This document shows, piece by piece, positions 1 through 64,000 of a DNA stretch of 64,000 bases. Below the pieces are notes generated by a model, which was given only the letters and a program-made list of their open reading frames with translations, ran no database searches and was not told the origin of the DNA. Numbering within the stretch: the first letter of the stretch is position 1; the number at the start of each line of letters is the position of its first letter. The stretch comes from Candidatus Micrarchaeota archaeon (GTDB lineage Archaea; Micrarchaeota; Micrarchaeia; Norongarragalinales; Norongarragalinaceae). The DNA lies in contig CAZOKY010000001.1 in assembly GCA_964580705.1 (NCBI GenBank), forward strand, positions 1,224-65,223. Reading direction: 5' to 3'. The translations under genes were made by a program, and so were the position numbers.

Positions 1-689
1 CCGCCTAATCCCATGACGCCGATTCCAAGCTTGTTTGCTTTCGAGAGAAGCGAGCGCTCCATTCCGGCAACGCGGGCATCACTGTTTTTTTCGTTGTCGC
101 GTAACAAAGCTTTCTTCGCCAAACCCAACGCCGTTTCGGCGTTTCCTCCGATTCCTACTCCGATGAATACGGGCGGGCACGCGTGGCCGGCGTGGTTTTT
201 CACGAACAAGATGATTGCTTCCTCGATTTTGGTGGCTGTTGGAGGCAACATGAACAACGCGGTGGCGTTCTCGCTGCCCGCGCCTTTAACGAAAACAGTC
301 AAACAATTCTTTTTCGATGGAATAAAGTGAAGAATTGGTTCGTTGCCGTTGAGGGGTTTTCTGGTTAAGGCGCCAACACTATTCGGGCGCAAAGGAATAA
401 ACTTGGTGGCTTTGGCAACGCCCGCCTTGATTCCTTTTTCTATCGCCAAAAAATCTTTCGGGTTAGCTTCAACGTAAAACTCGAGGAAACCCGTGTCTTG
501 GCACGCCGGCAAACCTTCTTTTTCCGCCAAAACCACGTTATCCAAAATCGTTTTCAATTGAAGGCGCGCGAGCTTGCTTTTTTCTTTCCTTAAAGCAGTC
601 CGCAAAGCTCGCTTTACATCAAGCGGCAAACGCGTTTCCGCTTCCAAAAGAAGTTTTTGAGTTAACTTCGAGACTTGACTGGACTTCAC
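1..689 (-). CDS. Fe-S hydro-lyase, class I fumarate hydratase / L(+)-tartrate dehydratase alpha subunit. N-terminal part only; the C-terminus runs off the window edge.
   Basis: My own translation of the minus strand is an open frame from 689 to 1 containing the CQDTG motif and GIGVMGLGG. It starts at GTG 689, which overlaps the malic-enzyme TGA (GTGA). It is absent from the ORF track because no stop lies within the window. Confidence 0.75.
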   Translation of the reverse strand, partial: MKSSQVSKLTQKLLLEAETRLPLDVKRALRTALRKEKSKLARLQLKTILDNVVLAEKEGLPACQDTGFLEFYVEANPKDFLAIEKGIKAGVAKATKFIPLRPNSVGALTRKPLNGNEPILHFIPSKKNCLTVFVKGAGSENATALFMLPPTATKIEEAIILFVKNHAGHACPPVFIGVGIGGNAETALGLAKKALLRDNEKNSDARVAGMERSLLSKANKLGIGVMGLG

Positions 690-1828
690 TTTCTCGCTAC
701 CCCCGTTTTTCGTGCGGCTTTCGCAACCGCCTTCGCTACAGCAGGCGCGACGCGCTTGTCGAACGGCTTCGGTAAAATGCAACGCCGAGAAAGTTTTCCG
801 TTCAATACTCCCGCGATTGCTTTCGCCGCCGCAAGCTTCATTTCGTCGTTCACGCGCCTCGCGCGGCAGTCAAGCATTCCCCTGAAGATTCCCGGAAAAC
901 CCAGCACGTTGTTGACCTGGTTCTCGTAATCACTGCGGCCCGTCGCGACAATGAATGCCCCTGCTTTCTTGGCTTCACGCGGGTCGATTTCAGGAACAGG
1001 ATTCGCCAACGCGAGCACAATCGAGCGCTTCGCCATGCTTTGAACCATCGCCTGCGTCAAAACGCGCGGAACGCTCACGCCCACGAAAACGTCCGCGCCC
1101 TTGATGACATCCGAAAGCGAACCCTTGATTTTTCGTTTGTTCGACAACCGCGCGATTTCCTTGTGATGCTTGGCCATGCCTTTCTTTCCAAGCCACAACG
1201 CCCCGTTTTTGTCGACTGCTACGACGTTTCGCGCGCCCGCCTTAACGAGAAGCTTGACTATCGCGCACCCGGCAGCGCCCACGCCGTTAACAACGATTTT
1301 CGCGGTCCGCAAGTTTTTGCGGGCGAGCTTCAACGCGTTGAACAACGCCGCAAGCGCTACCACCGCCGTCCCGTGCTGGTCATCGTGAAAAACCGGGATA
1401 TCGATTTCCCTGCGCAGCCGCTCCTCGACTTCAAAACACTTCGGCGACTCGATGTCCTCGAGGTTGATTCCGTCGAATGAAGGAGAAATGGCTTTCACCG
1501 CCGCAACGATTTCGTCCGCGGTTTTAGCTTTAATGCAAATCGCGTAAGCGTCCACGTTTGCGAACTCCTTGAAAAGCACGGCTTTACCTTCCATAACGGG
1601 AAGCGCCGCTTCAGGACCAATGTTTCCCAAGCCAAGCACTCGCGAACCGTCGCTGACGACTGCAACGCTGTTCCACTTATTCGTGAGGTCGAAAACTCTT
1701 TCAGGGTGCTTCGCGATAACGCGGCACGGCTCCGCAACGCCAGGCGTGTACGCCAACGCGAGGTCGCGCATCGTTTTCACTTTAACGCGCGACTTGAGTT
1801 CTAGCTTGCCCTTGAGCTTTGCATGCAT
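686..1828 (-). CDS. NAD(P)-dependent malic enzyme (malate dehydrogenase, decarboxylating)
   Basis: Track ORF 686..2107 contains DLALAYTPGVAEPC and a Rossmann GVGAAG motif. The upstream 94 codons are run-through; the start was trimmed to ATG 1828 (MHAKLKG...). Confidence 0.8.
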   Translation of the reverse strand: MHAKLKGKLELKSRVKVKTMRDLALAYTPGVAEPCRVIAKHPERVFDLTNKWNSVAVVSDGSRVLGLGNIGPEAALPVMEGKAVLFKEFANVDAYAICIKAKTADEIVAAVKAISPSFDGINLEDIESPKCFEVEERLRREIDIPVFHDDQHGTAVVALAALFNALKLARKNLRTAKIVVNGVGAAGCAIVKLLVKAGARNVVAVDKNGALWLGKKGMAKHHKEIARLSNKRKIKGSLSDVIKGADVFVGVSVPRVLTQAMVQSMAKRSIVLALANPVPEIDPREAKKAGAFIVATGRSDYENQVNNVLGFPGIFRGMLDCRARRVNDEMKLAAAKAIAGVLNGKLSRRCILPKPFDKRVAPAVAKAVAKAARKTGVARK

Positions 1829-1915
1829 TTTAAGTGAATCGGAATAAACGGATGCAGACAACTGAAACCACCTACGAATTGAGAAGGTAATAAGACGCGA
1901 AAGCGTAATAAAAAC

Positions 1916-2245
1916 GTGGCTGAAGCAACCGAATTCACGCGAAAAGTGTGGAAAGCGTGCCGTCGAATCCCCCGCGGACGCGTTTCGACTTACGCGGAAA
2001 TCGCGCGCGCAATCGGAAAACCGCGAGCAAGCCGCGCCGTAGGCAACGCGTTGAACGCGAGCCCGGGAATGCGCCCGCCACGCGGCGTTCCGAGCGTTCC
2101 TTGTCACCGAGTGGTCAAAGCCGACGGCGAAATGGGCGGTTTCGCGAAAGGAACGAAAACCAAAACCAAACTGCTAGGGAAAGAAGGTCTGACCGTAAAG
2201 AAAGGAAAAATCTTGGGTTTCGAGAAAAAACTTTTTTCTCTTTGA
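1916..2245 (+). CDS. ogt: methylated-DNA-protein-cysteine methyltransferase (MGMT/Ogt C-terminal domain only)
   Basis: PCHRVV active-site motif and an HTH region (YAEIARAIG); 109 aa. Confidence 0.8.
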   Translation: MAEATEFTRKVWKACRRIPRGRVSTYAEIARAIGKPRASRAVGNALNASPGMRPPRGVPSVPCHRVVKADGEMGGFAKGTKTKTKLLGKEGLTVKKGKILGFEKKLFSL

Positions 2246-2337
2246 TTCGCCAATCCGCGAGTTGAAGTAAAAACACGTTTTTTAAACGAGCGCGCGGAAA
2301 CACGTTAAGGGAAACTCGTTAAGGAGGGAGATGCGCT

Positions 2338-3414
2338 TTGAACGGAAACGAAAAAAAACGGGAAACGTTTTTCGCAATCGCTTTGCTGCTGCCTTTGCTG
2401 CTGGTAATGCCCGGTTTCGTCCTCGCTGACGGCGGACACGTCCCGCCCAGGCCTTCGCCCGGCGTGCAGCCTTACCGCGTTTTCGAGCCGAACCAGCAAG
2501 CCGTAGTAGCGTGGAACAACGACCGCGAAATACTCATTCTCGCGACGACGATTTACGCCAACGCGCCGACCCGCGTGCTCCGCTTGATTCCGTTTCCAAG
2601 CGAGCCTCAAGTCGAGCAAGGAGACTGGACTACCTTCGACTTCCTCAAACAATACCAAACGCGTTACCAAGAAGACTACGGCATAATGCCCGGAGCAATG
2701 GGAGCCGCCGCTGAAAGCAAAGCTCAAGTCGTCTTCCACAAGCGCGTCGGAACGCACACGCTCACCGCGGTGCGCGTTGAAGACGCCGGCGAACTCGAAG
2801 GATTCACGCAAGGCTACGAAGCCGCCTCCGGATTAAAGTTCGACTTCACGGAAATCAGGCCGATAGTCGCGAATTACGTTGCGCGAGGAGTCAAGTACTT
2901 CGTGTTCGACTTGATTGAAGTCGACGTGGAGCCGCGCGACACGAACCCCGTAATCTACTCTTTCGACTCGAAGTACGCGTTTTACCCGCTCGAAATTTCT
3001 TCGACGACTCAAGGCCGAGCCGACGTGGCGCTTTACTTGATTACTCCCGCAGGCGCCCAAGAAATTCACGACGCGAAAGACCCGATGACTCCGTCGCGGC
3101 TGCCTTTGTCGTTCGCGGGAAGCCACTCGCTCGCCGCGTACGAGTTGTTGAAAGTAGGCCGCAACGTAAGCGAACTGATGCGCGGCGGGACGGGAAGCGA
3201 AACCGTAGGCGAAGCCGACTTGCGAGTGTACACTTACTCGGGGCAGTTAAGGGATCTAACGCAAGACTTCGTAATCAAAATGAGTGGGAACGGCGAAAGC
3301 CGCGCCTTGCCCGGTTCGGAAGAAGATTACTCTTCGCTATTGTGGCTGACTGCGGGAGTGCTGCTCGTGTGCGCGGCGCTGGCGTTTTACGCGTTCAAAC
3401 GCTGGTACTTGTAA
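2338..3414 (+). CDS. secreted / C-terminally membrane-anchored hypothetical protein
   Basis: N-terminal signal peptide (KKRETFFAIALLLPLLLVMPGFVLA) and a C-terminal TM helix. AAGGAGG lies 10 nt upstream of the TTG start at 2338. Confidence 0.55.
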   Translation: MNGNEKKRETFFAIALLLPLLLVMPGFVLADGGHVPPRPSPGVQPYRVFEPNQQAVVAWNNDREILILATTIYANAPTRVLRLIPFPSEPQVEQGDWTTFDFLKQYQTRYQEDYGIMPGAMGAAAESKAQVVFHKRVGTHTLTAVRVEDAGELEGFTQGYEAASGLKFDFTEIRPIVANYVARGVKYFVFDLIEVDVEPRDTNPVIYSFDSKYAFYPLEISSTTQGRADVALYLITPAGAQEIHDAKDPMTPSRLPLSFAGSHSLAAYELLKVGRNVSELMRGGTGSETVGEADLRVYTYSGQLRDLTQDFVIKMSGNGESRALPGSEEDYSSLLWLTAGVLLVCAALAFYAFKRWYL

Positions 3415-3474
3415 AAAAGTTTTTTGCGGTGCGCGCGTCGCGGAATAGCAACGAAATTCAAGGAAAAACTGTTT

Positions 3475-4185
3475 TCAAGCGCGGCGTGAAAAACGAGGTT
3501 CTAGTTTCTTGTGAATTCCAGCCGTGATAGCGTCCGAAATTTCTTCAGACATGAAACCGTGCTTTTCAGACGCCGCCGCGTCAGCCACGTGCAAGTAGCT
3601 ATTCAAAAGGTAACGCGTTTCCTCGCGTTCGCGGCGGTTTGCACCGCGCGCTTCATCGATAGCGCGTTCAATCGATAGCCGGTGCCGTTCGAATTCAGTC
3701 ACTTTTTTAAAAATCGCTGGAACTTCGACGTCAAACTGCTTTTCGTCCTCGCTCGGTTTTACTAAAACCGGTTGCCGGAGATAAAAATTAAGCAGCGTCG
3801 GCAACGCCGTGCTGCGCAACTTGGTTGCGCGTCCAGTTAAAGAATGCAGAAAACCAAAAGCGCGAACTAGAAAACCCGGTTTCAACAGCGTGTTGTGATA
3901 GGAAATTATTAGAGCATCAGGATTTTTAGCGCGCAAACCGTCGAAAAACGCTTGGTTTTCAGGGAAAAACCGAGCGTTTAGTCGAAACGGAAACTGCACA
4001 AACGGTTTTTTAGTAGTCAAGCCAAGCAGCCTGTGGTGAACGCTTAACTCTCTTGGAAAAGTTACGAAAGATACTTTGTGCCCCAGCGCTTCAAGCTTCT
4101 CGCTAACGCGTTTAGCAATCGGCGCCGCAGTCAGTTCGTTCGGGTCTTCGTCAACAACAAAGATGGCTTCATCCAAGCTATTCAC
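3475..4185 (-). CDS. hypothetical protein, translationally coupled to argS
   Basis: Track ORF 3475..4308 overlaps argS by 127 nt. An in-frame GTG at 4185 overlaps the argS TGA (GTGA), giving VNSLDEAIFVVDED... No family recognised. Confidence 0.45.
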   Translation of the reverse strand: MNSLDEAIFVVDEDPNELTAAPIAKRVSEKLEALGHKVSFVTFPRELSVHHRLLGLTTKKPFVQFPFRLNARFFPENQAFFDGLRAKNPDALIISYHNTLLKPGFLVRAFGFLHSLTGRATKLRSTALPTLLNFYLRQPVLVKPSEDEKQFDVEVPAIFKKVTEFERHRLSIERAIDEARGANRREREETRYLLNSYLHVADAAASEKHGFMSEEISDAITAGIHKKLEPRFSRRA

Positions 4186-5954
4186 ATTTTCTCGGGCGCG
4201 CTGATTCCGAGCAACGCAAGCCCGTTCTCGATGACGCGAAGCGACGCGCCCACGATTTGCAAGCGACGCGCCTTGTCCTTTTCGTCGTCCGCCGCGAGAA
4301 CGGGACACGCAGCGTAAAAAGAATTGAACGCCGCACAGTAACGCAACAGGAAATCGCAGACTTGGTGAGGCTGCATCGCTCGCGCAGCGCTTTCGACGAC
4401 GAGCGGGAATTCCGCTGCGAGCGCGAGAAGCTGCTTCTCTTCCCTTCCAAAAACAGCGTTCTTGCCTGACTTGGCGGTTACGCCCGCATCCTCCGCTTTC
4501 GCGAGAATCCCCCTGCAGCGCACCAACGCGTACTGAACGTAAGCGCCAGTATCGCCTTCGAACGTCACCGCCGCAGCCGGATCGAAAACAATGTTTTTCT
4601 CAGGCGACACCCGCAGGAAAGCGAAACGCGCGCTTCCCACGCCGATTTGCTTCGCTATCGCATCGATTTCTTTCGCGTCGTAGTCGGAGCCGCGGCGCGC
4701 AAGCACTTGCTTCCTCGCCTCCGCAATTACTTCATTCAGAATGTCTTCGAGGAGAACGACGTTTCCTTGACGAGTCGACATTTTCCCGCTCGGCAACGAA
4801 ATCAACCCGAAAGCCACGTGCTTCAAGTGAGGCGCGTACTGCCTGCCCAAAAGGTCAAGGATTTTGAATACTTGCTGGAAATGGTTTTTTTGCTCGCTCC
4901 CGGTAACGTAAACGCATTCCGTGAAGCGATGCTTTTCGAAGCGGGTTTCCGCAAGCGCGAGATCGCGCGTCGAGTAAAGCGTCGTGCCGTTGCTGCGCAG
5001 CACTATGAGGTTCGGCAAAGCGAATTTCTCTAAATCGCCGACTATTTCCCCGCCCTTGTCGCGGAACGCCACTCTTTTTTCGAGGAGTTCAACGGCGATT
5101 TTCTTGGCAAGCGGAACCATATCGCTGTCGAAAATGGTTTCCTCGAAAGAAACGCCTAGAAGCGCGTAATTTCGCTGGAAGGCGTCAACGCTGATGCGCC
5201 GCACTTCCGCAAGCTCCTTCTTGAGTTTTATTTCCCCGCTCTCCATACCCTCGACGATTACCCGCGCCTTCTCGAGCAACTCAGGATTCTCCTCAATGCG
5301 CTTGTGAATCTTCACGTAATAATCCAGCAAATCCTTCTCGTCGTTCAGCTTCCGCTTTTCCAGCTCGTGCAACGCGAGCATGAGCTTCGCCGTCTGCGTT
5401 CCAGCCTCGCAGAGATAGTTCGAACCGACGACGCTCGCGCCAGAAGCGCGCAGCAAACGCATAATGCTGTCGCCGAGAATCGTGGAACGAATGTGCCCCA
5501 CGTGCATGGGCTTCCCGACGTTCGGAGAAGAGTAATCGATTACGACGCGCCGTTTTTTTCCTTCCGAGTTCGAACCGTAACCCGCACCGGCAGCGCCTAC
5601 TTCCTCGTTCAGCGCAGCGTAAAAAGCGTCGGAGTAAACGAAGTTAACGTAAGGCCCGAGCGCGCTCACCGACGAAAACGACGGCGGAAGATTCTTCTCC
5701 AACTCCGCAGCGAGCTTCTTCGCGATTTCAACCGGATTCTTTTTGGCTTGCTTCGCGATTTCGAACGACGCCGCACTGCTTAAATCCCCGAACTCGAACT
5801 TCGCCGGCCGCGCCACTGCAGGCGCGACTTTAACGGAAAAAAGTTTTTCCGCAGATGAAGCGATTGCCGCGGCTGCTTCGCCTTCGGCGCGCTTTTGAAG
5901 GCAAACCGCATTCTTCACGCCCGCAACGTTCTTCGCTTTCATCGGTTTAGCCAT
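4182..5954 (-). CDS. argS: arginyl-tRNA synthetase
   Basis: HVGH class I motif (PMHVGHIRSTILGD) and a DALR-type C-terminal region. The start was chosen at ATG 5954 (MAKPMK); the track start at 5972 is TTG. Confidence 0.85.
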   Translation of the reverse strand: MAKPMKAKNVAGVKNAVCLQKRAEGEAAAAIASSAEKLFSVKVAPAVARPAKFEFGDLSSAASFEIAKQAKKNPVEIAKKLAAELEKNLPPSFSSVSALGPYVNFVYSDAFYAALNEEVGAAGAGYGSNSEGKKRRVVIDYSSPNVGKPMHVGHIRSTILGDSIMRLLRASGASVVGSNYLCEAGTQTAKLMLALHELEKRKLNDEKDLLDYYVKIHKRIEENPELLEKARVIVEGMESGEIKLKKELAEVRRISVDAFQRNYALLGVSFEETIFDSDMVPLAKKIAVELLEKRVAFRDKGGEIVGDLEKFALPNLIVLRSNGTTLYSTRDLALAETRFEKHRFTECVYVTGSEQKNHFQQVFKILDLLGRQYAPHLKHVAFGLISLPSGKMSTRQGNVVLLEDILNEVIAEARKQVLARRGSDYDAKEIDAIAKQIGVGSARFAFLRVSPEKNIVFDPAAAVTFEGDTGAYVQYALVRCRGILAKAEDAGVTAKSGKNAVFGREEKQLLALAAEFPLVVESAARAMQPHQVCDFLLRYCAAFNSFYAACPVLAADDEKDKARRLQIVGASLRVIENGLALLGISAPEKM

Positions 5955-6081
5955 ACCTTTTATAGTATGCAAAGCGAATTATTAAATGCTCGAACCCGCC
6001 GAAACAAACGAGACGGACGAAACAGTCGAAGCAATCTAAACAATATTCTTTTAACAACAATCAACGGGAGTTGGTAATCTA

Positions 6082-6963
6082 GTGTTTACCGCAAGAAAAA
6101 AAGCTGGGAAAACAAAACCGGCCAAAACCGTAAAAAAAGTCAAACTCGCACCAAAGCAAGAAAAACAGAAAAAAACTCGCGAACCGCTGATACCGCGCTT
6201 TCGAGGCGTATCGCTCCAGCTAGTCGCCGTATTCGTAATGGCTCAATGCATTGCTTTGCTCGCGGGCGCGCAATTCCTCTCGCAACAAGTAAGCTTCGTG
6301 AAAGACTCCGCGAGCATGGGAAACGCGGCGTTCTTATTCGCGTACGTCATCGGAGCCACGCTGTTAATGCTCGTATTGATAAAATACTATAAAGGCAACA
6401 AGCTCTTCATCCTCGTCGAATACGCGCTCATATTCTGCACCGTTGAATTGTTCGCCTCTCTTTTCATCAACGAACTCGCGGCGTTGGCGGCCGCCGCAGT
6501 CGCCGTAAGCGTCCGCGTCGCGTTTCCGCGCCTGCGCAACATCATCCTCGTACTCGCCATAGCGATAGTCGGCGGATTGCTCGGCGCAAGCCTCGACTTG
6601 CTTCCCGCAGCCGCGTTCGCGATTGCCCTCGCCGTTTACGACGTAATCGCCGTCTTCTACAGCAAGCACATGGTTACGCTCGCGAAAGCGCTTGACAAAC
6701 GCGGAGCCGCGTTCGCAGTCCACCTGCAAGACGGAAAAGAAAGCATTCAGTTGGGAACGGGCGACGTCGTTATTCCCGCGATGCTCAGCGTCAGCGCCTT
6801 GCGCATAGCGCCGTTAGCCGGCGTATTCGGACTCGCTGGCTCGGTTCTCGGCTTGATCGTGATAATCGTGCTCCTCGAAAAATTCAAGGGGTACTGGCCC
6901 GCGCTGCCCCCGATTGTTTTCGGCACGCTCGCCGCAATCGGCGCATACGTCTTTCTGGCGTGA
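6082..6963 (+). CDS. presenilin / signal-peptide-peptidase family intramembrane aspartyl protease (A22-like)
   Basis: YD (LAVYDVIAVF), GxGD (LGTGDVV) and PAL (YWPALPP) motifs across multiple TM helices. A Lys-rich 40-aa N-terminal extension precedes TM1; GTG start. Confidence 0.75.
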   Translation: MFTARKKAGKTKPAKTVKKVKLAPKQEKQKKTREPLIPRFRGVSLQLVAVFVMAQCIALLAGAQFLSQQVSFVKDSASMGNAAFLFAYVIGATLLMLVLIKYYKGNKLFILVEYALIFCTVELFASLFINELAALAAAAVAVSVRVAFPRLRNIILVLAIAIVGGLLGASLDLLPAAAFAIALAVYDVIAVFYSKHMVTLAKALDKRGAAFAVHLQDGKESIQLGTGDVVIPAMLSVSALRIAPLAGVFGLAGSVLGLIVIIVLLEKFKGYWPALPPIVFGTLAAIGAYVFLA

Positions 6964-7153
6964 AGAGCGACGCGAGACGCGAGCTTTAAAAAGGGTTTTA
7001 GGCATAAGAATAACCTCGGCTCCTTTTACGATAATGGGGAGGAACCCGAGCCCGCCTTGCGGCGGGCGAACGGGTTGAGAACCATTGACTTACGAATGGT
7101 TTGAAGCACAAGAAATGCTAGTAGCAACAACAGCAAAGCGTGGTGTTAGAAAC

Positions 7154-7453
7154 ATGGATTTAGCTAAATCAATTCGGTTCGCAGTCGACACCGGAAAAGT
7201 CGAACTCGGCTTAAAACAAACGCTGAAAATCGCGTTAAACGGAAACGCGAAACTAGTCATAATCGCGAAAAACTGCCCGAACGACAGCTCAGCCGACGTA
7301 AAACGCTTTACGACGCTCTCGCAAACGCCGCTCGTCGTATTCGAAGGAACGAGCGTCGAACTCGGAAACGCGTGCGGAAAACCCTTCCCCGTCAGCGCGC
7401 TCTCGGTAATCGAGGAAGGAAACTCGGACGTGCTCAAAACGATAAAACACTGA
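7154..7453 (+). CDS. rpl30e: ribosomal protein L30e
   Basis: LVIIAKNCP ... VELGNACGKPF. Start set at ATG 7154 (MDLAKS...). The track ORF starts upstream at 7085. Confidence 0.85.
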   Translation: MDLAKSIRFAVDTGKVELGLKQTLKIALNGNAKLVIIAKNCPNDSSADVKRFTTLSQTPLVVFEGTSVELGNACGKPFPVSALSVIEEGNSDVLKTIKH

Positions 7454-7469
7454 AAAATGCGTTGAAAAA

Positions 7470-7922
7470 TTGATTGAAAGATTCAGGGGATTTATTTTGC
7501 CTACGATTTCAAACGACGAACTCGCGATGCTCAACACGCTCGAACGAGCGACGGGCGCCAAGGCGAACGACGTTTACGCGACCAACGAGTGCGTCACGTT
7601 CATCGTCCAACAAGGCGACCTCGGAAAAGCAATCGGCAAGCAAAGCGCGAACCTCGAACACTTGCGCAAGGCGTTCGGCAAAAACGTTGACCTCGTGGAA
7701 GACGCGGACACTCTTCGAACGTTTCTCGGCAACGTTTTCCGAGGAGTAGAGTTTCTCAGCGTCGAAGAAAAAGAAGACGCGGCGAACGGACGCAAAACAG
7801 TTTTATTGAAGGTAAGCGAAGCGCACCGAGGCAAGGCAATCGGCCGCGGCGGCGAGAAAATCAACCGCGCGCGAGCGCTCGTCAAACGCAGGTTCGGTTA
7901 CGACGACGTAAAAATATCGTGA
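7470..7922 (+). CDS. nusA: archaeal NusA-like transcription termination/antitermination factor (two KH domains)
   Basis: KH GxxG motifs (KAIGKQSAN; KAIGRGGEKI). Position is conserved between L30e and S12. TTG start at 7470; the true start is uncertain (7497/7527 are alternatives). Confidence 0.8.
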   Translation: MIERFRGFILPTISNDELAMLNTLERATGAKANDVYATNECVTFIVQQGDLGKAIGKQSANLEHLRKAFGKNVDLVEDADTLRTFLGNVFRGVEFLSVEEKEDAANGRKTVLLKVSEAHRGKAIGRGGEKINRARALVKRRFGYDDVKIS

Positions 7923-8007
7923 TAAAAAAACAGCGATTGAAAAAAAATTAAAGAAACAATTATCGAAAAAACGAAAAAAGTAAAAAGCATTTAAGGTGGT
8001 TTTGAAA

Positions 8008-8436
8008 ATGGCTCGAGGAGAATTCGCAGGACGCATACTCAAAAACCAGCGCAAGCAAGCGCGCTGGCTCAAGAAAACGTGGAAGCGCAAAGCCCTCGGA
8101 CTCAAGGAAAAATACGACCCGTTGGAAGGAGCGCCGCAAGCAAAAGGCATCGTACTGAAAAAAACGGGTAAAGAGCAAAAGCAGCCTCACTCGGGAATCG
8201 TCAAGTGCGTCACAGTGCAACTCGTCAAGAACGGCAAGAAAGTCAGCGCGCACTGCCCTCGCGACAAAGCAGTCGAGAAAATCGACGAACACGACGAAGT
8301 CTTAATCGAAGGCCTCGGCGGCTCGCAACGCGGGCAAATGGGTTCGATTCCCGGCGTGCGTTATAAAGTCATTCAAGTCAACGGGATATCGCTCGAAGAA
8401 TTGCGTTTGAACAGGAAGGAAAAACCGAAGCGTTGA
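8008..8436 (+). CDS. rps12: ribosomal protein S12
   Basis: Sequence typical of S12/S23e ([18 protein letters not shown] ... SIPGVRYKV). ATG 8008 (MARGEF); the track starts at GTG 7996. Confidence 0.9.
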
Positions 8437-8473
8437 GAACGCTGAAAGCAAAAAAGCAAAAGGTGTTATCGCA

Positions 8474-9259
8474 ATGGCTGAAGAAAAAAAGATTGAAGAA
8501 AAAGAAAAACCCGGCGCGCCCGCTGAAGAAAAAGCGGAAACGAAAGCCGAAGCCAAAGGAAGCGGAGCGGAAAACGTCGTCGCCGAAGAAAAAGCGAAGG
8601 CTGCGGCCGCAGCCGCAGCGGCTGCCGAAGCGGACGAAAGCAAGATTAGGATACCGAAGCAAAAACTCTTCGGAAAGTACGATTACGACTGCATAGTCGT
8701 CCGCGACCGCACGCTCGAACCGTACATTTCGCTTAAGCCAGTCGCGCTTCCGCACAGTTTCGCGCGCCACGCCAACAAATCCTTCGGGAAAGCGCGCATG
8801 AACGTAGTTGAGCGTCTCGCGAACAAGATGATGCGCGGCGGCACGGGCGAGAAACTCGGCGGAAAAGTCATTCGCACTCAAGGACGCCTGCAAGGCAAGA
8901 AAAGCCGCGTTCTCCGCATAATCGAGGAAGCGATGGACGTCGTAGCGGTGAAAACCAAGAAGAACCCGTTGCAGTTGCTTGTGAAAGCGGTCGAAAACGT
9001 CGCGCCGCGCGAAGACGTCACGCGCATCCGCATGGGCGGCGTCTCTTATCAGGTCGCTACGGACGTAAGCCCGTTGCGCAGGCTCGACATGGCGTTGCGC
9101 AACATCGCGCTCGCCGCGATCACGAGCGCGTTCAACAAGAAGACGAAGCTCGGGGAAGCGTTAGCGCACGAAATCGAGCTCGCCGCGGCGAATTCGCAGG
9201 ACAGTTACGCCGTCAAACGCAAGAACGAGACGGAACGCATCGCCAAGAGCGCGAGGTAA
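8474..9259 (+). CDS. rps7: ribosomal protein S7 with a ~60-aa E/K/A-rich N-terminal extension
   Basis: S7/S5e core (KLFGKYDYD ... RIRMGGVSYQVATDVSPLRR) preceded by a low-complexity stretch that includes poly-Ala. Confidence 0.85.
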   Translation: MAEEKKIEEKEKPGAPAEEKAETKAEAKGSGAENVVAEEKAKAAAAAAAAAEADESKIRIPKQKLFGKYDYDCIVVRDRTLEPYISLKPVALPHSFARHANKSFGKARMNVVERLANKMMRGGTGEKLGGKVIRTQGRLQGKKSRVLRIIEEAMDVVAVKTKKNPLQLLVKAVENVAPREDVTRIRMGGVSYQVATDVSPLRRLDMALRNIALAAITSAFNKKTKLGEALAHEIELAAANSQDSYAVKRKNETERIAKSAR

Positions 9260-9310
9260 GCAGTTAAAAATTAAAAAAAACTTCAATTCAAAGGAGTAGT
9301 GGTTTAGGAA

Positions 9311-11497
9311 ATGGCAACGAAAGAAGCAGTGGCGGCACACGTTTCGAAACTCATGCGCAACCCGAAAAACATCAGGAACATGGGAATCGTCGCGCACGTC
9401 GACCACGGCAAAACCACGTTGAGCGACACCCTCGTCGCCCGAGCGGGGTTGATTTCGCAAGAACTCGCCGGCGAGCAGCGCGTGCTCGACTATGATGAAC
9501 AAGAGCAAGCGCGCGGAATCACCATCAAAGCCGCGAACATCTCGATCGCGTTCAACCAAAACGGCGAAGACTACCTAATTAATTTGATCGATACGCCGGG
9601 GCACGTGGACTTCGGAGGACACGTGACTCGCGCCATGCGCGCGGTAGACGGCATAATCCTCGTAGTCGACTGCGTCGAAGGAGTAATGCCGCAGACGGAA
9701 ACCGTGCTTCGTCAAGCGATGAAGGAGAAAGTCAGGCCCGTGCTCTTCATAAACAAAATAGACCGGCTCATGAACGAACTCAAACTCGACTTCAACGGAA
9801 TGCAGGAACGCTTCAAAAAAATCATTAACGGAGTCAACAAGCTCGTCGACGATTACGGTCCGCCTGAATTCAAGGAACAATGGAAATTGAAAGTCGATTC
9901 GGGAAACGTCGCGTTCGGCAGCGCGTTCCACAAGTGGGCGATTAGTTACCCCATAATGAAAGAGAAAGGAATCACGTTCAAGGATATTTACGACAAGTGC
10001 GTGAGCGGCGACCACAAATCGCTTCAAGAGAAAGCGCCGCTCGGAGACGTCATTCTCGAGATGGCGGTAACGAAGCTGCCGAACCCGCTCGAAGCGCAAA
10101 AATACCGCATCCCGGTTATTTGGCACGGAGACCAGAATACGCCGCAAGGCAAAGCCATGATCAACTGCGACCCGAACGGTAAAGCGTGCTTCATGGTGAC
10201 CGCGATTCAAGTCGACCCGCACGCGGGAGACGTAGCCGTCGGCCGTTTGTACAGCGGAGTAATCAAGAAAGGAACCGAGTTATACCTCGCCGCGCAGTAC
10301 GCGCGCGAAAAGATTCAAGGCGTGGCAGTTTACATGGGAATCGACCGCGTTACGATCGATGAAGTGCCCGCAGGCAATATTGTTGCGCTCGTGGGGTTAA
10401 AGGAAGTTTACGCCGGCGAAACCGTTTCCGAAGAAGAAATGGAACCGTTCGAGAAAATCAAGCACCACTCCGAGCCAGTCGTCACGAAATCAATCGAAGC
10501 AAAGAACCCGCGCGACCTCATGCGCTTAATCGAAGCCCTCCGCAGAATAGCGAAGGAAGACCCGACGGTGCGCGTCACCCTCAATCAAGAGACGGGAGAA
10601 CACTTGCTCAGCGGAATGGGAGAACTCCACCTCGAAATTATAGAATATAAAATTCGTAACGAGCGGAAAGTAGAAATCGATACGGGACCGCCTATCGTCG
10701 TTTACCACGAGACGGTAGTCCACGAAAGCCCTGAATTGGAAGGAAAATCGCCGAACAAACACAACCGCTTTAAAGTCATAATCAAGCCGCTCGAAGAAAG
10801 CGTTTTGAAGGCGTTCAAGGAAGGCGAAATCGACGAGAAAGCTAAAGGCAAAGACTTGACGGAACGCCTCCTGAAAGCAGGGCTCGCGCGCGACGAAGCC
10901 AAAAACATCATTAAAGTCTTCGAAAACAATCTCTTAATCGACTCGACGAAAGGAGTGCAGTACCTCCAGGAAATCAAGGAGTCGCTGCTTGAAGGATTTG
11001 AGGAAGCAATGACTGCCGGCCCGCTTGCGAAAGAACGCGTAGTCGGAGTCAAAGTCATTCTAACTGACGCGACGATTCACGTGGACCCCGCACACCGAGG
11101 GCCAGCACAGATTATTCCCGCAATCCGCCGCCCCATCTTCGCGGGCATGCTGCTCGCAGGCGCCGTCCTTCAAGAGCCGAAACAGAACTTGTTCGTGACT
11201 GCGCCGGTGGATTACATGAGTTCGATAATCGCGCAAATCCAGTCCCGCCGAGGGCAAATCGGTGAAGTCAACCAGGAAGGCGAAGCCCTCGTCATCAAAG
11301 CGAAGGTGCCCGTCTCGGAAATGTTCGGTTTCGCGAACGAAATCCGCAGCGCATCTCAAGGCCGCGCGGTTTGGTATTACGAGTACGCCGGATACGAGAA
11401 ACTCCCGGCAGGACTCCAGCCGCAAACGATTTCATCAATCAGGAAGCGTAAGGGAGAGCCGGAGACTCCGCCCACGGCGCGCGACTTCATGGATTAA
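9311..11497 (+). CDS. fusA: translation elongation factor 2 (aEF-2)
   Basis: AHVDHGKTT and DTPGHVDF G-domain motifs. 728 aa, downstream of S7. Confidence 0.95.
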
Positions 11498-11536
11498 ACG
11501 GTATTTTGTTCAAAAGCCGCCTGCAACGACGGCTTT

Positions 11537-13060
11537 TTATTTTCTTTTTTTGTTTACTAGCGACAGCAGTTCGTCTTTTATTTTTGCGGCATTGTCACGA
11601 TTCAAGCCGTCCACGTGCATTTCAGCGGCGGAAGAAGCTCCAACCGTCGACAAGTGCACGTCCACCAAGTCGAACGCGTTGTCGAAAATATCTTGGTCGA
11701 CGAAAACGTTTTGCACGCGCGAATAAGGCGCGTAAGCCGTCGTCCTCCCGAAAACCCCCTTGGTTACTTTAAGCACGCCGTCCGTCGTGGCGTAAGCGAA
11801 ATTCTTGAAGTAAGCGCGCTCGTAAACGAATTTGATTAGAATCAGCGCCGCGAACGCGGCAAAACCGTACGGAAGCAAGTTAACGTAATTCGGGAACGGC
11901 GACAAAAAGAAAGGCGCGAAAACCATGGCGGCAATGACGAGAAGGAAAGCGTAAACCGCGAACTTTGTCGTCCTCTTCAAAGGCACCGCTTTCTCGAGAG
12001 GAAACGCTTCGCGCAAATTTCGGTAAACGCCTTTTCCCGCGGCGCCTCCTTTCTCGAACAACAAGTCCTTCAAGGCGTGCGCGTCTTTCGACTTCAAAGC
12101 CGGAATGGAAAAAGTCGAGTAAAGCTCGCCTTCCCTCTGCCCGTCCTGCGCGCCCGTCTCGATTTTCAATGAAGCGATTCCGAAAAAGCGGTAGAAAAAC
12201 GGTTCGTAAATCACGGCGTTTTGAATTCGGTCTAGCCTGCAGTTCGACGTCCTCAGCCGAAAAAGCGAGTACGTAACGTTAAGTTGGCTTCCGCTTACGC
12301 TATAGGAGTAAGGCAAAATCATTGAAACGCCTGCGACAACCCCGGCGACGGCGGAAACGATTAACACGACTAAAGCCGTTTGAGCGTTCGCCGTAACGGT
12401 TCCCGCGTTTGCCACGATGGCGCCTCCGACAAAAAATGACATGACCGCGAGAGCCATTGCGGCGCCTATCAGGAAATAAGCGAGAAACGCAGGCCCCGAA
12501 GCCATTTTGTAAGGCACAGACGCGGTCTCTGCGACGCCCAGCCTCGCTCGAGACGAAACAACTTTTTTTCCGACAACTGATTCCGTCTTCGGCTTGCTTA
12601 GCCTAGCCAATATTTCTTCCCGAAGCCGGCTCGCAACGCCAGCGTCCAAACCGACCAGCATGTTGCCGGAAGAAGCCGCGCTCATAGTGGATATCTTCAA
12701 ATTCTTCAATCCGAGAAGCAAGTCTAAGAATTCCGCATTTTCTTCAACGTTTTGAACCTGGTTGTACAGAAACAGGACTTGCTCCTTGTTGAAAACGCCG
12801 CTTTTCTTGAACACGCCCGCCTCGCGAACTTCGTATTCCGCGCTGCGCCACCATAAATACCCGTAAACGATTGAGCCGACGCATAAAACCAAAAGAAGAA
12901 GTGGCTGGCTCGAAAGCCACAGCGCGGACGAAATCCCTTTCCCAAGGGAGTTCATGAAAACAAAACCAAAAAGGAATAGTAGTGCAACAACAGCCCCAGC
13001 GTAACGGCGAATCAAGTAACGTACGGACGGCTTGTATACGCCGTAAACATCTTCAGTCAA
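11537..13060 (-). CDS. YdbT-like membrane protein with three bPH_2 (DUF304) repeats
   Basis: TM hairpins alternate with repeated modules (FNKEQVLFLYNQVQNVEEN; VFVDQDIFDNAFDLVDVHLST). 507 aa; overlaps the upstream ydbS-like gene by 8 nt. Confidence 0.6.
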   Translation of the reverse strand: MTEDVYGVYKPSVRYLIRRYAGAVVALLFLFGFVFMNSLGKGISSALWLSSQPLLLLVLCVGSIVYGYLWWRSAEYEVREAGVFKKSGVFNKEQVLFLYNQVQNVEENAEFLDLLLGLKNLKISTMSAASSGNMLVGLDAGVASRLREEILARLSKPKTESVVGKKVVSSRARLGVAETASVPYKMASGPAFLAYFLIGAAMALAVMSFFVGGAIVANAGTVTANAQTALVVLIVSAVAGVVAGVSMILPYSYSVSGSQLNVTYSLFRLRTSNCRLDRIQNAVIYEPFFYRFFGIASLKIETGAQDGQREGELYSTFSIPALKSKDAHALKDLLFEKGGAAGKGVYRNLREAFPLEKAVPLKRTTKFAVYAFLLVIAAMVFAPFFLSPFPNYVNLLPYGFAAFAALILIKFVYERAYFKNFAYATTDGVLKVTKGVFGRTTAYAPYSRVQNVFVDQDIFDNAFDLVDVHLSTVGASSAAEMHVDGLNRDNAAKIKDELLSLVNKKRK

Positions 13061-13562
13061 AACCAGTCACCTTGCTTCGCTTGCCCTTGATTTTCGCCAG
13101 CAGCAGCTTGCGAATCGCTTCGGCGTTCTCGGCGTTCACGCCGTCGACGTGGGCTTCAAAAGCCGACATCGACGTCGCAGTCGAAACGTGCACGTCGAAA
13201 AGCTTGAATAAACGGTCGAAGACGTCCTGGTCCATGTAAACGTCCTGCAGTTTCTCGTAAGGCAGATTCGTTTCGCGCGGCGTAATCCAGCCCTTGCGTA
13301 TTACGAGCACGTCTTCGGCAGCGTCGTAAAAGTAGGCTTTGAAATAATTGTTTTCGTAAACCCACTGCCAGACCGCCCACGCTAGCCAGAAAACTGGCAA
13401 GCACATGAAAAACGTCGGCGACAACAATTCAGGTTTCCAGGAAAACAAGGCGACCGTCAGAATCGCGAAAAAAACGAGCCAGCGAACCATGGTTGAAACG
13501 AAGCGCTTCACTATCTTCCTGCGCTCCAAAGGAAATTTTTGAATCAACGCCGCCATCGCCAA
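13053..13562 (-). CDS. YdbS-like membrane protein (single bPH_2 domain)
   Basis: TM hairpin plus a bPH_2-like module (YMDQDVFDRLFKLFDVHVSTATSMSAFEAHVDG). Confidence 0.55.
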   Translation of the reverse strand: MAMAALIQKFPLERRKIVKRFVSTMVRWLVFFAILTVALFSWKPELLSPTFFMCLPVFWLAWAVWQWVYENNYFKAYFYDAAEDVLVIRKGWITPRETNLPYEKLQDVYMDQDVFDRLFKLFDVHVSTATSMSAFEAHVDGVNAENAEAIRKLLLAKIKGKRSKVTGFD

Positions 13563-13603
13563 TCACCTGACAAAAACTGAAACGAGGTTCGAGTTCAATC
13601 GGT

Positions 13604-13774
13604 TCACTTGTTTTTTTTCAACGCGACTACCGCAGCTAACACCAGCAGGATTACGCCTACGGCGAGGAAAAGGTAGCCCAAGCCGATGTTGAAGTTCCAC
13701 ATTATCGGACCTAGGAACAACATCGACACCACGCCGAGAAACGCGATTATTAACGCGATTATTTTCTTGTCCAC
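13604..13774 (-). CDS. small two-TM membrane protein (56 codons), not in ORF track
   Basis: My own translation, in a different frame from track ORF 13563..13790: VDKKIIALIIAFLGVVSMLFLGPIMWNFNIGLGYLFLAVGVILLVLAAVVALKKNK. GTG start; directly upstream of the ydbS/ydbT-like pair. Confidence 0.4.
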   Translation of the reverse strand: MDKKIIALIIAFLGVVSMLFLGPIMWNFNIGLGYLFLAVGVILLVLAAVVALKKNK

Positions 13775-13786
13775 AAAAACACCTCT

Positions 13787-14413
13787 TCAAATCTCTTGTT
13801 CGATTATTTTCGCAATCACTTTAGAGTTAGCCAATATTTTTTCTTGAGTTTCCTTGCTTCCGACAGCGACGGAGTAATCAAAGAGCTTTACGCCTTCTTT
13901 CCAGTTTAGTATTCTGACCATGGATTTTCCTTTGTAGAAAACCAACTCGCTTAATATTCCCTCGTCATACAATTCGGCGGACGCCTCCCCGAACTCGCTG
14001 GTTCCCGTACGCGACTTGACGAAATCCAAATAACTCTGCTTAATCGAAACCGCGGGCTTATCGTAGTACGCTAAGAAAACAGTGTAATAAATTCCGTCGT
14101 CTTGAAGAACCTTGAACGGCGCGGCAGAACAATACCGTGAATTAGAAACGTCTTTTCTTTCTCTCGTTACGCTAGCGGCGCCGTTAAAGCCAGTCGCAAC
14201 CAGTTTTCCAACAGTCAATAAATCATCAGCATAACCGCAGTAAACACTTGATGCGGATGCTGTAGGCGCATAAGTAGCCGCGACTGTTTGTACAAAAGGA
14301 CTGGCGACAACCGCGGGAGACTGCGAGCCGTCGTCCATGCAGCCGAACAACAAAACGCTGAACGCTAAAACCAATGCTAATCCAAAACCTGATGCTCGCA
14401 TTAAAAACACCAA
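13787..14413 (-). CDS. putative secreted lipoprotein, hypothetical
   Basis: Signal peptide with a lipobox-like LLFGC. Confidence 0.5.
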   Translation of the reverse strand: MVFLMRASGFGLALVLAFSVLLFGCMDDGSQSPAVVASPFVQTVAATYAPTASASSVYCGYADDLLTVGKLVATGFNGAASVTRERKDVSNSRYCSAAPFKVLQDDGIYYTVFLAYYDKPAVSIKQSYLDFVKSRTGTSEFGEASAELYDEGILSELVFYKGKSMVRILNWKEGVKLFDYSVAVGSKETQEKILANSKVIAKIIEQEI

Positions 14414-14449
14414 TCAAATTCCAAGTCAAACTTGAATAAAAACATGCGT

Positions 14450-16063
14450 TCAACCAACGTTTTTTAGTCGCGCCGCAGCGAATCCTCGTTCCAACGCGTT
14501 CAGCAACGGCAAGAGCTTCGGCCCGCGCTCTCTGCCGATGAAGACGCCGTATGCGGCAGCAAAAAATTCCTGGATTTTAATGCCGTGCGCGGCGCACAAA
14601 CGCTTTATTTCCTCTGCTTGCGCGTCCGCGTCGTCGTGCAACGCGAAAAACTCGCCGAAATCAGCCAAAGCAGCCTTGGCGTTCAAATCAAGGGAATGAA
14701 AACGCTTGACCGCCTCTTCTCGCGTTAAAATCCTGAGCTTCGCTTCCTCGGGCGCCAGCTTCTCGAGCCAAACGCGCGCGTAACCAGCGCGTTCAGCCAA
14801 CAGTTTCTTCTCGTCGCTCGTCAACGCGCTTCCTTTCTGCTTCGCGAAAACCGTTTCCGCGTCCGCGCCGGGAATCTGGCTCACGGCAGCAACGAACGAG
14901 AATTGCGGGCGAAACATTTTCTTGGTTTCAATCAAATGCGAGAGCGCGTAAATGCGCGGCACGTCCGGGTCACGCGCCTCTTTTTCCTTGAAATAAACGG
15001 CTGCGGCTTCGTCGAATTGGTCGAATAAACGCGGAATCGTCTCGCCGCTAGGGTCAAAGTCAATCGCGCTCGCCGGCTTGTATTTAGTCATCAAAAAGCG
15101 GAGGAGTTCAGGCGGCAACAACGCGGCTACTTCGCTCGCGCTCACGCCGAGTCCTTTGCTTGAACTCATTTTCTTTCCGCCAATCAAAAAGAATTCGTAA
15201 GGCACGTTCACCGGTGGCTCGCGCTTGTAAACCTCGCGGTAAATAGCTTCAGCGACGTCCCGCGAACCGCCTGTCGTCGAATGGTCTTTCCCAGCGCCTT
15301 CAATGGTGACTCCCAGAATAAAGAATTTCGCGGGCCACTCGACTTTCCACGGAAGCTTCGCGCGCCCACCGAACGGAGAAACGCGCCCTTCGTACCCGCA
15401 GCCCTTCGCCCACGAAACGTAATTCGCGAGACATTTGTATTCAACTGTTTGGGTTTCGGGGTCGTAACTCGTGACTTTCGTCGTGCCTATGCGGCCGCAT
15501 TGCTCGCACACGACGCTCAACGGAAACCAATCCGCGTCTTTCGCTCCGCCGCTCACGCGCTCGTAAATCTCGCGTATTTTGGCGGCGTTCTCGAGCGTGA
15601 GCTTGATCGCTTCATCGTATTTCCCACGCTTGTAGTAGTCGCTTCCCCAGTAAATCTTCGGCTTCGCGCCCAAGCGCTCGAACACTTCCTGAAACTCGCG
15701 GAAATAATAGTCAGCATAGTTTTTGGCTCCGCTTGCGCCGTCGTCCGGCGCGGGCACAACGCACAACGGCTTGCCCATGAACTCCGCATACTTTTTCTTA
15801 TCGAGATAAATGGGAAGCGAATCCATTGGGTCGAAGTCGTCGACTCCGTAATAATAAACGCTTTTCACGCCCGCGTCGAGAAGGGCGCGGTGAATGATAT
15901 CGTGAATAATCACGCCGCGCAACGCGCCCACGTGCACGCGTCCGCTCGGCGTCTTCTCGTCTTCAACAACCTGCGGTTTTCCCGTTGCCGCGGCTGCGCG
16001 CGCGATTTGATCCGCCCAAAACATGTCGCGCTTCTCGTTTTTTTCTTTTTTAATTTCAGCCAT
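14450..16063 (-). CDS. lysK: lysyl-tRNA synthetase, class I
   Basis: Class I architecture (~530 aa), a GRVHVG HIGH-like motif and a KMSSSKG KMSKS-like motif. ATG start. Confidence 0.85.
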   Translation of the reverse strand: MAEIKKEKNEKRDMFWADQIARAAAATGKPQVVEDEKTPSGRVHVGALRGVIIHDIIHRALLDAGVKSVYYYGVDDFDPMDSLPIYLDKKKYAEFMGKPLCVVPAPDDGASGAKNYADYYFREFQEVFERLGAKPKIYWGSDYYKRGKYDEAIKLTLENAAKIREIYERVSGGAKDADWFPLSVVCEQCGRIGTTKVTSYDPETQTVEYKCLANYVSWAKGCGYEGRVSPFGGRAKLPWKVEWPAKFFILGVTIEGAGKDHSTTGGSRDVAEAIYREVYKREPPVNVPYEFFLIGGKKMSSSKGLGVSASEVAALLPPELLRFLMTKYKPASAIDFDPSGETIPRLFDQFDEAAAVYFKEKEARDPDVPRIYALSHLIETKKMFRPQFSFVAAVSQIPGADAETVFAKQKGSALTSDEKKLLAERAGYARVWLEKLAPEEAKLRILTREEAVKRFHSLDLNAKAALADFGEFFALHDDADAQAEEIKRLCAAHGIKIQEFFAAAYGVFIGRERGPKLLPLLNALERGFAAARLKNVG

Positions 16064-16110
16064 GAAAAACCACTTTAAACGTTACCGCTAGGAAAAATAA
16101 AACGCGTCGC

Positions 16111-17304
16111 TTACGGTTGAATCCACTCGATCTCGTAATACTCGTACTTGCTTCCAGGAAGCTCAATGCGCTTCACGCGATAATACGTGATGCTCGTCTC
16201 GCGGTCGCAAATCGCGAGCACGAGATCGAGCCCCAACTGCTTCGCCTGTTCGAGCCCGCGCGCCAGCTCCGCGCCGCCCAACTCTTCTTCCTCGCTGAGC
16301 GCCAGCATTACGAACTTCGGTTTCCCAGTCCGCGGGTTCTCAGGCACGCTGCCCGCGCTCTCGCGGTGGTAAAGCAGGAAGTCGAGTTCGCTCGCTTCGA
16401 CGCGCTTCGCGCCGGGAATCGCGAGAATAAACGTCTTGCGCACGCCGTGCGCCACGCGAATCGCCCGCGCCCACTCGCTGATGAGCATTCTTGCTTCGCG
16501 CGGGAAAACGTGGATGACGTGCTTCGAGTGCATCCACTCGCCTTCGCCGAGCCCCGGGCTCGCGCCCGGGAAGTACAAGCGAAAGTGAGTGCCGAACTTG
16601 AAACCCGTCTTGACGACGAACCCACGCAAGCGCCAGTCTTCGTAAACCGAGTAAAGCGCGGGAAAATCGCTGCGGCGCGCAGTCGCGTCCTTAACGAGTT
16701 TTTTCTCTTTAACGTTGAGCACGAAACAAGCGTGCTTCATGAGGAACAACGTCTCGTAAGCGTCGAGTTTGAGAAAGCGACCGTGCTTCTTCGCCTTGTA
16801 CGTCCCCCACTGGCCGAACCAATTCTTTTCATACAACGCCTGCCCCTCGACGTCGTCATCGATGATCGACATCAAATCGTCGCTGAAGAACAAGCCTTTA
16901 GCCTTCACTTCGGGAAAATCGCTCGGTTTGCACGGGTACTTCTGTAACGGGCTGCGTCCGTAATTCGCGTTCGCATCCGCTTCATCGATGGGGCGCGCGA
17001 TGAGCCCGCGGTCACGCCAATCCTTGAAGCAAAAATAACGGGCGAGGAATTTCGGGTTGTTTTGAAACTTCGCCGCGACGGCATTAAACGAAAGCTCCTT
17101 TTTTTTCGCGTGGCACTTCGCGTTCCGCACGTCGATTAAATAAAGCGCTTCCTCGGGCGTCAACTCGATTTGAGTTTTTTTCCCGTCAAATTCGGTGCCG
17201 AAAAACGAGCGGTCGAGAGCTTGAACGGTGATTAAGTCGGTTACGACGACGTGTTCATCGCCTTTCTTGCCGACGACGCTTAATTCAGTAGTCACGAACT
17301 TCAT
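16111..17304 (-). CDS. endA: tRNA-splicing endonuclease EndA, long single-chain multi-unit form
   Basis: Catalytic-domain signature (YEDWRLRGFVVKTGFKFGTHFRLY ... HSKHVIHV) and an N-terminal domain (EALYLID ... LARYFCFKDWRDRG). At 397 aa it is roughly twice the alpha4 size, as in three-unit epsilon2-type enzymes. Confidence 0.8.
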   Translation of the reverse strand: MKFVTTELSVVGKKGDEHVVVTDLITVQALDRSFFGTEFDGKKTQIELTPEEALYLIDVRNAKCHAKKKELSFNAVAAKFQNNPKFLARYFCFKDWRDRGLIARPIDEADANANYGRSPLQKYPCKPSDFPEVKAKGLFFSDDLMSIIDDDVEGQALYEKNWFGQWGTYKAKKHGRFLKLDAYETLFLMKHACFVLNVKEKKLVKDATARRSDFPALYSVYEDWRLRGFVVKTGFKFGTHFRLYFPGASPGLGEGEWMHSKHVIHVFPREARMLISEWARAIRVAHGVRKTFILAIPGAKRVEASELDFLLYHRESAGSVPENPRTGKPKFVMLALSEEEELGGAELARGLEQAKQLGLDLVLAICDRETSITYYRVKRIELPGSKYEYYEIEWIQP

Positions 17305-17488
17305 TCCTCCGAAAACCGCGCCGAACGAACGAAAAAAAACGTCGCGACTGCGGCCGATTGAGTGATTAACTGGTTTTTAGGCGCCGCAGTATTTAAAACC
17401 AGTCAACCCCTAAGAATAATGTGAGGGAAGCTTAAAGGAAAACGTCGAGGAAAACTTCGAACGTTTTCAAGGCTTTCACGGTGGGAAA

Positions 17489-18133
17489 ATGAAGTTTTTC
17501 AAGCACGGAGACGTTCTAGCGATTACGCTGCCGGAATCGTTGCGCGCGCAATCCCGCGTCACGGCGGGCGACGAGTACGAGTGGTTCGAAGTAGAACCCG
17601 GATTCTTCGCTCTCGTCGAAAAAAACAAGCTCGGAGGACAAGTCAGGCAATCGTTTACGGTCACGCTAGTCAAAAAAGCTTTCGAGGCAAGCGAAGCAGC
17701 CGCGCAAACAACTGGGGGGACGGTAACGCCGATTCGCGCGGAAGGAAGGCAAACGCCGCGAGGCGCCGGCGGCGCAGCCGGCGGCGGAAGCTGCGCGCCT
17801 GCCAAGACGGAGCTCGAAGACCGCGGTTTCCTGATAGTGCAAAACGAAGTAGAGGCGAAAGCGTTAAGCGTCGCGCTCGAAGGAGACATCAAGGCGGGCG
17901 CGGTGCGAGGCGTGCGCGGTTTCGACAAAAAATATTACATCGCCACGCAAGCCTACCTGAAGGATTTAACGCCGAAAATAAAGAAGATTTTGAGCGAGCG
18001 GCCGCTCGCGGGCGGAGCAATCGCGGCTGCGGCGAAGGAAGACGCGGAAGGAACGCTCGCAGTGCTTTACGTCCTCAAGGAGGAAGGCGAAGTAATCGAA
18101 AAGAAGCGAGGAATCTTCGCCCTCGTAAAGTAA
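17489..18133 (+). CDS. hypothetical protein with a possible N-terminal SpoVT/AbrB-like swapped-hairpin domain
   Basis: MKFFKHGDVLAITLPESLRAQSRVTAGDEYEW resembles AbrB/MazE-type DNA-binding modules. The middle is G/A-rich low complexity. Confidence 0.4.
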   Translation: MKFFKHGDVLAITLPESLRAQSRVTAGDEYEWFEVEPGFFALVEKNKLGGQVRQSFTVTLVKKAFEASEAAAQTTGGTVTPIRAEGRQTPRGAGGAAGGGSCAPAKTELEDRGFLIVQNEVEAKALSVALEGDIKAGAVRGVRGFDKKYYIATQAYLKDLTPKIKKILSERPLAGGAIAAAAKEDAEGTLAVLYVLKEEGEVIEKKRGIFALVK

Positions 18134-18161
18134 GGCGCTTTAAGCGTAAGCGTTTCGCGGT

Positions 18162-18911
18162 TTACTTCTTTTTTCGTCCCGAGGTTTTAGCCGCTAATTG
18201 CCGATAGCCGTTCCAAGAATCGTAGCCTTTGCTGTACTCCCAAAACCGTTTCAAATCGCGGTGAAAATCAGGGCGGACGTCGTCCAACTCTTTATTCAAA
18301 AACCCGTGCAGCAACGCCAGCAAAGTCCGGGGGCAAGTCTTGTCATTTGAGTGGTCCCGCGCCGCGTACCGGGCTTCGCGGTAGACGTGTTCGGCTTCAT
18401 CGCGAGTCAAACTCTTGCCTAAAAAACTGATTTTGTCGGCGGGCGTTCTCAAGTCTGCTTCCAACCGCAGCAACGCGTCGTGCAAAGGAATTACTTTAGA
18501 ATGGTAAGCGCCGACTACGCCCGCGACGTCGTCTCGAAAAAAACTCAAATCCCGGCTGTGATTGAGAAAAGCATCAGGACCAAACAACTCTTCGTTTTTT
18601 TCAAACCCCGTCTTTTTTCTCCAAAACAAAAACCCGCTTCTTGTTTTCCGAGTTAAAACGAAGCCGTATACCGCTACGGGTGCTGCGGTTGCCGCTTGAA
18701 CAGTAGGATCACGCCGGAAACAGTCTTTGTTAAAAGACAACTTGCCCCATTTGCGATCCAACTCCTTGTGACGCGCATCGAACGCATCCGCCGCTTCGCG
18801 CAAACGCTTGTTGAACTCGCCGAAAGCCTCGCGCTCGCGTTCATTAAACACTCGGCGCCTGACTTTGGGGATTGGAAGAAGAGCCGAACGGACGAACTTT
18901 GGCGCGCTCAT
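18162..18911 (-). CDS. hypothetical protein
   Basis: Track ORF 18162..18929 (TTG) trimmed to ATG 18911 (MSAPKF...) so that it abuts the Sec61beta stop. No family recognised. Confidence 0.45.
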   Translation of the reverse strand: MSAPKFVRSALLPIPKVRRRVFNEREREAFGEFNKRLREAADAFDARHKELDRKWGKLSFNKDCFRRDPTVQAATAAPVAVYGFVLTRKTRSGFLFWRKKTGFEKNEELFGPDAFLNHSRDLSFFRDDVAGVVGAYHSKVIPLHDALLRLEADLRTPADKISFLGKSLTRDEAEHVYREARYAARDHSNDKTCPRTLLALLHGFLNKELDDVRPDFHRDLKRFWEYSKGYDSWNGYRQLAAKTSGRKKK

Positions 18912-18925
18912 GAACGGGCACCGCG

Positions 18926-19084
18926 TCAAAACTTTACTGATTGCACGATTAATTCGAGAACGATGAAAACCAGCGTTGCTCCGACGACGACTTTAGGATC
19001 CAAAAGAATCTTGCTCGACGTGACGTCGTAGAAGCGAATCAAGCCCGTGCTGCTTGAAGGAGCGTTAATCTTGTCTTGAGCCAT
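18926..19084 (-). CDS. secG: preprotein translocase Sec61 beta subunit (SecG/Sbh1 homolog), 52 aa; not in ORF track
   Basis: My own translation: MAQDKINAPSSSTGLIRFYDVTSSKILLDPKVVVGATLVFIVLELIVQSVKF. Conserved GLIRY/F motif plus a C-terminal TM helix, typical of archaeal Sec-beta. Confidence 0.7.
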   Translation of the reverse strand: MAQDKINAPSSSTGLIRFYDVTSSKILLDPKVVVGATLVFIVLELIVQSVKF

Positions 19085-19201
19085 GCGAAACAAACACCCT
19101 TTTTTCTTTTTTCCTTTTCTCTTTTCCTTTTTCCAGTTGAGAAAATAACTTACGTTTAAACCATTATTTAATGGCTTTCAAAACGCCGCCGCGTCACTGC
19201 T

Positions 19202-19828
19202 TCAACGCTTCAACGCTTTCTCCCGCGCCCGCAACGCCTGCTCGCCCGCCTCACGCATGCTCGCGCCAACGCTCAAAAAACCGTGCGCCCGCAAAACGAT
19301 GAAATCGCGTTTTCCAAGCGTTTTCACTGCCTCACGCGCGAGTTCAAGCGTCCCGTACTCCTCGAACTTGCGCGTTTGAGGAAAACCAAGCGCTTCCGCA
19401 CGCTTCACTATCTCGTCACCGTGGCCGTGAAACACGGCGTTAACGTCCCGCCTCGCGGCGTAAACAGCGTGATGCATTATTGCTTCGCTGCTCGGAGCGA
19501 AAGCGCCGCGCGCGTAAACGACGCGGCGTTCTTCATCGACTCGGTCGACGAACGCGAGTTCGCCTGCGCTCAAGTCAACCGCAGGCATCCCCGTAGGCGT
19601 TATAACGAACTGGTTTTCGCCTGCGCCGACGCGCAAGCGGTAACTCAAGTTTCCCGCGCTAGCGACGCCTCCGTTTCCGTCAGCCTTTCGGTAATCCGGC
19701 CGCAATCCGAAGTCGTGAAACCGCAGGCTCCATCCGCAGAGCTCTCTCGCGCGGGCGTCGCCCGCCAAACGCGGCGCGGCTCCGCGCAAGACGCACGAAT
19801 ACTTTACGCCGACGTATTTTTCAGTCAT
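19202..19828 (-). CDS. class II aldolase/adducin-family protein (MtnB-like dehydratase or fuculose-phosphate aldolase family)
   Basis: HHAV and HGHG metal-binding motifs; 208 aa; adjacent to an mtnA-like gene. Confidence 0.7.
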   Translation of the reverse strand: MTEKYVGVKYSCVLRGAAPRLAGDARARELCGWSLRFHDFGLRPDYRKADGNGGVASAGNLSYRLRVGAGENQFVITPTGMPAVDLSAGELAFVDRVDEERRVVYARGAFAPSSEAIMHHAVYAARRDVNAVFHGHGDEIVKRAEALGFPQTRKFEEYGTLELAREAVKTLGKRDFIVLRAHGFLSVGASMREAGEQALRAREKALKR

Positions 19829-19885
19829 GAAACGTCACAGTCACAAACGATTTTTCAAAACTACAAGCGAAGTTTAACGCGGGGC

Positions 19886-20983
19886 TTAAATAAGTTTTTC
19901 GGAACAGTGCCTTGCAAAGAAAGTCCTGATTTTCGCGGCGTTCGGCCTGCGGATGATTCCGAATTCCGTAATGATTCCAGCGATGAGCTTCGCAGGCGTA
20001 ACGTCGAAACTCGGGTTTCGCGCCTTGCTGCCGGGATTCGCGACTCGCACCGTACGTAAAACACCGCGTTTGTCGGAGCCAGTTTTGTAAAGCACTTCTT
20101 CTTCGCTTCGTTCTTCAATAGGAATTTTCGCTCCAGACGAGCACTTCAAATCGAACGTAGCAGTAGGCGCCGCAACGTAAAACGGCACGCCGTACGCCGC
20201 GCAAGCAAGAGCGCGCTGCAACGTTCCAATCTTGTTCGCCGCGTCGCCGTTCGCGGCAATGCGGTCGGCGCCAACGATCATCAAATCGATTTCTCCCTTG
20301 CTCGCGTAGTAAGCGCCTGCGGTATCGGGAATAATCACGTGCGGAACGCGCTCGTTCGCGAGTTCCCACGCCGTGAGTCGCGCGCCTTGCCCGCGCGGAC
20401 CAGTTTCGTCAACGAACACGAAAACGCGCTTGCCGCGCTGCCGCGCGGCGTAAATCGGCGCGAGAGCAGTACCCCAATCCACGAAAGCAAGCCAACCCGC
20501 GTTGCAGTGCGTTCCGACGCGCGCACCGTTGCGAATCAACGGTTCGCCGTGAATGCCGATCGCGCGGCTAGTCGCGGCGTCCTCGTCAGCAACAGCCTGC
20601 GCCTCGCGCGACGCTAGGCGGCGCGCTTCAGCCGGCGTTTTGGCTTTCTTTGCCGCAGCCATTACCCTGTTCGTGGCGTAGAAAAGATTTTGAGCGGTAG
20701 GACGCGAAGCCTCGATTTCGCGTTTCGCGCAGCGAACGTAATTCCAAAACGCTTTAACGCTTTTTTTAGGGGCTTCAAGAAAAGCCTGCGCTAGCGCGTA
20801 ACCAGCGGCGCCGCCTATGGCGCCGGCTCCGCGGATAGTCATAATCTTTATTGCTTTCGTGGTTTCGCGGTGATTCCGCAGGACGGCGATTTTAAATTGG
20901 AAAGGGAGAAGGTTCTGGTTGATCATGAAAACGTTTTTTCCCTTAACCCAAACAGTCCGGTAATTCTTTCCACGAACTTTCAT
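19886..20983 (-). CDS. mtnA: eIF-2B alpha/beta/delta-family isomerase (methylthioribose-1-phosphate isomerase, or ribose-1,5-bisphosphate isomerase)
   Basis: Family sequence (GAGAIGGAAGYALA ... GADRIAANGD). N-terminus WVKG..V.INQ.LLP is typical of M1Pi. Confidence 0.7.
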   Translation of the reverse strand: MKVRGKNYRTVWVKGKNVFMINQNLLPFQFKIAVLRNHRETTKAIKIMTIRGAGAIGGAAGYALAQAFLEAPKKSVKAFWNYVRCAKREIEASRPTAQNLFYATNRVMAAAKKAKTPAEARRLASREAQAVADEDAATSRAIGIHGEPLIRNGARVGTHCNAGWLAFVDWGTALAPIYAARQRGKRVFVFVDETGPRGQGARLTAWELANERVPHVIIPDTAGAYYASKGEIDLMIVGADRIAANGDAANKIGTLQRALACAAYGVPFYVAAPTATFDLKCSSGAKIPIEERSEEEVLYKTGSDKRGVLRTVRVANPGSKARNPSFDVTPAKLIAGIITEFGIIRRPNAAKIRTFFARHCSEKLI

Positions 20984-21072
20984 TGGAAAACACCTTCAGC
21001 CGCTTCGGCCGCGCCGACTTGGTTTTGTTTTAGCAGAGCGAACGATTTAAATGCGCGGCAGCGTAAACTTTT

Positions 21073-22044
21073 TTGATAACAACCATGGCTCAAGACGCGA
21101 CGCAGGATTTGCTCAAGGAATTGCCGCACTTGATAGTGCTGATTGTGCTCGTTCTCGTGCTCCTCGTCGTCGTCACGAAATTCAACTGGGTTCACTGCTC
21201 GCAAATCCCCGGAAACTGGTGCGACATTTACTGCAACGTCGTAATGCGTTCGCACTCCCGCGTGGCGTTGCTTTACGGCGACGACGGAATCGGCGACCCA
21301 ACAACCCTCGAAAACATCATCCGACGCGTGCGGCCGTTCACGTACTTGGAACCCGTCCGCCTCAAAGACGCGAGCTACGGCATGCTGAAAGGATACGACT
21401 TGATCATACTCGAGCACGCGCGCAGCGTTTCCTACAAGGAATCGCGCGCACTACGCGAATACCTCAACACAGGCGGGATGATGATTTGGGTCGGAGATTC
21501 GGCGTCGCGCCACTACTACGACCAAATCGACGTCGCCGACGTCATCGCGCGCACGAGCGACGAAACGTTCAACGAAAGCGGTTTCAGCAAAGCCGAACTC
21601 CAGAAGGCGTTGGACCACGACATGACAATAGACGAAATCGACAACTTCACTCAAAAACTAGTTGAAAAAGGATTTTTCGGAGAGGACGCGCGCAAGCGGC
21701 CCAGCGGCTTCGGCCCGCTTCAAGACGTGTTGTTCGCGAAATACGTCGACGTCGTCAACGTCACGCCTGGAAAGAAAGTCACGATGAAGATAGTCAACCG
21801 CGATAACATGATGGGCCGCGGATTGTTCTACGAATTCGAAATAACGCCGATTCGCTTCGCCGACGTCAAGGAAAACGCGGCGTGGGTCGACAAAGTAACG
21901 CAGATTTCCTACGACGGGAAAGAGTATGCGGGGATTTATGAGACGCGTTACTCGGGGCGCGTGATTTACTCGTCAATTCCTTTGGAGGACTTGAATTCGA
22001 CGACGCTGTTGACGAACATTTTCGATTACCTGGTGCCGTGCTGA
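21073..22044 (+). CDS. membrane-anchored hypothetical protein, paralog A (possible class-I glutamine-amidotransferase-like / ThuA-type fold)
   Basis: N-terminal TM (LIVLIVLVLVLLVVV). Shares LKGYDLIILE ... NTGGMMIWVGD with paralog B. The fold assignment is only a guess. Confidence 0.5.
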   Translation: MITTMAQDATQDLLKELPHLIVLIVLVLVLLVVVTKFNWVHCSQIPGNWCDIYCNVVMRSHSRVALLYGDDGIGDPTTLENIIRRVRPFTYLEPVRLKDASYGMLKGYDLIILEHARSVSYKESRALREYLNTGGMMIWVGDSASRHYYDQIDVADVIARTSDETFNESGFSKAELQKALDHDMTIDEIDNFTQKLVEKGFFGEDARKRPSGFGPLQDVLFAKYVDVVNVTPGKKVTMKIVNRDNMMGRGLFYEFEITPIRFADVKENAAWVDKVTQISYDGKEYAGIYETRYSGRVIYSSIPLEDLNSTTLLTNIFDYLVPC

Positions 22045-22212
22045 AAAACGCGGTCGCAACGCGCGCGGCAAGGCGCGGAAGCCGTTCAAGCCCGTTCAAG
22101 CGAAAACTGAAGGAAAAACTCTCGCGACGCGCCGAGACTGCGCCGAGAATATGTTTATAAATACGGTTAGGGCAATAATGATAAGCACTTAATCTGGAAA
22201 GGGTGGTTCTCG

Positions 22213-23049
22213 ATGATGACGTTGAAGAGACGCGGACAATACGCGAGCGGCGGAAGCCACGCCGAAAGCTTGATTCCACTGGTTTTGATAGTGATTTTAG
22301 CCGTGTTCATAGCCGGCAAAATGGGCATGGTGGACTTGAGCTCGATTCCCGTTGCGGGATCGCTCTTCCCCAAATCCAACATTAAAGTTTTAGTCGTAGG
22401 GCACGCTTCACCCGCCATGGAAACGATGTTGAAAAGCGAAGACTACAGGATGGCGGGAATAATGTACGCGGGCTCGTTCCCGCAAGAGTACATCGTTCCA
22501 GGCGTACTCAAAAATTTTGATATCATCATTCTGCAAGGCACGCAAGTGTGCGACCGCCCCGCGAGAATGGAAATCGCCAACCGCGCGAAGAGCGGAGGCA
22601 AGCTCATCGTCGTAGGCGACGCTTGCACTCGCGTAACCGACGACCCGAACGCGGCAGGATGGGACGTTGGCATCGGAACGCTCGGTGACGTGATTCCAGT
22701 CGAGTACGCTGGCATATTGTTCCACGAGAGCACGGGACGCACTCAAGTGTTCGCTGACGGCAAATTCCGCATCGTGCAACCGTACCACCCGATGTTCAAC
22801 GGCATCATCAACTACGGGTTCTACGGAACGCTGACGAGCGTAAGACCGAGCGCGTCAAGCGATGTTCTAGCTTATGTGGACACGTACGGCGGAAAGATTA
22901 CGGCGCCCGCGACGTTCGCCATCGTGGAAAGCAAGGGCTTCTTGAGCGGCAAGACGCTTTACTTTGCGTTCGACCCAGCGAACATGGACATCAGCTCGCG
23001 CAACATGTTCTTGAACGCCTTGCTTTACGTGCGCGGCGCGAAAGGCTAA
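22213..23049 (+). CDS. membrane-anchored hypothetical protein, paralog B
   Basis: N-terminal RRGQ plus a hydrophobic stretch, then LKNFDIIILQG ... KSGGKLIVVGD and a C-terminus (LNALLYV) homologous to paralog A. A TATA-like tttataaata lies ~60 nt upstream. Confidence 0.5.
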   Translation: MMTLKRRGQYASGGSHAESLIPLVLIVILAVFIAGKMGMVDLSSIPVAGSLFPKSNIKVLVVGHASPAMETMLKSEDYRMAGIMYAGSFPQEYIVPGVLKNFDIIILQGTQVCDRPARMEIANRAKSGGKLIVVGDACTRVTDDPNAAGWDVGIGTLGDVIPVEYAGILFHESTGRTQVFADGKFRIVQPYHPMFNGIINYGFYGTLTSVRPSASSDVLAYVDTYGGKITAPATFAIVESKGFLSGKTLYFAFDPANMDISSRNMFLNALLYVRGAKG

Positions 23050-23201
23050 GCTCGGTTCAGAGCGCTTGAAAAAAGCGCTCGCCCCCTTTATTTTTTCCTT
23101 TTTCTTTTCTCTTTCTTTTTGTTTTTTCGGCTAGCCGCTGGTTTTTAAAAGACGACTGCGCCATATTAAATCGGAAACAACAAATATGAGAAGCGGAAAC
23201 T

Positions 23202-23828
23202 ATGACTGTAACAGAAATAAGTTTGGCGCGTTTTGTGCGAGAACCCGTAATCGGCGTCAGCGAAGCCGAAAAAACATTGGCTAAACAAAAGGCAGGGCGC
23301 AGGCAAATCACGCGCGCCAGAAAAGCTTTGGAAAGCAATATTGAATTGCTTGAACGATTTAGACGCCACTTGGAGTCAAATTCACGCCAAAGCGCAGTGA
23401 CAACCACCAGTTTAAAAGGAAAACTGGGTGGCGCAATCGCCGCTACGGGCGCAGGAATCGCGATAACATCAGTCATTCCGTTTACAGGCGGCGTTTATAG
23501 TGCGAGTCAAGGAACGCCGTGGGGAAAACTCGAATACGCGCGTCAGGCAAGCAGTGACTTCCGTTTGGCTGGTTTGATGTTCGGCGTAGGAACGCTTATT
23601 GCACTAGGACCGTACGCGAAATGGGCTGCTAACAGGGTTTCTCTGACTAGAAGGCTTCAAAGAGCCGGACTGCGGATGACCGGCAAAGGAAAATTCGTCG
23701 TGCGGGAATTTCAAAACGGTGGCGAACTAACGAAACGAGAACACGACAGAAATTATGTTTGGGTTATGACCGCACTTGAACGGAATAAGAAAGCGCTAAA
23801 ACAATTGAATGCGCCTAAACAACGCTAG
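23202..23828 (+). CDS. hypothetical protein with two predicted TM segments; lower GC than its surroundings
   Basis: ORF with Gly/Ala-rich hydrophobic segments (GGAIAATGAGIAITSVIPFTGGV; LAGLMFGVGTLIALGPY). Codon usage is AT-shifted. Confidence 0.4.
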   Translation: MTVTEISLARFVREPVIGVSEAEKTLAKQKAGRRQITRARKALESNIELLERFRRHLESNSRQSAVTTTSLKGKLGGAIAATGAGIAITSVIPFTGGVYSASQGTPWGKLEYARQASSDFRLAGLMFGVGTLIALGPYAKWAANRVSLTRRLQRAGLRMTGKGKFVVREFQNGGELTKREHDRNYVWVMTALERNKKALKQLNAPKQR

Positions 23829-23890
23829 CAAACAAGGCTACTGATTTTTTATTTCCGCGAAACGAACGGTGGTTTCGAACGATTGTAGGC

Positions 23891-24319
23891 GTGGATTTCG
23901 GGGTAACGAACGCTTTCGCCGCCGTGGATTACGACGGTTGCGTCCGCGCGGTGGAAAGCAAGCGCAACTGGGGGCAACGCGATTTCATCGCCCGCATAGC
24001 CGAATTCCGCCCGACGATAATCGCGGGAGACACGCGACCTCCGGCGAAAGCAGTCAAGAAGACGGCGGCGACTTTCCGCGCCATTTTATTTACGCCCAAG
24101 CATTCGTTGACTCTCGAGGAAAAAGCGTTTTTGGTTAGGGATTGCCAGCCGAAGAACGCGCACGAACGCGACGCGCTCGCCGCGGCGTTGAAGGCGTGGC
24201 ACTCGCGCGAAAACCAGTTGCGCAAACTAGACGCGCTCCTCAAGCGCAAAGGACGCGCGGCCGAGCGAGACGCTGCAAGCGAGAAAGTGTTGCACGGCGT
24301 TCGAATGAACGAAGTTTGA
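23891..24319 (+). CDS. putative RNase-H-fold (RuvC/YqgF-like) nuclease-domain protein
   Basis: GTG start. IVGVDFGVTNAFAAVDYDG ... PTIIAGDTRP ... HERDALAAALKAWH resembles RuvC-family motif order (N-terminal D, C-terminal H..DA..AA). Confidence 0.35.
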   Translation: MDFGVTNAFAAVDYDGCVRAVESKRNWGQRDFIARIAEFRPTIIAGDTRPPAKAVKKTAATFRAILFTPKHSLTLEEKAFLVRDCQPKNAHERDALAAALKAWHSRENQLRKLDALLKRKGRAAERDAASEKVLHGVRMNEV

Positions 24320-24431
24320 AAAACGTCGGAAAAAAGCTTGAAAAGCGCTTGAACGAAAGAGAGGGTTTTTTAAGGCGCCGCAACCACAATTTTCTTGTTA
24401 AACAAAGTCACGATACAAACGCAATATCGAG

Positions 24432-24944
24432 GTGGGCCGAAACATGGACGCTAACGAAGCAGTCACTCAAACTCAGGCAACCGAAACAACGAAAACAACC
24501 GAAACAACTAAAGCGGCTGAGACGCCGCGCGCAATCGAACCGCAAACTACGGCAACGCGCTCCGAATCCCGCAGCGAATCAACTCGCGAGCTAGGTTTCG
24601 ACGAAAACCAAGGCCGCAGCCGAATGCAAAGCGCGCCGCGGGAAGCGCGCGAAGCGCATGCGCCGCGCAGCGGCCGCGACGAAGGCATTATTTTCGTAGG
24701 CAAAAAACCTTTGATGACTTACGTGCTCGCCGTCGTTACGCAGTTCAACGCGGGACAAAACTCCGTAAAAATCAAGGCGCGCGGCAAAGCGATTTCCCGC
24801 GTAATCGACGTCACGCAAGTCGTTAAAAGCCGTTTCATGAACTCGCTGCGCATAACGAATTTCGATGCGGCGACGGAAGTGCTTCCGAACGAAGACGGCA
24901 CCACGAGCAAAGTGAGTTCGTTAACGCTCACGCTAACGAAGTAA
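24432..24944 (+). CDS. albA: chromatin protein Alba with a T/E-rich N-terminal extension
   Basis: The C-terminal ~90 aa (IFVGKKPLMTYVLAVVTQFNAGQNSVKIKARGKAISRVIDVTQVV ... SSLTLTLTK) match Alba. The start is ambiguous (24432, or a later M near 24621). Confidence 0.75.
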   Translation: MGRNMDANEAVTQTQATETTKTTETTKAAETPRAIEPQTTATRSESRSESTRELGFDENQGRSRMQSAPREAREAHAPRSGRDEGIIFVGKKPLMTYVLAVVTQFNAGQNSVKIKARGKAISRVIDVTQVVKSRFMNSLRITNFDAATEVLPNEDGTTSKVSSLTLTLTK

Positions 24945-25011
24945 AATTCTGTTTACACTCTTTTTTTCCGTGCTTCCGAAACGCCGAACAGAAAAACGAA
25001 ATTAAAATCTG

Positions 25012-25377
25012 TTAGCCGCGGCGGGTAGGCTTTATCGGCGGACGTATTTCTCCTTTAGCGATGCCGAGCAATTCCGCTTTCAAACGTTCTAAAGCCATTC
25101 CGTGTTCCAACAAATTTTTTGAATCCCGACGGTTTTCATCCACAGCCTTCAAAACAGCACTGTGAACCGCTGAAACGTCCCGAAAAAAATGATCGGCGCT
25201 GCGGCGCGCATCAGTCGTTCGATTTTTCACCGGATTGCAAACAGTAACCATCCGCCCTTCCGTCAGCTCGTCGAACGAAACGACTAAACCGTATTCTCTA
25301 GCCGCCTTCAACACTACCGAACGGGCGGTAAGAAAAGACTCACTCGGGGACAATCTGAAGTTTCGAGATATCGCCAA
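25012..25377 (-). CDS. hypothetical protein
   Basis: 121-aa ORF; no motif recognised. Confidence 0.35.
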   Translation of the reverse strand: MAISRNFRLSPSESFLTARSVVLKAAREYGLVVSFDELTEGRMVTVCNPVKNRTTDARRSADHFFRDVSAVHSAVLKAVDENRRDSKNLLEHGMALERLKAELLGIAKGEIRPPIKPTRRG

Positions 25378-25409
25378 AACAAACGCCTCCGTGCATTCAA
25401 AAACAGTTT

Positions 25410-25940
25410 TTGAACGCCCGACTTTTTAAACCTCAAGACTCACATATTAACGTCATGAAAACTCCGTTGTGCGAAGCGTGCCTGGCGACGAACTCGTTCT
25501 GCGCGTCGTGCCAGCGCAAGCTAGACGCAGGCGAAGTCACGCGCACCGAACTCGCCATCGCGCAAGCGCTGCGAAGCGAAAACCTTCCAGCTCAAGCGGG
25601 TTTCGAGCGCGCGCTCGAACTCAAGGACGCCGTCCTCGTATTCACGTTGACGCCTGCGGCGGTAATCGGCCGCGGCGGCAAAACCGTTAAAGCAATCGCG
25701 AAAGCCCTCGGCAAGAAAGTGAAGATAATCGATGAAGCCGCGGAGCCGCACGCGAAAATCAGTGAAGTGCTATTGCCAGCGCGAATGCTCGGCGTAAACA
25801 CCGTATTCAAAGCAGGCGGAAAAGAATTCCACGTGCGCGTTCCGCGCGCTGAAGCCCGCCTCCTGCCGGACGCGCCGCTCGCCCTGAAAACGCTGATGAG
25901 CGCGTTCCTCGGCGCGCCCACCGAAATCGTGCTCGAGTGA
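25410..25940 (+). CDS. zinc-ribbon plus KH-domain RNA-binding protein
   Basis: CEAC ... CASC zinc ribbon followed by KH GxxG (VIGRGGKTVKAIAKALGKKVKIID). The likely start is ATG 25455 (MKTPLCEAC). Confidence 0.6.
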   Translation: MNARLFKPQDSHINVMKTPLCEACLATNSFCASCQRKLDAGEVTRTELAIAQALRSENLPAQAGFERALELKDAVLVFTLTPAAVIGRGGKTVKAIAKALGKKVKIIDEAAEPHAKISEVLLPARMLGVNTVFKAGGKEFHVRVPRAEARLLPDAPLALKTLMSAFLGAPTEIVLE

Positions 25941-25979
25941 AAACTGGTTTTCTTTGAGCCGCATTCATAAAATTAGTAG

Positions 25980-26089
25980 TGGGCCCAAAGGGAATCGAAC
26001 CCTTGATCTTTTGCTGAACTAAGAACGAAAAACTCGTTCGAAGCCCTTTCGCACGTCAAGCGAACGTCTTACCACTCGACTATGGGCCC
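25980..26089 (-). tRNA. tRNA-Val (GAC) with a ~38-nt intron in the variable-loop region, a non-canonical position
   Basis: Hand-folded. Acceptor GGGCCCA/UGGGCCC, D-arm GUCG-AGUGGUAA, anticodon arm UUCGC-UUGACGU-GCGAA, T-arm AAGGG-UUCGAUU-CCCUU. 43 nt lie between position 43 and the T-stem instead of ~5. Confidence 0.7.
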
Positions 26090-26147
26090 ACGAAACTTAA
26101 GTCGTTTCCCGAAAAAACAAAGCGAGAAACCCATTTAAAACAACGAG

Positions 26148-26262
26148 TGGACCTGACGGGATTCGAACCCGTAACCTCATGCATGCCATGCATGCGATCT
26201 GTAACGCGCGGCGGACGATTGAAAAAATAATCGCTCGAGGCGTGCCGTTGATCTACAGGCCC
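26148..26262 (-). tRNA. tRNA-Ala (GGC) with a ~42-nt intron inside the D-loop, a non-canonical position
   Basis: Hand-folded. Acceptor GGGCCUG/CAGGUCC with a G3-U70 pair (Ala identity), anticodon arm CAUGC-AUGGCAU-GCAUG, T-arm ACGGG-UUCGAAU-CCCGU. The D-stem halves GAUC..GAUC are separated by 50 nt. Confidence 0.65.
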
Positions 26263-26289
26263 ACATGGCGCCGCACCGATTAAGGCGCG

Positions 26290-26352
26290 GCTACTTATTT
26301 TGCCCGCTAGGGCTTAAAAAACCTCTTTCTTTTCTCGCCTAAAGAAAGTTTT
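26290..26352 (-). terminator. hairpin followed by a T-tract downstream of the Sm gene (possible archaeal intrinsic terminator)
   Basis: Minus-strand transcript after the stop: cuuucuuu-aggcgaga-aaagaaag then agg-uuuuuu. Confidence 0.3.
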
Positions 26353-26658
<306 letters not shown>

Positions 26659-26681
26659 TCAAAACGCATAACGCAAAAAAA

Positions 26682-27473
26682 TTATTTTGCTCTGAAAAGC
26701 CTTTTGAAGAACGCGCCGATCTTGCCGAAAAACGAGCCTCCGCTTCCCCCGACGTTCTTGCCTTGAGGAACCGGCTCGTGCGTCAACGCCGCAGACAAAA
26801 AGCGGAGCCCGCGCGAGAAACCGCAGTCCGGAGCCCGCACCTCGACGGGCTGCTGCAAGGAAGCGCTGCGCCTGACTTCCACGTCCTCGGGAAGGACGGC
26901 TATAACGGGCAACCCCAGAACGCTCGCCAAATCCTGCGGCTTCAACTCAGACTTGTCCCCCGTACTCCGATTGAGGACTACGCCTAGAACCGTAACCCCG
27001 CTTTTCTCGGCGAACTTGCGAATCTTCAACGAGTCTATGAGCGCAGCAGGATCGGGCGTGGAAATAATGACGAGTTCCTGCGCGCTCGTAATCGCCGCCC
27101 GCGCTTCCGGACTCAACCCCGGAGGCGAATCAACCAAAACGTATTCGTAAGACAACTCGAGCTTGCTGACGGCTTCCCGCAAACGAGTCAAGTCGACTTC
27201 TTTACGCTCTTCATGAAGCGAAGACGGAACGTAAAAAACACCGTTCGGGCCGGCGTAAACCGCGTCCGTAACCGCGTTTTCTCCGGCGAGAACGTTTTGA
27301 AGCGTAATCGGATTGATTTCCACGCCGAGCATAATCGATACGGCGGCCATATCCAAGTCTGCGTCGACTACTACGACGCGCTTGCCCGTTTTGGCTAGTA
27401 GAATGCCGAGGTTCAAGGCTACGCTCGTCTTGCCTACGCCGCCTTTACCTGAAGCGAAAACAATGCTCGGCAT
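26682..27473 (-). CDS. minD: MinD/ParA-family P-loop ATPase
   Basis: Deviant Walker A (ASGKGGVGKT). ATG 27473 (MPSIVF...); the track start at 27488 is TTG. Confidence 0.8.
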   Translation of the reverse strand: MPSIVFASGKGGVGKTSVALNLGILLAKTGKRVVVVDADLDMAAVSIMLGVEINPITLQNVLAGENAVTDAVYAGPNGVFYVPSSLHEERKEVDLTRLREAVSKLELSYEYVLVDSPPGLSPEARAAITSAQELVIISTPDPAALIDSLKIRKFAEKSGVTVLGVVLNRSTGDKSELKPQDLASVLGLPVIAVLPEDVEVRRSASLQQPVEVRAPDCGFSRGLRFLSAALTHEPVPQGKNVGGSGGSFFGKIGAFFKRLFRAK

Positions 27474-27484
27474 AAAAAATTCCT

Positions 27485-28045
27485 TCAAATTCCTTTGAAA
27501 CCGATTCTCTTCAAAATCGATTGTTTTTGAGTCGCCGTCCCGCGCAACTCTTCCTCGAAAGCGAACGAACGCTTCAACGGCTTGACGAATTCCGCTTCGC
27601 GAGGCGAATACAACGCCTCGTGATTGTCAGCGAGAAACGAATGCACTTCGCCCGACGCGGCTTCGAAAACGTCTACCACGCCGTTCTGCGCCGCGCACGC
27701 GTTGGCGAAACGCGCGAAAGCTTCCTTGCCGAAAAACTTTCGCGAAAAAGCGTAGTACTCGAAAACGCACGCGACCGGCACGCCCGCGTCGATGAACAAC
27801 GCGCCTTCCTCGAAACCGTGGTTGCCGCGAACGGTCACGAAAATCGCGCCAACGAATTTTTTGAACTTGAATTCCTTGACCAAACGGAAGACGTCCGTCT
27901 CCGCGAGCGAAACGCCCGACTCGAGAGGCCTGCCGAAAACCGAAAACGACGAAACCAAGAAAACCAACGCTCCGAAAAACACCGCAAAACTAAAAACGGA
28001 AAACAAAAACGACAAATAAAAAACAAAAAAACTGCAAAACAACAA
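27485..28045 (-). CDS. hypothetical protein; the N-terminus is encoded by low-complexity DNA
   Basis: 186-aa ORF. The first ~35 codons (F/S/L-rich) derive from an A-rich repeat tract and may not be translated. No motif recognised. Confidence 0.35.
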   Translation of the reverse strand: MLFCSFFVFYLSFLFSVFSFAVFFGALVFLVSSFSVFGRPLESGVSLAETDVFRLVKEFKFKKFVGAIFVTVRGNHGFEEGALFIDAGVPVACVFEYYAFSRKFFGKEAFARFANACAAQNGVVDVFEAASGEVHSFLADNHEALYSPREAEFVKPLKRSFAFEEELRGTATQKQSILKRIGFKGI

Positions 28046-28068
28046 AAACTTCGTCCGTTATTACTGCC

Positions 28069-28527
28069 TCACGCTTTTAAATCGATTACGACGTCCGCGC
28101 TGTTGCGCAAAGCCGCGCTGAACTCCGGCTCGACGCCCACGACAATCGTTTCCTTTCCGTGCTCCTTCGCCTTCATTAAAAGCGGTTTGAAATCGGAATC
28201 GCGCGAAACGATCGCTATACAATCGATCTTCGTATCTCCATAAATGAATTGCGAGGCGTCGACGGCGAGCGCCACGTCCACGTCGCTCGGAACGACTACG
28301 GGGTCGAAGCCTTGGTTCGTGACGGCTTCAATCAGCTTGTCGCTCGCGTACTGGTCCAAGAAAACGCGCCCGACTTTGATGTTGCCGTGCTGCCGCAGCT
28401 TCTTCTTGACGGCGTCGAGATTGACGCCGAGCTCCTTGCGCAGCATGTTCGGGCCGTCGACGAAGCACGCGATGTTTTTTTCTTTCGCGCCTTTCACGGC
28501 AAGCATTCCCTTCAATTTGTCAAGCAA
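28069..28527 (-). CDS. NYN-domain (LabA-like) putative ribonuclease
   Basis: NIACFVDGPN ... SDVDVALAVDA ... TIVVG acidic-residue pattern of PIN-like NYN domains. Confidence 0.65.
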   Translation of the reverse strand: MLDKLKGMLAVKGAKEKNIACFVDGPNMLRKELGVNLDAVKKKLRQHGNIKVGRVFLDQYASDKLIEAVTNQGFDPVVVPSDVDVALAVDASQFIYGDTKIDCIAIVSRDSDFKPLLMKAKEHGKETIVVGVEPEFSAALRNSADVVIDLKA

Positions 28528-28600
28528 AAAGCAACACCAAAAACAAAATCAAAACAAATCCCGAAAAATCCAAAACAAAATCAAACCAAAACCAAAAACG

Positions 28601-29374
28601 TCAAAACCCAAAGACGTTCACTACGTTTTCCCGCACTCGCGCCGCGACTTCATCGAAAGGCGTTTCTTTGATTCTTGAAATTTCCTCGTAAACCCAGCGC
28701 GCCTCGCTCGGCTCGTTCCTCGCGCCTCTCCCGCGCAACGCTAGAAACGGGGAGTCCGTCTCGCAAAGCAAGCGCTCAATCGGCGCTTTCTTAATTATTT
28801 CGCTGGAGCTTTTAAGCGTTGGGAGCGACAGGAAGCAGCCCGCGCCCAACGCCTCATTCACGAGCGCTTGTTCGCCGAAGCAGTGCCACACTTTCGTCCC
28901 GCGAAACGCCTTCAACACGGCAATCGTTTCCGCCGCTGCCTCGCGCGAGTGCACGACGACGGGAAGCGAAGCGTCACGCGCCCAATTCAACTGCGCAGCG
29001 AAGGCGGCGCGCTGCGCGTCGCGCTCTTCCGCCCGCTTGAAGTAGTGGAATTCCAAGCCTATTTCGCCTACGCCCACGATTTTTTCCTTGTTGCGCTCGA
29101 GGAAAGATAACGCGGAACGCAAACCTTGTTCTCCTTCGCGATAAGCGTCGTGCGGGCTCAAACCGAGAACGGTTTTCAGGAACGGCGCGTGCTTTTCCAG
29201 CAACGCCAGAATTTGTTCGTTCGCGTTCGGACTGCTGCCAGCGTTTACCGCGTGCTCGAAACCCGCCGCACGGGCGCGCTCGACGACTCCAGACAAGTCT
29301 TTCCCAAAGCGCGGGTGCTCGAGATGGCAGTGCGCGTCGATTAAACGAAGTTTCTCTTCCATTATTTCAGTCAC
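28601..29374 (-). CDS. tatD: TatD-family metal-dependent hydrolase/DNase
   Basis: DAHCHL, GEIGLEFHY, VVVHSREA and CETDSP motifs. Confidence 0.85.
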   Translation of the reverse strand: MTEIMEEKLRLIDAHCHLEHPRFGKDLSGVVERARAAGFEHAVNAGSSPNANEQILALLEKHAPFLKTVLGLSPHDAYREGEQGLRSALSFLERNKEKIVGVGEIGLEFHYFKRAEERDAQRAAFAAQLNWARDASLPVVVHSREAAAETIAVLKAFRGTKVWHCFGEQALVNEALGAGCFLSLPTLKSSSEIIKKAPIERLLCETDSPFLALRGRGARNEPSEARWVYEEISRIKETPFDEVAARVRENVVNVFGF

Positions 29375-29478
29375 TAAACGCTTTACTTCGCGTTATTCCT
29401 GTGTTGCGAACGTTTTTAATAGCGTTCAGGCATAAAAAAGTGAGTTTCTTTCCGTTATCCTAGAGGTGTTTCGCTGAA

Positions 29479-29880
29479 ATGGTAGACAGGAGTTTCGGGC
29501 AAATGAACGACTTGAGAGTCGGAAAATACGTGATTGCGGACGAGCACCCGTGCCGCGTAATGAGCATAGACCACGCGAAAACCGGCAAGCACGGCGCCGG
29601 AAAAAACATGGTCGTCTGCATCTCGATAATCGACGGTTCGAAGCATTCAATCATGAAGCCGAGCGACGCCGACGTCGAAATCCCCATCGTCGAACGCAAG
29701 CGCGCGCAAGTCGTAACGATTTCAGGCGAAAACGCGCAATTAATGGATTTGACGTCTTACGAAACGTTCGACACGATTATTCCAGAGGAAATGCGGCAGG
29801 AAATCGAAGTCGGAAAGGAAATCCAGTACATGGAAGTCATGGGACGCAAACTGCTCATGCGCATGTACGAAGGCGAGTAA
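29479..29880 (+). CDS. eif5a: translation initiation factor 5A (aIF-5A)
   Basis: Hypusine-loop motif (AKTGKHGAGK) and an N-terminus conserved with aIF5A. Confidence 0.85.
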   Translation: MVDRSFGQMNDLRVGKYVIADEHPCRVMSIDHAKTGKHGAGKNMVVCISIIDGSKHSIMKPSDADVEIPIVERKRAQVVTISGENAQLMDLTSYETFDTIIPEEMRQEIEVGKEIQYMEVMGRKLLMRMYEGE

Positions 29881-29927
29881 GAAAAAGAAAACGCGCCGAC
29901 TTCCCCCCAAAAAAAACCGTTAAACCG

Positions 29928-30179
29928 TCAAAAATCCATTGCCTTCAGCAAGACGCCGAGAACTAGGAACAACAGCACCGCGCTGATTATCAAGTTCAAG
30001 TAAGCAACTGCCTTGATTTCGAAAACTTTGTCTTCCACGATTTTGTCCGTCTTTTCTTCCCAGTCCTTGAATTTCCGGAAATCCGCCTTGAAGCCGTCGA
30101 GTTTCGAATCAATCACTTCAAACGCGTCTGAAACGTCGCTTTTCATTAGCATAACCCCCCGTGCTTCCAGTAAAACCAA
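29928..30179 (-). CDS. small hypothetical protein with a C-terminal TM helix
   Basis: 83-aa ORF with a hydrophobic C-terminus (LNLIISAVLLFLVLGVLL). Confidence 0.35.
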   Translation of the reverse strand: MVLLEARGVMLMKSDVSDAFEVIDSKLDGFKADFRKFKDWEEKTDKIVEDKVFEIKAVAYLNLIISAVLLFLVLGVLLKAMDF

Positions 30180-30285
30180 TTGTTTTTAATCCGTTCGAAC
30201 GAAGTAATAACCCGCAAAGCGTTAAAAAACGCTTGCCTCTCATTAACTAACGACGACAAGCATCGACAAGTGGGTTGGGATTAAA

Positions 30286-32343
30286 TTGCCTGGAGAACTA
30301 GTCAGCGCATTCCAAGACTTTTTCAGCGAAAGCAAGCGCAAACAATCGTTGCTCGACGCGGCAGCCGCGTTCCCGAACGAGCGCTCACTCGCCATCGAAT
30401 TCGCGGAACTCGAACGCTTCGACCCCCGCGTGGCCGACGCCTTGCTCGAGCACCCCGACGACGTCGTGAAAGACGCGGAAACAGCAGTCTCGGATTTCGT
30501 TCTGCCTACGCCGAGCGGCAAAAAATTCGCTCCGCACGTACGCTTCCACTCGCTGCCGGACTCGAGCGAAGTCGAACCACGCGAACTCGGGGCAGCGAAC
30601 CTCAACCGCTTGTTCAAAATCGAAGGAGTCGTCTCGTACATCATGGAAATCAAGCCCATGATCAAAACCGCGTTGTGGGAATGCCTGCACTGCGGCGCGA
30701 CCACGAAAACGCTTACTCAAAAAAACTCCGTTTCGGAGCCAGGAAGCTGCAGGTGCGGACACGGAGGAAAAGAAAACTTCAAATTGCTGGAGCAGTCAAG
30801 CGATTTCATCAACATCCAGAAAGCCGGAATACAGGAAGCAGTCGAAAAAATCAGGGGCAGCACGCCGGCGTCGCGCATCGAGTTATGGATGGAAGACGAC
30901 CTCGTAAACAAAATCGCTCCGGGCGACAAAGTGTGGATTACCGGCGTCATGCGCTTGAAGCAACAAAAACCCGGCAAAGGGCAGTCCAGCGTTTACGAAA
31001 AGTTCGTCGACGTCACACACATCCAAAAAGTCGAGCGCGAGTTCGAGGAAATCAAGTACTCGAAAGAAGAAGAAAAAAAGATTCAAGAACTCGCGGCGGA
31101 CCCGCACATTTACGAAAAAATCCAGAAAAGCATCGCGCCCAGCATGTGGGGTTACGAAGAAATGAAGCAAGCCGTCGCGCTGCAACTCTTCGGCGGAAAC
31201 TCGCACAAAGAAATGCCTGACGGCAAAAAAGTCAGGAGCGACATTCACGTTCTTTTAATCGGCGACCCGGGCACCGGAAAATCAATGCTCCTCGAAAGCG
31301 TTCACCGCATCGCCCCGAAAAACGTTTACGTAAGCGGCGGCGGGGCAAGCGGCGTAGGAATGACTGCGAGCGCCGAACGCAACACCGACGGAGAATGGTT
31401 GTTGAAGGCGGGTGCAATGGTTCTCGCCAACGGTGGAATAGCGATAATCGACGAATTCGACAAGATGGATGAAAAAGACCGCGGCTTAATGCACGAGGCG
31501 ATGGAACAGCAGTTCGTAAGCATCGCGAAAGCAGGAATGATAACCCAGTTCAAGAGCGCGTCAAGCGTGCTCGCGGCCGCGAACCCTAAAATGGGCCGCT
31601 TTGATTCAATGAAACCGCCGGGAGAACAATTCGCGATGGGACCCGCTTTAATGTCGCGTTTTGACCTCATATTCGCCATCAGGGATTTTCCCGACGAAAC
31701 GCGCGACCGCGGGCTCGTGGAACACGTTCTAATGAGCCACAAGCTCGCAAGCGAAAACAAGGCGCCCGACAAAGGTTCTCCGATTAATCCCGAAATCGAT
31801 GCGGAACTACTGCAGAAATACATCGCGTACGCGAGGCAAAACGTTTTCCCGATTTTGACGGACGCGGCAATAAAAAAAATCGAGGAGTATTACATTCAGC
31901 TCCGTAAGCTGGGCGAAAAGCAAGGCAACGTTCCCGTCACGCCTCGCCAACTCGAGGGACTCGTGCGCTTGAGCGAAGCGAGCGCGAAAATACGCTTGAG
32001 CGACAAAGTCGAGGCAAGCGACGCCGAACGCGCAGTCAACATCGTAAACTTCGTGTTGGAAGAAATATTCGTCGACAAGGAAACGGGGCGCATCGATAGC
32101 GACGTCATCAACATCGGCCAGTCGAAAAGCAGAATCGACAAAATGCGTTCACTCCTCGGAATAATCAGCGAGCTCGAGAAGAAGACGGACCTCGTGGCAA
32201 TCGAAGACGTTTTCCGCGACGCGGCGCAGTACGGAATGGATGAAGTTTACGTGCGCCAACTAATTGAAACCCTCGAGCGTCAAGGCGACTTGTACCGCCC
32301 CAAAGCAGGGCACGTGAAGAGCGCGCGCAAGCGCGACTGGTAA
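30286..32343 (+). CDS. mcm: MCM replicative helicase
   Basis: Walker A (GDPGTGKS), Walker B (IDEFDKM), arginine finger region and a zinc-finger N-domain (CLHCG ... CRCG). 685 aa; TTG start. Confidence 0.9.
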   Translation: MPGELVSAFQDFFSESKRKQSLLDAAAAFPNERSLAIEFAELERFDPRVADALLEHPDDVVKDAETAVSDFVLPTPSGKKFAPHVRFHSLPDSSEVEPRELGAANLNRLFKIEGVVSYIMEIKPMIKTALWECLHCGATTKTLTQKNSVSEPGSCRCGHGGKENFKLLEQSSDFINIQKAGIQEAVEKIRGSTPASRIELWMEDDLVNKIAPGDKVWITGVMRLKQQKPGKGQSSVYEKFVDVTHIQKVEREFEEIKYSKEEEKKIQELAADPHIYEKIQKSIAPSMWGYEEMKQAVALQLFGGNSHKEMPDGKKVRSDIHVLLIGDPGTGKSMLLESVHRIAPKNVYVSGGGASGVGMTASAERNTDGEWLLKAGAMVLANGGIAIIDEFDKMDEKDRGLMHEAMEQQFVSIAKAGMITQFKSASSVLAAANPKMGRFDSMKPPGEQFAMGPALMSRFDLIFAIRDFPDETRDRGLVEHVLMSHKLASENKAPDKGSPINPEIDAELLQKYIAYARQNVFPILTDAAIKKIEEYYIQLRKLGEKQGNVPVTPRQLEGLVRLSEASAKIRLSDKVEASDAERAVNIVNFVLEEIFVDKETGRIDSDVINIGQSKSRIDKMRSLLGIISELEKKTDLVAIEDVFRDAAQYGMDEVYVRQLIETLERQGDLYRPKAGHVKSARKRDW

Positions 32344-32398
32344 AACGCAAGGCCGCCGCACCCCGCTGCACCCGCCGCACGCTCGCAACCCGCGCCTC

Positions 32399-32746
32399 CT
32401 AAAACCAGCGGATGGCTTCCAGCAACGGACGCGCCCAACCGATTAACGAAAACAAGACGTACAACAGCAGCGCTGCTCCGAACGCCAGAATGAGCGCGGG
32501 CAGAACGATGAACAACACGAGGAGCGTTCCGAGTAGGAACCAGAAAAAGAAAAAGAAGACGGCGAGGGAAAAAACGAAGAATTTCAAGCCAAGAGCGTAA
32601 CCGGCGTGCGCCGCGCGCGAAACGCGTTCGGTGCGTTCAGCGCTTTCGCTGCGAACGTGGACGAGCCTAGCGTAGTCGTGCGAGCGCTTCGCTGGCTTTA
32701 AGCCGCGCTTCCGCGCGCCTCGCGAACTCGTTCGCTCAGCCAACAA
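32399..32746 (-). CDS. hypothetical membrane protein
   Basis: Two long hydrophobic segments. The start is probably downstream of the track start. Confidence 0.35.
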   Translation of the reverse strand: MLAERTSSRGARKRGLKPAKRSHDYARLVHVRSESAERTERVSRAAHAGYALGLKFFVFSLAVFFFFFWFLLGTLLVLFIVLPALILAFGAALLLYVLFSLIGWARPLLEAIRWF

Positions 32747-32763
32747 AAGCGCTCACCTCGAAT

Positions 32764-33066
32764 TCAACCGAACAAAGCCGCGAGTCCTTCCGCTGCTTCG
32801 GCTTCCTTCTCGGCTTCGCTCTTCTCGTCCTTCTTTTCTTCCTTCTTAGCTTCCGCGCCTGCAGGCGCTGCGCCTGCCGCTACGGGGGCTACTGCCGCTT
32901 GCTTCACTGCTTCCGCAATGTCGACTCCTTCGAGCGCTGCGACTACTGCTTTCAGCTTCGTCGCGTCTTCCGTTGCGCCCGCGGCGGTCAACACTTTGCC
33001 GAGGCTTTCTTCCGTGACTTTCTGCCCTGCAGAGTGCAGGAGCAAAACGGCGTATACGTCTTTCAT
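32764..33066 (-). CDS. rpl12: ribosomal stalk protein L12 (aP1)
   Basis: MKDVYAVLLLH ... C-terminal EEAEAAEGLAALFG. ATG 33066. Confidence 0.9.
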   Translation of the reverse strand: MKDVYAVLLLHSAGQKVTEESLGKVLTAAGATEDATKLKAVVAALEGVDIAEAVKQAAVAPVAAGAAPAGAEAKKEEKKDEKSEAEKEAEAAEGLAALFG

Positions 33067-33114
33067 TTTTTCATTCACCTAACATGATTTTATTCGAACA
33101 AACAACGAACATGA

Positions 33115-34014
33115 TTACTGAGTCGGAGCTGCGGGAGCTGCAGGAACTGCAGGAGTCGCCGGAGCAGCCGGAGCCGCTTCAGGCGCGGGCGTCGCCGCCG
33201 CTTCCTCCTTCTTTTCTTCCGTTTTTTCTTCCTTCTTTTCACCAGCAGGAACTTTGGACTTCACCAATTTGTCAATCGCGTTCGCCTCACGCGCCGCCTT
33301 CGCTATGATGAGCGGCGTGCTTTCAGCGTTGTAAATCTCCGCGAAAACGCAGAGATTCAAAGCATGTTGAACCGCCTGCGTCAAGCTCGCCTTGAACGCT
33401 TCGTCGTCAATGTCAAGCACGGCGCCTTCGTAAAGCGTTCCGTGATCCCAAACCGCGCGCACTTGCATCATTAACTCCATGGGTTCGATTCCCAGCTTCG
33501 CGAGAATTCCCGCGACGGGCGCGCTAATGGGTTCGCCTTTCTTCGCGACGACAGTATCACGCGTAATCACGATTTTCGGTCCCTGGATTTTCGCGTCAAT
33601 CTTCGCCTGCTTGAGTTCCGTCAGCACGGGTCCGGGAGGAAGACTCGTTTCCCCGGCGGGAACGATTAAATCGCAAGGCGCGAGTTGCCCTGCTTTCGCG
33701 ATAGTCTTCGACTTTGCCTGCTTGAACAACTTGTATAAGCGGAAAGCATCGAGCTCCGTCGTGAGCAGCACGGCACCGTTGCACCAATACTTTTCGAGTT
33801 CCTTCGCTTCCGGCTTCGCGGATTCGAGCGCGCGAGCCATCAACGTTTGCCTGGCAAAAAAGAATTTGACTTTGTCGCTCGTCTTCTTCTTGATTGCGCC
33901 GTACTGCTTGCCTGGCAAGGAAGCGTTGCTTGCTATGGCGATTACTTGCGCGCCCGCTAGTTCTTTCACCATGTGCTTGACGAGCACTTGCTTTTCTTTC
34001 TTGGATAAAACCAT
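33115..34014 (-). CDS. rpl10: ribosomal stalk protein L10 (aP0)
   Basis: P0 core. The C-terminus is an Ala/Pro-rich tail ending AAPTQ, lacking the GLxALFG tail it normally shares with P1. Confidence 0.85.
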   Translation of the reverse strand: MVLSKKEKQVLVKHMVKELAGAQVIAIASNASLPGKQYGAIKKKTSDKVKFFFARQTLMARALESAKPEAKELEKYWCNGAVLLTTELDAFRLYKLFKQAKSKTIAKAGQLAPCDLIVPAGETSLPPGPVLTELKQAKIDAKIQGPKIVITRDTVVAKKGEPISAPVAGILAKLGIEPMELMMQVRAVWDHGTLYEGAVLDIDDEAFKASLTQAVQHALNLCVFAEIYNAESTPLIIAKAAREANAIDKLVKSKVPAGEKKEEKTEEKKEEAAATPAPEAAPAAPATPAVPAAPAAPTQ

Positions 34015-34017
34015 GGA

Positions 34018-34755
34018 TTAAGCACTCTGAGGATTCTGAGGATTTTGTGAATTCTGTGAATTCTGAGAAACGTCATTCGCTTGAACTGCATGCCCTTTAG
34101 TCTTCGCGATTTTCGCGCCGATCTTGGCGGGTTTGCCCATCGTCGTCTTCACGTAAATGCTCTTGATTTTGGATTCAACTACTTTCTTCAATATCGCTTC
34201 AACTACGGCGAAAGCGTTTTCCGTGATTTGCTCGACGGGCATTGATTCGTTGCCGACGGGGCAGTGAACGCAAGGCAAGTATTTTCCTTTGCTTTTAATG
34301 GAAATCGTGCGCCTCGAACGCTCGAACAAGTCTTTGAGGTTCGTTCCCGGGGGAATGGGGCGTGCGTTGCGGTTGTGCGCCGCGAGGAATTGTCCAAGCG
34401 CTTTTCCGACTTGCGCCATGAGCTTCGGCTCGCTTAAAACGAAGTAGTCGACGAGTTTCGCTTGCTTCGGCTTGTCGGACGCGTAAGAAGCGATTTCACT
34501 GCTTGGAATGACTAAATCCGCGCCTGCTTTCTGCATTTCGCTTGCGACGACTCCGTCGGCGAACACGGCAATCTTGACTTGCTTCGGCGGATAAGGAAGG
34601 ACGACGTCGAAGTTCGGGCGGTTCTCGGGTTTCTTTAAGTCCAAGTCGCGGAAATTGAATGCGAGGTCGACGCTTTGAGTGAACTTGCGTTTGCCTTTGC
34701 CGTCGGCGAGCGCTAAGGCTACTGCTTCTCCAACCGCTTTCTTGTCGAGAACCAT
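34018..34755 (-). CDS. rpl1: ribosomal protein L1 with a C-terminal NSQNSQNPQNPQ repeat tail
   Basis: L1 core; the repeat tail is encoded by gaattctgtgaattctg DNA repeats. Confidence 0.9.
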   Translation of the reverse strand: MVLDKKAVGEAVALALADGKGKRKFTQSVDLAFNFRDLDLKKPENRPNFDVVLPYPPKQVKIAVFADGVVASEMQKAGADLVIPSSEIASYASDKPKQAKLVDYFVLSEPKLMAQVGKALGQFLAAHNRNARPIPPGTNLKDLFERSRRTISIKSKGKYLPCVHCPVGNESMPVEQITENAFAVVEAILKKVVESKIKSIYVKTTMGKPAKIGAKIAKTKGHAVQANDVSQNSQNSQNPQNPQSA

Positions 34756-34945
34756 TTTTTCAAAACCTTAAAGCCAAAAGCCTTATTTCTAAAGAACAAG
34801 TTTTTCCGAAGCGCTCTTTTGACGAAAGGACTCTTTTGCAGAGTCAATCCCTCCTGCGCGAAAACCGCGAAGTGGTTTAGTGCAGTTCGAGCGGGAAAAA
34901 CAGTTAAACGACGAACACTAATTTTGCGAAAGGTGGTTTTTAAAC

Positions 34946-35983
34946 CTATTGAAAGCGAGTCAACGTATCCTGTTTTCCAAGCAATATGTTAAAAGCATTT
35001 TCGGCTTCTCGCGCAGTATTTCGCTCAATATTTTCTTTGATGTGATGAATAACCCCGGAAAATTTAGCATCCGGTTTGGTAACTATAATCAGATCGTAGT
35101 GAAAAGGAATTCCCGTTCTAACTGCAATTGTTTCAACAGTTTTTCCAGTTTCTCGTATTTTTTCGACATAATAATCGAGAGGCGTTTTCGTTCCAAAATC
35201 GGAAGAACCCAAAAATCGTTTGAGGGCGCCTAGGTTATGTGGATTTCGGGTAACGTTGGAGGTTGGAAAGTTTATTATCAAATCACAGTATCGGTGTTCT
35301 AAAAGTTTGTTTATTGTCGCCCAATCGGCGTCTAACCCCTGGTTATCAATAAAGACAAGAGCGTGATGTTTTCCTGATTGAGTAAGTTCGGCAAGTATGC
35401 CGTCAACGGCTAAATTACAATCGCCATGAATTAGCTTAAATTGACTTTTACTGAGACCGGCGTTAGTCAGTATGTCTAAACGGCCGCGCAAAGCATCTAA
35501 GTTAGTTTTGTTTTCGTCTACAAAAAACATTTTCTTAAAAGGCGGGATAGCGGTGGCAGCTATGAGCGGAGAGCCGACAATATAATGTTTTTTAGAACAT
35601 TTCGAGCATTTTTCAGGTTGTGGCTCGCAATCTCGATATTTACACACAAGATCAATGCCTGAATTCGAAAGTAAGTCAATGAAATAAAAATTATCACCTA
35701 TGTTTCGACTTATTATTGGAACATAGCAGCTATGGGCGTATGCGGCGAGGCAATAAAGTTTGAGCGGCGCCCAAAAGTTCGCTAGAAAAAAACTACTGGG
35801 GTCAACTTCGACTAAGGCAGGCATGACCGACGAGTATTTTTTAAGTATTGGATCAAGACGGTCGGTAAAAGATTTTTTTGGTTTATCTCGCATACATCGG
35901 CGCCAGTAATTTTTTATCAGATTTCGTGTTCTGCGTCCTAAACATTTTCTCGGTTCGAGGGTTATATTCTTTTCTCGTACCAA
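34946..35983 (-). CDS. hypothetical protein with a C-x6-C-x2-C cysteine cluster, in an AT-rich island (candidate partner of the adjacent radical-SAM-like enzyme)
   Basis: 345-aa ORF with markedly lower GC than its flanks. Cys cluster CEPQPEKCSKC. The true start is probably internal (M at 35893 or 35824), because the track start overlaps the upstream gene by 100 nt. Confidence 0.5.
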   Translation of the reverse strand: MVREKNITLEPRKCLGRRTRNLIKNYWRRCMRDKPKKSFTDRLDPILKKYSSVMPALVEVDPSSFFLANFWAPLKLYCLAAYAHSCYVPIISRNIGDNFYFIDLLSNSGIDLVCKYRDCEPQPEKCSKCSKKHYIVGSPLIAATAIPPFKKMFFVDENKTNLDALRGRLDILTNAGLSKSQFKLIHGDCNLAVDGILAELTQSGKHHALVFIDNQGLDADWATINKLLEHRYCDLIINFPTSNVTRNPHNLGALKRFLGSSDFGTKTPLDYYVEKIRETGKTVETIAVRTGIPFHYDLIIVTKPDAKFSGVIHHIKENIERNTAREAENAFNILLGKQDTLTRFQ

Positions 35984-36749
35984 ATTTTATGTGACATGAT
36001 ATTCCGTTTTCCTTACAAAAGTCAAGCACTTCGTTAGCATGAGACTCGTAAAAGAATTCATTGTCCTTGAAGGAACTGCTTTTCGTGTTGTAATTCAGCT
36101 TGCCGAAAATAATTTTGTCGACGAAAGAAACGCTTTCCAAAATATCGTTCAAATCCTGTTCTACGAGGTTCGGCGTCGGGTAAGGCTCCATGCTAACCCA
36201 AGTCCGCAAACCCTCGTCATGCAAACGCTTCAAGGCTTTTACTCGCTGGTTGTAAGGCGCGCTGAACGGCTCAAACTCCTTCTTGAAACTAGCATCGTTC
36301 GAAACCAGCGTGATTCCGTACTCGTTGTCGAAACCGTATTTCTCCGCGTCAGCCAGCATTGCCGGGTATAGCCCTTTCGTTAAGACAGTGCTTCTGATTC
36401 CGTACGAATTCAGTTTTTCGATGATTTTAGACGACATTTTCGCTACTTCAGGGTAGCCGTACATGAACGGGTCGGTCGTAAAACACAAGTGAACGAAATT
36501 GATTTTATCGGCGTGCTTGGGAATCTCTTCATCCAATAATTCGAGCGCGTTTTCAACTAGTTTCGGCTTGCACCAGTCAGAGTAAGACTTTACTTTGCCG
36601 AAGCGAATCGCCATCATCATGGCGTAGCAAGGAAAACGGCAGCCGTGAGCGCAGCCTTCAACGTGGTTAATGCAGTAGTCCGCGTATTCTACCTTGCTTC
36701 GGTACAATAGCGACTTTTTTCTGATAGTCTGCATTAACCAACCACCCAA
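35883..36749 (-). CDS. radical-SAM superfamily protein of the SplB / DNA-repair-photolyase-like type (COG1533-like) with a variant Cx3Cx3C cluster motif
   Basis: INHVEGCAHGCRFPCYAMM resembles the SplB-family N..GC.HGC.YCYA motif but carries one extra residue between the second and third Cys. AT-rich coding sequence. Confidence 0.55.
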   Translation of the reverse strand: MGGWLMQTIRKKSLLYRSKVEYADYCINHVEGCAHGCRFPCYAMMMAIRFGKVKSYSDWCKPKLVENALELLDEEIPKHADKINFVHLCFTTDPFMYGYPEVAKMSSKIIEKLNSYGIRSTVLTKGLYPAMLADAEKYGFDNEYGITLVSNDASFKKEFEPFSAPYNQRVKALKRLHDEGLRTWVSMEPYPTPNLVEQDLNDILESVSFVDKIIFGKLNYNTKSSSFKDNEFFYESHANEVLDFCKENGISCHIKFGTRKEYNPRTEKMFRTQNTKSDKKLLAPMYAR

Positions 36750-36803
36750 AGAAGCTAAGGAATTGGCTTTTTAATACGTCTCGCAGCCTTGCTTCCAGTA
36801 AAC

Positions 36804-37421
36804 TCAAAGCACTTTCTTCAACCGCTCGTTAACCGCGTTCCAGTCAACCACGTTCCAGAACGCGTCTACGAAGCGCGGCCGCTCGTTCTTGTAATCCAGG
36901 TAGTACGCGTGCTCCCAAACGTCGATAACGAGGAGAGGCTTCAAACCCGGCGCGAAATTAACGTTGTGCTTCTCGACCTGCATGATGACGGGGCGTTGCG
37001 TCATCTTACCGTACGCGAGAACAGCCCAACCGCTGCCCTCGACGCTGACGGCAATCTTCGAAAACTCGGTTTTGAAGCGCTCGAAACTCCCGAATTCGTT
37101 CTTGATTGCATCGCCGATTGCGCTTCCCGCTTCCGGAACTCCTCCGCCGCCCTTGCCTGCGGGCGCCATATTCTCCCAGAACAACGAGTGCAAAACGTGC
37201 CCGCCGCTGTTGAAAGCCAGTTCCTTCGCAATCGCCTTAAAGTCAAGGTCGGCACCGCTTGAGCGAGCCGCGTCGAGCTTGTCGTAAATCGCGTTCGCGC
37301 CGTTGACGTAAGCCGCGTGATGCTTGCCGTGGTGAATCGCCAACTGTTGTTCGCTCAAGAACGGCGCGAGTTCTCCGTAACCGTACTTGAGTTTCGGCAA
37401 AACGTATTTCCCGCCAGGCAT
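36804..37421 (-). CDS. sod: Fe/Mn superoxide dismutase
   Basis: Conserved Fe/Mn-SOD N-terminal region (HHGKHH) and C-terminal DVWEHAYY. Confidence 0.9.
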   Translation of the reverse strand: MPGGKYVLPKLKYGYGELAPFLSEQQLAIHHGKHHAAYVNGANAIYDKLDAARSSGADLDFKAIAKELAFNSGGHVLHSLFWENMAPAGKGGGGVPEAGSAIGDAIKNEFGSFERFKTEFSKIAVSVEGSGWAVLAYGKMTQRPVIMQVEKHNVNFAPGLKPLLVIDVWEHAYYLDYKNERPRFVDAFWNVVDWNAVNERLKKVL

Positions 37422-37451
37422 TACTTCCCACCTCGAAAAAATCGTTTTATT

Positions 37452-37568
37452 TCACTTCTGCAGAACCATGTCTTGCCCGCAGCAAACGAGCGTTCCCCCG
37501 CCCGCTTCCACCACGCTCACGACGTTCCCGCAAACCTCGCAACGATAAACTTCATTAACCGCCGTCAT
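37452..37568 (-). CDS. dsr: desulforedoxin (Dx, 38 aa; rubredoxin-like Cys4 iron centre), not in ORF track
   Basis: My own translation: [38 protein letters not shown]. Near-identical in pattern to Desulfovibrio gigas desulforedoxin (C-x2-C ... CC). Confidence 0.75.
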
Positions 37569-37592
37569 TTCTCTCACCTTTTCTTTTCGCTT

Positions 37593-38183
37593 TCAGTATT
37601 CCTCGCACTTCAACTGGTAAAACGCGGTCGGGTGATCGCAAGCAGGACACTTCTCCGGAGGCGTCGTGCCGAAGTGCATGTAACCGCACTCGCGGCAAAC
37701 CCACCAAACCGCCTGCGGCTTCTTGAACACCGTACCGTCCGTCACTTGCTTCAGCAGCTTAACGTAACGCTCCTCGTGATGCTTTTCCGCTACGGCAATC
37801 GAACGCATTCGCTTTGCAACGTCGTGAAAACCTTCCGCATCCGCGATTTTCGCGAACTCCGGATACATAGACTCGTGTTCGTGGTGTTCGCCCGCAATCG
37901 CCGCCGCCAAATTCTCTTTAGTCGAACCGAATACCGTCGGAACGCCGACTCCTTCAGCGATTACGATTTCCGCGGCAGTTTCACCCGTTTTCGCCTTTAT
38001 CGCTTGAATCGCTTCAAACAAGCGCTTCGCGTGAGTGCGCTCCTGCTCCGCAGTCTCGAGAAACACTCCCGCAATCTGCTCGAAACCCTCCTTCATTGCG
38101 GCTTTCGCGTAAATAGTGTAACGGTTGCGCGCCTGACTCTCGCCAACGAACGCTTTCGCGAGACACTCTAGCGTCTTATTCAT
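37593..38183 (-). CDS. rbr: rubrerythrin with a C-terminal rubredoxin-like domain
   Basis: Ferritin-like E..H motifs plus CRECG ... CPAC at the C-terminus. Confidence 0.9.
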   Translation of the reverse strand: MNKTLECLAKAFVGESQARNRYTIYAKAAMKEGFEQIAGVFLETAEQERTHAKRLFEAIQAIKAKTGETAAEIVIAEGVGVPTVFGSTKENLAAAIAGEHHEHESMYPEFAKIADAEGFHDVAKRMRSIAVAEKHHEERYVKLLKQVTDGTVFKKPQAVWWVCRECGYMHFGTTPPEKCPACDHPTAFYQLKCEEY

Positions 38184-38247
38184 CGATGCCCACCTCTCAA
38201 CGCAAACTCTTCCTTAAAAGAAGAAAACCGAGTTACGCAGCCGAAGT

Positions 38248-39075
38248 TTAAAAAAACACGGTTACGAGCAACGCGAGCAGAAGCATGTTGCCGAAATCCG
38301 CGATGCTCGTCGTGATTGGAATGAGAAAATTGCTTGGATCCTCGCCTTTACCGAAAAAGTAGAATCCCGCCGCGATGGCGACGAAGAAAAGAACGGTGAC
38401 GAGCAGAACGGCGTCTATCAACGCTATCGCGAAAACCTTGAACGCGACGAGCGCGCTTACGGCAAAACTCGCGCTCGAAATCACGAGAGCCGCGGCTGCG
38501 CCCAGCGTTGCGGTGAATACCGCGAGAAACAAGACTTGCATGAAGAGCTTGTGCAACTCAGCGTTCTTCCACCAACCGCGTTCGCAGCCCCTTACTTTTC
38601 CTTCGTGAAGCATAGTCGAAAAACGAGAGGAAATAATGGAAGCGTAATCCCCGATCATGTCGTTCAACGCGGGCAGGAGGACGACGAGCGGCACTATGGC
38701 AACGAACGCCGCCTTTATGTTTTCGAGCGCGAATCCTCCGAGCGAACTAACTATGGAAGCCAGCAACAGAATCTTGATGCTTTCCTTGATTATGGTTCCA
38801 GCGACGTTCGAGTGGGCGCCGTACTCTTTCACGTAAAAAAGCGTTTTGCGCGACAACTTGTGCTTCGCATGCAAGTCGTGCTGCAGCGGGTGAAAGTGCT
38901 TGCGCGGCAACGCGCGCAGGCGCTCGAGCTTGCGAGGCAAACGCGGCGTAACGACGACGCGCTTGTGCGCGTGCGCTTCGTGAAACACGCGCGCCAACGG
39001 GTTCCCGATTTCCTTCAAACCGGTTTTCCCGTCGTTTTTGTTTTCGGCTTCTTTTTTCCCGTTTTTGTTTTTCAT
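38248..39075 (-). CDS. MgtE-domain divalent-cation transporter, C-terminal half (COG1824/SLC41-like), separate gene
   Basis: PITTSIADFGNMLL-type D..G motif typical of MgtE TM domains. ATGA overlap with the upstream half. Confidence 0.55.
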   Translation of the reverse strand: MKNKNGKKEAENKNDGKTGLKEIGNPLARVFHEAHAHKRVVVTPRLPRKLERLRALPRKHFHPLQHDLHAKHKLSRKTLFYVKEYGAHSNVAGTIIKESIKILLLASIVSSLGGFALENIKAAFVAIVPLVVLLPALNDMIGDYASIISSRFSTMLHEGKVRGCERGWWKNAELHKLFMQVLFLAVFTATLGAAAALVISSASFAVSALVAFKVFAIALIDAVLLVTVLFFVAIAAGFYFFGKGEDPSNFLIPITTSIADFGNMLLLALLVTVFF

Positions 39076-39650
39076 AAAACCGCCAAAGCTATCAGCAACG
39101 CCGCAATGCTGGTGATGTCGCCCGTAGATGAAACGAACGGGCCCATGATGTTGTTCGGGTCATGGCCTTTCTTGAACAAGTAAAGCGTGGCGGCGAGAGT
39201 CAACGGAATCTCTATCGCGTTAGCGATTACGCCCGCCAGCAAGGGAAGGAAAACGATTTTCCAGAATACCTGTTGAAGGAAAAAGTAGTTGAAGGCGAAC
39301 GCAACGACGCCCAGCACGAGGGAAACGAATACGGCGAGAAAGAACGACGCGGCGAGGTTTCCGACGATTATTTTCGACTTGATTTTGTCGGGGTTGATGA
39401 CGCGCAGAAACAAGCCGGAACTCAAGCGCGAAGCGAACGACGAACTGATGTTCCCGCGCATTTCCAGAAAGCCGGGCAAAATAATGAGCATTCCCGGCAG
39501 CAGCAACAATTTATCCGTGTACGCGGCTAGCGCGGCTCCCGCAATGACTCCGCCGGTTAAGGAAACGAGTTGCGACGAAAACATTTCGCGGAAGTCGCGG
39601 TCGAAAAACCGTTTATCGCCCGTTTTGCCCGCATTAAAGCCTGCAGTCAT
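39072..39650 (-). CDS. MgtE-domain divalent-cation transporter, N-terminal half
   Basis: PFVSSTGDITSIAALLIAL motif. Homologous repeat of the downstream gene. Confidence 0.55.
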   Translation of the reverse strand: MTAGFNAGKTGDKRFFDRDFREMFSSQLVSLTGGVIAGAALAAYTDKLLLLPGMLIILPGFLEMRGNISSSFASRLSSGLFLRVINPDKIKSKIIVGNLAASFFLAVFVSLVLGVVAFAFNYFFLQQVFWKIVFLPLLAGVIANAIEIPLTLAATLYLFKKGHDPNNIMGPFVSSTGDITSIAALLIALAVL

Positions 39651-39698
39651 GCGTTCACTATGACGCGAAACGCGGTTTTATTGCTTTCCTCGCTTTCC

Positions 39699-40367
39699 TT
39701 ATTTCCGCTTTTTCTTAATCTCTTTCCGTTCTTTCTTGAACTCAACGTAAGAGAAAACCACGCTGAAAACCGCTACGGCGATTACTGGCGCGATTACGAA
39801 GACGAACATCAAGTCGGGAAAAACGAGTCCGAGCAAAGAAATTATTCCGCACGCCTTGAATAACTTCGCGCCGACGGCGTGAGTGCGGTTCCAAACGCGG
39901 TCGCTACTCATCGTCCACGGCGTTCTAATGCCGACGAACCAGTTGCGCTCCGCGTGTTCCATCAAAACGCCGACGAAGTAAAACAACGCGGCGAAAGCCG
40001 GAACTAAAGCCATATTCAAGCTGAACGAAACGCCGAGGTTCCACGCTAGCGTCAACGCGTAAACGTAAGACATGAAAGCGACGAACAACACGACGAACCA
40101 ATCGTAATATTTTTGGAACGCGGCGTAATTCTTGCGCAACGGGTCGAGCCTAGGCAGAATGAGGAACACGCCGAACAACGCCGTCGTTAAAATCGGAACG
40201 AAGAACACGCCCCAAAACTTGTCCATGTGACCGTCCACTGCGCCGTTCGCGTTCCAGTGGCTCGCCATTCGCTCGGGCATTGACGGGTAAAAGTAAGCCG
40301 CGAGAAGAAACGACGCGACGATTAACGCGAGGCAAACGATGTTGGCGAGCTTCATTTTAAAAATCAC
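39699..40367 (-). CDS. SdpI/YhfL-family (DUF1648) membrane protein
   Basis: PERMASHWNANGAVDGHM matches the P..HWN..G..DG signature. Multiple TM helices. Confidence 0.6.
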   Translation of the reverse strand: MIFKMKLANIVCLALIVASFLLAAYFYPSMPERMASHWNANGAVDGHMDKFWGVFFVPILTTALFGVFLILPRLDPLRKNYAAFQKYYDWFVVLFVAFMSYVYALTLAWNLGVSFSLNMALVPAFAALFYFVGVLMEHAERNWFVGIRTPWTMSSDRVWNRTHAVGAKLFKACGIISLLGLVFPDLMFVFVIAPVIAVAVFSVVFSYVEFKKERKEIKKKRK

Positions 40368-40512
40368 CGTTAGGCGTTACGCGGCGCGAGAATTAAAAAC
40401 CGCGTTCAAACGCTCACGCACCCAACGCCAAGGCGAACGCGCTTGCGCCTGCTCCCCGGCAACACGCGCTTGCGCCCCGCGATTGCGCTCGCTTGAATCG
40501 CTCGCTTGAAAA

Positions 40513-42693
40513 CTAATTCTTCCTGGAAGGCTTCCAGTTCTTCATCAAAGCGCTGTTGGCGGTTACCGCGACGCTCGAGAAAGCCATTGCCGCGCCCGCA
40601 ATCGCGGGGTTAAGCAGGGTTCCGGTGAACGGGTAGAGAACGCCGGCCGCAATCGGGATTCCGATCAAGTTGAACGCGAAAGCCCAAGCGAGGTTTTCCT
40701 TGATTTTCCTTAACACGAAGCTGCTCAACCTAATTGCAGTCACGGCGTCGCGCAAATCGCTTTTCACCAAGACGACGTCGCCCGCCTCGATTGCGACGTC
40801 GGTTCCCGAACCAATCGCTATTCCGACGTCCGCTTGAGCCAACGCGGGCGAATCGTTTATTCCGTCGCCGATCATCGCCACCCTAAAGCCTTTTTTCTTG
40901 AGTGCCTTCACGTGCTTTTCCTTGTCTTGAGGAAGCACGCGCGCGTAAACCAAGTCGATGCCCACTTTCTTCGCTATCGCTTTCGCGGTTTCCTCGTTAT
41001 CGCCCGTAATCATCGCGACCTTGAAACGCATTTTCTTGAATTCGCGAATGGCTTCAGCCGACGTTTCCTTGACCGCGTCCGCAATCGCTATCAAACCAAT
41101 CGCTTTCCCGTCGACTGCTACGAGCACGACCGTGTTCGCCTGCTTCTCCAACTCCAAAAGCGCGTGCGACAACGAAGCATGATTCACCTTGTTCGCTTTC
41201 AGCAACGCCGGGTTCCCCACTAAAACCGTCTTGCCTTTGACTTTCCCTGCAACGCCTTTGCCCGCGACCGATTTGAAGCCGATTGCCTTGCCGACGCCGA
41301 GCTTGCGGTTCCTGGACTCAAGGACCACCGCGTTGGCCAGCGGATGTTCCGAGTGTTTCTCCAACGCAGCGGCCCAAGCAAGCACTTCGTCTTCGCTGAA
41401 ACCGCTTGAAGGAACGATTTTGGTGACTACGGGCTTTCCGATTGTGATGGTGCCCGTCTTATCCAAAACGACGGCGTTCACCGACTCGATTTTCTGGAGC
41501 GCGGCCGAGTTCTTGAACAAAACGCCGTTTTCAGCGCCTAAACCCGAACCCACCATTATCGCGGTCGGCGTGGCGAGCCCAAGCGCGCACGGACAGGCGA
41601 TTATCAAAACCGAAACAAACGCGGTTAACGCGAAATCAAAGCCGCTTCCGGCAACCAGGAACCAGAAGGAAAACACGATTACGGCTATGACGAATACGGC
41701 AGGAACGAACACCGCCGAAACCTTGTCCGCCAACTCTTGAATCGGAGCCTTCGACGACTGCGCTTCCTCAACGAGCTTGATTATTTGCGATAGAAGCGTG
41801 TCTTTCCCGACTTTCGTCGCCTTGAATTTAAGCGAACCCGCTTGATTGATGGTGGCGCCGATTACTAGGTCGCCTTTCTTTTTCTTGACGGGAACGCTTT
41901 CGCCCGTGACCATGGACTCGTCGATGAAACTCTCTCCTTCCACGACTACGCCGTCAACCGGAACCTTGCCGCCGGGCTTCACCAACACGACGTCGCCGAC
42001 TACGACGTCGTCAACGGAAACCTCGATTTCCTTGTTTTTCCTGAACACTACCGCGGTCTTCGATTGCAAGCCCAGCAATTTCTTGATTGCCTGCGACGTC
42101 CTTCCTTTCGCGACCGACTCCAAGTACTTTCCAAGCGAAATGAAAGACAGGATTATCGCTCCCGCTTCGAAGTAAAGGTGCCCGTCGTAGCCGAGCACCA
42201 CCGCAACGGAGTAAAACATAGAGGAACCGACGCCGAGAGTCACGAGGGACTCCATCGTAGGCGAACCCGTTAAAACCGACTTGACTCCCTTGACGAAAAT
42301 CCGTTTGTTCACGAACAGAACGGGGATTACGAGCGCGAATTCAATCCACGCCGCGTTTTCCATGACAAACTCCGGCAACCGGAACAAGTTGAAATCCGCG
42401 AGCATGAACAAGAGCAGCGGAAAACTGAAGACCGCCGACAACAGGAAGCGCTTCCAGTACGCCGCCGACTCATCTTCCTCTTTTTTCGCGTTCGCTTCGC
42501 CCTCGAGCAGTTCCGCATCGAAACCCAAACTGATTATTTTGTCGCGCACCGAATCGAACGACGCATCGCCTTCGATTGAAAGCGTTTCCGAGTCTTCGAA
42601 GCTCGCGCTATGCACGCCTTTCGCTTTCTTCAAGGCGGCCTCGATTTTCCTGGAGTCGGCGCCTGGAGAAGCGCCGTATATCTTGAGCCTCAA
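40513..42693 (-). CDS. copA: copper-translocating P1B-type ATPase (CopA/CopB)
   Basis: CPC, DKTGTIT and GDGINDSPAL motifs. The start is inferred at TTG 42693, which overlaps the copZ TGA (TTGA); track ORF 40513..42861 overlaps copZ by 170 nt. The N-terminal HMA-like domain lacks CxxC (IYGASPGAD). Confidence 0.85.
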   Translation of the reverse strand: MRLKIYGASPGADSRKIEAALKKAKGVHSASFEDSETLSIEGDASFDSVRDKIISLGFDAELLEGEANAKKEEDESAAYWKRFLLSAVFSFPLLLFMLADFNLFRLPEFVMENAAWIEFALVIPVLFVNKRIFVKGVKSVLTGSPTMESLVTLGVGSSMFYSVAVVLGYDGHLYFEAGAIILSFISLGKYLESVAKGRTSQAIKKLLGLQSKTAVVFRKNKEIEVSVDDVVVGDVVLVKPGGKVPVDGVVVEGESFIDESMVTGESVPVKKKKGDLVIGATINQAGSLKFKATKVGKDTLLSQIIKLVEEAQSSKAPIQELADKVSAVFVPAVFVIAVIVFSFWFLVAGSGFDFALTAFVSVLIIACPCALGLATPTAIMVGSGLGAENGVLFKNSAALQKIESVNAVVLDKTGTITIGKPVVTKIVPSSGFSEDEVLAWAAALEKHSEHPLANAVVLESRNRKLGVGKAIGFKSVAGKGVAGKVKGKTVLVGNPALLKANKVNHASLSHALLELEKQANTVVLVAVDGKAIGLIAIADAVKETSAEAIREFKKMRFKVAMITGDNEETAKAIAKKVGIDLVYARVLPQDKEKHVKALKKKGFRVAMIGDGINDSPALAQADVGIAIGSGTDVAIEAGDVVLVKSDLRDAVTAIRLSSFVLRKIKENLAWAFAFNLIGIPIAAGVLYPFTGTLLNPAIAGAAMAFSSVAVTANSALMKNWKPSRKN

Positions 42694-42935
42694 AGTAACT
42701 CGTACCCCGCTTTGCCAACCGCTTGCTTGAGTTGCGGAACGCTCGCCTGCCTCGGGTCGTAATCCACGACGGCCGCGTTGTTCACGGCGTTGACTGAAGC
42801 CGAGGAAACCCCGTTCACTTTCTTCAACGCCTTCTCGACAGCCAAAGCGCACGAAGCGCAAGTCATTCCTTTAACCTTAAAAGACGCTTTCATTTCTTCA
42901 ACCACCTCTTTCTTCAACCGCCACTTTAAACCCAA
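42690..42935 (-). CDS. copZ: copper chaperone CopZ (HMA domain)
   Basis: GMTCASC metal-binding motif; 81 aa. Confidence 0.85.
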   Translation of the reverse strand: MGLKWRLKKEVVEEMKASFKVKGMTCASCALAVEKALKKVNGVSSASVNAVNNAAVVDYDPRQASVPQLKQAVGKAGYELL

Positions 42936-43026
42936 CTGAACCTAACCGCCGTTTGTTTTTCAATACGCTTTATTTTGATTTATTTTGACTTATTTTTCGT
43001 TACTCTTTCAGTCCGTTATTTTCGTT

Positions 43027-43272
43027 TTATTGCCGACTCACCTTATTGCCTCCAACGCGCTCCTTGCTTCCGACGCTTTCACTGCTTCTGGCGCGTTTAA
43101 TTTCCGGCGTTTTGCTCGTGTACTTGGAGTGCTTCGTCCTGCAACCCGCGCAACAATAATCCTTGCTCTCGTCAGCGAGCTCCATGCCGCACAACTTGCA
43201 TCCTTTCCCCGCTGCATCGCTGAAAACCTCTTTGTGGCAAATCGGGCAACTCAAACCGTTCACGCAAACCAC
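43027..43272 (-). CDS. YHS/TRASH-type small metal-binding protein
   Basis: CPIC ... CKLCGMEL (YHS-like CGM motif) ... CCAGC; 81 aa. Confidence 0.55.
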   Translation of the reverse strand: MVCVNGLSCPICHKEVFSDAAGKGCKLCGMELADESKDYCCAGCRTKHSKYTSKTPEIKRARSSESVGSKERVGGNKVSRQ

Positions 43273-43302
43273 CTCGAAATTGTTTCAATTCACTACCGCG
43301 TC

Positions 43303-44103
43303 TTAATTCACGACCGTCGCCTTGTACGTCTTGAAAACGTCGAGCCCAAGAATGTCCGCTTGCGTAGTCTTCGACGAATCGTATTCCACGTCGAAAAAGT
43401 TCGCGAAACGAAACGTGACGCTTCGCACGCCGGGAAGCTTCTTCAACTCCCCGCTGATGAGCGGCGCGTGCCCAGGACACGGAATATCCACTTGCAACGT
43501 CAATTTCGCCAAAACGGTTTGTGTTTGAAGCGCCGCGCCAGCGCCAGAAACGCCTGCGGCGCAAGCCGCGGAAAGCGTTGCTTGCGCGTCTTGCAAACCG
43601 CAAGCGCCCGACTCTGGAGGCTGGTACGCGTCAACTGCGTTGGCTGAAGGAGCGAAAGCGAAGTTCGCCGCCAACGGGAATATCACCATGAACAATAACA
43701 GGTTCACGGCAAGCGTGGAACCGTAAAGCACGCTCAAATACTTCCAACTCCGCTTCGCTCCAGCAGCGGAAAGATGACCGTTCTTGCGCAAGTACAACGC
43801 CGCCGAAAGCGTGGCGAAAACCAGCGACAACGCAATCAAGCCGTAAAAGAAGTACGGATTCAACAGCAAAGGCTTGAAGAACTCGGTTGCGACCGTAACG
43901 CCTAGAATAGACGCCGCAATGAACGCGATGCAACCCGCGTGCGGCACTAACCCGTAAACTATGCCGGAAAGCGCGCCGCTCTTCTTGCCTTCGCCGCCTT
44001 CGCGGCCTTTGCCGTCTTCGTTCTTCGACTTGCAACAGTCAGGCAACTCATCTTCACGCTTTTCAGAACCTTCTTTATTACTCTCTTTCACTTCAGCCAA
44101 CAT
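43303..44103 (-). CDS. Cys-motif membrane protein with a C-terminal HMA-like domain (putative metal-trafficking permease)
   Basis: DCC and HAGC motifs in or next to the TM region. The C-terminal beta-alpha-beta-like domain carries a CPGH motif. Confidence 0.45.
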   Translation of the reverse strand: MLAEVKESNKEGSEKREDELPDCCKSKNEDGKGREGGEGKKSGALSGIVYGLVPHAGCIAFIAASILGVTVATEFFKPLLLNPYFFYGLIALSLVFATLSAALYLRKNGHLSAAGAKRSWKYLSVLYGSTLAVNLLLFMVIFPLAANFAFAPSANAVDAYQPPESGACGLQDAQATLSAACAAGVSGAGAALQTQTVLAKLTLQVDIPCPGHAPLISGELKKLPGVRSVTFRFANFFDVEYDSSKTTQADILGLDVFKTYKATVVN

Positions 44104-44276
44104 TTCTTACCACCCGCGTCCAACGAGCAACCGCACGCAACGCGAAACCGCTTAACGCGGATTCCCGCACGCGCTAACGTCGAACGCGAGATTAACAACC
44201 AGGAAACGGCTTATTACCAATAGCGTGAAACTAGTTTCAGCTCGAAAACCGCTTTCAAACAGGCTTCAAACAGGCT

Positions 44277-44816
44277 TCAAACGGGTTTCAAGACGACGAC
44301 GTTCGTCATCCCGCGCCTGCGGCGCTCGATTAATCCTTTTACTTCAAGCGAGTCGAGAACGCGCGTAACCTTCACTTTACCCAAACTCGTTTTGTCAACG
44401 AGTTCAGACTGCAGCGCTGAACCGCCGCCGTCAATGATTAAGCCTAAAACCGTTTTCTGTTCGTCGTCAAGCTCGCGCATCACCGCCGCGTAATTCTCGC
44501 GCGACGGCTTTTTCGCCGCCGCCTGCGCCGCAGGCTGCTTTATCGTCTTCACGATTACCGACGGGGGTTTGTCGTCGCGCGCGAAGAAAACCAGGTAAAG
44601 CCCGGCAGCGATTACGAGCGCCATGACTGCGAGCCCAACATTCGTTTGGAAATTAAGCGTTCCCCACATGGGGCACGTAGTTCCGTGCGAACACGACGAG
44701 TTAACGATGTCCGTCAACGCGCGATTAAACAAGAAAACTATTAACCCGATGAGCGCGGCTATGGCGATTACGATTAATCCGACAGTCCGATTCCTCACGC
44801 CAACATCACCCGACAA
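44277..44816 (-). CDS. membrane-anchored winged-helix transcriptional regulator with a Cys/His motif (candidate metal sensor)
   Basis: Two TM helices flank CSHGTTCPMWG. The C-terminal wHTH (LVDKTSLGKVKVTRVLDSLEVKGLIERRR) is MarR/TrmB-like. Confidence 0.55.
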   Translation of the reverse strand: MSGDVGVRNRTVGLIVIAIAALIGLIVFLFNRALTDIVNSSCSHGTTCPMWGTLNFQTNVGLAVMALVIAAGLYLVFFARDDKPPSVIVKTIKQPAAQAAAKKPSRENYAAVMRELDDEQKTVLGLIIDGGGSALQSELVDKTSLGKVKVTRVLDSLEVKGLIERRRRGMTNVVVLKPV

Positions 44817-45477
44817 GTTTCAGCAAACCGCTGAAGCGCTTCAAGCGCGGTATTCCCCGCAACTCGCGCGCGCGTTCATTACGCTTCCAGTGAATTAAAA
44901 CAAGCGGCACGCCTACGCGGTGAGCCAAGCGCGCGTCCACGACTGTGTCGCCCACGTAAAGCACTTCGCGCGGCGAAACGCCGAGTTTCTTCAGTATTTT
45001 GCGGAACCCGACTGGCGAAGGTTTCGGAGGCGCGTCGCTCGCCGTAACGACTGCGTCGAACGCGTTGAAACCGATTATTTTTTGCGTGATGCGTACTTCG
45101 TTGCGCGACTGGTTCGTGACGACGGCGAGCTTGAACCCGCGCTTCTTCAACGCGCGAAGCGTTGCGTGCACGCCGGGCATCGGCTTGCCGTACTTCGGAA
45201 GGTAATGGCTGAAGTAAACGCCGTCGCCCCACTTGAACAGTTTAAATGCGAGGCTGCGAGCGTTCTTTTTGCCTGCGACGAACGGCGTAAACCACTCGAC
45301 GCCGTGCATTCCCGCGCGAGTTAAAATCCGTTTCTTCGAAACGCGCACGTTCGCGAAGCGCAGCAGCGCCGTCTGAACGACGCGCGGATAAGCGTCCTCC
45401 GTATCGATGAGGACTCCATCCACGTCGAACACGACTGCCTTTATTTTCTCGGTTTTCTTGATTTTGCCTGCGTTCAT
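44806..45477 (-). CDS. HAD-superfamily hydrolase (subfamily IA)
   Basis: FDVDGVLID motif I, VTNQS motif II and GDTVVD motif IV. Confidence 0.8.
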   Translation of the reverse strand: MNAGKIKKTEKIKAVVFDVDGVLIDTEDAYPRVVQTALLRFANVRVSKKRILTRAGMHGVEWFTPFVAGKKNARSLAFKLFKWGDGVYFSHYLPKYGKPMPGVHATLRALKKRGFKLAVVTNQSRNEVRITQKIIGFNAFDAVVTASDAPPKPSPVGFRKILKKLGVSPREVLYVGDTVVDARLAHRVGVPLVLIHWKRNERARELRGIPRLKRFSGLLKLVG

Positions 45478-45503
45478 GGAATCAACTAAGCGGAAAAAAA
45501 GAG

Positions 45504-45574
45504 TGCGGCCGCCGGGAATCGAACCCGGGTCTCAAGCTTGGAAAGCTCGAATCATACCATTGGACCACGGCCGC
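45504..45574 (-). tRNA. tRNA-Gly (UCC)
   Basis: Hand-folded: GCGGCCG acceptor, anticodon loop UUUCCAA, T-arm CCGGG-UUCGAUU-CCCGG. Confidence 0.8.
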
Positions 45575-45626
45575 GCGAAAACGAGAAACCGAATTAAGTT
45601 TATCGATTGCGGGAAATAAAAACGAG

Positions 45627-45700
45627 TGGGGGAACCGAGATTCGAACTCGGGTCACGACCACCCCAAGGTCGTAGCATTGCCAGGCTAGCCCATTCCCCC
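45627..45700 (-). tRNA. tRNA-Pro (GGG)
   Basis: Hand-folded: GGGGGAA acceptor, anticodon arm CGACC-UUGGGGU-GGUCG, T-arm CCGAG-UUCGAAU-CUCGG. Confidence 0.8.
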
Positions 45701-45728
45701 AAAAAAGCGAGAAACCACTTTTCAAGCG

Positions 45729-46817
45729 TCAAACGCTCGAGAAAGCATTATAGTAAGCTTCATTGTTTTTAACCCATTCGGGAACGCCGCAAGAACGCAA
45801 CGCGCGCTTTCCGAAAGGCAAACCCTGCGAAAGCAGCCAAGAAACAATCGCACGGCTGCAAACCAAGCAACGATAACTACGCGCGCCCGTCTTCGTCGCG
45901 TAAGGAACGCGCAAACCGAATTCTTCCTCAATCACGCCCGCAAAATCGCGCAGCAGTTTTTCCGAAGACGAAACCACGTAAAACTGTTTTCCGTTGCGGA
46001 TAACGTTTCCGTAACGCATGACGTAAGCCAGCAACTTCGCCAAATTCGCGTTCAGTTGAACGGGAATCTCAACGCGCCATTTTTCAGGTTGTTTTTCGGC
46101 GTCAAAACGAAAATCGTTAAACCACAAAGCGTTTTTGTAACCAAGAGGTGCTACAGAATGCGTTTCAGCGACCTTGCGCAACAAGCTGTTTTTCACTGCA
46201 TCACAACCGAAATCGACTTCTCGCTCGAAAGCAGGCAACGACTTGGTTCGAATAAGGAAACTCAACGCCGCCGTGGTTTTACCATCTTTCCTCAGGTTTC
46301 CAGGTTGAAGCCAAGTTCGAGAAGTCGCCACGCCGAATGTTCGTAGCATTTCCTTCAAGTCTTCAACGAAAGCGATTCCTCCGTCAAGCAATTCCTCGCT
46401 CTTGAAAACCTTGAAGCCGACGCTGAAAGAATAGGCATTGCTTTTCTTCGAAATCCAACCCTCGCATTGAAAAGCAGTCGCGAGGTAAGCACGGGAAAAC
46501 GCTCGATTTTCTTTGATCCAACGCGGGACTCGAAAAACGCAAAGCATTTTGTCTCCTTTCGGCGCCCCTGCTTCGAACAACAACCTGCTGACCCGCACGC
46601 TGTTAAAACGGCACTTGAAACTCGTTCCGAAACCAGTGCCTTTCGCGTAACTAGATTTCAAATCGAACTTATTTTTTACCAACGCCTCGAAGTCTTTCAA
46701 CGCTTGCCAGTCGGCAGAAGACAGGTAGAAGTGAGAAAGATTTTTACTTAAGTGGCCGTCGAACGTCACGTAACTAATTATTCGCGCCAAATCAGCGTCA
46801 AAAAAAGTAGAGTTCAC
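45729..46817 (-). CDS. LAGLIDADG-like (double-motif) homing-endonuclease-family protein, free-standing
   Basis: ARIISYVTFDGHLS and AYLATAFQCEGWIS resemble the two LAGLIDADG helices. A possible degenerate third repeat (LLAYVMRYGNVI). 362 aa; immediately 3' of two tRNA genes. Confidence 0.4.
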   Translation of the reverse strand: MNSTFFDADLARIISYVTFDGHLSKNLSHFYLSSADWQALKDFEALVKNKFDLKSSYAKGTGFGTSFKCRFNSVRVSRLLFEAGAPKGDKMLCVFRVPRWIKENRAFSRAYLATAFQCEGWISKKSNAYSFSVGFKVFKSEELLDGGIAFVEDLKEMLRTFGVATSRTWLQPGNLRKDGKTTAALSFLIRTKSLPAFEREVDFGCDAVKNSLLRKVAETHSVAPLGYKNALWFNDFRFDAEKQPEKWRVEIPVQLNANLAKLLAYVMRYGNVIRNGKQFYVVSSSEKLLRDFAGVIEEEFGLRVPYATKTGARSYRCLVCSRAIVSWLLSQGLPFGKRALRSCGVPEWVKNNEAYYNAFSSV

Positions 46818-46874
46818 GCTAAATAAAAACTAAACGCGAATTAAAAGCGCGACGGAGGTTCGCTTCCAGTGAAC

Positions 46875-47072
46875 TCAGTAGCGCTTGAACGGAATCAAGT
46901 CTTCCACGAAATCCACTTGCGCCACGAACATCCGGCGGCAACAGTAACGCTTGATTCCGAGGTCGTCGAGAATCTTTTCCGGTTTTTCCCCGGCTTTCAC
47001 GCGAGTCTGGTAATCGTCGTAAAACTCGGCTACGGGAAAACCGCAACTCCAACAACGAACCGGAATCAACAT
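46875..47072 (-). CDS. rpoN: DNA-directed RNA polymerase subunit N (Rpb10)
   Basis: MLIPVRCWSCG ... LGIKRYCCRRM. Confidence 0.9.
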   Translation of the reverse strand: MLIPVRCWSCGFPVAEFYDDYQTRVKAGEKPEKILDDLGIKRYCCRRMFVAQVDFVEDLIPFKRY

Positions 47073-47121
47073 TCAACGTCACCTGCACGCTTTTACCTGC
47101 TAACTTTAACCTGAAAAATGT

Positions 47122-47616
47122 TTACCTGTACGATTTCGTGAAACGCGCCCTAGCGCCCGGACCCTTGAACTTCTTCGGCTCAACGCGGCGAGGGTCTTCA
47201 ACGAGCAACGAACGATCGTATTCGATGAGACGCGTCTTCAAATCGTCGTCCCCGCTAGCCGCAACGAGCGCGCGAGCAATCGCGGTGCGCACGGCTTGAG
47301 CTTGCCCCATGCGTCCTCCGCCTCGCACTGCGACGTCTACGTCGTACTGCGCTGAAGATTCGATGAGTTGCAACGGCTCGCTTATGACGGCTCGCTCGAC
47401 GGGCGAGTGGATGGCGGCGAGCGCGAGGCCGTTGATGCGTACGACGCCTTTCCCGGGCTGCGCTGCGGGGCGGATGCTGGCGCGCGCGATCGCTTCCTTG
47501 CGTTTTCCGCGTTGCACGAGCAGTTTCTTCTTTTTTTGCCTCGCCGGTTTTTTCGCGGCGCTTGCAGCGCCTGCAGCGCCCGCGGCGCCGGCTTCAGTTT
47601 TTTTTCTTGCAGCCAT
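47122..47616 (-). CDS. rps9: ribosomal protein S9 with an A/K-rich N-terminal extension
   Basis: S9 C-terminal motifs (GGGRMGQAQA ... RFTKSYR). Confidence 0.9.
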   Translation of the reverse strand: MAARKKTEAGAAGAAGAASAAKKPARQKKKKLLVQRGKRKEAIARASIRPAAQPGKGVVRINGLALAAIHSPVERAVISEPLQLIESSAQYDVDVAVRGGGRMGQAQAVRTAIARALVAASGDDDLKTRLIEYDRSLLVEDPRRVEPKKFKGPGARARFTKSYR

Positions 47617-47670
47617 TAAAAATCAACTCTCAAAACCAACAAACCAAACAAACGAACAGTTTACATTTCC

Positions 47671-48162
47671 TTAATTTTTCGGAGTCCAACCGAGCCTCTC
47701 ACAAATGTCGATCACGCTGACTTTGCTTCGCCCCAGCGCTTCCTGCGTCTTCGGCGGCTTCTCGCGCTTCGCGCCGTGCAATTCGCTCGGCCCCGCGCCG
47801 TAAAAAACGATTATGCGTTTGAACGCGGCGGCGCCGCGCGCGGTGTGCCACGGAAGCATGCCGCGAATCGAGCGCTTGAAAAACAAGTCGGGCCGCCTAG
47901 GCCAGTGAGCACTGTGCTCGGGATTCGCCTTGTCCTGCTGCAAGCGCCTGCGGAAGTATTTGCGAGCGATTTCTTCCGCGTTACCGGAAAAAACCGCTTT
48001 CTCGGCGTTCACGATTCGCACTTCGTTTCCCTGCAAAGCCTCGTGCGCGACGACGGCTGCAAGCCGTCCGACGATCGCGCCTTCAGCATCGTAAACGATT
48101 ATTTTCTTCACTTTGCTTTTGAGTTTGGCGTTACCGAGTTTTTGTCTTCCTTTTTCAGCCAT
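47671..48162 (-). CDS. rpl13: ribosomal protein L13
   Basis: IVYDAEGAIVGRLAAVVA ... VNAEKAV. Confidence 0.9.
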   Translation of the reverse strand: MAEKGRQKLGNAKLKSKVKKIIVYDAEGAIVGRLAAVVAHEALQGNEVRIVNAEKAVFSGNAEEIARKYFRRRLQQDKANPEHSAHWPRRPDLFFKRSIRGMLPWHTARGAAAFKRIIVFYGAGPSELHGAKREKPPKTQEALGRSKVSVIDICERLGWTPKN

Positions 48163-48175
48163 AAAAAACCACGAT

Positions 48176-48538
48176 TTACAAAATTAACCTGACTTTCTTG
48201 CCTTGCGGATTGCGTTCCGCGAGCCGAGCGAGCGGAACCGCGTCGCACTTCGCCTTCTTGAGCTTGATAAGCGCCGTCTTCGACGCCTTGAAGTAACCGA
48301 TTGCGAGCGAGTGCGTAACGTCGCCTTGCGCGAGCAGCTTGCCTGGAAACGCGACGGTTTCGCCTTCCTTCGTGATGACGTTGAGGCGCGACAAATTCAA
48401 TTCGCTTCTCGCCCTCGCGGGAGCGCGCAAACGCTCGGCGCACGCAGTCCAAACCGGAGCGCTGTTCTTGCGCCCAGTTTTCTCGAGCAACGCCACCAGC
48501 TTCACCGTCGATAATGCTTCAGGACCAATACTGCTCAT
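48176..48538 (-). CDS. rpl18e: ribosomal protein L18e
   Basis: L18e sequence; conserved position upstream of L13. Confidence 0.85.
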   Translation of the reverse strand: MSSIGPEALSTVKLVALLEKTGRKNSAPVWTACAERLRAPARARSELNLSRLNVITKEGETVAFPGKLLAQGDVTHSLAIGYFKASKTALIKLKKAKCDAVPLARLAERNPQGKKVRLIL

Positions 48539-48609
48539 TTCTTACCAACTTTCTTTTTCTTTTTTTGTTTTTCTTTTTTTATTTTTTATTTCCGTTTTTT
48601 AATCGTTAA

Positions 48610-48694
48610 TGCAGGGGGAGGGATTCGAACCCCCGAACCCCTAAGGGACAGGCACCTCAAGCCTGCACGTTTGACCAGGCTTCGCTACCCCTGC
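48610..48694 (-). tRNA. tRNA-Leu (GAG), class II with a long variable arm
   Basis: Hand-folded: GCAGGGG acceptor, 3-bp D-stem, anticodon arm CAGGC-UUGAGGU-GCCUG, variable arm UCCCUUAGGGGUUC, T-arm GGGGG-UUCGAAU-CCCUC. Confidence 0.8.
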
Positions 48695-48703
48695 CCATAA
48701 CCG

Positions 48704-49771
48704 CTATTCTTCCTTGTCCTTCCTCGCCTTTGACTCCTTATCCTTCTTCGCCCTGCGCTTGCTCTCCTTCTTTTCCTTCGCCGTCTGTTCGACGAGCTCC
48801 ACTTGATCGAATTGCTCCGCCGGAGCTTCGGCAGCCAACGCCTTCGCCGCCTCTTCTTGCGCGACCACAGCCGCTTCCGCGACCTTAACTTCCTGCGCAG
48901 CGCTCGCCGCCGCAACCGCTTCAGCCGCTGCAACGCGCGCGTCCTCCTCGAGCTTCTCGAGCTTCTTCGGATTCTTCACTCCTTCCTCGACGAACTCGAG
49001 TTTTTCTCCGATCAAACGCAAGCCGCGCTCCAACTGCTCGCTCGCGGAAAGGTTGTTGAACGATTCAACGAAAAAAACGAATTCACCCGGCTTCGGGCGA
49101 ACGGTAATCGCAGCCTTCGGGCACGACTCGACGCAGGATTCGCACAACAAGCATTGTTCCGGCGAAGTCAATTTGATGTGCGGCGAAATTATTTTCACTG
49201 GACAGGCTTTAACGCACTCCCCGCACTTGTCGCACTTGCTTGAAACGTGAAAGTCAGGCATCGCCGAATACGACGCGAGCGCGCTCTGAAATTTAGCGTG
49301 GTTGCGTGCGGCGCCTTGAACCGCAGTCGCCTCAAGCCTTAGTTTCTGGCCTTTGCCTAGGCGCATCAACGGAACGCGTTCGCAAAAAACGCGTATCACG
49401 GGGTCGGAACTCTGCAGTTCCCGCGAGTAAACCGTGCGCGCGGCGTCCTGTGCTTCCGCCTCGAGACTGAACGAGATTTGCGTGCCAGGCGCGACGCCTT
49501 CCTCGAAAGTCAATGGCACGAGCGCCAAACGGCTCGCCACGTATTCGTTGAACAACGGCGACGTGTTCTCGTAAAACGAAATCTCGTCTATCGCGAACGT
49601 CGGAACCTCCGCGTTCAACGTTCTTCGCAAAGCGTTCAAAAAGTGTTCGTCCGCTCCGCTGACTAAAACGCGCAGCTTGTTCGGCTGCGATTCACTTAAA
49701 GCTTCAAACTTCATTTCAACCATCCGCCTTTTTTCCACGCCTTTTTTCAACGCTTTTTCCACGCCGTTCAA
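48704..49771 (-). CDS. rpoD: DNA-directed RNA polymerase subunit D (Rpb3) with a 4Fe-4S domain and a ~100-aa E/A/K-rich C-terminal tail
   Basis: CDKCGECVKACP ... CLLCESCVESCP Fe-S domain and an Rpb3 dimerisation domain. The start may be an internal M (49714/49723). Confidence 0.85.
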   Translation of the reverse strand: MNGVEKALKKGVEKRRMVEMKFEALSESQPNKLRVLVSGADEHFLNALRRTLNAEVPTFAIDEISFYENTSPLFNEYVASRLALVPLTFEEGVAPGTQISFSLEAEAQDAARTVYSRELQSSDPVIRVFCERVPLMRLGKGQKLRLEATAVQGAARNHAKFQSALASYSAMPDFHVSSKCDKCGECVKACPVKIISPHIKLTSPEQCLLCESCVESCPKAAITVRPKPGEFVFFVESFNNLSASEQLERGLRLIGEKLEFVEEGVKNPKKLEKLEEDARVAAAEAVAAASAAQEVKVAEAAVVAQEEAAKALAAEAPAEQFDQVELVEQTAKEKKESKRRAKKDKESKARKDKEE

Positions 49772-49806
49772 AAAACGGTTTTCGGTTTCAGCAAACGCTT
49801 TAAATC

Positions 49807-50376
49807 TTAAACTCTCCTTCCGCGTTTACCGCCCGGACGGCGAGTAGTGTCAGTAGGAATCGGAGTCGCGTCCTCGATTTTACCTATGCGCAAACCCGAA
49901 CGCGCCAACGCGCGAATAGACGCTTGCGCTCCCGAGCCGGGAGTTTTCGAACCGTGTCCGCCGGGCGCGCGCACGCGCACGTGAACGCCCGTAATGCCGC
50001 GTTCCTTCGCTTTTTCGGCGGCTTTGAAAGTCGCCTGCATCGAGGCGTACGGCCCGCCTTCCTCGCGATCCGCTTTCACGATCATTCCGCCGCTGGCAGC
50101 CGAAATCGTTTCAGCGCCGCTCAAATCCGTAATCGTGATAATAGTGTCGTTCTTGCTGGAGTAAATGTGCGCTACGCCCCACAACTCGTGGCGCGAAACA
50201 GGCGCGTAATCGCGGCGAGGCTGAGCCGACGCTTGTTGCGTCGAAGACGCCTGCTGCGCTGACGCTTGCTGCGTTGAAGCCGGAGCTGCTTGCGCTGAAA
50301 GCGCTGCGGGCGCGGCTTTCGTTGCAGCGGGTTGCGCGGCAACCGCTTCCTCAACTTTCTTTTCTTCTTCAGCCAT
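49807..50376 (-). CDS. rps11: ribosomal protein S11 with an A/Q-rich N-terminal extension
   Basis: S11 core ([18 protein letters not shown] ... [13 protein letters not shown]). ATG 50376. Confidence 0.9.
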
Positions 50377-50420
50377 TGAAAACAATCCACTCAACAAACG
50401 GTTAATGAAAACTTAAAAAC

Positions 50421-51050
50421 TCACTTGTTCTCTTCTTTCGTTTCCTCTTTCGCTTCCGAAGGCTTCACTTCCGGCTCTGCTTCGGTTTTCGCTTCGGCCT
50501 TAGGCGTCTCCGGCTTCGCTTCTCCGACTGCGCGGGCGTCACGGGAAGCGGAAGGCGCGGGCGCGTTGCCCGAAACGGGTTTCCCGAACCAGTCAACAAT
50601 GCTTTCCTCGCTGAACTTCACTAAGTACGAAGGAGCGCCGACGCGTTTCGCGTCCACACCCACGTGACCGTGAACGATTAACTGCCTCGCCTGCCTCGTC
50701 GTCTGCGCCAAGCGCTTCTTGAAAACGATTGACTGCAATCGGCGGGCCAAAATGTCGCGAACGTCGAGCGCGAGAATGTCGTCGAGCGTGCAAGCCGGAT
50801 TATTCAACAAAAACGAGCGAACACGCTTCAGCAAGCGTTCCGTCCTCTCTTCGATGTTCTTACCTTTCTTGGAAAGCAGGCGGCGGGCTTCGCGGCGAGT
50901 CTTGCGCAACATCGTGCGCATACGCCAAAGCTCGCGCGAGTTCTTCAACCCGAATTCCTCACGCAACGAAGAATCTTCATCGATGCGCTTGTGCTCCCAC
51001 AATTTTTTCGGGGTTTCGTACTGCTTGCGAGCTTTCTTCGGGTCTCCCAT
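50421..51050 (-). CDS. rps4: ribosomal protein S4 with a C-terminal K/E/A/P-rich tail
   Basis: S4 N-terminal motifs and S4 RNA-binding domain. Confidence 0.9.
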   Translation of the reverse strand: MGDPKKARKQYETPKKLWEHKRIDEDSSLREEFGLKNSRELWRMRTMLRKTRREARRLLSKKGKNIEERTERLLKRVRSFLLNNPACTLDDILALDVRDILARRLQSIVFKKRLAQTTRQARQLIVHGHVGVDAKRVGAPSYLVKFSEESIVDWFGKPVSGNAPAPSASRDARAVGEAKPETPKAEAKTEAEPEVKPSEAKEETKEENK

Positions 51051-51099
51051 TAAAACACAACCTTGAAATCAAAACACTAAAAACTAATTTTTCTTACTT

Positions 51100-51822
51100 T
51101 CATTGCTTCTTTTCTTTTTCCCCGCCTTTCTCCTGAGCGCCGGTTGCCGCAGCGGCTTTCTGCGCCTTCAACGCCTTCTTGAGCACTCCCACCGTCAAAC
51201 CGCTTCGCCCCGTAGTGCGCGAGTGCTGCCCGCGGACGCGTTGCCCGAGTCCGAAACGGTAGCCTTTCCACGAGCGCGTGTTGCGTTCGCCTTCAATGTC
51301 CTGGCGCAACGAAAACTGCAAATCACTCATCGTAAGATGCTTGTCCGTCCCAGCCGCCTTGTCGCGCACGCGATTGAGCTGGAACGAACGAACGCCGTGT
51401 TTTTCCGGGAAGCGGACGATTTCCTCGATTGCGGCGAGTTGCTCGTCCTTCATTTCGCCAACCCACTCGCTTTCCTTCAACCCCAATTCTTTGCGGGCTG
51501 CACGCGCGACGTTCGACGCGATAGCGTGCCCGACTCCCTTGATTTTGCGGAGCGCGCTGCGCAGGGGAGTATGTCCTTCGATGTCTTTCCCGAGAATGCG
51601 GACGATTCCTTTAAAGTCCTTGCTTTCCTTCCCCGTCATCTTGACGGTAATTCCTTTGTAAGCCTGCGGACCGCGCGTTGCGCCGGCGGCAGCTGCCGCT
51701 TGCGCGGCTTTCGCTTCCTGTTTCGAACCCGGCTTCGTGATGACGGCGCGCGATTGCTCGGCGGCTTTCGCTGGCGCTGCAGGTTTTTGCGATTGATTCT
51801 TCGTTTTGTCGTCAGCCAACAC
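51100..51822 (-). CDS. rps13: ribosomal protein S13, with possible N- and C-terminal extensions
   Basis: S13 core begins near FKGIVRILGKDIEG. The track start is GTG 51822; an alternative ATG at 51639 would remove the N-terminal extension. Confidence 0.85.
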   Translation of the reverse strand: MLADDKTKNQSQKPAAPAKAAEQSRAVITKPGSKQEAKAAQAAAAAGATRGPQAYKGITVKMTGKESKDFKGIVRILGKDIEGHTPLRSALRKIKGVGHAIASNVARAARKELGLKESEWVGEMKDEQLAAIEEIVRFPEKHGVRSFQLNRVRDKAAGTDKHLTMSDLQFSLRQDIEGERNTRSWKGYRFGLGQRVRGQHSRTTGRSGLTVGVLKKALKAQKAAAATGAQEKGGEKEKKQ

Positions 51823-51860
51823 GAATCACTCTGAACGCTGAATAACGAATAAAAGCAAGC

Positions 51861-52047
51861 GCCGGGACTGAGAAATCCGCGACTCTCGCGATCGTTCTGT
51901 TTTTCGATCTTTTTTCGAGAGAAGTTTCGAACTCAGGAGGCCCTTACGGGCCACAAGCTCCCCGGAAATCAAGACGGATACGCCTGTTTTTCAGGCAGTC
52001 CGAAAAAAGTTTTCCAGGCCTGCGCATTACCGCTCTGCCATCCCGGC
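51861..52047 (-). tRNA. putative tRNA-Ser (GGA) interrupted by up to three introns (anticodon loop, variable region, T-loop)
   Basis: Hand-folded. 5' GCCGGGA-UG-GCAG-AGCGGUA-AUGC-G-CAGGC-CUGGAA[14 nt]U-GCCUG. Variable-arm hairpin GGCCC-GUAA-GGGCC. T-stem halves CUGAG..CUCAG separated by ~50 nt. 3' acceptor UCCCGGC. A palindromic TATA-like gcgctttaaaaaagcg is centred ~29 nt upstream of the 5' end. Confidence 0.35.
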
Positions 52048-52068
52048 GCAAACAATGTTTTGCGCCCA

Positions 52069-52084
52069 GCGCTTTAAAAAAGCG
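52069..52084 (-). promoter_or_regulatory. TATA-box-like element upstream of the putative tRNA-Ser
   Basis: gcgctttaaaaaagcg, centred ~29 nt from the proposed tRNA 5' end. Confidence 0.3.
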
Positions 52085-52230
52085 TTGGCGAAAAGCAGAA
52101 CGCAATGCTTCCTTTGAGCCGCGCGGCACGCACGAAGCGGGCTCGCGTTCCCTCGAAAGAGTAATTATTTCCCGCGCGGAGCTTTAAAAAGCCTTCGAAA
52201 GAGAGGAAAACCAAAAACTAAAGTAAACAA

Positions 52231-53166
52231 CTAGAACGCGTGAATCACGCGGGAAACGTCGAACGCGAGGCCGTTCCTCCGCCCCTTGATTTCATCGCTC
52301 GAAAGCAGCGCGTCCGCGAAACAGACGAGTTCGCCTTTCAAACTCAAAATCTGCACCGCCTCACCCTTCGCGATTCCTTCGTCAAGCGAGCAAATACCGG
52401 GAATCGCGAGGTGCGCTCCCGTAGTAATCGGGCGCAACGCGTCGTCGTCCGCGACTACTCGCTTCAAGTGAATCGCTTCCTCTAAAGGCAAAACGCATTC
52501 GCGCAACGGCGCCTCGTTCTTTTTCTTTCCGTTCTCCTTCGCGAGCCAAACGCGGTCGCTCAACTCTTGAAGAGTAACGCACTGTTCTTCCGTAAAGGTA
52601 GCCGCTTCCGTCCTGCGCAGCTCAGCCATTACCGCCGCGTCGTTCACGACTTCCCCTAAATCGCGGACTAGAGCGCGAACGTAAAACCCCGCTTCCACGT
52701 CGCATTGAAACAACGCGAATCTTTCATTCACTTCAAGCAAGTCGAGGGAAAAAACCTCTCTTATCCTGAGGCGTTTCGCTACCGCGCTCGCTAGCGGCGG
52801 CGTCTGATAAATTTTTCCTCGGAAGCGCGAAAACGTTTTCTCCAGCGTGGCGGCCTTGATTGGTTTTTCAAACCGCGTGATGCAAACGTACTTCTTGCGT
52901 TGCTTCGACAGGAAGCCGCTGGCTTTGCACGCGTCGTTCAGCATCACGGGCAATACGCCGCTGACGTCGGGATCCAGCGTCCCGCTGTGCCCGGTTTTCT
53001 GCACGCCGAAACCGCTCAGGATTTTGCGTACGAAAGCGCTCGTCTCGTGCGAAGACGGACCGCAAGGCTTGTCGATTAACGCGACGCCGAAACGCAGGTA
53101 ATCGTTAAGCGGGCGCTCGCGCGGCGCAACGCCTAAAACGCCTTCCTGCTTGCGGAGAGTAATCAT
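52231..53166 (-). CDS. cbf5: tRNA/rRNA pseudouridine synthase Cbf5 (TruB family, with PUA domain)
   Basis: TruB catalytic motif (HSGTLDPDVSGVLPV) and a C-terminal PUA domain. Confidence 0.9.
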   Translation of the reverse strand: MITLRKQEGVLGVAPRERPLNDYLRFGVALIDKPCGPSSHETSAFVRKILSGFGVQKTGHSGTLDPDVSGVLPVMLNDACKASGFLSKQRKKYVCITRFEKPIKAATLEKTFSRFRGKIYQTPPLASAVAKRLRIREVFSLDLLEVNERFALFQCDVEAGFYVRALVRDLGEVVNDAAVMAELRRTEAATFTEEQCVTLQELSDRVWLAKENGKKKNEAPLRECVLPLEEAIHLKRVVADDDALRPITTGAHLAIPGICSLDEGIAKGEAVQILSLKGELVCFADALLSSDEIKGRRNGLAFDVSRVIHAF

Positions 53167-53202
53167 TTCGAATCGTTTTTAATTCAAGCAACGGCTTAAT
53201 TA

Positions 53203-53676
53203 ATGCTTATGCAACCGAAAAGAGTTGAACCTCTCGGACCAATCGAACAGCTCGTCGAAGGCCACCGTTTCTTGGGAACTGAGTTTTTTCATTATTCAGT
53301 CGTTCCTCCTCGCCCCGACACCAACGATTTGACGAGAATACGGCTGGCAATCGCAGCAAGAGGTGACTGGGACCACGCGAAGTTGATGGAACAAACGTAC
53401 TACAAGCGAATCGGAATTGAAGTCAAAGATTCGGATACGGAAAAACAGACGAACCACAAACGAAACGGAGCCGAAGTTGAAGAGCCGTCTGCGGAAATAG
53501 TTCTCCAGACGAAGCTAAGCCAAAAAGAAATAGACGAGATAATGACACAATTAAAAATAAAGAAACGCGAAATAGGCGAAGCAATGAAACCGGAAACAAA
53601 AAACCCACAAAAAGACGAAACAGCAATACAATTAGAAATAAGGAAACAGTTAGAACTAAGGAGCCGCCGAAACTAG
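53203..53676 (+). CDS. hypothetical protein with a K/E-rich C-terminal half
   Basis: ORF on the opposite strand within an r-protein region; AT-shifted composition; no motif recognised. It may not be a real gene. Confidence 0.25.
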   Translation: MLMQPKRVEPLGPIEQLVEGHRFLGTEFFHYSVVPPRPDTNDLTRIRLAIAARGDWDHAKLMEQTYYKRIGIEVKDSDTEKQTNHKRNGAEVEEPSAEIVLQTKLSQKEIDEIMTQLKIKKREIGEAMKPETKNPQKDETAIQLEIRKQLELRSRRN

Positions 53677-53840
53677 TCGAGGAGTTCCAAGTGCAGTACG
53701 TTGCAGCGCTTCTCCTTGCCTTTCTTGTCCTTAACCATCACGAAATTACGGTCGACGAGCTTCGTGATTTCCATCGTCTCGCCCGCTTTTCGTCCCGTGA
53801 GCTTGACTGCCTTTCTACCGACTTTCAACGCGCTAGCCAT
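53673..53840 (-). CDS. rpl14e: ribosomal protein L14e (minimal 55-aa form), not in ORF track
   Basis: My own translation: MASALKVGRKAVKLTGRKAGETMEITKLVDRNFVMVKDKKGKEKRCNVLHLELLD. KOW-like GR..G and KR.N..HLE are typical of L14e. Conserved neighbourhood with cmk and L34e. Confidence 0.7.
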   Translation of the reverse strand: MASALKVGRKAVKLTGRKAGETMEITKLVDRNFVMVKDKKGKEKRCNVLHLELLD

Positions 53841-53873
53841 AAAACAAAATCACCTTAAACGCTTCAAACGCTT

Positions 53874-54572
53874 TCAACGTTTTTTCTTTTTCCCAGCTTG
53901 TTTCTTAATCTTTTGCTTCTTCAACCGCTTAACGAGTTTGCGTTTGAGAGTAATTTTCTTTCCGCGCTTCCTTTTAATTCTTGTCTTAGAGACAAAACCA
54001 GCTTTTTCCCGTGCCAGCTTCACAATCGCTTCAACAACTTGCTTCGCGTTATTACGCTCGCCGTCGATTACGACGCACCCGCGCGGCAAACGCTTGACGT
54101 CCACGCCGTACAACCGACGGTAACGCAACGCGTTCTCCACGTCGCGACGCCGCGTGAAAGCCAGCGAATCGCGAAACGCGACGCCGTCCTCCTTCGCGCG
54201 CCTCTTCGCGCGCACCCGCAGCGGCACGTCCAGCCACACTTTCAAGTCGAACGCGGGCGGACGCAACGCGCCGCACCTGCGCCACACGCGCGAATCGTCG
54301 AGCCACACCGCAAGGCGCGAGGCGATGACGCAGGCGCGCGAGCGCGCAGCCAAATCGCATTGCTTGCGTTCGATGCGCAAATCGTGCTTCGGGAAATCGC
54401 GGAGCGCCAGTTCCTGCATTCGACCGAGCGATACGCCTCGCTCGCGGGCGAGAGTGCGGAGAGTGTAATTCAATTGCTTGAGCTTGAGCTTGCGGCTTGA
54501 GAGGCGCGCAGCAGTCGTCGCTCCGCAACCGCTGAAACCCGAAATGGCTATTCGCACGACAACCCCCACCAA
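53874..54572 (-). CDS. cmk: archaeal-type cytidylate kinase with a Lys-rich C-terminal tail
   Basis: P-loop ISGFSGCGATT and archaeal Cmk sequence. Confidence 0.8.
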   Translation of the reverse strand: MVGVVVRIAISGFSGCGATTAARLSSRKLKLKQLNYTLRTLARERGVSLGRMQELALRDFPKHDLRIERKQCDLAARSRACVIASRLAVWLDDSRVWRRCGALRPPAFDLKVWLDVPLRVRAKRRAKEDGVAFRDSLAFTRRRDVENALRYRRLYGVDVKRLPRGCVVIDGERNNAKQVVEAIVKLAREKAGFVSKTRIKRKRGKKITLKRKLVKRLKKQKIKKQAGKKKKR

Positions 54573-54598
54573 CTAACCGACGATTTAAATTTAGCGCT

Positions 54599-54916
54599 TC
54601 AACGCTTGAGGGCTTCAACCCACTTCAAACGCGCTACGGGCACTTCTTCCTTGGCAACGACGCCAGCCTTCAAACGCGTCCTGTCGCGCACGACTAGCGA
54701 AACGCATTTACCGCAAAGAACGCCGCCGAAAACTCGTTCCGGACGCTTTTCCGTCTTCGCGAGGCGCGCTTTCACGCGCGGAACGCCTTGCATCTTGCAG
54801 CTGCACAACGCGCAGTGCGCGATACCCGGAATGCGCTTCTTGTAAATCACCACGCGGTGCCCTGCCGGCGACCTGCGTTTGAGTACGCGCTTGCGACGAA
54901 AAGCTTTCGAAACCAT
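54599..54916 (-). CDS. rpl34e: ribosomal protein L34e
   Basis: Zinc-ribbon Cys (CALCSC ... CGKC) and an L34e N-terminus. Confidence 0.85.
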   Translation of the reverse strand: MVSKAFRRKRVLKRRSPAGHRVVIYKKRIPGIAHCALCSCKMQGVPRVKARLAKTEKRPERVFGGVLCGKCVSLVVRDRTRLKAGVVAKEEVPVARLKWVEALKR

Positions 54917-54994
54917 TTTGTTTATCCACCACCGTTTTTATGCTGCGATTGAAACGCAAAGAAACGCAAATCGTTTTGCAAATCGTTTTTGTGT

Positions 54995-55504
54995 TTAGCC
55001 CCGCTTAAATAGTTTTGCGATTCCGCCCAACGCGCGCGCTTCAACCTTAGTCCACAACAACTCCACTACCAGCATTCCAGCGACAACCGTGCTCCAAATG
55101 AAGAAACCGCGCGCGCCGAAAGTAGGCCGCCAAGCGGACGCGTTCCAGAAATCTATTCCTCCGGGAAGCGAAAACGGAAGCGTAATCGAGTAATTCGGGA
55201 ACAACGCCGGCAAAACGTAATTCCAAATAATGTAGTACAACGGGATTATGACGATGAACGCGCGAAACGGCAGAAACATCGTCTGCATCATCGCATCGTT
55301 CATCTCCTTCTCGCGCGACTGCAGTTCCTTCAACTTCGCTTCATCGTTGCGCTTCATCGCGTCCTGCATTTCCTTCATGTGGTCGTTGAAGCGCTTCTGC
55401 TTCGCGCGCACTTCGTCGCGCTTGCCGAGCGTCTTGTTCACGGCGTAGCTGACGAAAGCGAAGACAACCGAGAAAACAATAATCCAAAAAGTCGCTTCAC
55501 GCAT
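54995..55504 (-). CDS. DUF106-family membrane protein (archaeal Oxa1/EMC3/TMCO1-like insertase homolog)
   Basis: TM1, a coiled-coil KR-rich loop and TM2-3. Conserved position between secY and cmk. ATG 55504. Confidence 0.65.
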   Translation of the reverse strand: MREATFWIIVFSVVFAFVSYAVNKTLGKRDEVRAKQKRFNDHMKEMQDAMKRNDEAKLKELQSREKEMNDAMMQTMFLPFRAFIVIIPLYYIIWNYVLPALFPNYSITLPFSLPGGIDFWNASAWRPTFGARGFFIWSTVVAGMLVVELLWTKVEARALGGIAKLFKRG

Positions 55505-55570
55505 GAAAACCAGCCCCCCCAAAAAACCTGAAACCAAAGCCAAAAACGCAAAAAAAACTCAAAAAAATAA

Positions 55571-56998
55571 TCAACGCATGATCTTGTTGAGAACGGGATA
55601 CATTTCAAACAACTGCTGCTTCGCGAGATCCTCGTAAAAACGGTAAATGATTCCGACGGTGAGCAGAATTCCCGTGCCCGTCCCCAGCGCACCCGTGATG
55701 TCCGCGAACCACGCCAGAACACCCACGAAAATACTGCCTAAAATCGTGATTATGGGAATATACCGCTCGAGAATCTTTTCCGTCACGCGCGGGTCCTGCC
55801 TGAAGCCGGGAATCTGCAACCCCGCCCGATTCAACTGCCCGGCAACCTCCTTCGCGCCCATACCCGTACTCTCAATCCAAAACCAACCGAAAACAACGCA
55901 CAAAAGCACCAAGACGACTCCGTAAACCAACGCGTGCAAAATCTCGTTCGGCTGGGAAATGAATTGCAAATACGTTTGGTAACCCCCCATCAGCAACGGA
56001 GACGGAAGCGAGTTAACGTAGTAAGCGAACCCGCTGATCGGACGATTATCCTGGTACTCCCCGAGAAAACCAGCGCGGTGAGTCATGCTCCCATCTATGG
56101 GCGCGGAAGTAAACATGCCGACTAGCTGGATGTTGAGGATGACTGCGCTCGCGAGAATAACGGGAATGTTCGAGACGTACAGGAACTTTATCGGGTAACG
56201 CGCCCCCAAACCGCGCGCTCTTCCGTAAGCGAGCGGCAGCTCTATCTTCATTCCTTCCACGTAAACGACGACTAGAAAGACGACGATCGTGAAAACTATC
56301 GGGACTACGCTCCAAATCGCGTTCAACACGTCGCCGCTCGCGAGAGCGTACAACGCGCCGGGAATGAGTCCAGCGGGAATACCCGTCGCGCCCGGCACGA
56401 GGCTCAACGAACCGATGAAAACGGATTGGCAGACGCCCGCCGCGATGAACAACGATATACCCGAACCGATTCCGTACTTCTGCACGACTTCATCGAGGTA
56501 AAGCAGTATCACGGAAGCGAGAGCGAGTTGTAATACGACGATGATTTGCGTCAATAAAAACGAGCCGAAAAGCATTCCCGATTGCGACGCGGGCAAATAA
56601 CCGCTGAAAACGTATATTCCCGCCTCGAAAAAACTGAGCAGAACCGCGAGAAGCTTTTGGAGGCCTTGAAAACGCTTTTTGCCTTCAGGATCGCTCAAGT
56701 CCACGTTGATGAGTTTCGCGCCGACCGCGAGTTGAAGGAAAATGCTGGCGAGCACGATGGGGCCGATTCCCGCGGTAATGAGCGTGCCCATGCGGCTGCC
56801 GAGCAGAATGTCGAGGCGCTCGAAACTCGTTATGCGCGAGTAATCCGCTCCGATCGGGTAAATCTGCCCGAGAATGAAGAAGACGAGCAGCACGGCTGCG
56901 GTCCACAAAAGTTTTTGCTTTAGCGGCGCGGCGCGTTCGGCGCGCTTTACTTCAGGCAGAATGCTCAGCAGCGGATCTAAAGCGCTCCAAAAGCCCAT
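55571..56998 (-). CDS. secY: preprotein translocase SecY
   Basis: 10-TM SecY sequence; conserved position after L15. Confidence 0.95.
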   Translation of the reverse strand: MGFWSALDPLLSILPEVKRAERAAPLKQKLLWTAAVLLVFFILGQIYPIGADYSRITSFERLDILLGSRMGTLITAGIGPIVLASIFLQLAVGAKLINVDLSDPEGKKRFQGLQKLLAVLLSFFEAGIYVFSGYLPASQSGMLFGSFLLTQIIVVLQLALASVILLYLDEVVQKYGIGSGISLFIAAGVCQSVFIGSLSLVPGATGIPAGLIPGALYALASGDVLNAIWSVVPIVFTIVVFLVVVYVEGMKIELPLAYGRARGLGARYPIKFLYVSNIPVILASAVILNIQLVGMFTSAPIDGSMTHRAGFLGEYQDNRPISGFAYYVNSLPSPLLMGGYQTYLQFISQPNEILHALVYGVVLVLLCVVFGWFWIESTGMGAKEVAGQLNRAGLQIPGFRQDPRVTEKILERYIPIITILGSIFVGVLAWFADITGALGTGTGILLTVGIIYRFYEDLAKQQLFEMYPVLNKIMR

Positions 56999-57115
56999 GA
57001 TTCAAAACCCACTTCGAAAAATTTAAGCTCGCAACGGAATAAAAAAACAAAAAAAACTGAAAACGCGGACGAAAATAAACGCAGACTGATTTAAAAAACC
57101 GCGTTGAAACGCTTT

Positions 57116-57206
57116 GAAACGGAAAGAAACGGAAAGAAACGAAAAGAAAAGGAATTAAAAGGAAAAAAGAAAAAAGGAAAAAAGAAAAAAGGAAAAAAGA
57201 AAAAAG
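57116..57206. repeat. purine-rich tandem repeats in the secY upstream region
   Basis: gaaacggaaa x3, then ggaaaaaagaaaaaa x3. Confidence 0.5.
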
Positions 57207-57213
57207 CAAAACG

Positions 57214-57645
57214 TCACTCGGTTGAAACCGTTCCGCCAGCCGCAATTATCTTCTGTTTCGCCTTCTCGGAAACGCCGCCCGCGCGCAACGCTATTTTCGA
57301 GCGCAAAACACCGCCCGACAATACCTTGCAGTCGCGCAACGACAACGCGTAAACCCCGTCGGCGCCGGCAGCGTGCTTGCCCGCGTCGATCGCGCTTTGA
57401 ATCTCGCGAAGGCTCGTCTCGAGCAGTCTCGCGCGCTTTCGCGACGCCGCAGTCGGGTTCACGAAACCTTTTTCGCCGTGAATCTCGCCGCGCTTTATCG
57501 TTTGAAGCCACTTGTGCTTGTGGAATCCCGCGCGCCCGACGCCTCCACGCGAGCCTTTGCCGCGGCGGTTCTTCGTGTTTCCACCGCCGTGCGTGCGGTT
57601 GCCTAAAAACTTTTTCTTTCCGCGCGAACGAATTCTTCGAGCCAT
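57214..57645 (-). CDS. rpl15: ribosomal protein L15
   Basis: uL15 G/R/K-rich N-terminus and core. Confidence 0.9.
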   Translation of the reverse strand: MARRIRSRGKKKFLGNRTHGGGNTKNRRGKGSRGGVGRAGFHKHKWLQTIKRGEIHGEKGFVNPTAASRKRARLLETSLREIQSAIDAGKHAAGADGVYALSLRDCKVLSGGVLRSKIALRAGGVSEKAKQKIIAAGGTVSTE

Positions 57646-57690
57646 AAAACAAAAACCCCTTTAAACGTCAAAACGCCAAATTCAACAACG

Positions 57691-58038
57691 TCAAATCATC
57701 GCTTTAATCAAGTCGTTTATTTTCTCGCCGCGGTAGCCGAGCGCGCCTTTCGGGTAGTGCTGGCGAATCCCGCCTTTGAAGCCGCCGCGAGGAGGCTGCA
57801 AACGGTAAACGACTTTTTCTTCTCCAAACTTCTTCTTCAACAACGCAATCGTCTCGTCGCTCGCCTCACCCCAAGAAGCGTAATCGCGAATCTTCACGAG
57901 CATTCCGGTAGTCGAAACGTTTTGAGGAACGAGCACGCAATGATTCTTGCGAGTCAAACGAAACGCCCGAAAAATGCTTTCAACTCGCTCGCGCGTCCTC
58001 ATGACGCCTCGAATCCTTACGACGGCAAACAAAACCAC
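57691..58038 (-). CDS. rpl30: ribosomal protein L30
   Basis: FAVVRIRG ... uL30 sequence. GTG start. Confidence 0.9.
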   Translation of the reverse strand: MVLFAVVRIRGVMRTRERVESIFRAFRLTRKNHCVLVPQNVSTTGMLVKIRDYASWGEASDETIALLKKKFGEEKVVYRLQPPRGGFKGGIRQHYPKGALGYRGEKINDLIKAMI

Positions 58039-58070
58039 GAAAACTCAACTCCCTCATTAAAACCAAAAAA

Positions 58071-58955
58071 TCATTTTTCAACTGCAGAATCCGATTCGGG
58101 TTTTTGAACCGCGTCGGAAACGCTCGACTGCCCAGCAACGCCTTCCGCGCCGGCCGCGGCGGCTCCGCCAGCTGCTTCGCCAACTGCTTCGCCAACGGCG
58201 CCGGCTTGCTCTTCGCCTGCTTCGTCAGCCTCGCTTTCGCTGGAACCGTCGGTTCCCTTCTTCAAGCTGTTAAGCGAATTCAAAGCGTTGATCGTCGCCA
58301 AAATCATGTTGAGCACGTTTCGGGTGCGCCCCTTCGCGAAACTCCAAGCGTCGTGAACTCCCGCCAGCTCCAAAACTTTTTTCGCCGTACCGCCAGCCAC
58401 GAGTCCGACTCCTCGCGGCGCCGGCTTGATCCAAATGTGAGTGCTGCCGCTGTTTCCATGTACTTCGCGAAGAACGGTGTGAGGTTGTCCGCAACCGCAC
58501 TCCCACGAGCCGCAACCGAGGCTCACTCGCACTAGGTTTTTCTTGGCGTCCAACACGGCTTCGCTGATCGCGTCCCTGCTTTCAGGCGCCTTGCCCATGC
58601 CGACGCCTACGTAACCGCTTCTGTTGCCGACGAGCACGACGGCGCGCATCTGCATTTTGCGGCCGCAACCCGTCATTCTTTGCGTGCTTGAAACTTCCAT
58701 GACTTCTTCCGCGAGCTGTCCTTTAAGCAAGAAATCGATTATTTGCGGTTCGAGAATCTTGCGCCCGCTGTTGAAAACCGCTTCAAGCGACGAATACTCG
58801 CCCGCAACTACTTTTTTCCCTAACTCGGTCCGCGGAACCCACTCGGCTTGAGCCGGTTCCTCGCGGCGCCTGCGGAAACCGCCTTCTCGGCCGCCCGGCC
58901 TTCCGCCCCTGCCGCGTTCATCGCTTTTTCCGCGACCGCGTTTTGTAAAAGCCAA
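58071..58955 (-). CDS. rps5: ribosomal protein S5 with an RGG-rich N-terminus and a ~60-aa acidic G/A/E-rich C-terminal tail
   Basis: S5 dsRBD plus C-terminal domain (VVLVGNRSGYVGVGMGKA). TTG start. Confidence 0.85.
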   Translation of the reverse strand: MAFTKRGRGKSDERGRGGRPGGREGGFRRRREEPAQAEWVPRTELGKKVVAGEYSSLEAVFNSGRKILEPQIIDFLLKGQLAEEVMEVSSTQRMTGCGRKMQMRAVVLVGNRSGYVGVGMGKAPESRDAISEAVLDAKKNLVRVSLGCGSWECGCGQPHTVLREVHGNSGSTHIWIKPAPRGVGLVAGGTAKKVLELAGVHDAWSFAKGRTRNVLNMILATINALNSLNSLKKGTDGSSESEADEAGEEQAGAVGEAVGEAAGGAAAAGAEGVAGQSSVSDAVQKPESDSAVEK

Positions 58956-58982
58956 TCAACAACACGCTCCCTTTAACTTTTT

Positions 58983-59045
58983 TTAAACTTTTTTAAGTTT
59001 TTTTAACTTTTTTTAACTTTTTTTCTGTTTTTGGTAAACGCTTAT
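58983..59045. repeat. phased 9-10-nt A/T-tract tandem repeat between L18 and S5
   Basis: (ttttttaac / ttttttaag)n, about 6 copies. Confidence 0.5.
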
Positions 59046-59534
59046 CTTGTTCTTCGCTTCCGCGAACTGTTTCTGCGCGGCTTCGTTCAAGTGTTTTCCT
59101 TCAATTCGCTCCGCGCTCGGAATCTTGTCCGGGGAAAACGGCGCCTTGAGTCCCGCGTCAACCGCGCCCTTCAACGCCGCGAAAACGACTGCGCCTTTCG
59201 AAGCAGTCTGCAAACCCAAGTCGAGCACGAACTCGCGCACCCCGCTCGCCGCGGCGCGTTTCGCCGCAAGCATGCCCGTGAGGTAAGCGCTCGGCGTGTT
59301 GCACTTGCCGTCGAAACCGAATTCCTTCAATTCGGAAGAACAAGCGCTTGCAACTACCGCGTCGCCCGCTTCGCGGAAATCGCAGAATTGGGCGTAAACG
59401 AACTGGTTCGTCTTGCGAACTACGAGGCGCGTCTTGCCGCTCTTCAGCAACGCGAGGCGCTTCTCGTAATCCGTCTTGTTCTCGCGCCTGCGGCGGAAGT
59501 GAACCGAATACAAAGGACCGAAAGCTTTAGCCAT
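59013..59534 (-). CDS. rpl18: ribosomal protein L18
   Basis: uL18 sequence. Confidence 0.9.
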   Translation of the reverse strand: MAKAFGPLYSVHFRRRRENKTDYEKRLALLKSGKTRLVVRKTNQFVYAQFCDFREAGDAVVASACSSELKEFGFDGKCNTPSAYLTGMLAAKRAAASGVREFVLDLGLQTASKGAVVFAALKGAVDAGLKAPFSPDKIPSAERIEGKHLNEAAQKQFAEAKNKISVYQKQKKS

Positions 59535-59589
59535 AATTCATCAACATTTTCCGATTTCCGTTTTTTTTCAATTTTTTCAATCTTTAAAT

Positions 59590-60015
59590 TCAACGCTTCT
59601 CCAAGCCGCGGACAAACTCCGCCAACTGCCTCTTGTTCTTGAAGAAACCTCCTTTAATCATTCTGTAAGCGCGCCGGTAATCCTTGCGTTCAACCTTTCC
59701 TTTCCGCAACGCCAACGCGCGCCTCAAACAGCGGACGAGCGCGATCCATTCGCTTTTCCCGCGCGACGCAACGCTTCCCTTCACGCTTCCCGCGCCCCGC
59801 CTGCGCCCCGAGTGCGTGCGTTGTTGCTTGAAACGGGCTTTCGCGCGCCCCGAACCCTTCGCTTTCACGACTGCCACCGCGCCTTCCGAGAAAAGCGTGC
59901 GCACGTCGTCGCGAGTCAACGCCTCGTTCGCGCGCTTCGCGTCGACGACGCGTATGCGCGATTCGCCTACGCCGGCTACGGCGGCGGCGAGCCTTCGAAC
60001 GGTTTTAAGCGTCAT
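59590..60015 (-). CDS. rpl19e: ribosomal protein L19e
   Basis: L19e sequence. Confidence 0.9.
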   Translation of the reverse strand: MTLKTVRRLAAAVAGVGESRIRVVDAKRANEALTRDDVRTLFSEGAVAVVKAKGSGRAKARFKQQRTHSGRRRGAGSVKGSVASRGKSEWIALVRCLRRALALRKGKVERKDYRRAYRMIKGGFFKNKRQLAEFVRGLEKR

Positions 60016-60094
60016 GAATCATTTTCACTTCCTCGTTTCAACACGCAATGCTTTTGCGTTTTCTCTTCAATAAATTTCTTTTTACAAAATCTTT

Positions 60095-60439
60095 TTACAA
60101 AACCTTGACGTCGAGCTGTACGGCGCGGGCGCGAATCGCTGCGCGCTTGCGTTTGCCCACGCACGCCGCAATGCGCGCGGCATCCGTAACGCAGTCGAGT
60201 TTTTCCAAATCCGCTTCGTTGAAAACGCGTATCTCGCGCAAACCGCACGGGTGCAAGCCGCGAGTCGCGCGCGCGTTCCTGTAACCGATGCTCGGCGAAG
60301 CTCCAAAACCCCACTTGTAAATGCGTTGCTTGTTGTCGATTCCGCGCGGCTTGCGCCACCCCGTGACGGTCACGCGCCTTTTCAAGTGCACGTTCTGCCT
60401 CTGGAATTTCGGATGCTTTTTCTTGACTATCTTGTTCAT
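60095..60439 (-). CDS. rpl32e: ribosomal protein L32e
   Basis: KKKHPKFQRQ ... ATG 60439. Confidence 0.85.
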   Translation of the reverse strand: MNKIVKKKHPKFQRQNVHLKRRVTVTGWRKPRGIDNKQRIYKWGFGASPSIGYRNARATRGLHPCGLREIRVFNEADLEKLDCVTDAARIAACVGKRKRAAIRARAVQLDVKVL

Positions 60440-60464
60440 GAAAACCACTTAAAAACCACTTTTT

Positions 60465-60968
60465 TTACTCCGAGTAATAAACGCCGTCCTGGAAGACGCG
60501 AACGTCGCGCGCCTTGATTTTCGTGGCGCGGACGATGTTGTTCGCCGTTTGCCCGACGTCTTCCTTGTCCTTGCCTTTAACCGTGACAATGTTTCCCGCC
60601 ACGCTCACGGACGCGTCGCCGCAAACTCTTGCTTTTCGCGAGAGTTTCTCGCCCAAAAAATTCTTTATCGCGACGTCTTTGCCTTTGACTTCTATTGAAA
60701 TCGGGAAGTGCGCGAAAACTACTTCCAAACGCTTCTCGAAACCTTTAGTCAAACCGGCAGCCATATTGCGCGCGTGCGCTTCGACCGAGTGCGCGGCAGC
60801 CCTCAACGCGCGCGTTTCCTTGCGCCTGGGCTTGACTACGAGCTCGCCGTTTTCGACTTTCACGTCCAGCAAACGCGAATTGAATTTCTTTTCGAGTGCG
60901 CCGCCGCTCGCTTTAACTCGCAAGACGTCGCCGGCGACTTCGATTGAAACCCCTTCAGGAACCTTCAT
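60465..60968 (-). CDS. rpl6: ribosomal protein L6
   Basis: Two uL6 repeats. ATG 60968 (MKVPEGV). Confidence 0.9.
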   Translation of the reverse strand: MKVPEGVSIEVAGDVLRVKASGGALEKKFNSRLLDVKVENGELVVKPRRKETRALRAAAHSVEAHARNMAAGLTKGFEKRLEVVFAHFPISIEVKGKDVAIKNFLGEKLSRKARVCGDASVSVAGNIVTVKGKDKEDVGQTANNIVRATKIKARDVRVFQDGVYYSE

Positions 60969-61018
60969 TTTACAAAAAACCTTTTTCAAAACCGTTAAAC
61001 AAAAACCGTTTCAGCAAA

Positions 61019-61402
61019 TCAATAAACGAACGCTATCAAACGGCCGCCCGTCTTCGCCTGCTTCGCCGCGCGGTGCGTAAGCAAACCCTTCGGCGTCGAA
61101 ACGACGAGCAACCCGACGTCCCTCGACGGGAGAAAACGCTGTTCGTACTTCTCGAAGTCCACGAACTTGACGGCGAAACGCGGCTTCACCACGCCGCACT
61201 CGTTGATTTTGCCGAGCAGCTTCACGATGAATTCCCCGCTTTTTCCGTCGTCCACGAACTCGAACTCGCCGAGATAACCGTTCTGCTGCAAAAGCAACAA
61301 CGTCTCGCGCACGAGCTTCGACGCGGGCCTAATCCGCGTTTCGTTCGCTCCCTTCGCTTCCGCTACCTTGATCGAGTTCAACGCGTGAGCCAAAACATCC
61401 AT
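61019..61402 (-). CDS. rps8: ribosomal protein S8
   Basis: uS8 sequence. Confidence 0.9.
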   Translation of the reverse strand: MDVLAHALNSIKVAEAKGANETRIRPASKLVRETLLLLQQNGYLGEFEFVDDGKSGEFIVKLLGKINECGVVKPRFAVKFVDFEKYEQRFLPSRDVGLLVVSTPKGLLTHRAAKQAKTGGRLIAFVY

Positions 61403-61453
61403 TTCAAACCAAATCCTTCCAAATATTTCATTAACCGTTTTTTGTTCCTTCGT

Positions 61454-61615
61454 TTAATAGTATTTCTTGAAGCCGATGCTGTTGGCGTGCTCTCGGAAGC
61501 AACGCCTGCACAAGTACAAATCGTACTTGCGGATCAAGCCGTGCACGTTGCCGCAAATGCGGCACTTCCTGACGCCGCGATGCTTTCTCTTCGACTCCAG
61601 TTTTTGAACCAACAA
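61454..61615 (-). CDS. rps14: ribosomal protein S14 (zinc-binding type Z, ~53 aa)
   Basis: My own translation, in a different frame from track ORF 61431..61697: [53 protein letters not shown], with the C..C ... C..C zinc motif. TTG start; there is no in-frame ATG. Confidence 0.75.
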
Positions 61616-61641
61616 ACCACCTGAAAAACATTAAAGGAAAA

Positions 61642-62169
61642 TCATTCTTCTTCTTTTGAAACGACTGAAACGCCGAACGCCTTCGTAACGAAATCAATTG
61701 CCTCGCGCTTGGAAACGCGTTGCTTCCTGCTGAGCCTGCGCTTCGCGATGCGCCTGCGGCCGACTCGCGCGCCCGCCTTGCTGAGCGTCAAGCAAACGTC
61801 GAAGCCTATCATTCCCAGCGAAGGGTCGTACTTCATCCCCGGCAAGTCGATGTACTCCTTCACGCCGAACGCCACGTTTCCATAGTCGTCGAACGAGCGC
61901 TCGCTGATTTTTCCGTCGACTACTTCAAGCGCCTTCTTGAGGAACGCCGCCGCCTCCGTTCCGCGCAGCGTGACTTTCACCCCGATTTCGTCGCCCTTGC
62001 GGACGTTGAACGCGGGATTGCGGGCGCGCGCTTTAGTCGCAACGGCTTTTCGCCCCGTAATGCGTTCGAGAAGCGAGCGCGAATTCTCCAGCTTCTGCCC
62101 CGCTTCGCCCGAACCAATGTTGAGCGTGACTTTCTCGAGAAACGCCTCGCTCATCGTTTTTCCAGCCAT
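61642..62169 (-). CDS. rpl5: ribosomal protein L5
   Basis: uL5 sequence. ATG 62169; the track N-terminus comes from an A-rich tract. Confidence 0.9.
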   Translation of the reverse strand: MAGKTMSEAFLEKVTLNIGSGEAGQKLENSRSLLERITGRKAVATKARARNPAFNVRKGDEIGVKVTLRGTEAAAFLKKALEVVDGKISERSFDDYGNVAFGVKEYIDLPGMKYDPSLGMIGFDVCLTLSKAGARVGRRRIAKRRLSRKQRVSKREAIDFVTKAFGVSVVSKEEE

Positions 62170-62222
62170 GAAAACCAAAACCAAAAACAAAATCAAAAAC
62201 AAAAACTTTTTCGAAAAACCGT

Positions 62223-62933
62223 TTACGCGGCTTGCATCGACTTCACGAATTCTTCATCCACGACGAAAACGTAATCCTTCAGCGTCACGAGTTCCGACCC
62301 GCCTTCGACGACGAGCTTCGCGTTCCTGCCTTCAGCGGACACGAGCCGTCCCATGGCGCCCGAGTGTTTTCCGTGCGAGACGTAACACCACGCGTTCTTC
62401 TCGAGTTTGAGGAAACCCTTGAGTTCCTGCTTGGGAACCCCGATTTTAACGGTGTCGCCAGTCTTGAAGCGGTCCTCTTCTTTCTCAATCAAGATGCTGC
62501 GGCCGTCGTGCAAAACGAGTTGCACGCGTCCTTTCTTCACCGTGTTCTTGCCGTTCACGCGGCAGTACTTCACGTTCGCCGCATCGCCGGAAATCGCCTT
62601 CAAGTCGAGCTTGTTCTTTCGAAGCAAAACGCGGTAAAACACGTTCACGAGAGGAATTGACACGACGCTCATCAAACCGACGGGAAAACCGGCGTCGCGC
62701 ACCACTCTGCCATCCACGAGAACGCTTTTCTCGTTGAAGACTTTCTTCGCTTCGCGCGCGTCGCCCGCCAAGCGCAACGCATCGCGCAAAACCATGAGCA
62801 ACGGCATTGATTCTGCAAGCGCGCCCGGTCCCGCGACCGCTTTCTTCACGAATTTGGTTTCCTTTCGGGAAACGCGCAACGCGATTGGCGCCGCGAGAGC
62901 CTTCAAGTGCCTTGCACAACCGTGTCCAGCCAT
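62223..62933 (-). CDS. rps4e: ribosomal protein S4e
   Basis: S4e sequence with a KOW region. Confidence 0.9.
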   Translation of the reverse strand: MAGHGCARHLKALAAPIALRVSRKETKFVKKAVAGPGALAESMPLLMVLRDALRLAGDAREAKKVFNEKSVLVDGRVVRDAGFPVGLMSVVSIPLVNVFYRVLLRKNKLDLKAISGDAANVKYCRVNGKNTVKKGRVQLVLHDGRSILIEKEEDRFKTGDTVKIGVPKQELKGFLKLEKNAWCYVSHGKHSGAMGRLVSAEGRNAKLVVEGGSELVTLKDYVFVVDEEFVKSMQAA

Positions 62934-62942
62934 AAAAACAAA

Positions 62943-63425
62943 TCACTTCTTCAATTCTTCAATCTTCGCTACATTCGACGCCGCATTCGTTGCCGCGTTC
63001 GCCACCGCATTCGTCGCCGCGTTCGACGCCGCGGGTTTAACCGCTTCGAACGCCTTCTTTGCTTCTTGCTTTTTTTCCTTGCGCTTCGGAGTGCGGGCAG
63101 CCAACTCGATTATCAAGAGCTTGCTCGCGTGAATCGGAACCGGAACTTCCTTGCCGCTTTGCTTCTTGCGCACGATTCCTTCGATGACCGCGCTGGAATC
63201 CTTCAAGTAAACGCTGAAAACTTTGCCTTCCTTTTTCTTGAAGGAACCGCGCAACACGCGCACTTTGTCTCCTTTCTTGAGTTGCACGCTGCGCTTCTTC
63301 ATCTTCGCCCTCAACTCTTTCGACAAGTGCGCAGCCGCGAGCTTTTGCCTAGCGTGAAGCGGAGCCTCGTAAAGCGCCAAACGCTTTTTGCGCGGCTTCG
63401 CGGAAAACGGATTCAAAAACCTCAT
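62943..63425 (-). CDS. rpl24: ribosomal protein L24 with an A/N/T-rich C-terminal tail
   Basis: KOW motif (KKGDKVRVLRGSFKKKEGKV). ATG 63425. Confidence 0.9.
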   Translation of the reverse strand: MRFLNPFSAKPRKKRLALYEAPLHARQKLAAAHLSKELRAKMKKRSVQLKKGDKVRVLRGSFKKKEGKVFSVYLKDSSAVIEGIVRKKQSGKEVPVPIHASKLLIIELAARTPKRKEKKQEAKKAFEAVKPAASNAATNAVANAATNAASNVAKIEELKK

Positions 63426-63468
63426 GATTTTTTTCAACTTCGCTTCATTTTTTTCTTTTTTTATTCGC

Positions 63469-63864
63469 TTAAACGACTGCCGTAGCTATCGCCACGACTT
63501 TAGGGTAACGTTCCGCGATTTCGCGAGCCACGCAACCCTTGATTTCCGTCGCACGAGGCAAACCGGCATCGTCGATGAGAACGCAAGCATTGTCTTCGAA
63601 ACGCACCCTCTCCTTTCCGCGCCTGTACTCGCGGCGTTGGCGGATTATGACCGCGCGTTCCTTCTTCTTCACCATGTCGGGCTTGCCTTTCTTTACCGCG
63701 ACGATTACCAGGCTGCCGACGCCCGCTGAGGGAACTCGGCGCAAACGCGAGCGCGAACCCAAAATGCCGATTATCTGGACTACTTTAGCGCCCGAGTTGT
63801 CGTCGCAAACGAGCCTCGTGCCTATAGTGAGTCCGGCTGTTATCCGCGCAGTCAAACCAAGCAT
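63469..63864 (-). CDS. rpl14: ribosomal protein L14
   Basis: uL14 sequence (VCDDNSGAK ...). Confidence 0.9.
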   Translation of the reverse strand: MLGLTARITAGLTIGTRLVCDDNSGAKVVQIIGILGSRSRLRRVPSAGVGSLVIVAVKKGKPDMVKKKERAVIIRQRREYRRGKERVRFEDNACVLIDDAGLPRATEIKGCVAREIAERYPKVVAIATAVV

Positions 63865-63918
63865 TTCAAAAACACCGAAAAATAATTTCCTTAAAACGTT
63901 TCAAATAAAATTTAAAAG

Positions 63919-64000
63919 TTATTCTTTTATTACGACGTGCGACTTCGTTTTGCTGAGCTTCCTGCATTCGGCGATTTTCACGGTTTCGCCTTCCTTGACT
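63919..64000 (-). CDS. rps17: ribosomal protein S17, C-terminal fragment at the window edge
   Basis: My own translation: ...KEGETVKIAECRKLSKTKSHVVIKE*. Confidence 0.6.
   Translation of the reverse strand, partial: VKEGETVKIAECRKLSKTKSHVVIKE

What the first reader, a model, noticed from the sequence alone, without database searches (positions are those of the whole stretch)
40513..44816. Copper-resistance island with a membrane-bound wHTH sensor and a CopA whose N-terminal HMA domain has lost its CxxC
The gene order on the minus strand is: a regulator (2 TM + CSHGTTCPMWG + C-terminal winged helix), a Cys-motif membrane protein with a C-terminal HMA-like domain (DCC, HAGC, CPGH), a YHS/TRASH mini-protein, CopZ (GMTCASC), and CopA.

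The CopA N-terminal metal-binding domain reads IYGASPGAD where GMTCASC is expected. Its inferred start, TTG, overlaps the copZ stop (TTGA). A membrane-embedded one-component metal sensor of this type is unusual.
Basis: seen in the sequence. Interest (0 to 1): 0.55.

Follow-up and report, generated by a model that had tools for sequence, protein, structure and literature searches.

The report
Membrane-anchored copper-sensing regulator with operator
A tiny archaeon (Micrarchaeota, DPANN) carries a copper-export gene cluster whose switch appears to be an undescribed but widespread membrane-embedded DNA-binding protein that probably senses copper outside the cell and sits on a strikingly conserved DNA site wrapped around the cluster's promoter.

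Summary
The cluster on the minus strand is regulator, 3-TM membrane protein, Cys-rich mini-protein, CopZ, CopA.

The CopA N-domain is a real degenerate HMA domain, not an error. An independent assembly has the same junction. The nearest relatives also lack ligands. One relative has the same TTGA overlap and another has an ATG at the same position. CopZ plus CopA is colinear with a 791-aa two-HMA CopA, which points to gene fission.

The main result is the regulator. It has a two-helix TM hairpin with C-x-H-G-x2-C-x-M at its tip, then a MarR/ArsR-type winged helix. Relatives occur in 568 species genomes (DPANN, Methanofastidiosa), nearly always just upstream of copper genes.

I found its likely operator: the palindrome GAAACTAGTTTC, a 19-nt spacer holding the TATA box, then GTTTC. 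It is present in 67 of 78 protein-selected loci. In the reverse test, 102 of 120 metagenomic matches to the motif lie next to the regulator or copper genes.

I found no paper describing the family. Copper binding, outside-facing topology and the sign of regulation are inferred. The YHS/TRASH label is not supported by profiles.

The parts
44277..44798 (-). Membrane-anchored winged-helix regulator, 173 aa. TM hairpin at residues ~2-72, with C36-x-H38-G-x2-C42-P-M44-W-G at its tip. Disordered Lys/Pro-rich linker at 73-103. wHTH at 104-170.
   Evidence: ORF. Start taken from homologues. Pfam DUF7343 42 bits and MarR_2 31 bits. AF2 model. Foldseek hits to MarR/ArsR/SqrR/HlyU. Invariant C, G, C, M, W and >=90% H across 113 sequences.
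44203..44238 (-). Predicted operator and promoter. Palindrome GAAACTAGTTTC at 44238-44227. A 19-nt spacer with the TATA-like box ggTAATAAg at 44226-44208. Third half-site GTTTC at 44207-44203.
   Evidence: Sequence. It is the only exact copy in the 64-kb window. The same architecture occurs in 67 of 78 regulator loci, with a 19-nt spacer in 61 of 68. In the reverse test, 102 of 120 motif hits lie next to the regulator or cop genes.
43303..44103 (-). Three-TM membrane protein with an N-terminal Cys pair (DCC), P-H-x-G-C in TM1, and a C-terminal HMA-fold domain carrying C-P-G-H in the beta1-alpha1 loop.
   Evidence: No Pfam family covers the core. At least 890 homologues, with invariant H55, C58, C209, G211 and H212. 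AF2 gives 3 TM helices and a beta-alpha-beta-beta-alpha-beta domain at pLDDT 95+. Foldseek matches copper HMA domains and MerP with TM 0.84 and rmsd 1.7 A.
43027..43272 (-). Cys-rich mini-protein (78-81 aa) with the motif C-x2-C-x12-C-K-L-C-G-M-x9-Y-C-C-x2-C. It is TRASH-like in motif only.
   Evidence: ORF. No YHS or TRASH profile hit, only a weak HMBD PF19335 hit at E=0.026. Homologous mini-ORFs are the first gene after the operator in L006, L019, L020, L052 and L078.
42690..42893 (-). CopZ copper chaperone, 67 aa, GMTCASC.
   Evidence: Pfam HMA 71 bits. NCBIfam CopZ models give E~1e-17. It scores closer to the first HMA domain of two-HMA pumps than to stand-alone CopZs of other cop loci.
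40513..42693 (-). CopA P1B-1 Cu(I) ATPase, 726 aa. The TTG start overlaps the copZ stop (TTGA). The N-terminal HMA relic has no Cys, His or Met ligands. TM5 reads FN instead of YN.
   Evidence: The clade-level loss of ligands and the conserved start are shown.

Best explanation
This is a copper-efflux operon of a Micrarchaeota (DPANN) archaeon controlled by a membrane-integrated one-component transcription factor.

The regulator spans the membrane as a helical hairpin, with both ends in the cytoplasm. The hairpin tip protrudes on the outside and carries four thiophilic ligands (Cys36, His38, Cys42, Met44). These most likely bind Cu(I), and perhaps Ag(I). A flexible ~30-residue linker lets the cytoplasmic MarR-type winged helix reach the chromosome.

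Probably as a dimer, it binds the palindrome GAAACTAGTTTC just upstream of BRE/TATA. A further subunit contacts the GTTTC half-site between TATA and the transcription start. In this way it gates assembly of the pre-initiation complex.

My preferred reading is repression that metal binding relieves, because a site lies between TATA and the start. The sign of regulation has not been shown.

The controlled genes are:
- a MerT/MerP-like 3-TM protein with an outward-facing HMA-fold C-x-G-H domain;
- a Cys-rich mini-protein;
- CopZ;
- CopA.

CopA descends from a two-HMA pump. The first HMA has been split off as CopZ, with a translationally coupled TTGA overlap. The pump-proximal HMA, originally of the G-M-x3-H-C type, has lost all its ligands and remains as a structural or docking domain. 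Copper must therefore reach the transmembrane sites from free CopZ.

What is shown: the anatomy, the folds, the conservation, and the operator-regulator-cop association. What is inferred: metal binding, topology, oligomeric state, sign of regulation, and the CopZ delivery route.
For: Regulator fold and motif.

Topology: the N-terminus has 2 positive charges and the post-TM2 linker has 7, against a neutral loop (read from the sequence). The wHTH must be cytoplasmic to bind DNA.

Genomic association: the regulator sits directly upstream of HMA/CopZ/CopA genes in 6 of 6 loci inspected by gene table, spanning Woesearchaeota, Micrarchaeota and Methanofastidiosum. CopA lies downstream on the same strand in 41 of 51 loci that have at least 5 kb of flank.

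Operator:
- The exact 12-mer is present in 55 of 78 loci, and in 67 of 78 with at most one mismatch. About 0.001 per locus is expected by chance.
- It lies 5-68 nt after the regulator's stop codon in 49 of 68 loci.
- The spacer is exactly 19 nt in 61 of 68 loci.
- The start ATG falls at +51/52 in about 25 loci, which places the TTATAAG box about 25 nt upstream of a leaderless start.
- In the reverse test, 102 of 120 motif matches adjoin the regulator or cop genes.
- There is a single exact copy in the 64-kb window.

Sensor module: the hairpin is found only with this wHTH. All 85 representatives are at most 180 aa apart from 3 spurious long proteins, and the core C-x-H-G-x2-C-x-M is retained.

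CopA:
- Catalytic motifs are intact.
- The relatives without ligands (P0123-29, P0133) each have a separate HMA chaperone where this was checked.
- L003 CopA (791 aa) has HMA1 with CxxC, HMA2 with GMDNAHC, then the pump. It is colinear with CopZ (67 aa) plus CopA (726 aa).
- The junction is reproduced in an independent assembly.
Against:
- An exposed Cys pair on the outside could instead form a disulfide and act as a redox sensor.
- Eleven of 78 loci lack a recognisable operator, and 10 of 51 lack CopA within 6 kb. In some of these the loop differs (C-T-E-G...) and other Cys-rich proteins are the neighbours.
- In this window the operator precedes the membrane-protein gene. A 133-nt A-rich gap lies upstream of copZ, so control of copZ-copA by read-through is not shown.
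- In this lineage the regulator gene follows a HAD gene with almost no gap, so its own expression is not explained.
- The AF2 model is a monomer, so dimerisation is assumed from the palindrome.
- The position of the palindrome upstream of BRE would also fit an activator.
Confidence: 0.62

Rival explanations
1. The regulator binds the operator as described, but the signal is not extracytoplasmic copper bound by the loop. It could be thiol or redox stress (a C36-C42 disulfide), another thiophilic metal (Ag, Cd, Zn, Hg), or copper reported indirectly by the co-conserved 3-TM/HMA membrane protein acting as a co-sensor. The last option would resemble ToxR/ToxS or CadC/LysP.
For: The two Cys are six residues apart on an exposed tip. 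The 3-TM protein is the most frequent operon partner and has its own outward-facing C-x-G-H site. Some family members sit next to other Cys-rich proteins rather than CopA.
Against: Cys, His, Cys and Met together are conserved across the whole family, including divergent members with insertions. That ligand set fits Cu(I), not a simple disulfide switch. The controlled pump has the P1B-1 Cu(I)/Ag(I) signature. The co-sensor gene lies downstream of the operator and is missing from many loci.
Confidence: 0.2
2. The membrane anchor is a holding device. The wHTH is released by regulated proteolysis within the disordered linker and acts as a soluble factor.
For: The linker at residues 73-103 is disordered and rich in Lys and Pro (pLDDT below 50). 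Regulated intramembrane or juxtamembrane proteolysis is a known mode for tethered factors (general knowledge).
Against: No protease gene is conserved in the loci inspected. The linker is poorly conserved in sequence and length. Very small cells do not need release for a tethered factor to reach the DNA. ToxR, CadC and ArnR act while tethered (general knowledge; ArnR as cited in PMC13286277).
Confidence: 0.1
3. The copZ/copA split is not real. A one-base sequencing error, or a programmed -1 frameshift as in E. coli CopA(Z), yields a single two-HMA CopA with an intact CxxC.
For: The copA frame is -1 relative to copZ and stays open across the last 168 nt of copZ. A fused 791-aa version exists in L003.
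Against: An independent assembly has the identical junction with no gaps. L209 has the same TTGA overlap. L210 has a stop, a 4-nt gap and an ATG. There is no X XXY YYZ slippery heptamer at GAG TTA CTT TGA, and Rfam finds no frameshift element there. Even a fusion would not restore ligands to the pump-proximal domain.
Confidence: 0.04
4. The CopA with a ligand-less HMA and FN instead of YN is a decaying or non-copper pump.
For: The N-domain ligands are lost. The Tyr-to-Phe change in the TM5 YN motif is seen only in this small clade, 6 of 119.
Against: CPC, DKTGT, TGE, GDGIND and MxxSS are all intact. The protein is full length and 60-69% identical across several species. It is always paired with a chaperone gene. 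N-terminal metal-binding domains are dispensable for transport in characterised CopAs (general knowledge).
Confidence: 0.06

Closest known systems
Archaeal CopR/CopT (Sulfolobus, Pyrococcus, Ferroplasma-type cop clusters: Lrp/AsnC-HTH + TRASH regulator, TRASH chaperone CopM, CopA)
   Same: It is an archaeal regulator encoded beside copA and a small Cys-rich metal protein, and it acts at the cop promoter.
   Different: CopR is soluble, senses cytoplasmic copper through a C-terminal TRASH domain, and has an Lrp-type HTH (PMC5498576, PMC7830388). Here there is no TRASH or AsnC match. Instead there is a TM hairpin sensor and a MarR-type wHTH.
ToxR / CadC / TcpP membrane-tethered one-component regulators (bacteria)
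   Same: One polypeptide senses outside the membrane and binds promoter DNA directly while anchored.
   Different: Those proteins have an N-terminal OmpR-type wHTH, one TM and a large periplasmic domain, and they do not sense metals. Here the order is reversed, with an N-terminal two-TM hairpin whose ~7-residue tip is the whole sensor.
ArnR/ArnR1 of Sulfolobus acidocaldarius
   Same: They are the only characterised archaeal membrane-bound transcription factors I could find cited (PeerJ 2019, cited in PMC13286277).
   Different: Their HTH is N-terminal and their TM helices are C-terminal. They regulate the archaellum and pili, and they carry no metal motif.
CusS/CopS sensor kinases
   Same: They sense Cu(I)/Ag(I) outside the cytoplasm in order to switch on efflux.
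   Different: They are two-component phosphorelay systems. Here no kinase or response regulator is involved.
Soluble wHTH metallosensors (ArsR/SmtB, MarR-type AdcR/ZitR)
   Same: The winged-helix fold is shared (Foldseek top hits), as is a palindromic operator.
   Different: They are cytoplasmic, with metal sites at the dimer interface. The 2024 Chem Rev survey (PMC11672702) counts no fewer than 12 metallosensor-bearing structural families. In the passages I read none is described as membrane-integrated.
Two-HMA CopA pumps and E. coli CopA(Z)
   Same: The chaperone and the pump derive from one ancestral gene.
   Different: Here there is a stable gene fission with a stop/start overlap rather than a frameshift product. 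The retained pump-proximal HMA has lost every ligand.
MerT/MerP (MerTP fusions)
   Same: The 266-aa protein has 3 TM helices with a Cys in TM1 and an extracytoplasmic HMA-fold domain. It gives a weak MerTP hit at E=0.03.
   Different: The sites are H-x2-C and C-x-G-H instead of CC and CxxC. It sits in a copper context, and its function is unknown.

Membership tests
MarR-type winged-helix regulators (Pfam DUF7343 / MarR_2) | Winged helix-turn-helix fold | tested here: met
   DUF7343 scores 42.1 bits against a 27.6 cut-off, and MarR_2 scores 31 against 27. AF2 gives H-H-E-H-H-E-E at residues 104-170. The Foldseek top 50 hits are MarR/ArsR/HlyU regulators.
MarR-type winged-helix regulators (Pfam DUF7343 / MarR_2) | Canonical MarR dimerisation helices flanking the wHTH (alpha1, alpha5, alpha6) | tested here: not met
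   The protein ends right after the wing. N-terminal to the wHTH are only a disordered linker and the TM hairpin.
MarR-type winged-helix regulators (Pfam DUF7343 / MarR_2) | Binds a palindromic operator at its target promoter | tested here: inconclusive
   A conserved palindrome is tightly linked to the gene in both directions. Binding itself was not tested.
ToxR/CadC-like membrane one-component regulators | N-terminal OmpR-type wHTH, single TM, C-terminal periplasmic sensor domain | tested here: not met
   The domain order is reversed. There are two TM helices and no periplasmic domain. The resemblance is functional only.
Archaeal CopR/CopT | Lrp/AsnC HTH plus C-terminal TRASH metal-binding domain, soluble | tested here: not met
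   No AsnC or TRASH profile match. Two TM helices are present.
P1B-1 Cu(I) ATPase (CopA) | CPC in TM4, DKTGT, TGE, MxxSS in TM6; family HMM | tested here: met
   CPC at 367, DKTGT at 411, TGE at 263, MAFSS at 703. TIGR01511 scores 612 bits against a 397 cut-off.
P1B-1 Cu(I) ATPase (CopA) | N-x6-YN-x4-P in TM5 | tested here: not met
   The motif reads NLAWAFAFNLIGIP, a Tyr-to-Phe change. It is shared only with P0122-26, 6 of 119.
P1B-1 Cu(I) ATPase (CopA) | N-terminal HMA domain with GMxCxxC | tested here: not met
   The loop reads IYGASPGAD. HMA scores 19.8 bits, below the 24.8 cut-off, and only profile positions 14-62 match. The fold relic is retained.
CopZ metallochaperone | Single HMA domain of ~70 aa with MxCxxC | tested here: met
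   67 aa, GMTCASC, HMA 71 bits. CopZ NCBIfam models give E~1e-17 but fall below their exception or equivalog cut-offs.
TRASH / YHS domain | C-x2-C-x19-22-C-x3-C and a match to YHS or TRASH profiles | tested here: not met
   No YHS or TRASH hit even at E<=10. The motif is C-x2-C-G-M-x9-Y-C-C-x2-C with a spacing of 11-12. It is a motif-level resemblance only.
HMA fold (C-terminal domain of the 266-aa protein) | beta-alpha-beta-beta-alpha-beta ferredoxin-like fold with the metal loop between beta1 and alpha1 | tested here: met
   AF2 pLDDT 95+. Foldseek TM 0.84 and rmsd 1.7 A to copper HMA proteins and MerP. The loop carries C-P-G-H rather than CxxC, and the Pfam HMA match is only E=0.019.

The most novel reading that the evidence does not exclude
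This is the founding example of a new structural class of metalloregulator. It would be a membrane-integrated one-component factor whose entire sensor is a Cys-His-Cys-Met site at the outward tip of a TM helical hairpin. It would read extracellular Cu(I) and act directly on the archaeal pre-initiation complex through a three-half-site operator that brackets the TATA box of a leaderless promoter. The system is conserved, with nearly invariant protein and DNA parts, across most DPANN lineages and Methanofastidiosa.
Probability: 0.5. Interest if true: 0.78.

Novelty: new variant of a known kind. Interest (0 to 1): 0.66.

Why it matters
**A different kind of copper sensor.** Characterised copper sensors are either soluble cytoplasmic one-component proteins or two-component kinases. 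A single small protein that senses copper outside the cell and touches the promoter itself would be a minimal signalling solution. That would suit organisms with reduced genomes.

**A regulon for uncultivated archaea.** It would give DPANN archaea, which are almost entirely uncultivated, one of their first predicted transcription factor, operator and regulon triplets.

**Easy to test.** The operator is so well conserved, and so precisely placed around the TATA box, that it can be tested directly in vitro by EMSA or an archaeal in-vitro transcription system. It is also attractive as a compact copper biosensor part.

**An evolutionary series for CopA.** The CopA side shows three steps: a two-HMA pump, then fission into CopZ plus pump, then loss of ligands. 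This bears on the long-standing question of what the N-terminal metal-binding domains of copper pumps are for.

Tried and rejected
- **Sequencing or assembly frameshift at copZ/copA:** rejected. An independent assembly has the identical junction, and relatives share the split.
- **Programmed -1 frameshifting:** rejected. There is no slippery heptamer and no Rfam frameshift element in the region.
- **An alternative in-frame start with CxxC:** none exists.
- **YHS/TRASH assignment of the mini-protein:** Pfam and NCBIfam give no support.
- **Bacterial sigma-70 and terminator scan:** uninformative for an archaeon.
- **The palindrome as a terminator hairpin:** unlikely. It would have a 5-bp stem and a 2-nt loop. 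What is conserved is the sequence, together with a fixed 19-nt spacer and the TATA box.
- **Literature searches:** I searched DUF7343, COG2512, the operator sequence, and several keyword combinations on membrane-bound archaeal copper regulators. None returned a description of this family. The library lacks most subscription journals, so absence is not proof.
- **Fusion of the sensor hairpin to other output domains:** not found.
- **The locus as a simple vertically inherited operon:** rejected. The syntenic sister genome L007 has flanks 71-88% identical. Its CopA is only 51% identical and has an intact CxxC, and it has no copZ or mini-protein gene. There is no nucleotide similarity across window 40513-43300. 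The chaperone/pump cassette was therefore exchanged.

Full report
**1. What is there**

The window is archaeal. A ribosomal-protein and RNA-polymerase cluster lies next to the locus. The closest named relatives are Candidatus Micrarchaeota MAGs. On the minus strand between 44798 and 40513 lie five genes:

- A 173-aa regulator, 44277-44798.
- A 266-aa membrane protein, 43303-44103.
- A 78-81-aa Cys-rich mini-protein, 43027-43272.
- CopZ, 42690-42893, with GMTCASC (Pfam HMA 71 bits).
- CopA, 40513-42693 (TIGR01511 612 bits).

The copZ stop and a TTG overlap as TTGA, and the copA frame continues as (M)RLKIYGASPGADS.

**2. The CopA N-terminus is real and is a clade trait**

- An independent assembly from another sample (L002) is 99.95% identical without gaps and has the same junction.
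- The isolated N-domain still matches the Pfam HMA profile weakly (E=0.0011, 19.8 bits against a 24.8 cut-off). It matches only over profile positions 14-62, which come after the metal loop.
- Among the 120 closest CopA homologues, the nearest ones (P0123-P0129, P0133; 55-69% identical) also have no ligand in that loop.
- P0127 in L209 has the same cTTGA overlap with a TTG start encoding (M)KLKIYG. P0124 in L210 has an ATG four bases after the copZ stop at the homologous position. The TTG start is therefore supported by conservation.
- All three ligand-less pumps whose neighbourhoods I read have a separate HMA chaperone gene.
- The 791-aa CopA of L003 carries HMA1 (GMHCASC), a 5-residue linker, HMA2 (LRLRVIGMDNAHC) and then the pump. 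It is colinear with window CopZ (67 aa) plus CopA (726 aa).
- The window-type CopZ scores higher against pump HMA1 domains (150-155) than against stand-alone CopZs of other cop loci (76-115).
- The pump-proximal domain of at least 48 of the 120 homologues is a G-M-x3-H-C variant.

The simplest history has three steps: a two-HMA pump, then fission at the domain boundary, then loss of Met, His and Cys from the retained domain.

The catalytic signatures are intact (CPC, DKTGT, TGE, GDGIND, MxxSS). The TM5 YN motif reads FN in the window and its five closest relatives only.

No slippery heptamer or Rfam frameshift element supports programmed frameshifting.

**3. The cassette was exchanged**

A syntenic sister genome (L007, GCA_964634375.1) shares the whole neighbourhood: r-proteins, HAD, regulator, membrane protein, SdpI, split MgtE, rubrerythrin and SOD. 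Protein identities to the window are:

| Protein | Identity |
|---|---|
| Regulator | 88% |
| Membrane protein | 71% |
| SdpI | 83% |
| CopA | 51% |

L007 has no mini-protein gene and no copZ. Its CopA has an intact GMHCANC. There is no nucleotide similarity across window 40513-43300.

**4. The regulator**

*Fold.*
- Pfam gives DUF7343 and MarR_2 above their cut-offs for residues 117-176 of the listed ORF.
- AF2 on a 113-sequence alignment (pLDDT 82) gives two long helices (2-35 and 43-72) forming a hairpin, a disordered linker (73-103), and a winged helix (104-170).
- Foldseek against the PDB returns only MarR, ArsR, SqrR and HlyU-type regulators at the top.

*Sensor motif.*
- The hairpin tip is C36-S-H38-G-T-T-C42-P-M44-W-G.
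- C, G, C, M and W are invariant and H is at least 90% conserved in 113 sequences.
- In an exhaustive search with the hairpin alone, 85 representatives at 50% identity were found. All are at most 180 aa except three spurious long proteins. The core C-x-H-G-x2-C-x-M persists even where insertions occur.
- The sensor module therefore exists only in this one architecture.

*Topology.* Charge distribution (2 positives before TM1, 7 after TM2, a neutral loop) and the need for a cytoplasmic DNA-binding domain place the loop outside. This is an inference.

**5. Distribution and context**

- Relatives were found in 568 species-representative genomes. These include Micr-, Woese-, Pace-, Aenigm-, Nano-, Nanohal- and Iainarchaeota, Methanofastidiosa, and some bins labelled Methanosarcinales or Thermococci.
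- In six loci read through gene tables, the gene is immediately upstream of HMA-membrane protein, CopZ and CopA genes.
- Of 51 loci with at least 5 kb downstream, 41 have CopA on the same strand.

**6. The operator**

- In the window, 38 nt after the regulator's stop codon, lies the perfect palindrome GAAACTAGTTTC (44238-44227). A 19-nt spacer containing ggTAATAAg follows, and then GTTTC (44207-44203).
- The 12-mer is unique in the 64-kb window. Variants with two mismatches occur 8 times, near the shuffle mean of about 4.
- The pattern GAAAC-NN-GTTTC occurs once in each of the eight loci fetched first (one extra match in L001), always in front of the first cop structural gene.
- In 78 loci chosen by the protein alone, 55 carry the exact 12-mer and 67 carry it with at most one mismatch. 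In 49 of 68 it lies 5-68 nt after the regulator stop.
- The consensus is T-GAAACTAGTTTC-A-n-ACAAT-n3-TtATAagg-t-GTTTC-a. The spacer is exactly 19 nt in 61 of 68.
- In about 25 loci the start ATG is at +51/52. That puts the TTATAAG box about 25 nt upstream of a leaderless start, which is the canonical archaeal TATA-to-start distance.
- The palindrome therefore covers about -50 to -39, just upstream of BRE. The third half-site covers about -19 to -15.
Of these, 102 have the regulator upstream and/or HMA, CopA or membrane-protein genes downstream. Of 99 with at least 600 nt upstream, 78 have the regulator.
- A paralogous regulator locus (L210) has four direct repeats of ATAGTTTCA, the same half-site, in its divergent intergenic region.

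**7. The other two genes**

*The 266-aa membrane protein.*
- It belongs to a family of at least 890 proteins with no Pfam model for the core.
- H55 and C58 (P-H-x-G-C in TM1) and C209, G211 and H212 (I-P-C-P-G-H) are invariant.
- AF2 gives three TM helices, a disordered Ala/Ser/Gly linker, and a C-terminal beta-alpha-beta-beta-alpha-beta domain at pLDDT 95+.
- That domain superposes on copper HMA domains and MerP with TM 0.84 and rmsd 1.7 A.
- Relatives carry an N-terminal CxxC HMA where the window has the DCC segment. Some add a cupredoxin domain or Cys/Gly-rich tails.
- With three TM helices, the C-x-G-H domain would face outward. This is the MerT/MerP layout. Its role is unknown.

*The mini-protein.*
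- It belongs to a small family with the motif C-x2-C-x12-C-[KR]-L-C-G-M-x9-[FY]-C-C-x2-C.
- In several other loci it is the first gene after the operator.
- It resembles TRASH/FCS fingers in motif but matches no YHS or TRASH profile.

**8. Mechanism proposed**

*Shown:*
- the domain anatomy;
- the conserved ligand set;
- the tight two-way linkage between regulator gene, operator and copper genes;
- the position of the operator around the TATA box.

*Inferred:*
- The outward tip binds Cu(I).
- The signal passes through the hairpin and alters the geometry or oligomeric state of the tethered wHTH domains.
- Occupancy of the palindrome and the downstream half-site then changes, and with it the recruitment of TBP/TFB/RNAP.

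I favour repression relieved by copper, because one contact lies between TATA and the start. Activation from the upstream palindrome cannot be excluded.

For the pump, copper would be handed from free CopZ to the transmembrane entry site. The ligand-less domain would act as a structural or docking module.

**9. Comparison with known systems**

- Known archaeal cop regulators (CopR/CopT) are soluble Lrp-HTH plus TRASH proteins (PMC5498576, PMC7830388).
- Membrane-tethered one-component regulators are known in bacteria (ToxR, CadC) and in Sulfolobus (ArnR/ArnR1, cited in PMC13286277). They have the opposite domain order and are not metal sensors.
- A 2024 survey of metallosensor families counts no fewer than 12 structural families (PMC11672702). 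In the passages I read, none is described as membrane-integrated.
- Seven literature searches found no description of this family or its operator. The caveat is that much subscription literature is not searchable.
- Public annotation calls these proteins 'MarR family transcriptional regulator' or 'uncharacterized membrane protein'.

**10. Verdict**

The CopA oddity is real but modest. It is a clade-level gene fission followed by ligand loss.

The regulator is the more valuable part. It is a widespread, apparently undescribed membrane-integrated putative copper sensor, and it now has a predicted operator and promoter architecture that can be tested at once.

I rate it a new variant of known kinds (tethered one-component regulators and wHTH metallosensors), with interest 0.66.

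Noticed in passing
window 45729-46817 (-): A 362-aa LAGLIDADG-like ORF (faint Pfam LAGLIDADG_3) sits between the tRNA-Pro/tRNA-Gly genes and rpoN. It is present in the near-identical assemblies L001 and L002 but absent from the syntenic sister genome L007. It may be a free-standing homing-endonuclease insertion.
   Followed up: partly
window 44251-44282 (-): An 11-nt tandem direct repeat, GTTTGAAGCCT, occurs about 2.9 times. It overlaps the regulator's stop codon, just upstream of the operator. It is absent from L007. Its meaning is unknown.
   Followed up: no
window CopA residues 667-680 (about 40654-40695): The TM5 motif reads N-x6-FN-x4-P instead of the P1B-1 hallmark YN. Only the five closest homologues share this (6 of 119). 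The change affects a residue thought to contribute to a transmembrane Cu(I) site.
   Followed up: partly
CopA homologues P0122-P0240; L003 8492-10867: At least 48 of the 120 closest CopA homologues carry a pump-proximal HMA domain with G-M-x3-H-C (for example GMDNPHC or GMSSQHC) in place of GMxCxxC. This is a variant metal loop that I could not place in the literature.
   Followed up: partly
L209 2649-3179; L044 1055-1540; L210 3303-3773 (-) and 3774-3891: Paralogous two-TM plus wHTH regulators with different outer loops occur next to cop genes. The loops are H-G-T-C-x6-C-x-H, T-G-T-C-F-I-D-G-E-C, or without Cys. The L210 intergenic region has four direct repeats of ATAGTTTCA, the same half-site as the palindrome. 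This suggests a wider superfamily of tethered regulators.
   Followed up: partly
L042, L044, L058 (regulator neighbours): Family members with altered loops (C-T-E-G-x-S-C-P-M-W-K, or ...C-P-M-S-G) lie next to proteins with the pattern 'CEYCCG...CGCAHS...MVGGC'. L042 also has a DUF411-like Cys protein next door. CopA is not adjacent. This may be a different metal-handling regulon.
   Followed up: no
window 36804-40367 (-): A stress cluster lies downstream of copA and is syntenic with L007. It contains SdpI/DUF1648, MgtE split into two genes, rubrerythrin, a 41-aa desulforedoxin-like ORF and Fe/Mn superoxide dismutase.
   Followed up: no
window 42894-43026: A 133-nt A-rich gap with several TATA-like stretches lies upstream of copZ and has no operator half-site. 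copZ-copA may have a promoter of its own in this genome.
   Followed up: no
window 34001-36000: GC content drops locally to 0.44 against about 0.53 elsewhere. This may be foreign DNA.
   Followed up: no
L047 6633-6851; C-termini of L003 7596-8489 and L005 6580-7458: Cys/Gly-rich tails (for example ..CGGGCGVSSCGCGR) occur on homologues of the membrane protein. In L047 a 72-aa secreted peptide of the same kind lies directly after the operator. These may be extracellular metal-sponge sequences.
   Followed up: no

Follow-up and report, generated by a model that had tools for sequence, protein, structure and literature searches.

Nine of the 23 proteins encoded in the ribosomal-protein operon of a Micrarchaeota (DPANN) contig possess terminal extensions of 15-88 residues, which by all indications from the sequence are genuine, translated, low-complexity tails on some of the ribosomal and other nucleic-acid-associated proteins. 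We consider it about 75% probable that these are real, weakly constrained tails generated by slippage at presumably exposed termini, with their load set by a lineage-level propensity. The trait is real for the lineage, yet it is a familiar kind of protein evolution. Our survey covers one window, the whole 64-kb stretch of DNA analysed, and the 'proteome feature' proposed in the initial annotation would be an extrapolation from it. Overhangs were measured beyond full-length archaeal NCBIfam equivalog models; those of the operon, which lies on the minus strand, sum to ~516 residues (9.5% of the span) and are as follows:

47530..47616, minus strand: N-terminal extension of uS9 (gene 47122-47616), +28-29 (aa 1-29, MAARKKTEAGAAGAAGAASAAKKPARQKK), basic and Ala/Gly/Lys-rich; the archaeal S9 model starts at residue 30
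48109..48162, minus strand: N-terminal extension of uL13 (gene 47671-48162), +15-18 (aa 1-18), Lys-rich; model starts at residue 19
48707..48970, minus strand: C-terminal tail of RNA polymerase subunit D (RpoD; gene 48704-49714, start M20), ~85-88 aa, an Ala/Glu-rich stretch and then a Lys/Glu-rich end; model ends at residue 267 of the 355-aa ORF
50194..50376, minus strand: N-terminal extension of uS11 (gene 49807-50376, start M8), ~61 (aa 1-61), Ala/Gln/Ser/Pro-rich with QQAS repeats; model starts at residue 69 of the 196-aa ORF
50424..50582, minus strand: C-terminal tail of uS4 (gene 50421-51050), 53 residues (aa 157-209), Pro/Glu/Ala/Lys-rich; model matches residues 1-156
51631..51819, minus strand: N-terminal extension of uS13 (gene 51100-51819, TTG start, LADDK...), +61-63 (aa 1-63), Ala/Lys/Gln-rich; model starts at residue 65 of the 240-aa ORF
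51103..51159, minus strand: C-terminal Lys/Ala/Glu-rich tail of uS13, 17-19 aa, the residues past the model end
53877..54020, minus strand: C-terminal Lys/Arg tail of cytidylate kinase (Cmk; gene 53874-54557), 44-48 aa, net charge +25 (48 aa); model ends at residue 184 of 232
58854..58955, minus strand: N-terminal RG-rich head of uS5 (gene 58071-58955, TTG start), +29-34 (aa 1-34); model starts at residue 35
58074..58253, minus strand: C-terminal acidic tail of uS5, +51-60 (aa 235-294), Ala/Gly/Glu/Ser, net charge -12; model ends near residue 234
62946..63074, minus strand: C-terminal tail of uL24 (gene 62943-63425), +37-43, Lys-rich and then the repeat ASNAATNAVANAATNAASNVA; model ends at residue 121 of the 164-aa ORF

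These are the nine proteins to which the initial annotation had assigned tails, and they were located as described there, on the minus strand. Its statement that the extensions are absent from typical archaeal orthologs agrees with the overhangs beyond the archaeal models and solved chains, since full-length models and solved structures cover the cores alone. The alignment of solved archaeal uS5 chains (202-236 aa) is confined to residues 37-232 of the 294-aa protein, and solved archaeal uS11 chains of 126-141 aa leave a 58-64-residue overhang in the window uS11. Beyond residue 156 of uS4, the model has 23 residues and the protein 53, which are unrelated to those of the model. The RpoD tail is present but shorter than the ~100 aa first claimed, and the term 'pervasive' amounts to nine of 23 proteins. 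L18e, L15, L18, L19e, L32e, L6, S8, L5, S4e, L14, Cbf5 and SecY are without extension; L34e has only ~24 extra C-terminal residues, not of low complexity, and L30 is shortened.

Four further extensions reported outside the operon were borne out by model alignment:

8474..8629, plus strand: N-terminal extension of uS7, ~52 aa, Glu/Lys/Ala-rich with a nine-Ala run (the reported poly-Ala); model starts at residue 58
34021..34119, minus strand: C-terminal tail of uL1, ~31-33 aa, NSQ/NPQ repeats; model ends at residue 212 of 245
24444..24680, plus strand: N-terminal extension of Alba, ~75-79 aa, Thr/Glu/Arg/Ser-rich; the Alba model aligns to residues 84-170
6082..6222, plus strand: N-terminal Lys-rich extension of a presenilin/SPP homolog, 47 aa, net charge +14; Pfam SPP domain from residue 48

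Tails at the same termini are found across 80 Micrarchaeota loci, with length and sequence freely variable, and they represent a Micrarchaeota-wide tendency and a lineage trait. The earlier description of a lineage-specific feature is right in that the tails characterise a lineage, but they are shared by relatives. Variable tails are general in Micrarchaeota on S11, S13, S9, S4 and S5; almost every one of 21-30 loci has extensions of S11, S13 and S9, their sequence not being conserved. For instance, an open uS11 extension of 11-113 aa is present in 28/28 loci, uS4 tails of relatives span 9-90 aa, Cmk relatives have basic tails of 6-53 aa, and acidic C-terminal tails of 0-80 aa are found widely on uS5. 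For most tail lengths the window falls at the 81st-100th percentile, and its small clade lies at the upper extreme. Only this clade has the RpoD tail, which the five nearest homologs (320-352 aa) carry while the remaining homologs are 200-283 aa, and the RG-rich uS5 head. The uL13 extension is likewise found only in the closest relatives (L091 and L093), and uL13 of more distant Micrarchaeota begins at the core. Tail composition follows genome GC, alanine being 24% in high-GC loci vs 12% in low-GC loci and lysine 15% vs 19%. Tail lengths also co-vary within genomes (mean pairwise rho 0.156, reached by 0/1000 permutations). These cross-locus correlations ignore kinship and count N-terminal extensions from the furthest start codon.

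Every extension recurs among close relatives from independent assemblies, and some motifs within them are kept. The uS9 extension retains its MAARKK cap, and uS13 of close relatives keeps both the LADDK cap and, ahead of internal Met62, the AYKGITVKMTG junction; in other relatives Met62 is replaced by Lys. The uS13 C-terminal tail is near-identical in close relatives (median of 17 aa past the same point in relatives), NPKKLEKL and FDQVELVEQTAKEKK are conserved motifs of the RpoD tail, and the QSSVSDA motif of the uS5 C-terminal tail is kept in the close clade. In pN/pS terms the tails give 0.22/0.62 and the cores 0.10/0.53 (pN range 0.22-0.35 vs pS 0.62-0.71 in tails), values biased by low-complexity alignment and with pS near saturation; the tail peptides are under purifying selection that is weaker but real.

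At the same time, tail length and sequence turn over fast by in-frame indels. Tails account for 109 gap columns and cores for 5, and 48/66 gap runs are divisible by three in frame-blind nucleotide alignments. In-frame tandem DNA repeats (period 9, 12, 15 or 24) are found in the tails of S9 (period 9, 47558-47589), S11 (period 15, 50246-50281), S4 (period 12, 50434-50457), S5 (C-terminal, period 12, 58162-58196), L24 (period 12/24, five copies, 62972-63032), L1 (period 9, 34026-34069) and P0. A block of 19-22 aa (57-70 nt) within the uL24 repeat is missing from close relatives, and is therefore a recent in-frame expansion; uL1 of the relative L091 has a tail of similar length and different sequence.

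Hydrophobic residues are depleted in the tails (Leu is 2.3% of tails vs 9.8% of cores). The proposed check by disorder prediction gave a divided answer. The S5 tails are probably disordered, because AlphaFold confidence is low and no secondary structure is predicted (pLDDT ~50 for the head; 37-55, coil, for the C-terminal tail), but the RpoD tail is predicted to form helices at 249-295 and 300-335 with high confidence. This prediction, together with the conserved motifs, suggests a specific function of the RpoD tail rather than a passive one. By analogy with ribosome structures in general, the tail-bearing termini are presumably solvent-exposed. The effect on ribosome surface properties or phase behaviour put forward in the initial annotation is a conjecture, to which composition and predicted disorder are the relevant observations.

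We suggest that short repeats at protein ends are constantly gained and lost through replication slippage, together with an occasional shift of a start or stop codon. The affected ends would protrude from the ribosome or polymerase, where additions may do little harm, and a lineage-level propensity (mutational, or of relaxed or positive selection) would set the overall tail load, with the window's clade near the top. Most tails would probably be generic in action: basic Lys/Arg/Gly tails (S9, L13, S13, Cmk and the S5 head) may contact rRNA or other nucleic acids non-specifically or serve as chaperone-like segments, and acidic or Ala/Glu tails (the S5 C-terminal tail, S4, RpoD and S7) may act as solubilising or spacing 'bristles'. 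The conserved motifs MAARKK and LADDK (N-terminal caps), QSSVSDA (S5) and FDQVELVEQTAKEKK (RpoD) are candidate specific contact sites.

It is less probable, and in our view unlikely, that the tails are adaptive modules, each selected for its own role, such as eukaryote-like protein-protein or protein-rRNA contacts, ribosome assembly, compensation for reduced rRNA or lost proteins of a DPANN ribosome, or condensates. Such roles would fit the extension of the same termini phylum-wide, the motifs kept among close relatives, a tail dN/dS of ~0.2 (well below 1), the confidently predicted long RpoD helix, the RG-rich S5 head at the same terminus as the eukaryotic uS5/Rps2 extension, and the ~9.5% of the operon that a reduced genome devotes to tails. 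However, sequence is not conserved outside the closest clade, composition tracks genome GC, and recent repeat expansions differ even among close relatives. Lengths range from ~0 to ~100 residues among related genomes, indicating that the cores work without tails, and their co-variation across unrelated proteins, Cmk included, points to a genome-level rather than a protein-specific cause. We regard it as very improbable that the tails are purely neutral junk, i.e. unconstrained repeats whose peptide is unselected and which persist since removal is slow. Fast turnover, the repeats, GC-tracking composition and the lack of long-range conservation are as expected for such junk, but pN is clearly under pS in tails, caps and junction motifs are conserved, hydrophobic residues are excluded, and charge is kept per position (the S5 C-terminal tail always acidic, the S9 and Cmk tails always basic).

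The possibility that the tails are annotation artefacts, with upstream starts mis-called at N-termini, sequencing or assembly frameshifts or read-through at C-termini, and true proteins of normal archaeal length, is largely refuted and scarcely credible. In seven genes (RpoD, S11, Cmk, L24, EMC3, L5 and L6) the longest ORF does begin 4-19 codons too far upstream, the corrected starts being RpoD M20 (49714), S11 M8 (50376), Cmk V6 (54557) and L24 M5 (63425); the L13 extension is missing in all but the closest relatives, and an in-frame Met lies three residues ahead of the S13 core. This M62 has an SD-like score of -4.0, equal to the mean over internal start-like codons (sd 2.5), and is formally a possible second start. 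With that exception, internal candidates have SD-like duplex energies of ~0, and extended starts of about -5 to -10 kcal/mol, several of which (-5 to -6.7) improve on the internal background by a modest margin only. For instance, scores are -6.7 at the uS9 ATG vs -0.2 at internal GTG34, -5.1 at the uL13 ATG vs -0.3 at GTG18, and -10.7 at the codon-5 ATG of Alba vs -2.6 at ATG65; the sole internal uS11 start, TTG72, scores -0.3, and the GTG start of the presenilin homolog -10.0. In S5 (-10.1) the first in-frame start after the extended one is codon 76, already within the core, and S7 has a single start codon (-7.7), so that neither offers an alternative start ahead of its conserved core. The mis-called starts raised in the initial annotation were thus not found: internal starts are without RBS-like signal and relatives retain the tails. 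A start-codon artefact is contradicted by the SD-like scores, the C-terminal tails, which are independent of start calls and frame-preserved in independent assemblies and relatives, the extensions shared by relatives, the in-frame indels and pN < pS. Moreover, identical proteins are found in independent assemblies, gene callers on L091 and L093 yield the same long products, and without the extensions an otherwise tightly packed operon would have gaps of 90-190 nt. The coding frame is open through the tails beyond chance, with 0 stops in 516 tail codons compared with 5 and 20 in the two alternative frames.

The tails resemble several known systems. Eukaryotic ribosomal proteins have unstructured terminal additions on the same universal proteins, including the RG-rich N-terminus of uS5 (Rps2/RPS2), and the RG head of the window uS5 (294 aa) aligns to that region (query 6-228 vs human chain of 293 aa, 34-247; HMMER). 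The eukaryotic uS5/Rps2 extension is known as a hub where chaperones bind, import is mediated and arginines are methylated; in yeast it is arginine-methylated and has a chaperone and an importin as binding partners (PMC13627120). The window's tails and the eukaryotic extensions do not derive from a common ancestor. The RG head occurs only in the clade nearest to the window, being absent from other Micrarchaeota and solved archaeal uS5, and an import role is excluded because there is no nucleus. Solved eukaryotic uS11 chains have N-termini longer than the archaeal ones and shorter than that of the window. The tail sequences vary far more than eukaryotic extensions do, and much of each is simple repeat.

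Actinobacterial HupB and similar high-GC bacterial proteins have Ala/Lys/Pro-rich, histone-H1-like tails on nucleic-acid-binding proteins. Lys-rich tails are also carried by some archaeal histones (PMC6136690, PMC11764897). Like those of the window, such tails are lineage-wide, repeat-like, basic or Ala-rich, on informational proteins and tied in composition to GC, and the Alba, Cmk, S9 and S13 tails resemble them in composition; they belong, however, to another phylum and other proteins, and the S5 C-terminal, S4, S11, S7 and RpoD tails are acidic or neutral. In Plasmodium falciparum, genome-wide low-complexity insertions such as Asn-rich tracts are driven by nucleotide bias (PMC7534687). In both cases residue types follow base composition and tracts arise by repeat expansion, but those of the window are at termini only, not inside domains, in a small and otherwise compact genome. 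The Ala/Glu/Lys-rich hinge of archaeal stalk P0/P1 is similar to the window tails in composition and predicted flexibility. These hinges are archaea-universal and end in a conserved factor-binding peptide, whereas the tails are specific to the lineage and lack any conserved terminal peptide; P1 and P0 of the window show the canonical stalk hinge, AEAKKEEKKDEKSEAEKEAEAAEGLAALFG.

The operon at 47122-63425 lies on the minus strand and, on the basis of open reading frames with Pfam and NCBIfam matches, reads L14, L24, S4e, L5, S8, L6, L32e, L19e, L18, S5, L30, L15 and SecY, followed by EMC3/DUF106, L34e, Cmk, Cbf5, S13, S4, S11, RpoD, tRNA-Leu, L18e, L13 and S9. This context is canonical for Archaea (S13-S4-S11-RpoD-L18e-L13-S9 and L14-L24-S4e-L5...S5-L30-L15-SecY), and L091 and L093, two loci of close Micrarchaeota relatives, keep the identical order. 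The nearest named relatives of SecY (55571-56998, minus strand) are MAGs of 'Candidatus Micrarchaeota' and 'Norongarragalinales' (61-85% identity), which places the window in the DPANN phylum Micrarchaeota. The adk and rpl14e genes that usually follow secY and cmk, respectively, in Archaea are absent from the cluster, and the tRNA-Leu(GAG) (48610-48694, minus strand) is situated inside it, 10 nt past the RpoD stop codon and ahead of L18e.

Low-complexity termini were found on nine of the 23 operon proteins, among them all those named in the initial annotation, when tail boundaries were set against full-length archaeal equivalog models. The extensions claimed for S7, L1, Alba and the presenilin/SPP homolog, which are encoded outside the operon, also appear as overhangs. 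The features are listed below, together with the in-frame repeats located within the tails by Tandem Repeats Finder.

Terminal extensions relative to the models, tail lengths in this genome and in Micrarchaeota relatives, and in-frame repeats (nine operon proteins, minus strand, followed by proteins outside the operon)
S9: residues 30-164 match model 2-134; overhang N +28; N tail 29 aa here, median 20 aa in relatives; repeat 47558-47589, period 9, peptide GAA
L13: residues 19-158 match model 4-145; overhang N +15
RpoD: residues 25-267 of the 355-aa ORF match model 6-263 of 266; overhang C about +85
S11: residues 69-196 match model 5-132; overhang N +61 counted from the true start; N tail 61 aa here, 11-113 aa in 28/28 loci of relatives (median 34); repeat 50246-50281, period 15, peptide QQAS(A/S)
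S4: residues 1-156 match model 1-156 of 179, with 53 more residues against 23 in the model; C tail 53 aa here, 9-90 aa in relatives; repeat 50434-50457, period 12
S13: residues 65-221 match model 4-155; overhang N +61, C +17; N tail 63 aa here, median 41 aa in relatives
Cmk: residues 7-184 match model 2-165 of 169; overhang C +44; C tail 48 aa here, 6-53 aa in relatives
S5: residues 35-234 match model 6-204 of 213; overhang N +29, C +51; C tail 60 aa here, 0-76 aa in relatives; repeat 58162-58196, period 12, peptide AVGE
L24: residues 12-121 match model 1-110 of 116; overhang C +37; C tail 43 aa here, up to 33 aa in relatives; repeat 62972-63032, period 12/24, 5 copies, peptide NAAT/NAVA
S7: overhang N +52
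L1: overhang C +31; repeat 34026-34069, period 9
Alba: overhang N about +75
Presenilin/SPP homolog: overhang N +47
P0: repeat 33125-33174, period 9

The cores of the nine extended proteins align with practically the full length of the archaeal NCBIfam models. Three of them scored slightly below the curated cutoff of the first model (S9, 140.7 vs 147; L13, 125.3 vs 146; S13, 143.1 vs 159), as would be expected for divergent DPANN sequences. L13 clears a second archaeal/eukaryotic model (TIGR01077; 117.0 vs 98.9), while S9 and S13 passed no archaeal equivalog and cleared the Pfam gathering scores. Solved archaeal structures delimit the same boundaries: uS5 chains of 202-236 aa match residues 37-232 only, and uS11 extends 58-64 residues N-terminally past chains of 126-141 aa.

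The nine proteins contribute 516 tail residues, or 9.5% of the 16.3-kb span. These residues consist of 22% Ala, 15% Lys, 12% Glu and 2.3% Leu (9.8% Leu in the cores) with no Trp or Cys, and an entropy scan flags all tails as low-complexity. No overhang against the models was seen in L18e, L18, L19e, L32e, L6, S8, L5, S4e, L14, Cbf5, NusA or P1; L15 is of normal length with a C-terminal Pfam match and no NCBIfam match, SecY is unextended, and L34e is longer at the C-terminus by only some 24 residues, in a stretch that is not low-complexity. The initial description of the tails thus proves accurate, and 'pervasive' holds in the sense of about 40% of the operon proteins. One protein, uL30 (57691-58038, minus strand), is shortened within the operon where other ribosomal proteins are lengthened: it has 115 aa vs 151-156 aa in archaeal models, which it matches in two stretches.

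The tails are not uniform in structure: most look disordered, whereas that of RpoD looks like an Ala/Glu/Lys helix. In an AlphaFold model of S5 (38-sequence alignment), both the head (residues 1-40) and the tail (235-294) are coil with no secondary structure and a pLDDT of 37-55. For RpoD (32-sequence alignment), two long helices are predicted instead at 249-295 and 300-335, with a pLDDT of 85-91 over about residues 250-290 and 60-81 thereafter. Long helices of this kind would suit a single alpha-helix (ER/K-type) or coiled-coil extension, although the first part of the 88-residue tail (24 Ala, 17 Glu and 15 Lys in all) is Ala/Glu-rich, unlike the classical ER/K pattern. The S5 head, which immediately precedes the conserved core, has 10 Arg and 9 Gly among residues 1-34. 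We also considered whether the Cmk tail derives from a ribosomal protein, for instance L14e, by fusion or degeneration, and found no Pfam or NCBIfam match past the kinase core; it is here treated as a simple Lys/Arg tail.

For the distribution of the tails we used 80 Micrarchaeota loci around SecY, with L091 and L093 added for the S13-S9 half (L093 and L002 belong to the same MAG). The same termini are extended throughout Micrarchaeota, with free lengths and no sequence conservation, and the relatives' tails are without exception rich in A, E, K, P, Q and T; they are present also in a locus labelled 'Candidatus Iainarchaeum'. For eight of nine tails the present genome ranks between the 81st and the 100th percentile of Micrarchaeota loci. 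Some features are restricted to the small clade of this genome. Among RpoD homologs, the tail is limited to the five closest (320-352 aa), the remaining ones having 200-283 aa; the RG-rich head of S5 and the extension of L13 are specific to the clade as well. A scan of metagenome contigs gave no RpoD relatives closer than 56-64% identity, and the close ones were retrieved through the protein database and look-ups of exact proteins. The extensions had been proposed as lineage-specific, and the series across Micrarchaeota loci bears this out while refining it: the tendency is phylum-wide, and its extreme lies at the level of the clade.

Tail Ala amounts to 24% in loci with GC >= 0.54 vs 12% in loci below 0.48. 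Moreover, genomes with a longer tail on one protein tend to have longer tails on others (mean pairwise Spearman 0.156, reached in 0/1000 permutations; phylogeny uncorrected). Together these patterns point to a genome-level propensity, not to nine independent adaptations. GC was rejected as the driver of tail length, its correlation with the N-extensions being weak to moderate and noisy (rho 0.46-0.54) and absent for the C tails; genome GC accounts for tail composition better than for tail length.

Our preferred reading, to which we assign a probability of about 0.75, is that the tails are genuine, translated, generated by slippage, weakly constrained and tolerated at protein ends, with their load set by a lineage-level propensity. 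Replication slippage would be the obvious source of the tail repeats. The L24 repeat block is missing from relatives at 81-83% SecY identity and hence represents a recent expansion. Outside the coding regions, the L15-SecY spacer (57116-57211) is a dense purine-rich tandem repeat, AAAAGGAA, with about 8 copies and nested periods of 7, 10, 15, 22 and 30, and similar A- or T-rich repeats occupy the spacers at 48550-48591, 58972-59024 and 62171-62206. As repeats fill several spacers, slippage-prone DNA is common outside the coding regions as well.

A repeat also terminates P0 (L10; 33115-34014, minus strand), whose C-terminus is the Pro/Ala repeat ...PAAPATPAVPAAPAAPTQ without the conserved factor-binding peptide GLAALFG. 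The adjacent P1 (32764-33078, minus strand) keeps this peptide, and the P0 of the close relative L091 (19139-20035) lacks it. The stalk may hence offer fewer factor-binding tails than usual.

That the tails are specific adaptive modules seems unlikely to us. Such modules could explain why the same termini recur, why motifs within tails are conserved, why the RpoD tail is predicted to be helical and why the head on S5 is eukaryote-like, but they fit poorly with tail lengths that run from 0 to 100 residues among relatives, with a composition that tracks GC and with lengths that co-vary across proteins. A bolder version, which we regard as a long shot, is that the small-subunit surface was 'eukaryotised' independently in Micrarchaeota, and perhaps in neighbouring DPANN lineages, with long disordered tails as a functional layer and not tolerated repeat expansions. 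These tails would have grown on a coherent set of proteins, uS4, uS5, uS7, uS9, uS11 and uS13, at the head and around the sites where mRNA enters and leaves, the RG-rich head of uS5, similar to that of eukaryotic Rps2, being one of them. The layer would serve, for instance, in assembly or chaperoning, in hibernation or condensates, or in contacts with host-derived factors in obligate symbionts.

Among known systems, the nearest parallels are the extensions that universal ribosomal proteins have only in eukaryotes, foremost the RG-rich N-terminal extension of uS5/Rps2, which the RG head resembles in that HMMER aligns it to the N-terminal region of the eukaryotic chains. The yeast Rps2 extension carries methylated arginines and is bound by a chaperone and by an importin (PMC13627120). 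Unlike that extension, the head is confined to the closest clade; it is missing from solved archaeal uS5 and from most Micrarchaeota, and is therefore not of the Rps2 type by descent. The likeness is one of convergence. The stalk hinge of P0/P1 is another analogue, as are the H1-like Ala/Lys/Pro tails of high-GC bacteria. Further analogues are found in some archaeal histones with Lys-rich tails (PMC6136690, PMC11764897) and in the low-complexity tracts of Plasmodium, which are driven by nucleotide bias (PMC7534687). Lineage-specific low-complexity ribosomal-protein extensions are already known as a kind, of which the Micrarchaeota tails are a further example; in the full-text literature we did not find such tails described for Micrarchaeota or DPANN.

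Should specific roles emerge for the tails, convergence with the eukaryotic extensions would extend to function. A DPANN genome of the small, streamlined type here puts about one tenth of its core ribosomal operon into repeat-like tails. Real tails matter for the choice of start sites and for the trimming of ribosomal-protein alignments in DPANN phylogenomics, and in DPANN ribosome structures they would probably be invisible or make novel contacts. The lengths among relatives, which span roughly 0-100 residues, moreover form a natural series for the origin of disordered ribosomal-protein extensions, otherwise studied mainly in eukaryotes.

Strictly neutral junk is a very improbable description of the tails, being contradicted by a pN below pS. 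Between this genome and the CAZWIQ MAG, the tails have pN 0.22 and pS 0.62 and the cores pN 0.10 and pS 0.53 (Nei-Gojobori; rough dN/dS of 0.20 and 0.12, respectively). The comparison with L091 agrees, and across comparisons pN is 0.22-0.35 in tails vs 0.10-0.12 in cores. Gap columns number 109 in tails vs 5 in cores, though the cores hold three times more codons, and 48 of the 66 internal gap runs in frame-blind nucleotide alignments are multiples of three, the remainder being mostly compensating pairs. The tails evolve faster than the folded cores, mainly by in-frame indels. In alignments with close relatives each extension is shared, with variable interiors, conserved caps (MAARKK, LADDK and MAE..KGRQKLGNAK) and conserved junctions (AYKGITVKMTG and PRRDYAP..RHELWGV). 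The C tail of S5 keeps an acidic character in all relatives, and the tails of S9 and Cmk keep a basic one. Selection visibly keeps the reading frame intact, hydrophobic residues out and the charge sign per position constant, and it retains a few short motifs. Basic tails may make non-specific contacts with RNA, and acidic and Ala/Glu tails may have solubilising or spacing roles.

An annotation artefact arising from mis-called starts is hardly credible, as the extended starts score -5 to -10 kcal/mol vs -0.2 to -1.7 for internal ones (S13 M62, -4.0) and the relatives retain the tails. Duplex energies were computed with the canonical archaeal anti-Shine-Dalgarno sequence, and in-frame start codons were catalogued. 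The extension-including starts range from -5.1 to -10.1 kcal/mol (S9 -6.7, L13 -5.1, S11 M8 -5.5, S13 -5.3/-6.3 and S5 -10.1), and the core-adjacent candidates are S9 GTG34 (-0.2), L13 GTG18 (-0.3), S11 TTG72 (-0.3), S5 TTG76 (-1.7) and S13 ATG62, whose -4.0 equals the background mean (-4.0, sd 2.5). The next start codon of S5 lies 41 residues into the conserved core, and S7 has no other start. The C-terminal tails are independent of start choice. In-frame stops are absent from the 516 tail codons, and the other two frames hold 5 and 20. Independent gene calls on L091 and L093 give the same long products (S13 237-238, S4 206-212, S11 183-196, RpoD 320-341, L13 164-175 and S9 161-168 aa). Start scores, reading frame, relatives, and substitutions and indels thus all speak against the internal RBS-bearing starts and tail-less relatives that the initial annotation had envisaged as a counter-explanation.

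The only exceptions are trivial overshoots of 4-19 codons in mechanical longest-ORF calls, the true starts being RpoD M20 (-9.3 kcal/mol), Cmk V6, S11 M8 and L24 M5. For RpoD, M20 agrees with the gene call P0121 in the database and with all homologs. The 19 codons upstream (49715-49771, minus strand) are open and contain a repeat at 49725-49765 whose period of 13 is not divisible by three, consistent with a non-coding leader; this case warns against longest-ORF starts in this genome.

Several other elements were observed in the window. A 362-aa ORF (45729-46817, minus strand) with LAGLIDADG_3-like homing-endonuclease similarity is free-standing, not within an intron or intein, and is flanked on one side by a tRNA-Pro/tRNA-Gly pair (45503-45700) and on the other by the operon at its S9 end. 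A 157-aa ORF (53203-53676, plus strand) lies antisense between cmk and cbf5; it has no Pfam match and is rich in Lys, Glu and Gln over the C-terminal half. Antisense ORFs of 120 and 153 aa occupy this position in L091 as well. A whole-window Rfam scan at the gathering threshold gave four tRNAs only, with no structured RNAs or other elements in the tail regions. A 110-nt tRNA found by Rfam and missed by ARAGORN (25980-26089, minus strand) presumably contains an intron.

Follow-up and report, generated by a model that had tools for sequence, protein, structure and literature searches.

The closest described counterpart of the system analysed here is that of ARMAN-2 (Candidatus Micrarchaeum acidiphilum; Fujishima et al. 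2011, PMC3239211), where 56% of the tRNA genes are disrupted and several tRNAs carry more than one intron. Its tRNA splicing endonuclease, the three-unit epsilon2 EndA (PDB 4FZ2, PMC3488258), exhibits a broad specificity and cleaves in vitro both a strict BHB at position 37/38 and a relaxed motif at position 59/60 (PMC3239211). In the pre-tRNA-Cys(GCA) and pre-tRNA-Pro(GGG) of this organism, the 37/38 intron has the form hBHBh' and the 59/60 intron employs the T stem as its outer helix (PMC3239211). Thermoproteales and other archaea with an (alpha-beta)2 EndA possess tRNA genes with up to three introns (PMC3239211, PMC4033280). With respect to gene order, an archaeal cluster S13-S4-S11-rpoD-tRNA(Leu)-L18e has been described, without a tRNA-Ser (PMC10833476).

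The window, by which we mean the whole stretch of 64,000 nucleotides that was analysed, belongs to the same phylum as ARMAN-2 and encodes the same three-unit EndA as a single ORF of 397 aa, identified by its match to PDB 4FZ2 and by Pfam:

16111 to 17304, minus strand: EndA, three-unit (epsilon2-type) tRNA splicing endonuclease

Residues 17-397 of this protein align with residues 12-387 of the 395 residues of ARMAN-2 EndA (PDB 4FZ2; E = 3.6e-122), and both the tRNA_int_endo and the tRNA_int_endo_N domains of Pfam are present. The long EndA that the original prediction had pointed out in the window is thus a full-length homologue of the ARMAN-2 enzyme, and the other intron-bearing tRNAs mentioned with it are likewise real. 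The window therefore encodes the endonuclease type that is able to cut non-canonical positions and that, by analogy with ARMAN-2, is expected to cut both introns of the tRNA-Ser(GGA) gene proposed here.

The gap between Cbf5 and S13 contains only short, overlapping ORFs of 46-61 aa. The original prediction had found no gene model there and had read the gap as a tRNA-Ser(GGA) split by three introns; an identical public metagenome contig indeed has no called gene between Cbf5 and S13, and every sequence piece that had been listed was located on the minus strand at the positions given for it. Taken together, positions 52047-51860 of the minus strand hold all sequence pieces of a class-II tRNA-Ser(GGA). 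The acceptor strands are GCCGGGA (52047-52041) and UCCCGGC (51867-51861), the latter being followed by G73 at 51860. The D stem has 3 bp (GCA/UGC) and the loop GAGCGGUAA, and the anticodon-stem 5' strand CAGGC leads into the loop CUGGAA with the anticodon GGA. The variable hairpin GGCCC-GUAA-GGGCC occupies 51952-51939, and the T stem is formed by CUGAG (51936-51932), which UUCGAA adjoins, and CUCAG (51872-51868). A GCCUG is also found at 51996-51992, 14 nt beyond the anticodon loop.

Default ARAGORN on the window missed this locus, as did Rfam at the gathering threshold, where the tRNA model yields 18.5 bits against a cutoff of 29. In both gathering and E-value modes, and for the window as well as the gap, Rfam otherwise returned only the noise matches LPR10, ceN70 and SCARNA20. 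The 187-nt precursor folds with a z of -3.06, none of 200 shuffles being as good, and the acceptor stem closes the MFE structure. We assign the pieces to three exons and two introns, on the basis of the BHB scan, ARAGORN, alignment of homologous loci and a covariance model of the relatives (R1):

52047 to 52012, minus strand: exon 1 (G1-A37, 36 nt), with the acceptor 5' strand, the D arm, CAGGC and CUGGAA; aligned by R1 as model positions 1-36
52011 to 51960, minus strand: intron 1 (52 nt) at the canonical position 37/38, from the BHB scan and ARAGORN -i
51959 to 51926, minus strand: exon 2 (A38-A59, 34 nt), with GCUUG, U44, GGCCC-GUAA-GGGCC, UC, CUGAG and UUCGAA; from the BHB scan, ARAGORN, alignment and R1
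51925 to 51874, minus strand: intron 2 (52 nt) at 59/60, a non-canonical site in the T-loop, from the BHB scan and local MFE
51873 to 51860, minus strand: exon 3 (U60-G73, 14 nt), with U60, CUCAG, UCCCGGC and the discriminator G73; from sequence, ARAGORN and R1

CCA is not encoded after G73. Removal of both introns gives a product of 84 nt, GCCGGGAUGGCAGAGCGGUAAUGCGCAGGCCUGGAAAGCUUGUGGCCCGUAAGGGCCUCCUGAGUUCGAAUCUCAGUCCCGGCG, on which ARAGORN calls an 85-base tRNA-Ser(GGA). The spliced sequence shows the features of a class-II tRNA-Ser, i.e. a 5-bp variable arm with a GUAA loop, the anticodon GGA and G73, and the positions engaged in tertiary structure are present as U8, A14, the D-loop GG, U33, the T-loop UUCGAAU and G53-C61. 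The G73 discriminator is an identity element for archaeal SerRS. Judging from its sequence, we consider it very likely that 52047-51860 of the minus strand is a functional tRNA-Ser(GGA) gene of Micrarchaeota (DPANN) with two 52-nt introns, and its product is probably the decoder of UCC/UCU codons.

The splice sites were located by scanning for a BHB motif composed of an outer helix, a 3-nt bulge, a 4-bp helix and a second 3-nt bulge, with the cuts placed two nucleotides into the bulges. Intron 1 can be drawn as such a 3-4-3 motif with a 7-bp outer helix (CGCAGGC/GCUUGUG), a central helix CUGG/CCGG and the bulges AA^A and GG^A. Its 5' site after A37 (52012) pairs with a 3' site before 51959, which gives the 52-nt intron and makes GCUUG positions 39-43. 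In the local MFE structure, the outer helix retains its 7 bp and the 3' bulge its 3 nt, and the central helix gains three A-U pairs. The 5' bulge of intron 1 is therefore disfavoured, and the 37/38 junction seems to be of the relaxed type. Among 29 homologous loci, the motif is strict in 10, and 2-3 of the 4 central pairs are formed in the remaining 19 when a rigid 3-4-3 frame is imposed. ARAGORN -i selected the same 52-nt 37/38 intron unaided when the T-loop intron alone had been removed beforehand.

Intron 2 is enclosed by a strict 3-4-3 BHB, in which the T stem CUGAG/CUCAG serves as the 5-bp outer helix, with UUCG/CGGA as the central helix, AA^A and UU^U as the bulges, and CUCUCG...CGAGAG forming an inner hairpin. 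The scan places the 5' site after A59 (51926) and the 3' site before 51873; the outer helix, a 3-nt bulge and the 4-bp helix are recovered in the local MFE structure, and the motif is strict in 23 of the 29 loci. A BHB motif is accordingly present at both junctions, strict at 59/60 and, at 37/38, drawable as strict and relaxed in the MFE structure. Since A38 before GCNNG and U60 before the T-stem 3' strand are invariant among the loci, while the bases after UGGA[A/G] and after UUCGAA vary, the intron positions are assigned as 37/38 and 59/60.

All 29 loci have the same two-intron layout; their sources are metagenome contigs and genome bins with Micrarchaeota in the title, and a metagenome scan with a 5'-exon pattern contributed 20 of them. 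When identical ones are counted once, they amount to 25 precursors and 17 spliced sequences, and 16 of the latter were aligned. The exon-finding pattern fixed some exon letters, none of them at covarying positions. In the shared layout, exon 1 ends in UGGA[A/G] and is followed by an intron, A-GCNNG-UG with the variable hairpin, UUCGAA, a second intron, and U with the T-stem 3' strand, the acceptor strand and G. The introns range from 28 to 97 nt (intron 1) and from 15 to 160 nt (intron 2), and no intron-less relative was found among the 29 loci. S13 lies directly downstream in nearly all of them. The Cbf5 protein of the window places it in Candidatus Micrarchaeota, the nearest named bin having 83% identity, and in several of the loci reached through Cbf5 the tRNA gene likewise lies downstream of it.

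For the 24 cloverleaf pairs of the 16 distinct spliced sequences, all 384 cells are paired (100%), and changes on both sides are seen at 10 of the 24 pairs, across all five helices. These values were attained by none of 500 shuffles, and in slid controls only 18-48% of cells are paired. The pair 29:41, which is G29-U41 in the window, occurs as CG (8), GU (4), AU (3) and UA (1). The exons are about 92% conserved, while the intron sequences and lengths diverge widely, a contrast characteristic of purifying selection that acts on the spliced product.

R1 was built from the spliced sequences of the relatives only, with the window excluded. Run on the unspliced window, it gave 52047-51860 as the best match (72.3 bits, E = 4.2e-15, model positions 1-82), so that the locus scores over its full length in the nearest equivalent of the covariance-model check that had been proposed for the spliced sequence. 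GCUUG is aligned as positions 39-43, with two 53-nt skips, one in the anticodon loop and one in the T-loop. As judged by ARAGORN, the 24 pairs and R1, removal of the inserts restores a canonical cloverleaf. The central idea of the original prediction, a tRNA-Ser(GGA) interrupted by multiple introns of which one is non-canonical, is therefore upheld by ARAGORN, covariation and the R1 score.

The number of introns is a different matter, for two were found, at 37/38 and 59/60, rather than three. In the three-intron arrangement, a 14-nt intron interrupts the anticodon loop, the anticodon-stem 3' half is GCCUG (51996-51992), an intron of 37-39 nt lies at 43-45 ahead of the variable arm, and the T-loop intron follows. 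A strict BHB can be drawn for the 14-nt excision, with a 5-bp outer helix CAGGC/GCCUG, a central helix CUGG/UCGG and a 3' site before 51997, and it is present as a 13-nt version in the relative L002; the resulting anticodon stem is entirely Watson-Crick, ARAGORN accepts three-intron products too, and the D-loop of one homologous gene (L007) seems to hold a third insert. However, the BHB scan detected no motif of any quality that would join 43-45 to GGCCC, either in the window or in L002, so that, of the three proposed junctions, those of the 14-nt insert and the T-loop intron have a BHB and that of the middle intron has none. Strict BHBs with a 5-bp outer helix also arise by chance elsewhere in the same 198 nt. 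Moreover, AGCUUGU would become intron, yet every homologue has A-GCNNG-UG, in covariation with positions 27-31: throughout the other 24 distinct complete precursors, the UG and variable arm come immediately after the anticodon-stem 3' half, whose bases change together with those of the 5' half. In none of these 24 does the intron contain a stretch complementary to the anticodon-stem 5' half; among complete genes the window is the only one in which it does, and the truncated, near-identical L002 has the same GCCUG. R1 likewise aligns GCUUG, not GCCUG. In both the MFE and the centroid folds of the window, GCCUG pairs instead with a CAGGC inside intron 1, forming the following element:

52002 to 51975, minus strand: hairpin within intron 1, CGGA-CU-GCCUG-AAAAA-CAGGC-GUA-UCCG, from the MFE folds and RNAalifold

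This hairpin is also predicted by RNAalifold from nine homologous introns, 6 of its 10 pairs having changed in a compensatory manner. In L003 and L004, which rank next in closeness to the window, the homologous element reads GCCCG...CGGGU; it forms a hairpin of the intron itself and is unable to pair with the CACGC of their anticodon stem. Because of this element, the covariation of the intron hairpin and the restriction of the complement to the window and L002, we assign GCCUG to the intron and reject the three-intron model, which we regard as exceedingly improbable; the true 3' half is GCUUG, directly before the variable arm, and one 52-nt intron stands where two had been proposed. A related possibility is that the gene has two introns and that the 14-nt BHB is cut as well, as an alternative or decoy 3' site leading to a dead-end product or an extra intron fragment, which might serve regulation or quality control. 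This mini-BHB is strict and kept in the window and L002, the two closest sequences, and the broad specificity of epsilon2 EndA (PMC3239211) is compatible with such cleavage; but it is absent from all other lineages, and given how closely these two are related (83% Cbf5 identity), its retention means little. As the folds hold GCCUG in the intron hairpin, unpaired with the exon, additional cutting at this site seems very unlikely. The suspicion that the locus is a decaying tRNA pseudogene, or some other small RNA resembling a tRNA by chance (e.g. an H/ACA guide by cbf5), could draw on the failure of the standard tRNA finders, the sub-threshold Rfam tRNA score and the adjoining cbf5. It is the least probable of these alternatives, because not one of the 24 cloverleaf pairs is broken in any of the 16 distinct sequences, among which compensatory changes occur, the exons are conserved beside divergent introns, the promoter box is conserved, and no Rfam family besides tRNA scores meaningfully.

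Apart from the question of intron number, intron 1 of the two-intron gene displays further conserved elements. An oligo-U tract (T4-T7) follows shortly after the 5' splice site, as T6 at 52007-52002 in the window, and the intron hairpin has covarying stems on either side of an asymmetric internal loop that is itself conserved (UU/CU opposite G[U/C]A). The tract and the hairpin are kept in the otherwise fast-drifting intron 1 of most Micrarchaeota loci, among them the window, L003, L005, L027, L028, L030, L033, L034, L039, L041, L042 and L044. A T6 run is normally an archaeal termination signal. The module might cause internal pausing or termination, or serve as an Lsm-type site setting the output of tRNA-Ser or the S13 operon, and intron 1 might also outlast splicing as a stable RNA, excised or circular, that has a role of its own. 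That the 37/38 intron is more than a spacer, i.e. a protein-binding or regulatory module, nevertheless seems unlikely to us.

Some of the homologous loci deviate in their introns. In one subgroup (L006, L029, L031, L036, L037 and L040), the 59/60 intron is 100-160 nt long, and these long T-loop introns share the blocks CCCTTTT(T)CTT...AAGAAAAGGTC and CCCAAAAGAA, which form long hairpins; given these hairpins, the introns may encode an RNA. The orthologous tRNA-Ser(GGA) of L007 (JACRGE010000049.1, ~3848-4089) seems to have an extra insert of ~88 nt in the D-loop. It also has the 37/38 intron and a T-loop insert starting after UUC, so that three introns are apparent in this gene, inside which the contig ends.

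The flanks of the tRNA-Ser(GGA) gene carry two elements that are relevant to its expression:

52081 to 52073, minus strand: TATA box TTTTTTAAA, starting 34 nt upstream of G1, within the palindrome GCTTTTTTAAAGC (52083-52071)
51858 to 51848, minus strand: T-rich trailer TTGCTTTTATT, a likely oligo-T termination signal

The palindrome is centred ~30 nt upstream of G1, in accordance with the TATA-like palindrome of the original prediction. Of the 25 distinct homologous loci, 20 have a TATA-like 8-mer whose first base lies between -35 and -31 (at -34 in the window); from its position, its conservation and the archaeal consensus, the box is presumably the archaeal promoter of the tRNA-Ser. Most homologous trailers also open with a T-rich run, e.g. 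CTTTT or TTTT. A scan for bacterial promoters and terminators gave nothing relevant in the gap, its consensus being bacterial and uninformative for an archaeon.

We propose the following course of processing. Transcription would probably start from the gene's own TATA box and yield a precursor of ~190 nt ending at the T-rich trailer. The precursor would fold such that the anticodon stem (intron 1) and the T stem (intron 2) become the outer helices of two BHB motifs, and the epsilon2-type EndA of the window would cut at 52012|52011, 51960|51959, 51926|51925 and 51874|51873. The exons would then be joined by an RNA ligase, the ends trimmed and CCA added afterwards, resulting in an 84-nt class-II tRNA-Ser(GGA) with G73 and a 5-bp variable arm. 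We infer transcription, cleavage at the predicted sites, ligation and aminoacylation, and take the biochemical steps from the homologous ARMAN-2 system.

The gene order in the window is Cbf5, tRNA-Ser and S13-S4-S11-RpoD, with a tRNA-Leu(GAG) at 48610-48694. These genes, including the tRNA-Leu, resemble the S13-S4-S11-rpoD-tRNA(Leu)-L18e cluster, from which the window differs in having a tRNA-Ser, and one that is split by introns. The order, together with the tRNA-Leu(GAG), suggests that a tRNA at the spot of the tRNA-Ser fits the conserved cluster. A tRNA-Ser gene presumably lies ahead of S13 in Haloarcula marismortui as well. In L003 and L004, which are bins of 80-82% Cbf5 identity, ~1 kb of other sequence separates Cbf5 from the tRNA-Ser/S13 unit. 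Therefore, the adjacency of Cbf5 and the tRNA is not fixed, whereas that of the tRNA and S13 is.

A second BRE/TATA-like box, CGAAGG-CTTTTTAAAGC (52197-52181, minus strand), is located between the Cbf5 stop (52231) and the tRNA-Ser TATA box. It opens an upstream element (52197-52084, minus strand) in which the box is followed by CTCTTTCGAG[G/A]G, a GC-rich hairpin, GGAAGC (52112-52107) and CTGCTTTTCG. Most Micrarchaeota loci have, ahead of the tRNA-Ser promoter, a TTTTTAAA box with GGA(A)GC or GGAGC 36-44 nt downstream, irrespective of which gene lies upstream. The upstream element has no Rfam match, RNAalifold detected no covariation on four close relatives, and no archaeal S13/S4 ribosomal leader is given in PMC7247131. 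A small RNA is one conceivable identity for the element, and a leader or attenuator belonging to the tRNA-Ser/S13 operon is another; as an undescribed leader or sRNA, it could act on the tRNA-Ser precursor or on the S13 operon.

Within this element, CGTTCTGCTTTTCG (52102-52089) is complementary at 13 of 14 positions to CGAAAAACAGAACG (51906-51893) in the loop of the intron 2 inner hairpin, a match attained by none of 200 shuffles. No comparable pairing between the upstream element and the intron was found in the other loci; since the pairing is confined to the window, it may be due to chance or be lineage-specific. Two further candidates were discarded. A BHB intron inside the upstream element would be strict in L003, L004 and L005 and relaxed in the window, but such matches are common by chance. 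An H/ACA or C/D sRNA beside cbf5 lacks both the boxes and Rfam support.

Two other tRNA genes of the window are interrupted at unusual positions. An unannotated tRNA-Ala(GGC) at 26262-26147 (minus strand) contains a 43-nt D-loop intron with a strict BHB, its 5' site after 26244 and its 3' site before 26200, and ARAGORN calls it as Ala once it is spliced in silico. It was missed by default ARAGORN and at the Rfam gathering threshold, with only a 21.8-bit match to the tmRNA clan. A tRNA-Val(GAC) at 26089-25980 (minus strand) has a non-canonical insert of ~40 nt in the variable region, for which many candidate splice sites exist; the Rfam tRNA model gives it 60.6 bits, and default ARAGORN missed it.

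Compared with the known systems, the tRNA-Ser(GGA) gene shares with the ARMAN-2 pre-tRNA-Cys(GCA) and pre-tRNA-Pro(GGG) the combination of a 37/38 and a 59/60 intron, the T stem being the outer helix of the latter. It differs in that another tRNA is split in another lineage, with a Cbf5 identity of at most 83% to the named Micrarchaeota bins. The 59/60 intron is 52 nt long here and enclosed by a strict BHB, whereas that of the tested ARMAN-2 tRNA-Cys has 13 nt and a relaxed hBH motif. Cleavage in ARMAN-2 has been shown in vitro (PMC3239211), while that of the present tRNA-Ser(GGA) precursor is predicted from its sequence. The multi-intron tRNAs of Thermoproteales are similar in having BHB introns at canonical and non-canonical positions of one gene, with native stems as the outer helices, and in keeping the intron positions among orthologues while the intron sequences drift. 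They differ in the endonuclease, which is an alpha-beta heterotetramer there and an epsilon2 homodimer here, in the phylum, and in the number of introns, which reaches three per gene there and is two here.

The tRNA-Ser(GGA) fills an annotation gap with a kind of gene that is known in DPANN and that default finders miss. Because both this gene and the tRNA-Ala(GGC) are missed by default, tRNA complements of DPANN bins would be under-counted unless multi-intron searches are made, and inferences on completeness or codon usage of such bins would be affected likewise. We found no earlier description of this particular gene, or of its two-intron layout being kept across many Micrarchaeota. The 37/38 and 59/60 layout is retained across a wide spread of this phylum, in step with the epsilon2 endonuclease, and its retention supports the known picture of co-evolution between tRNA introns and the splicing endonuclease, which it leaves unchanged.
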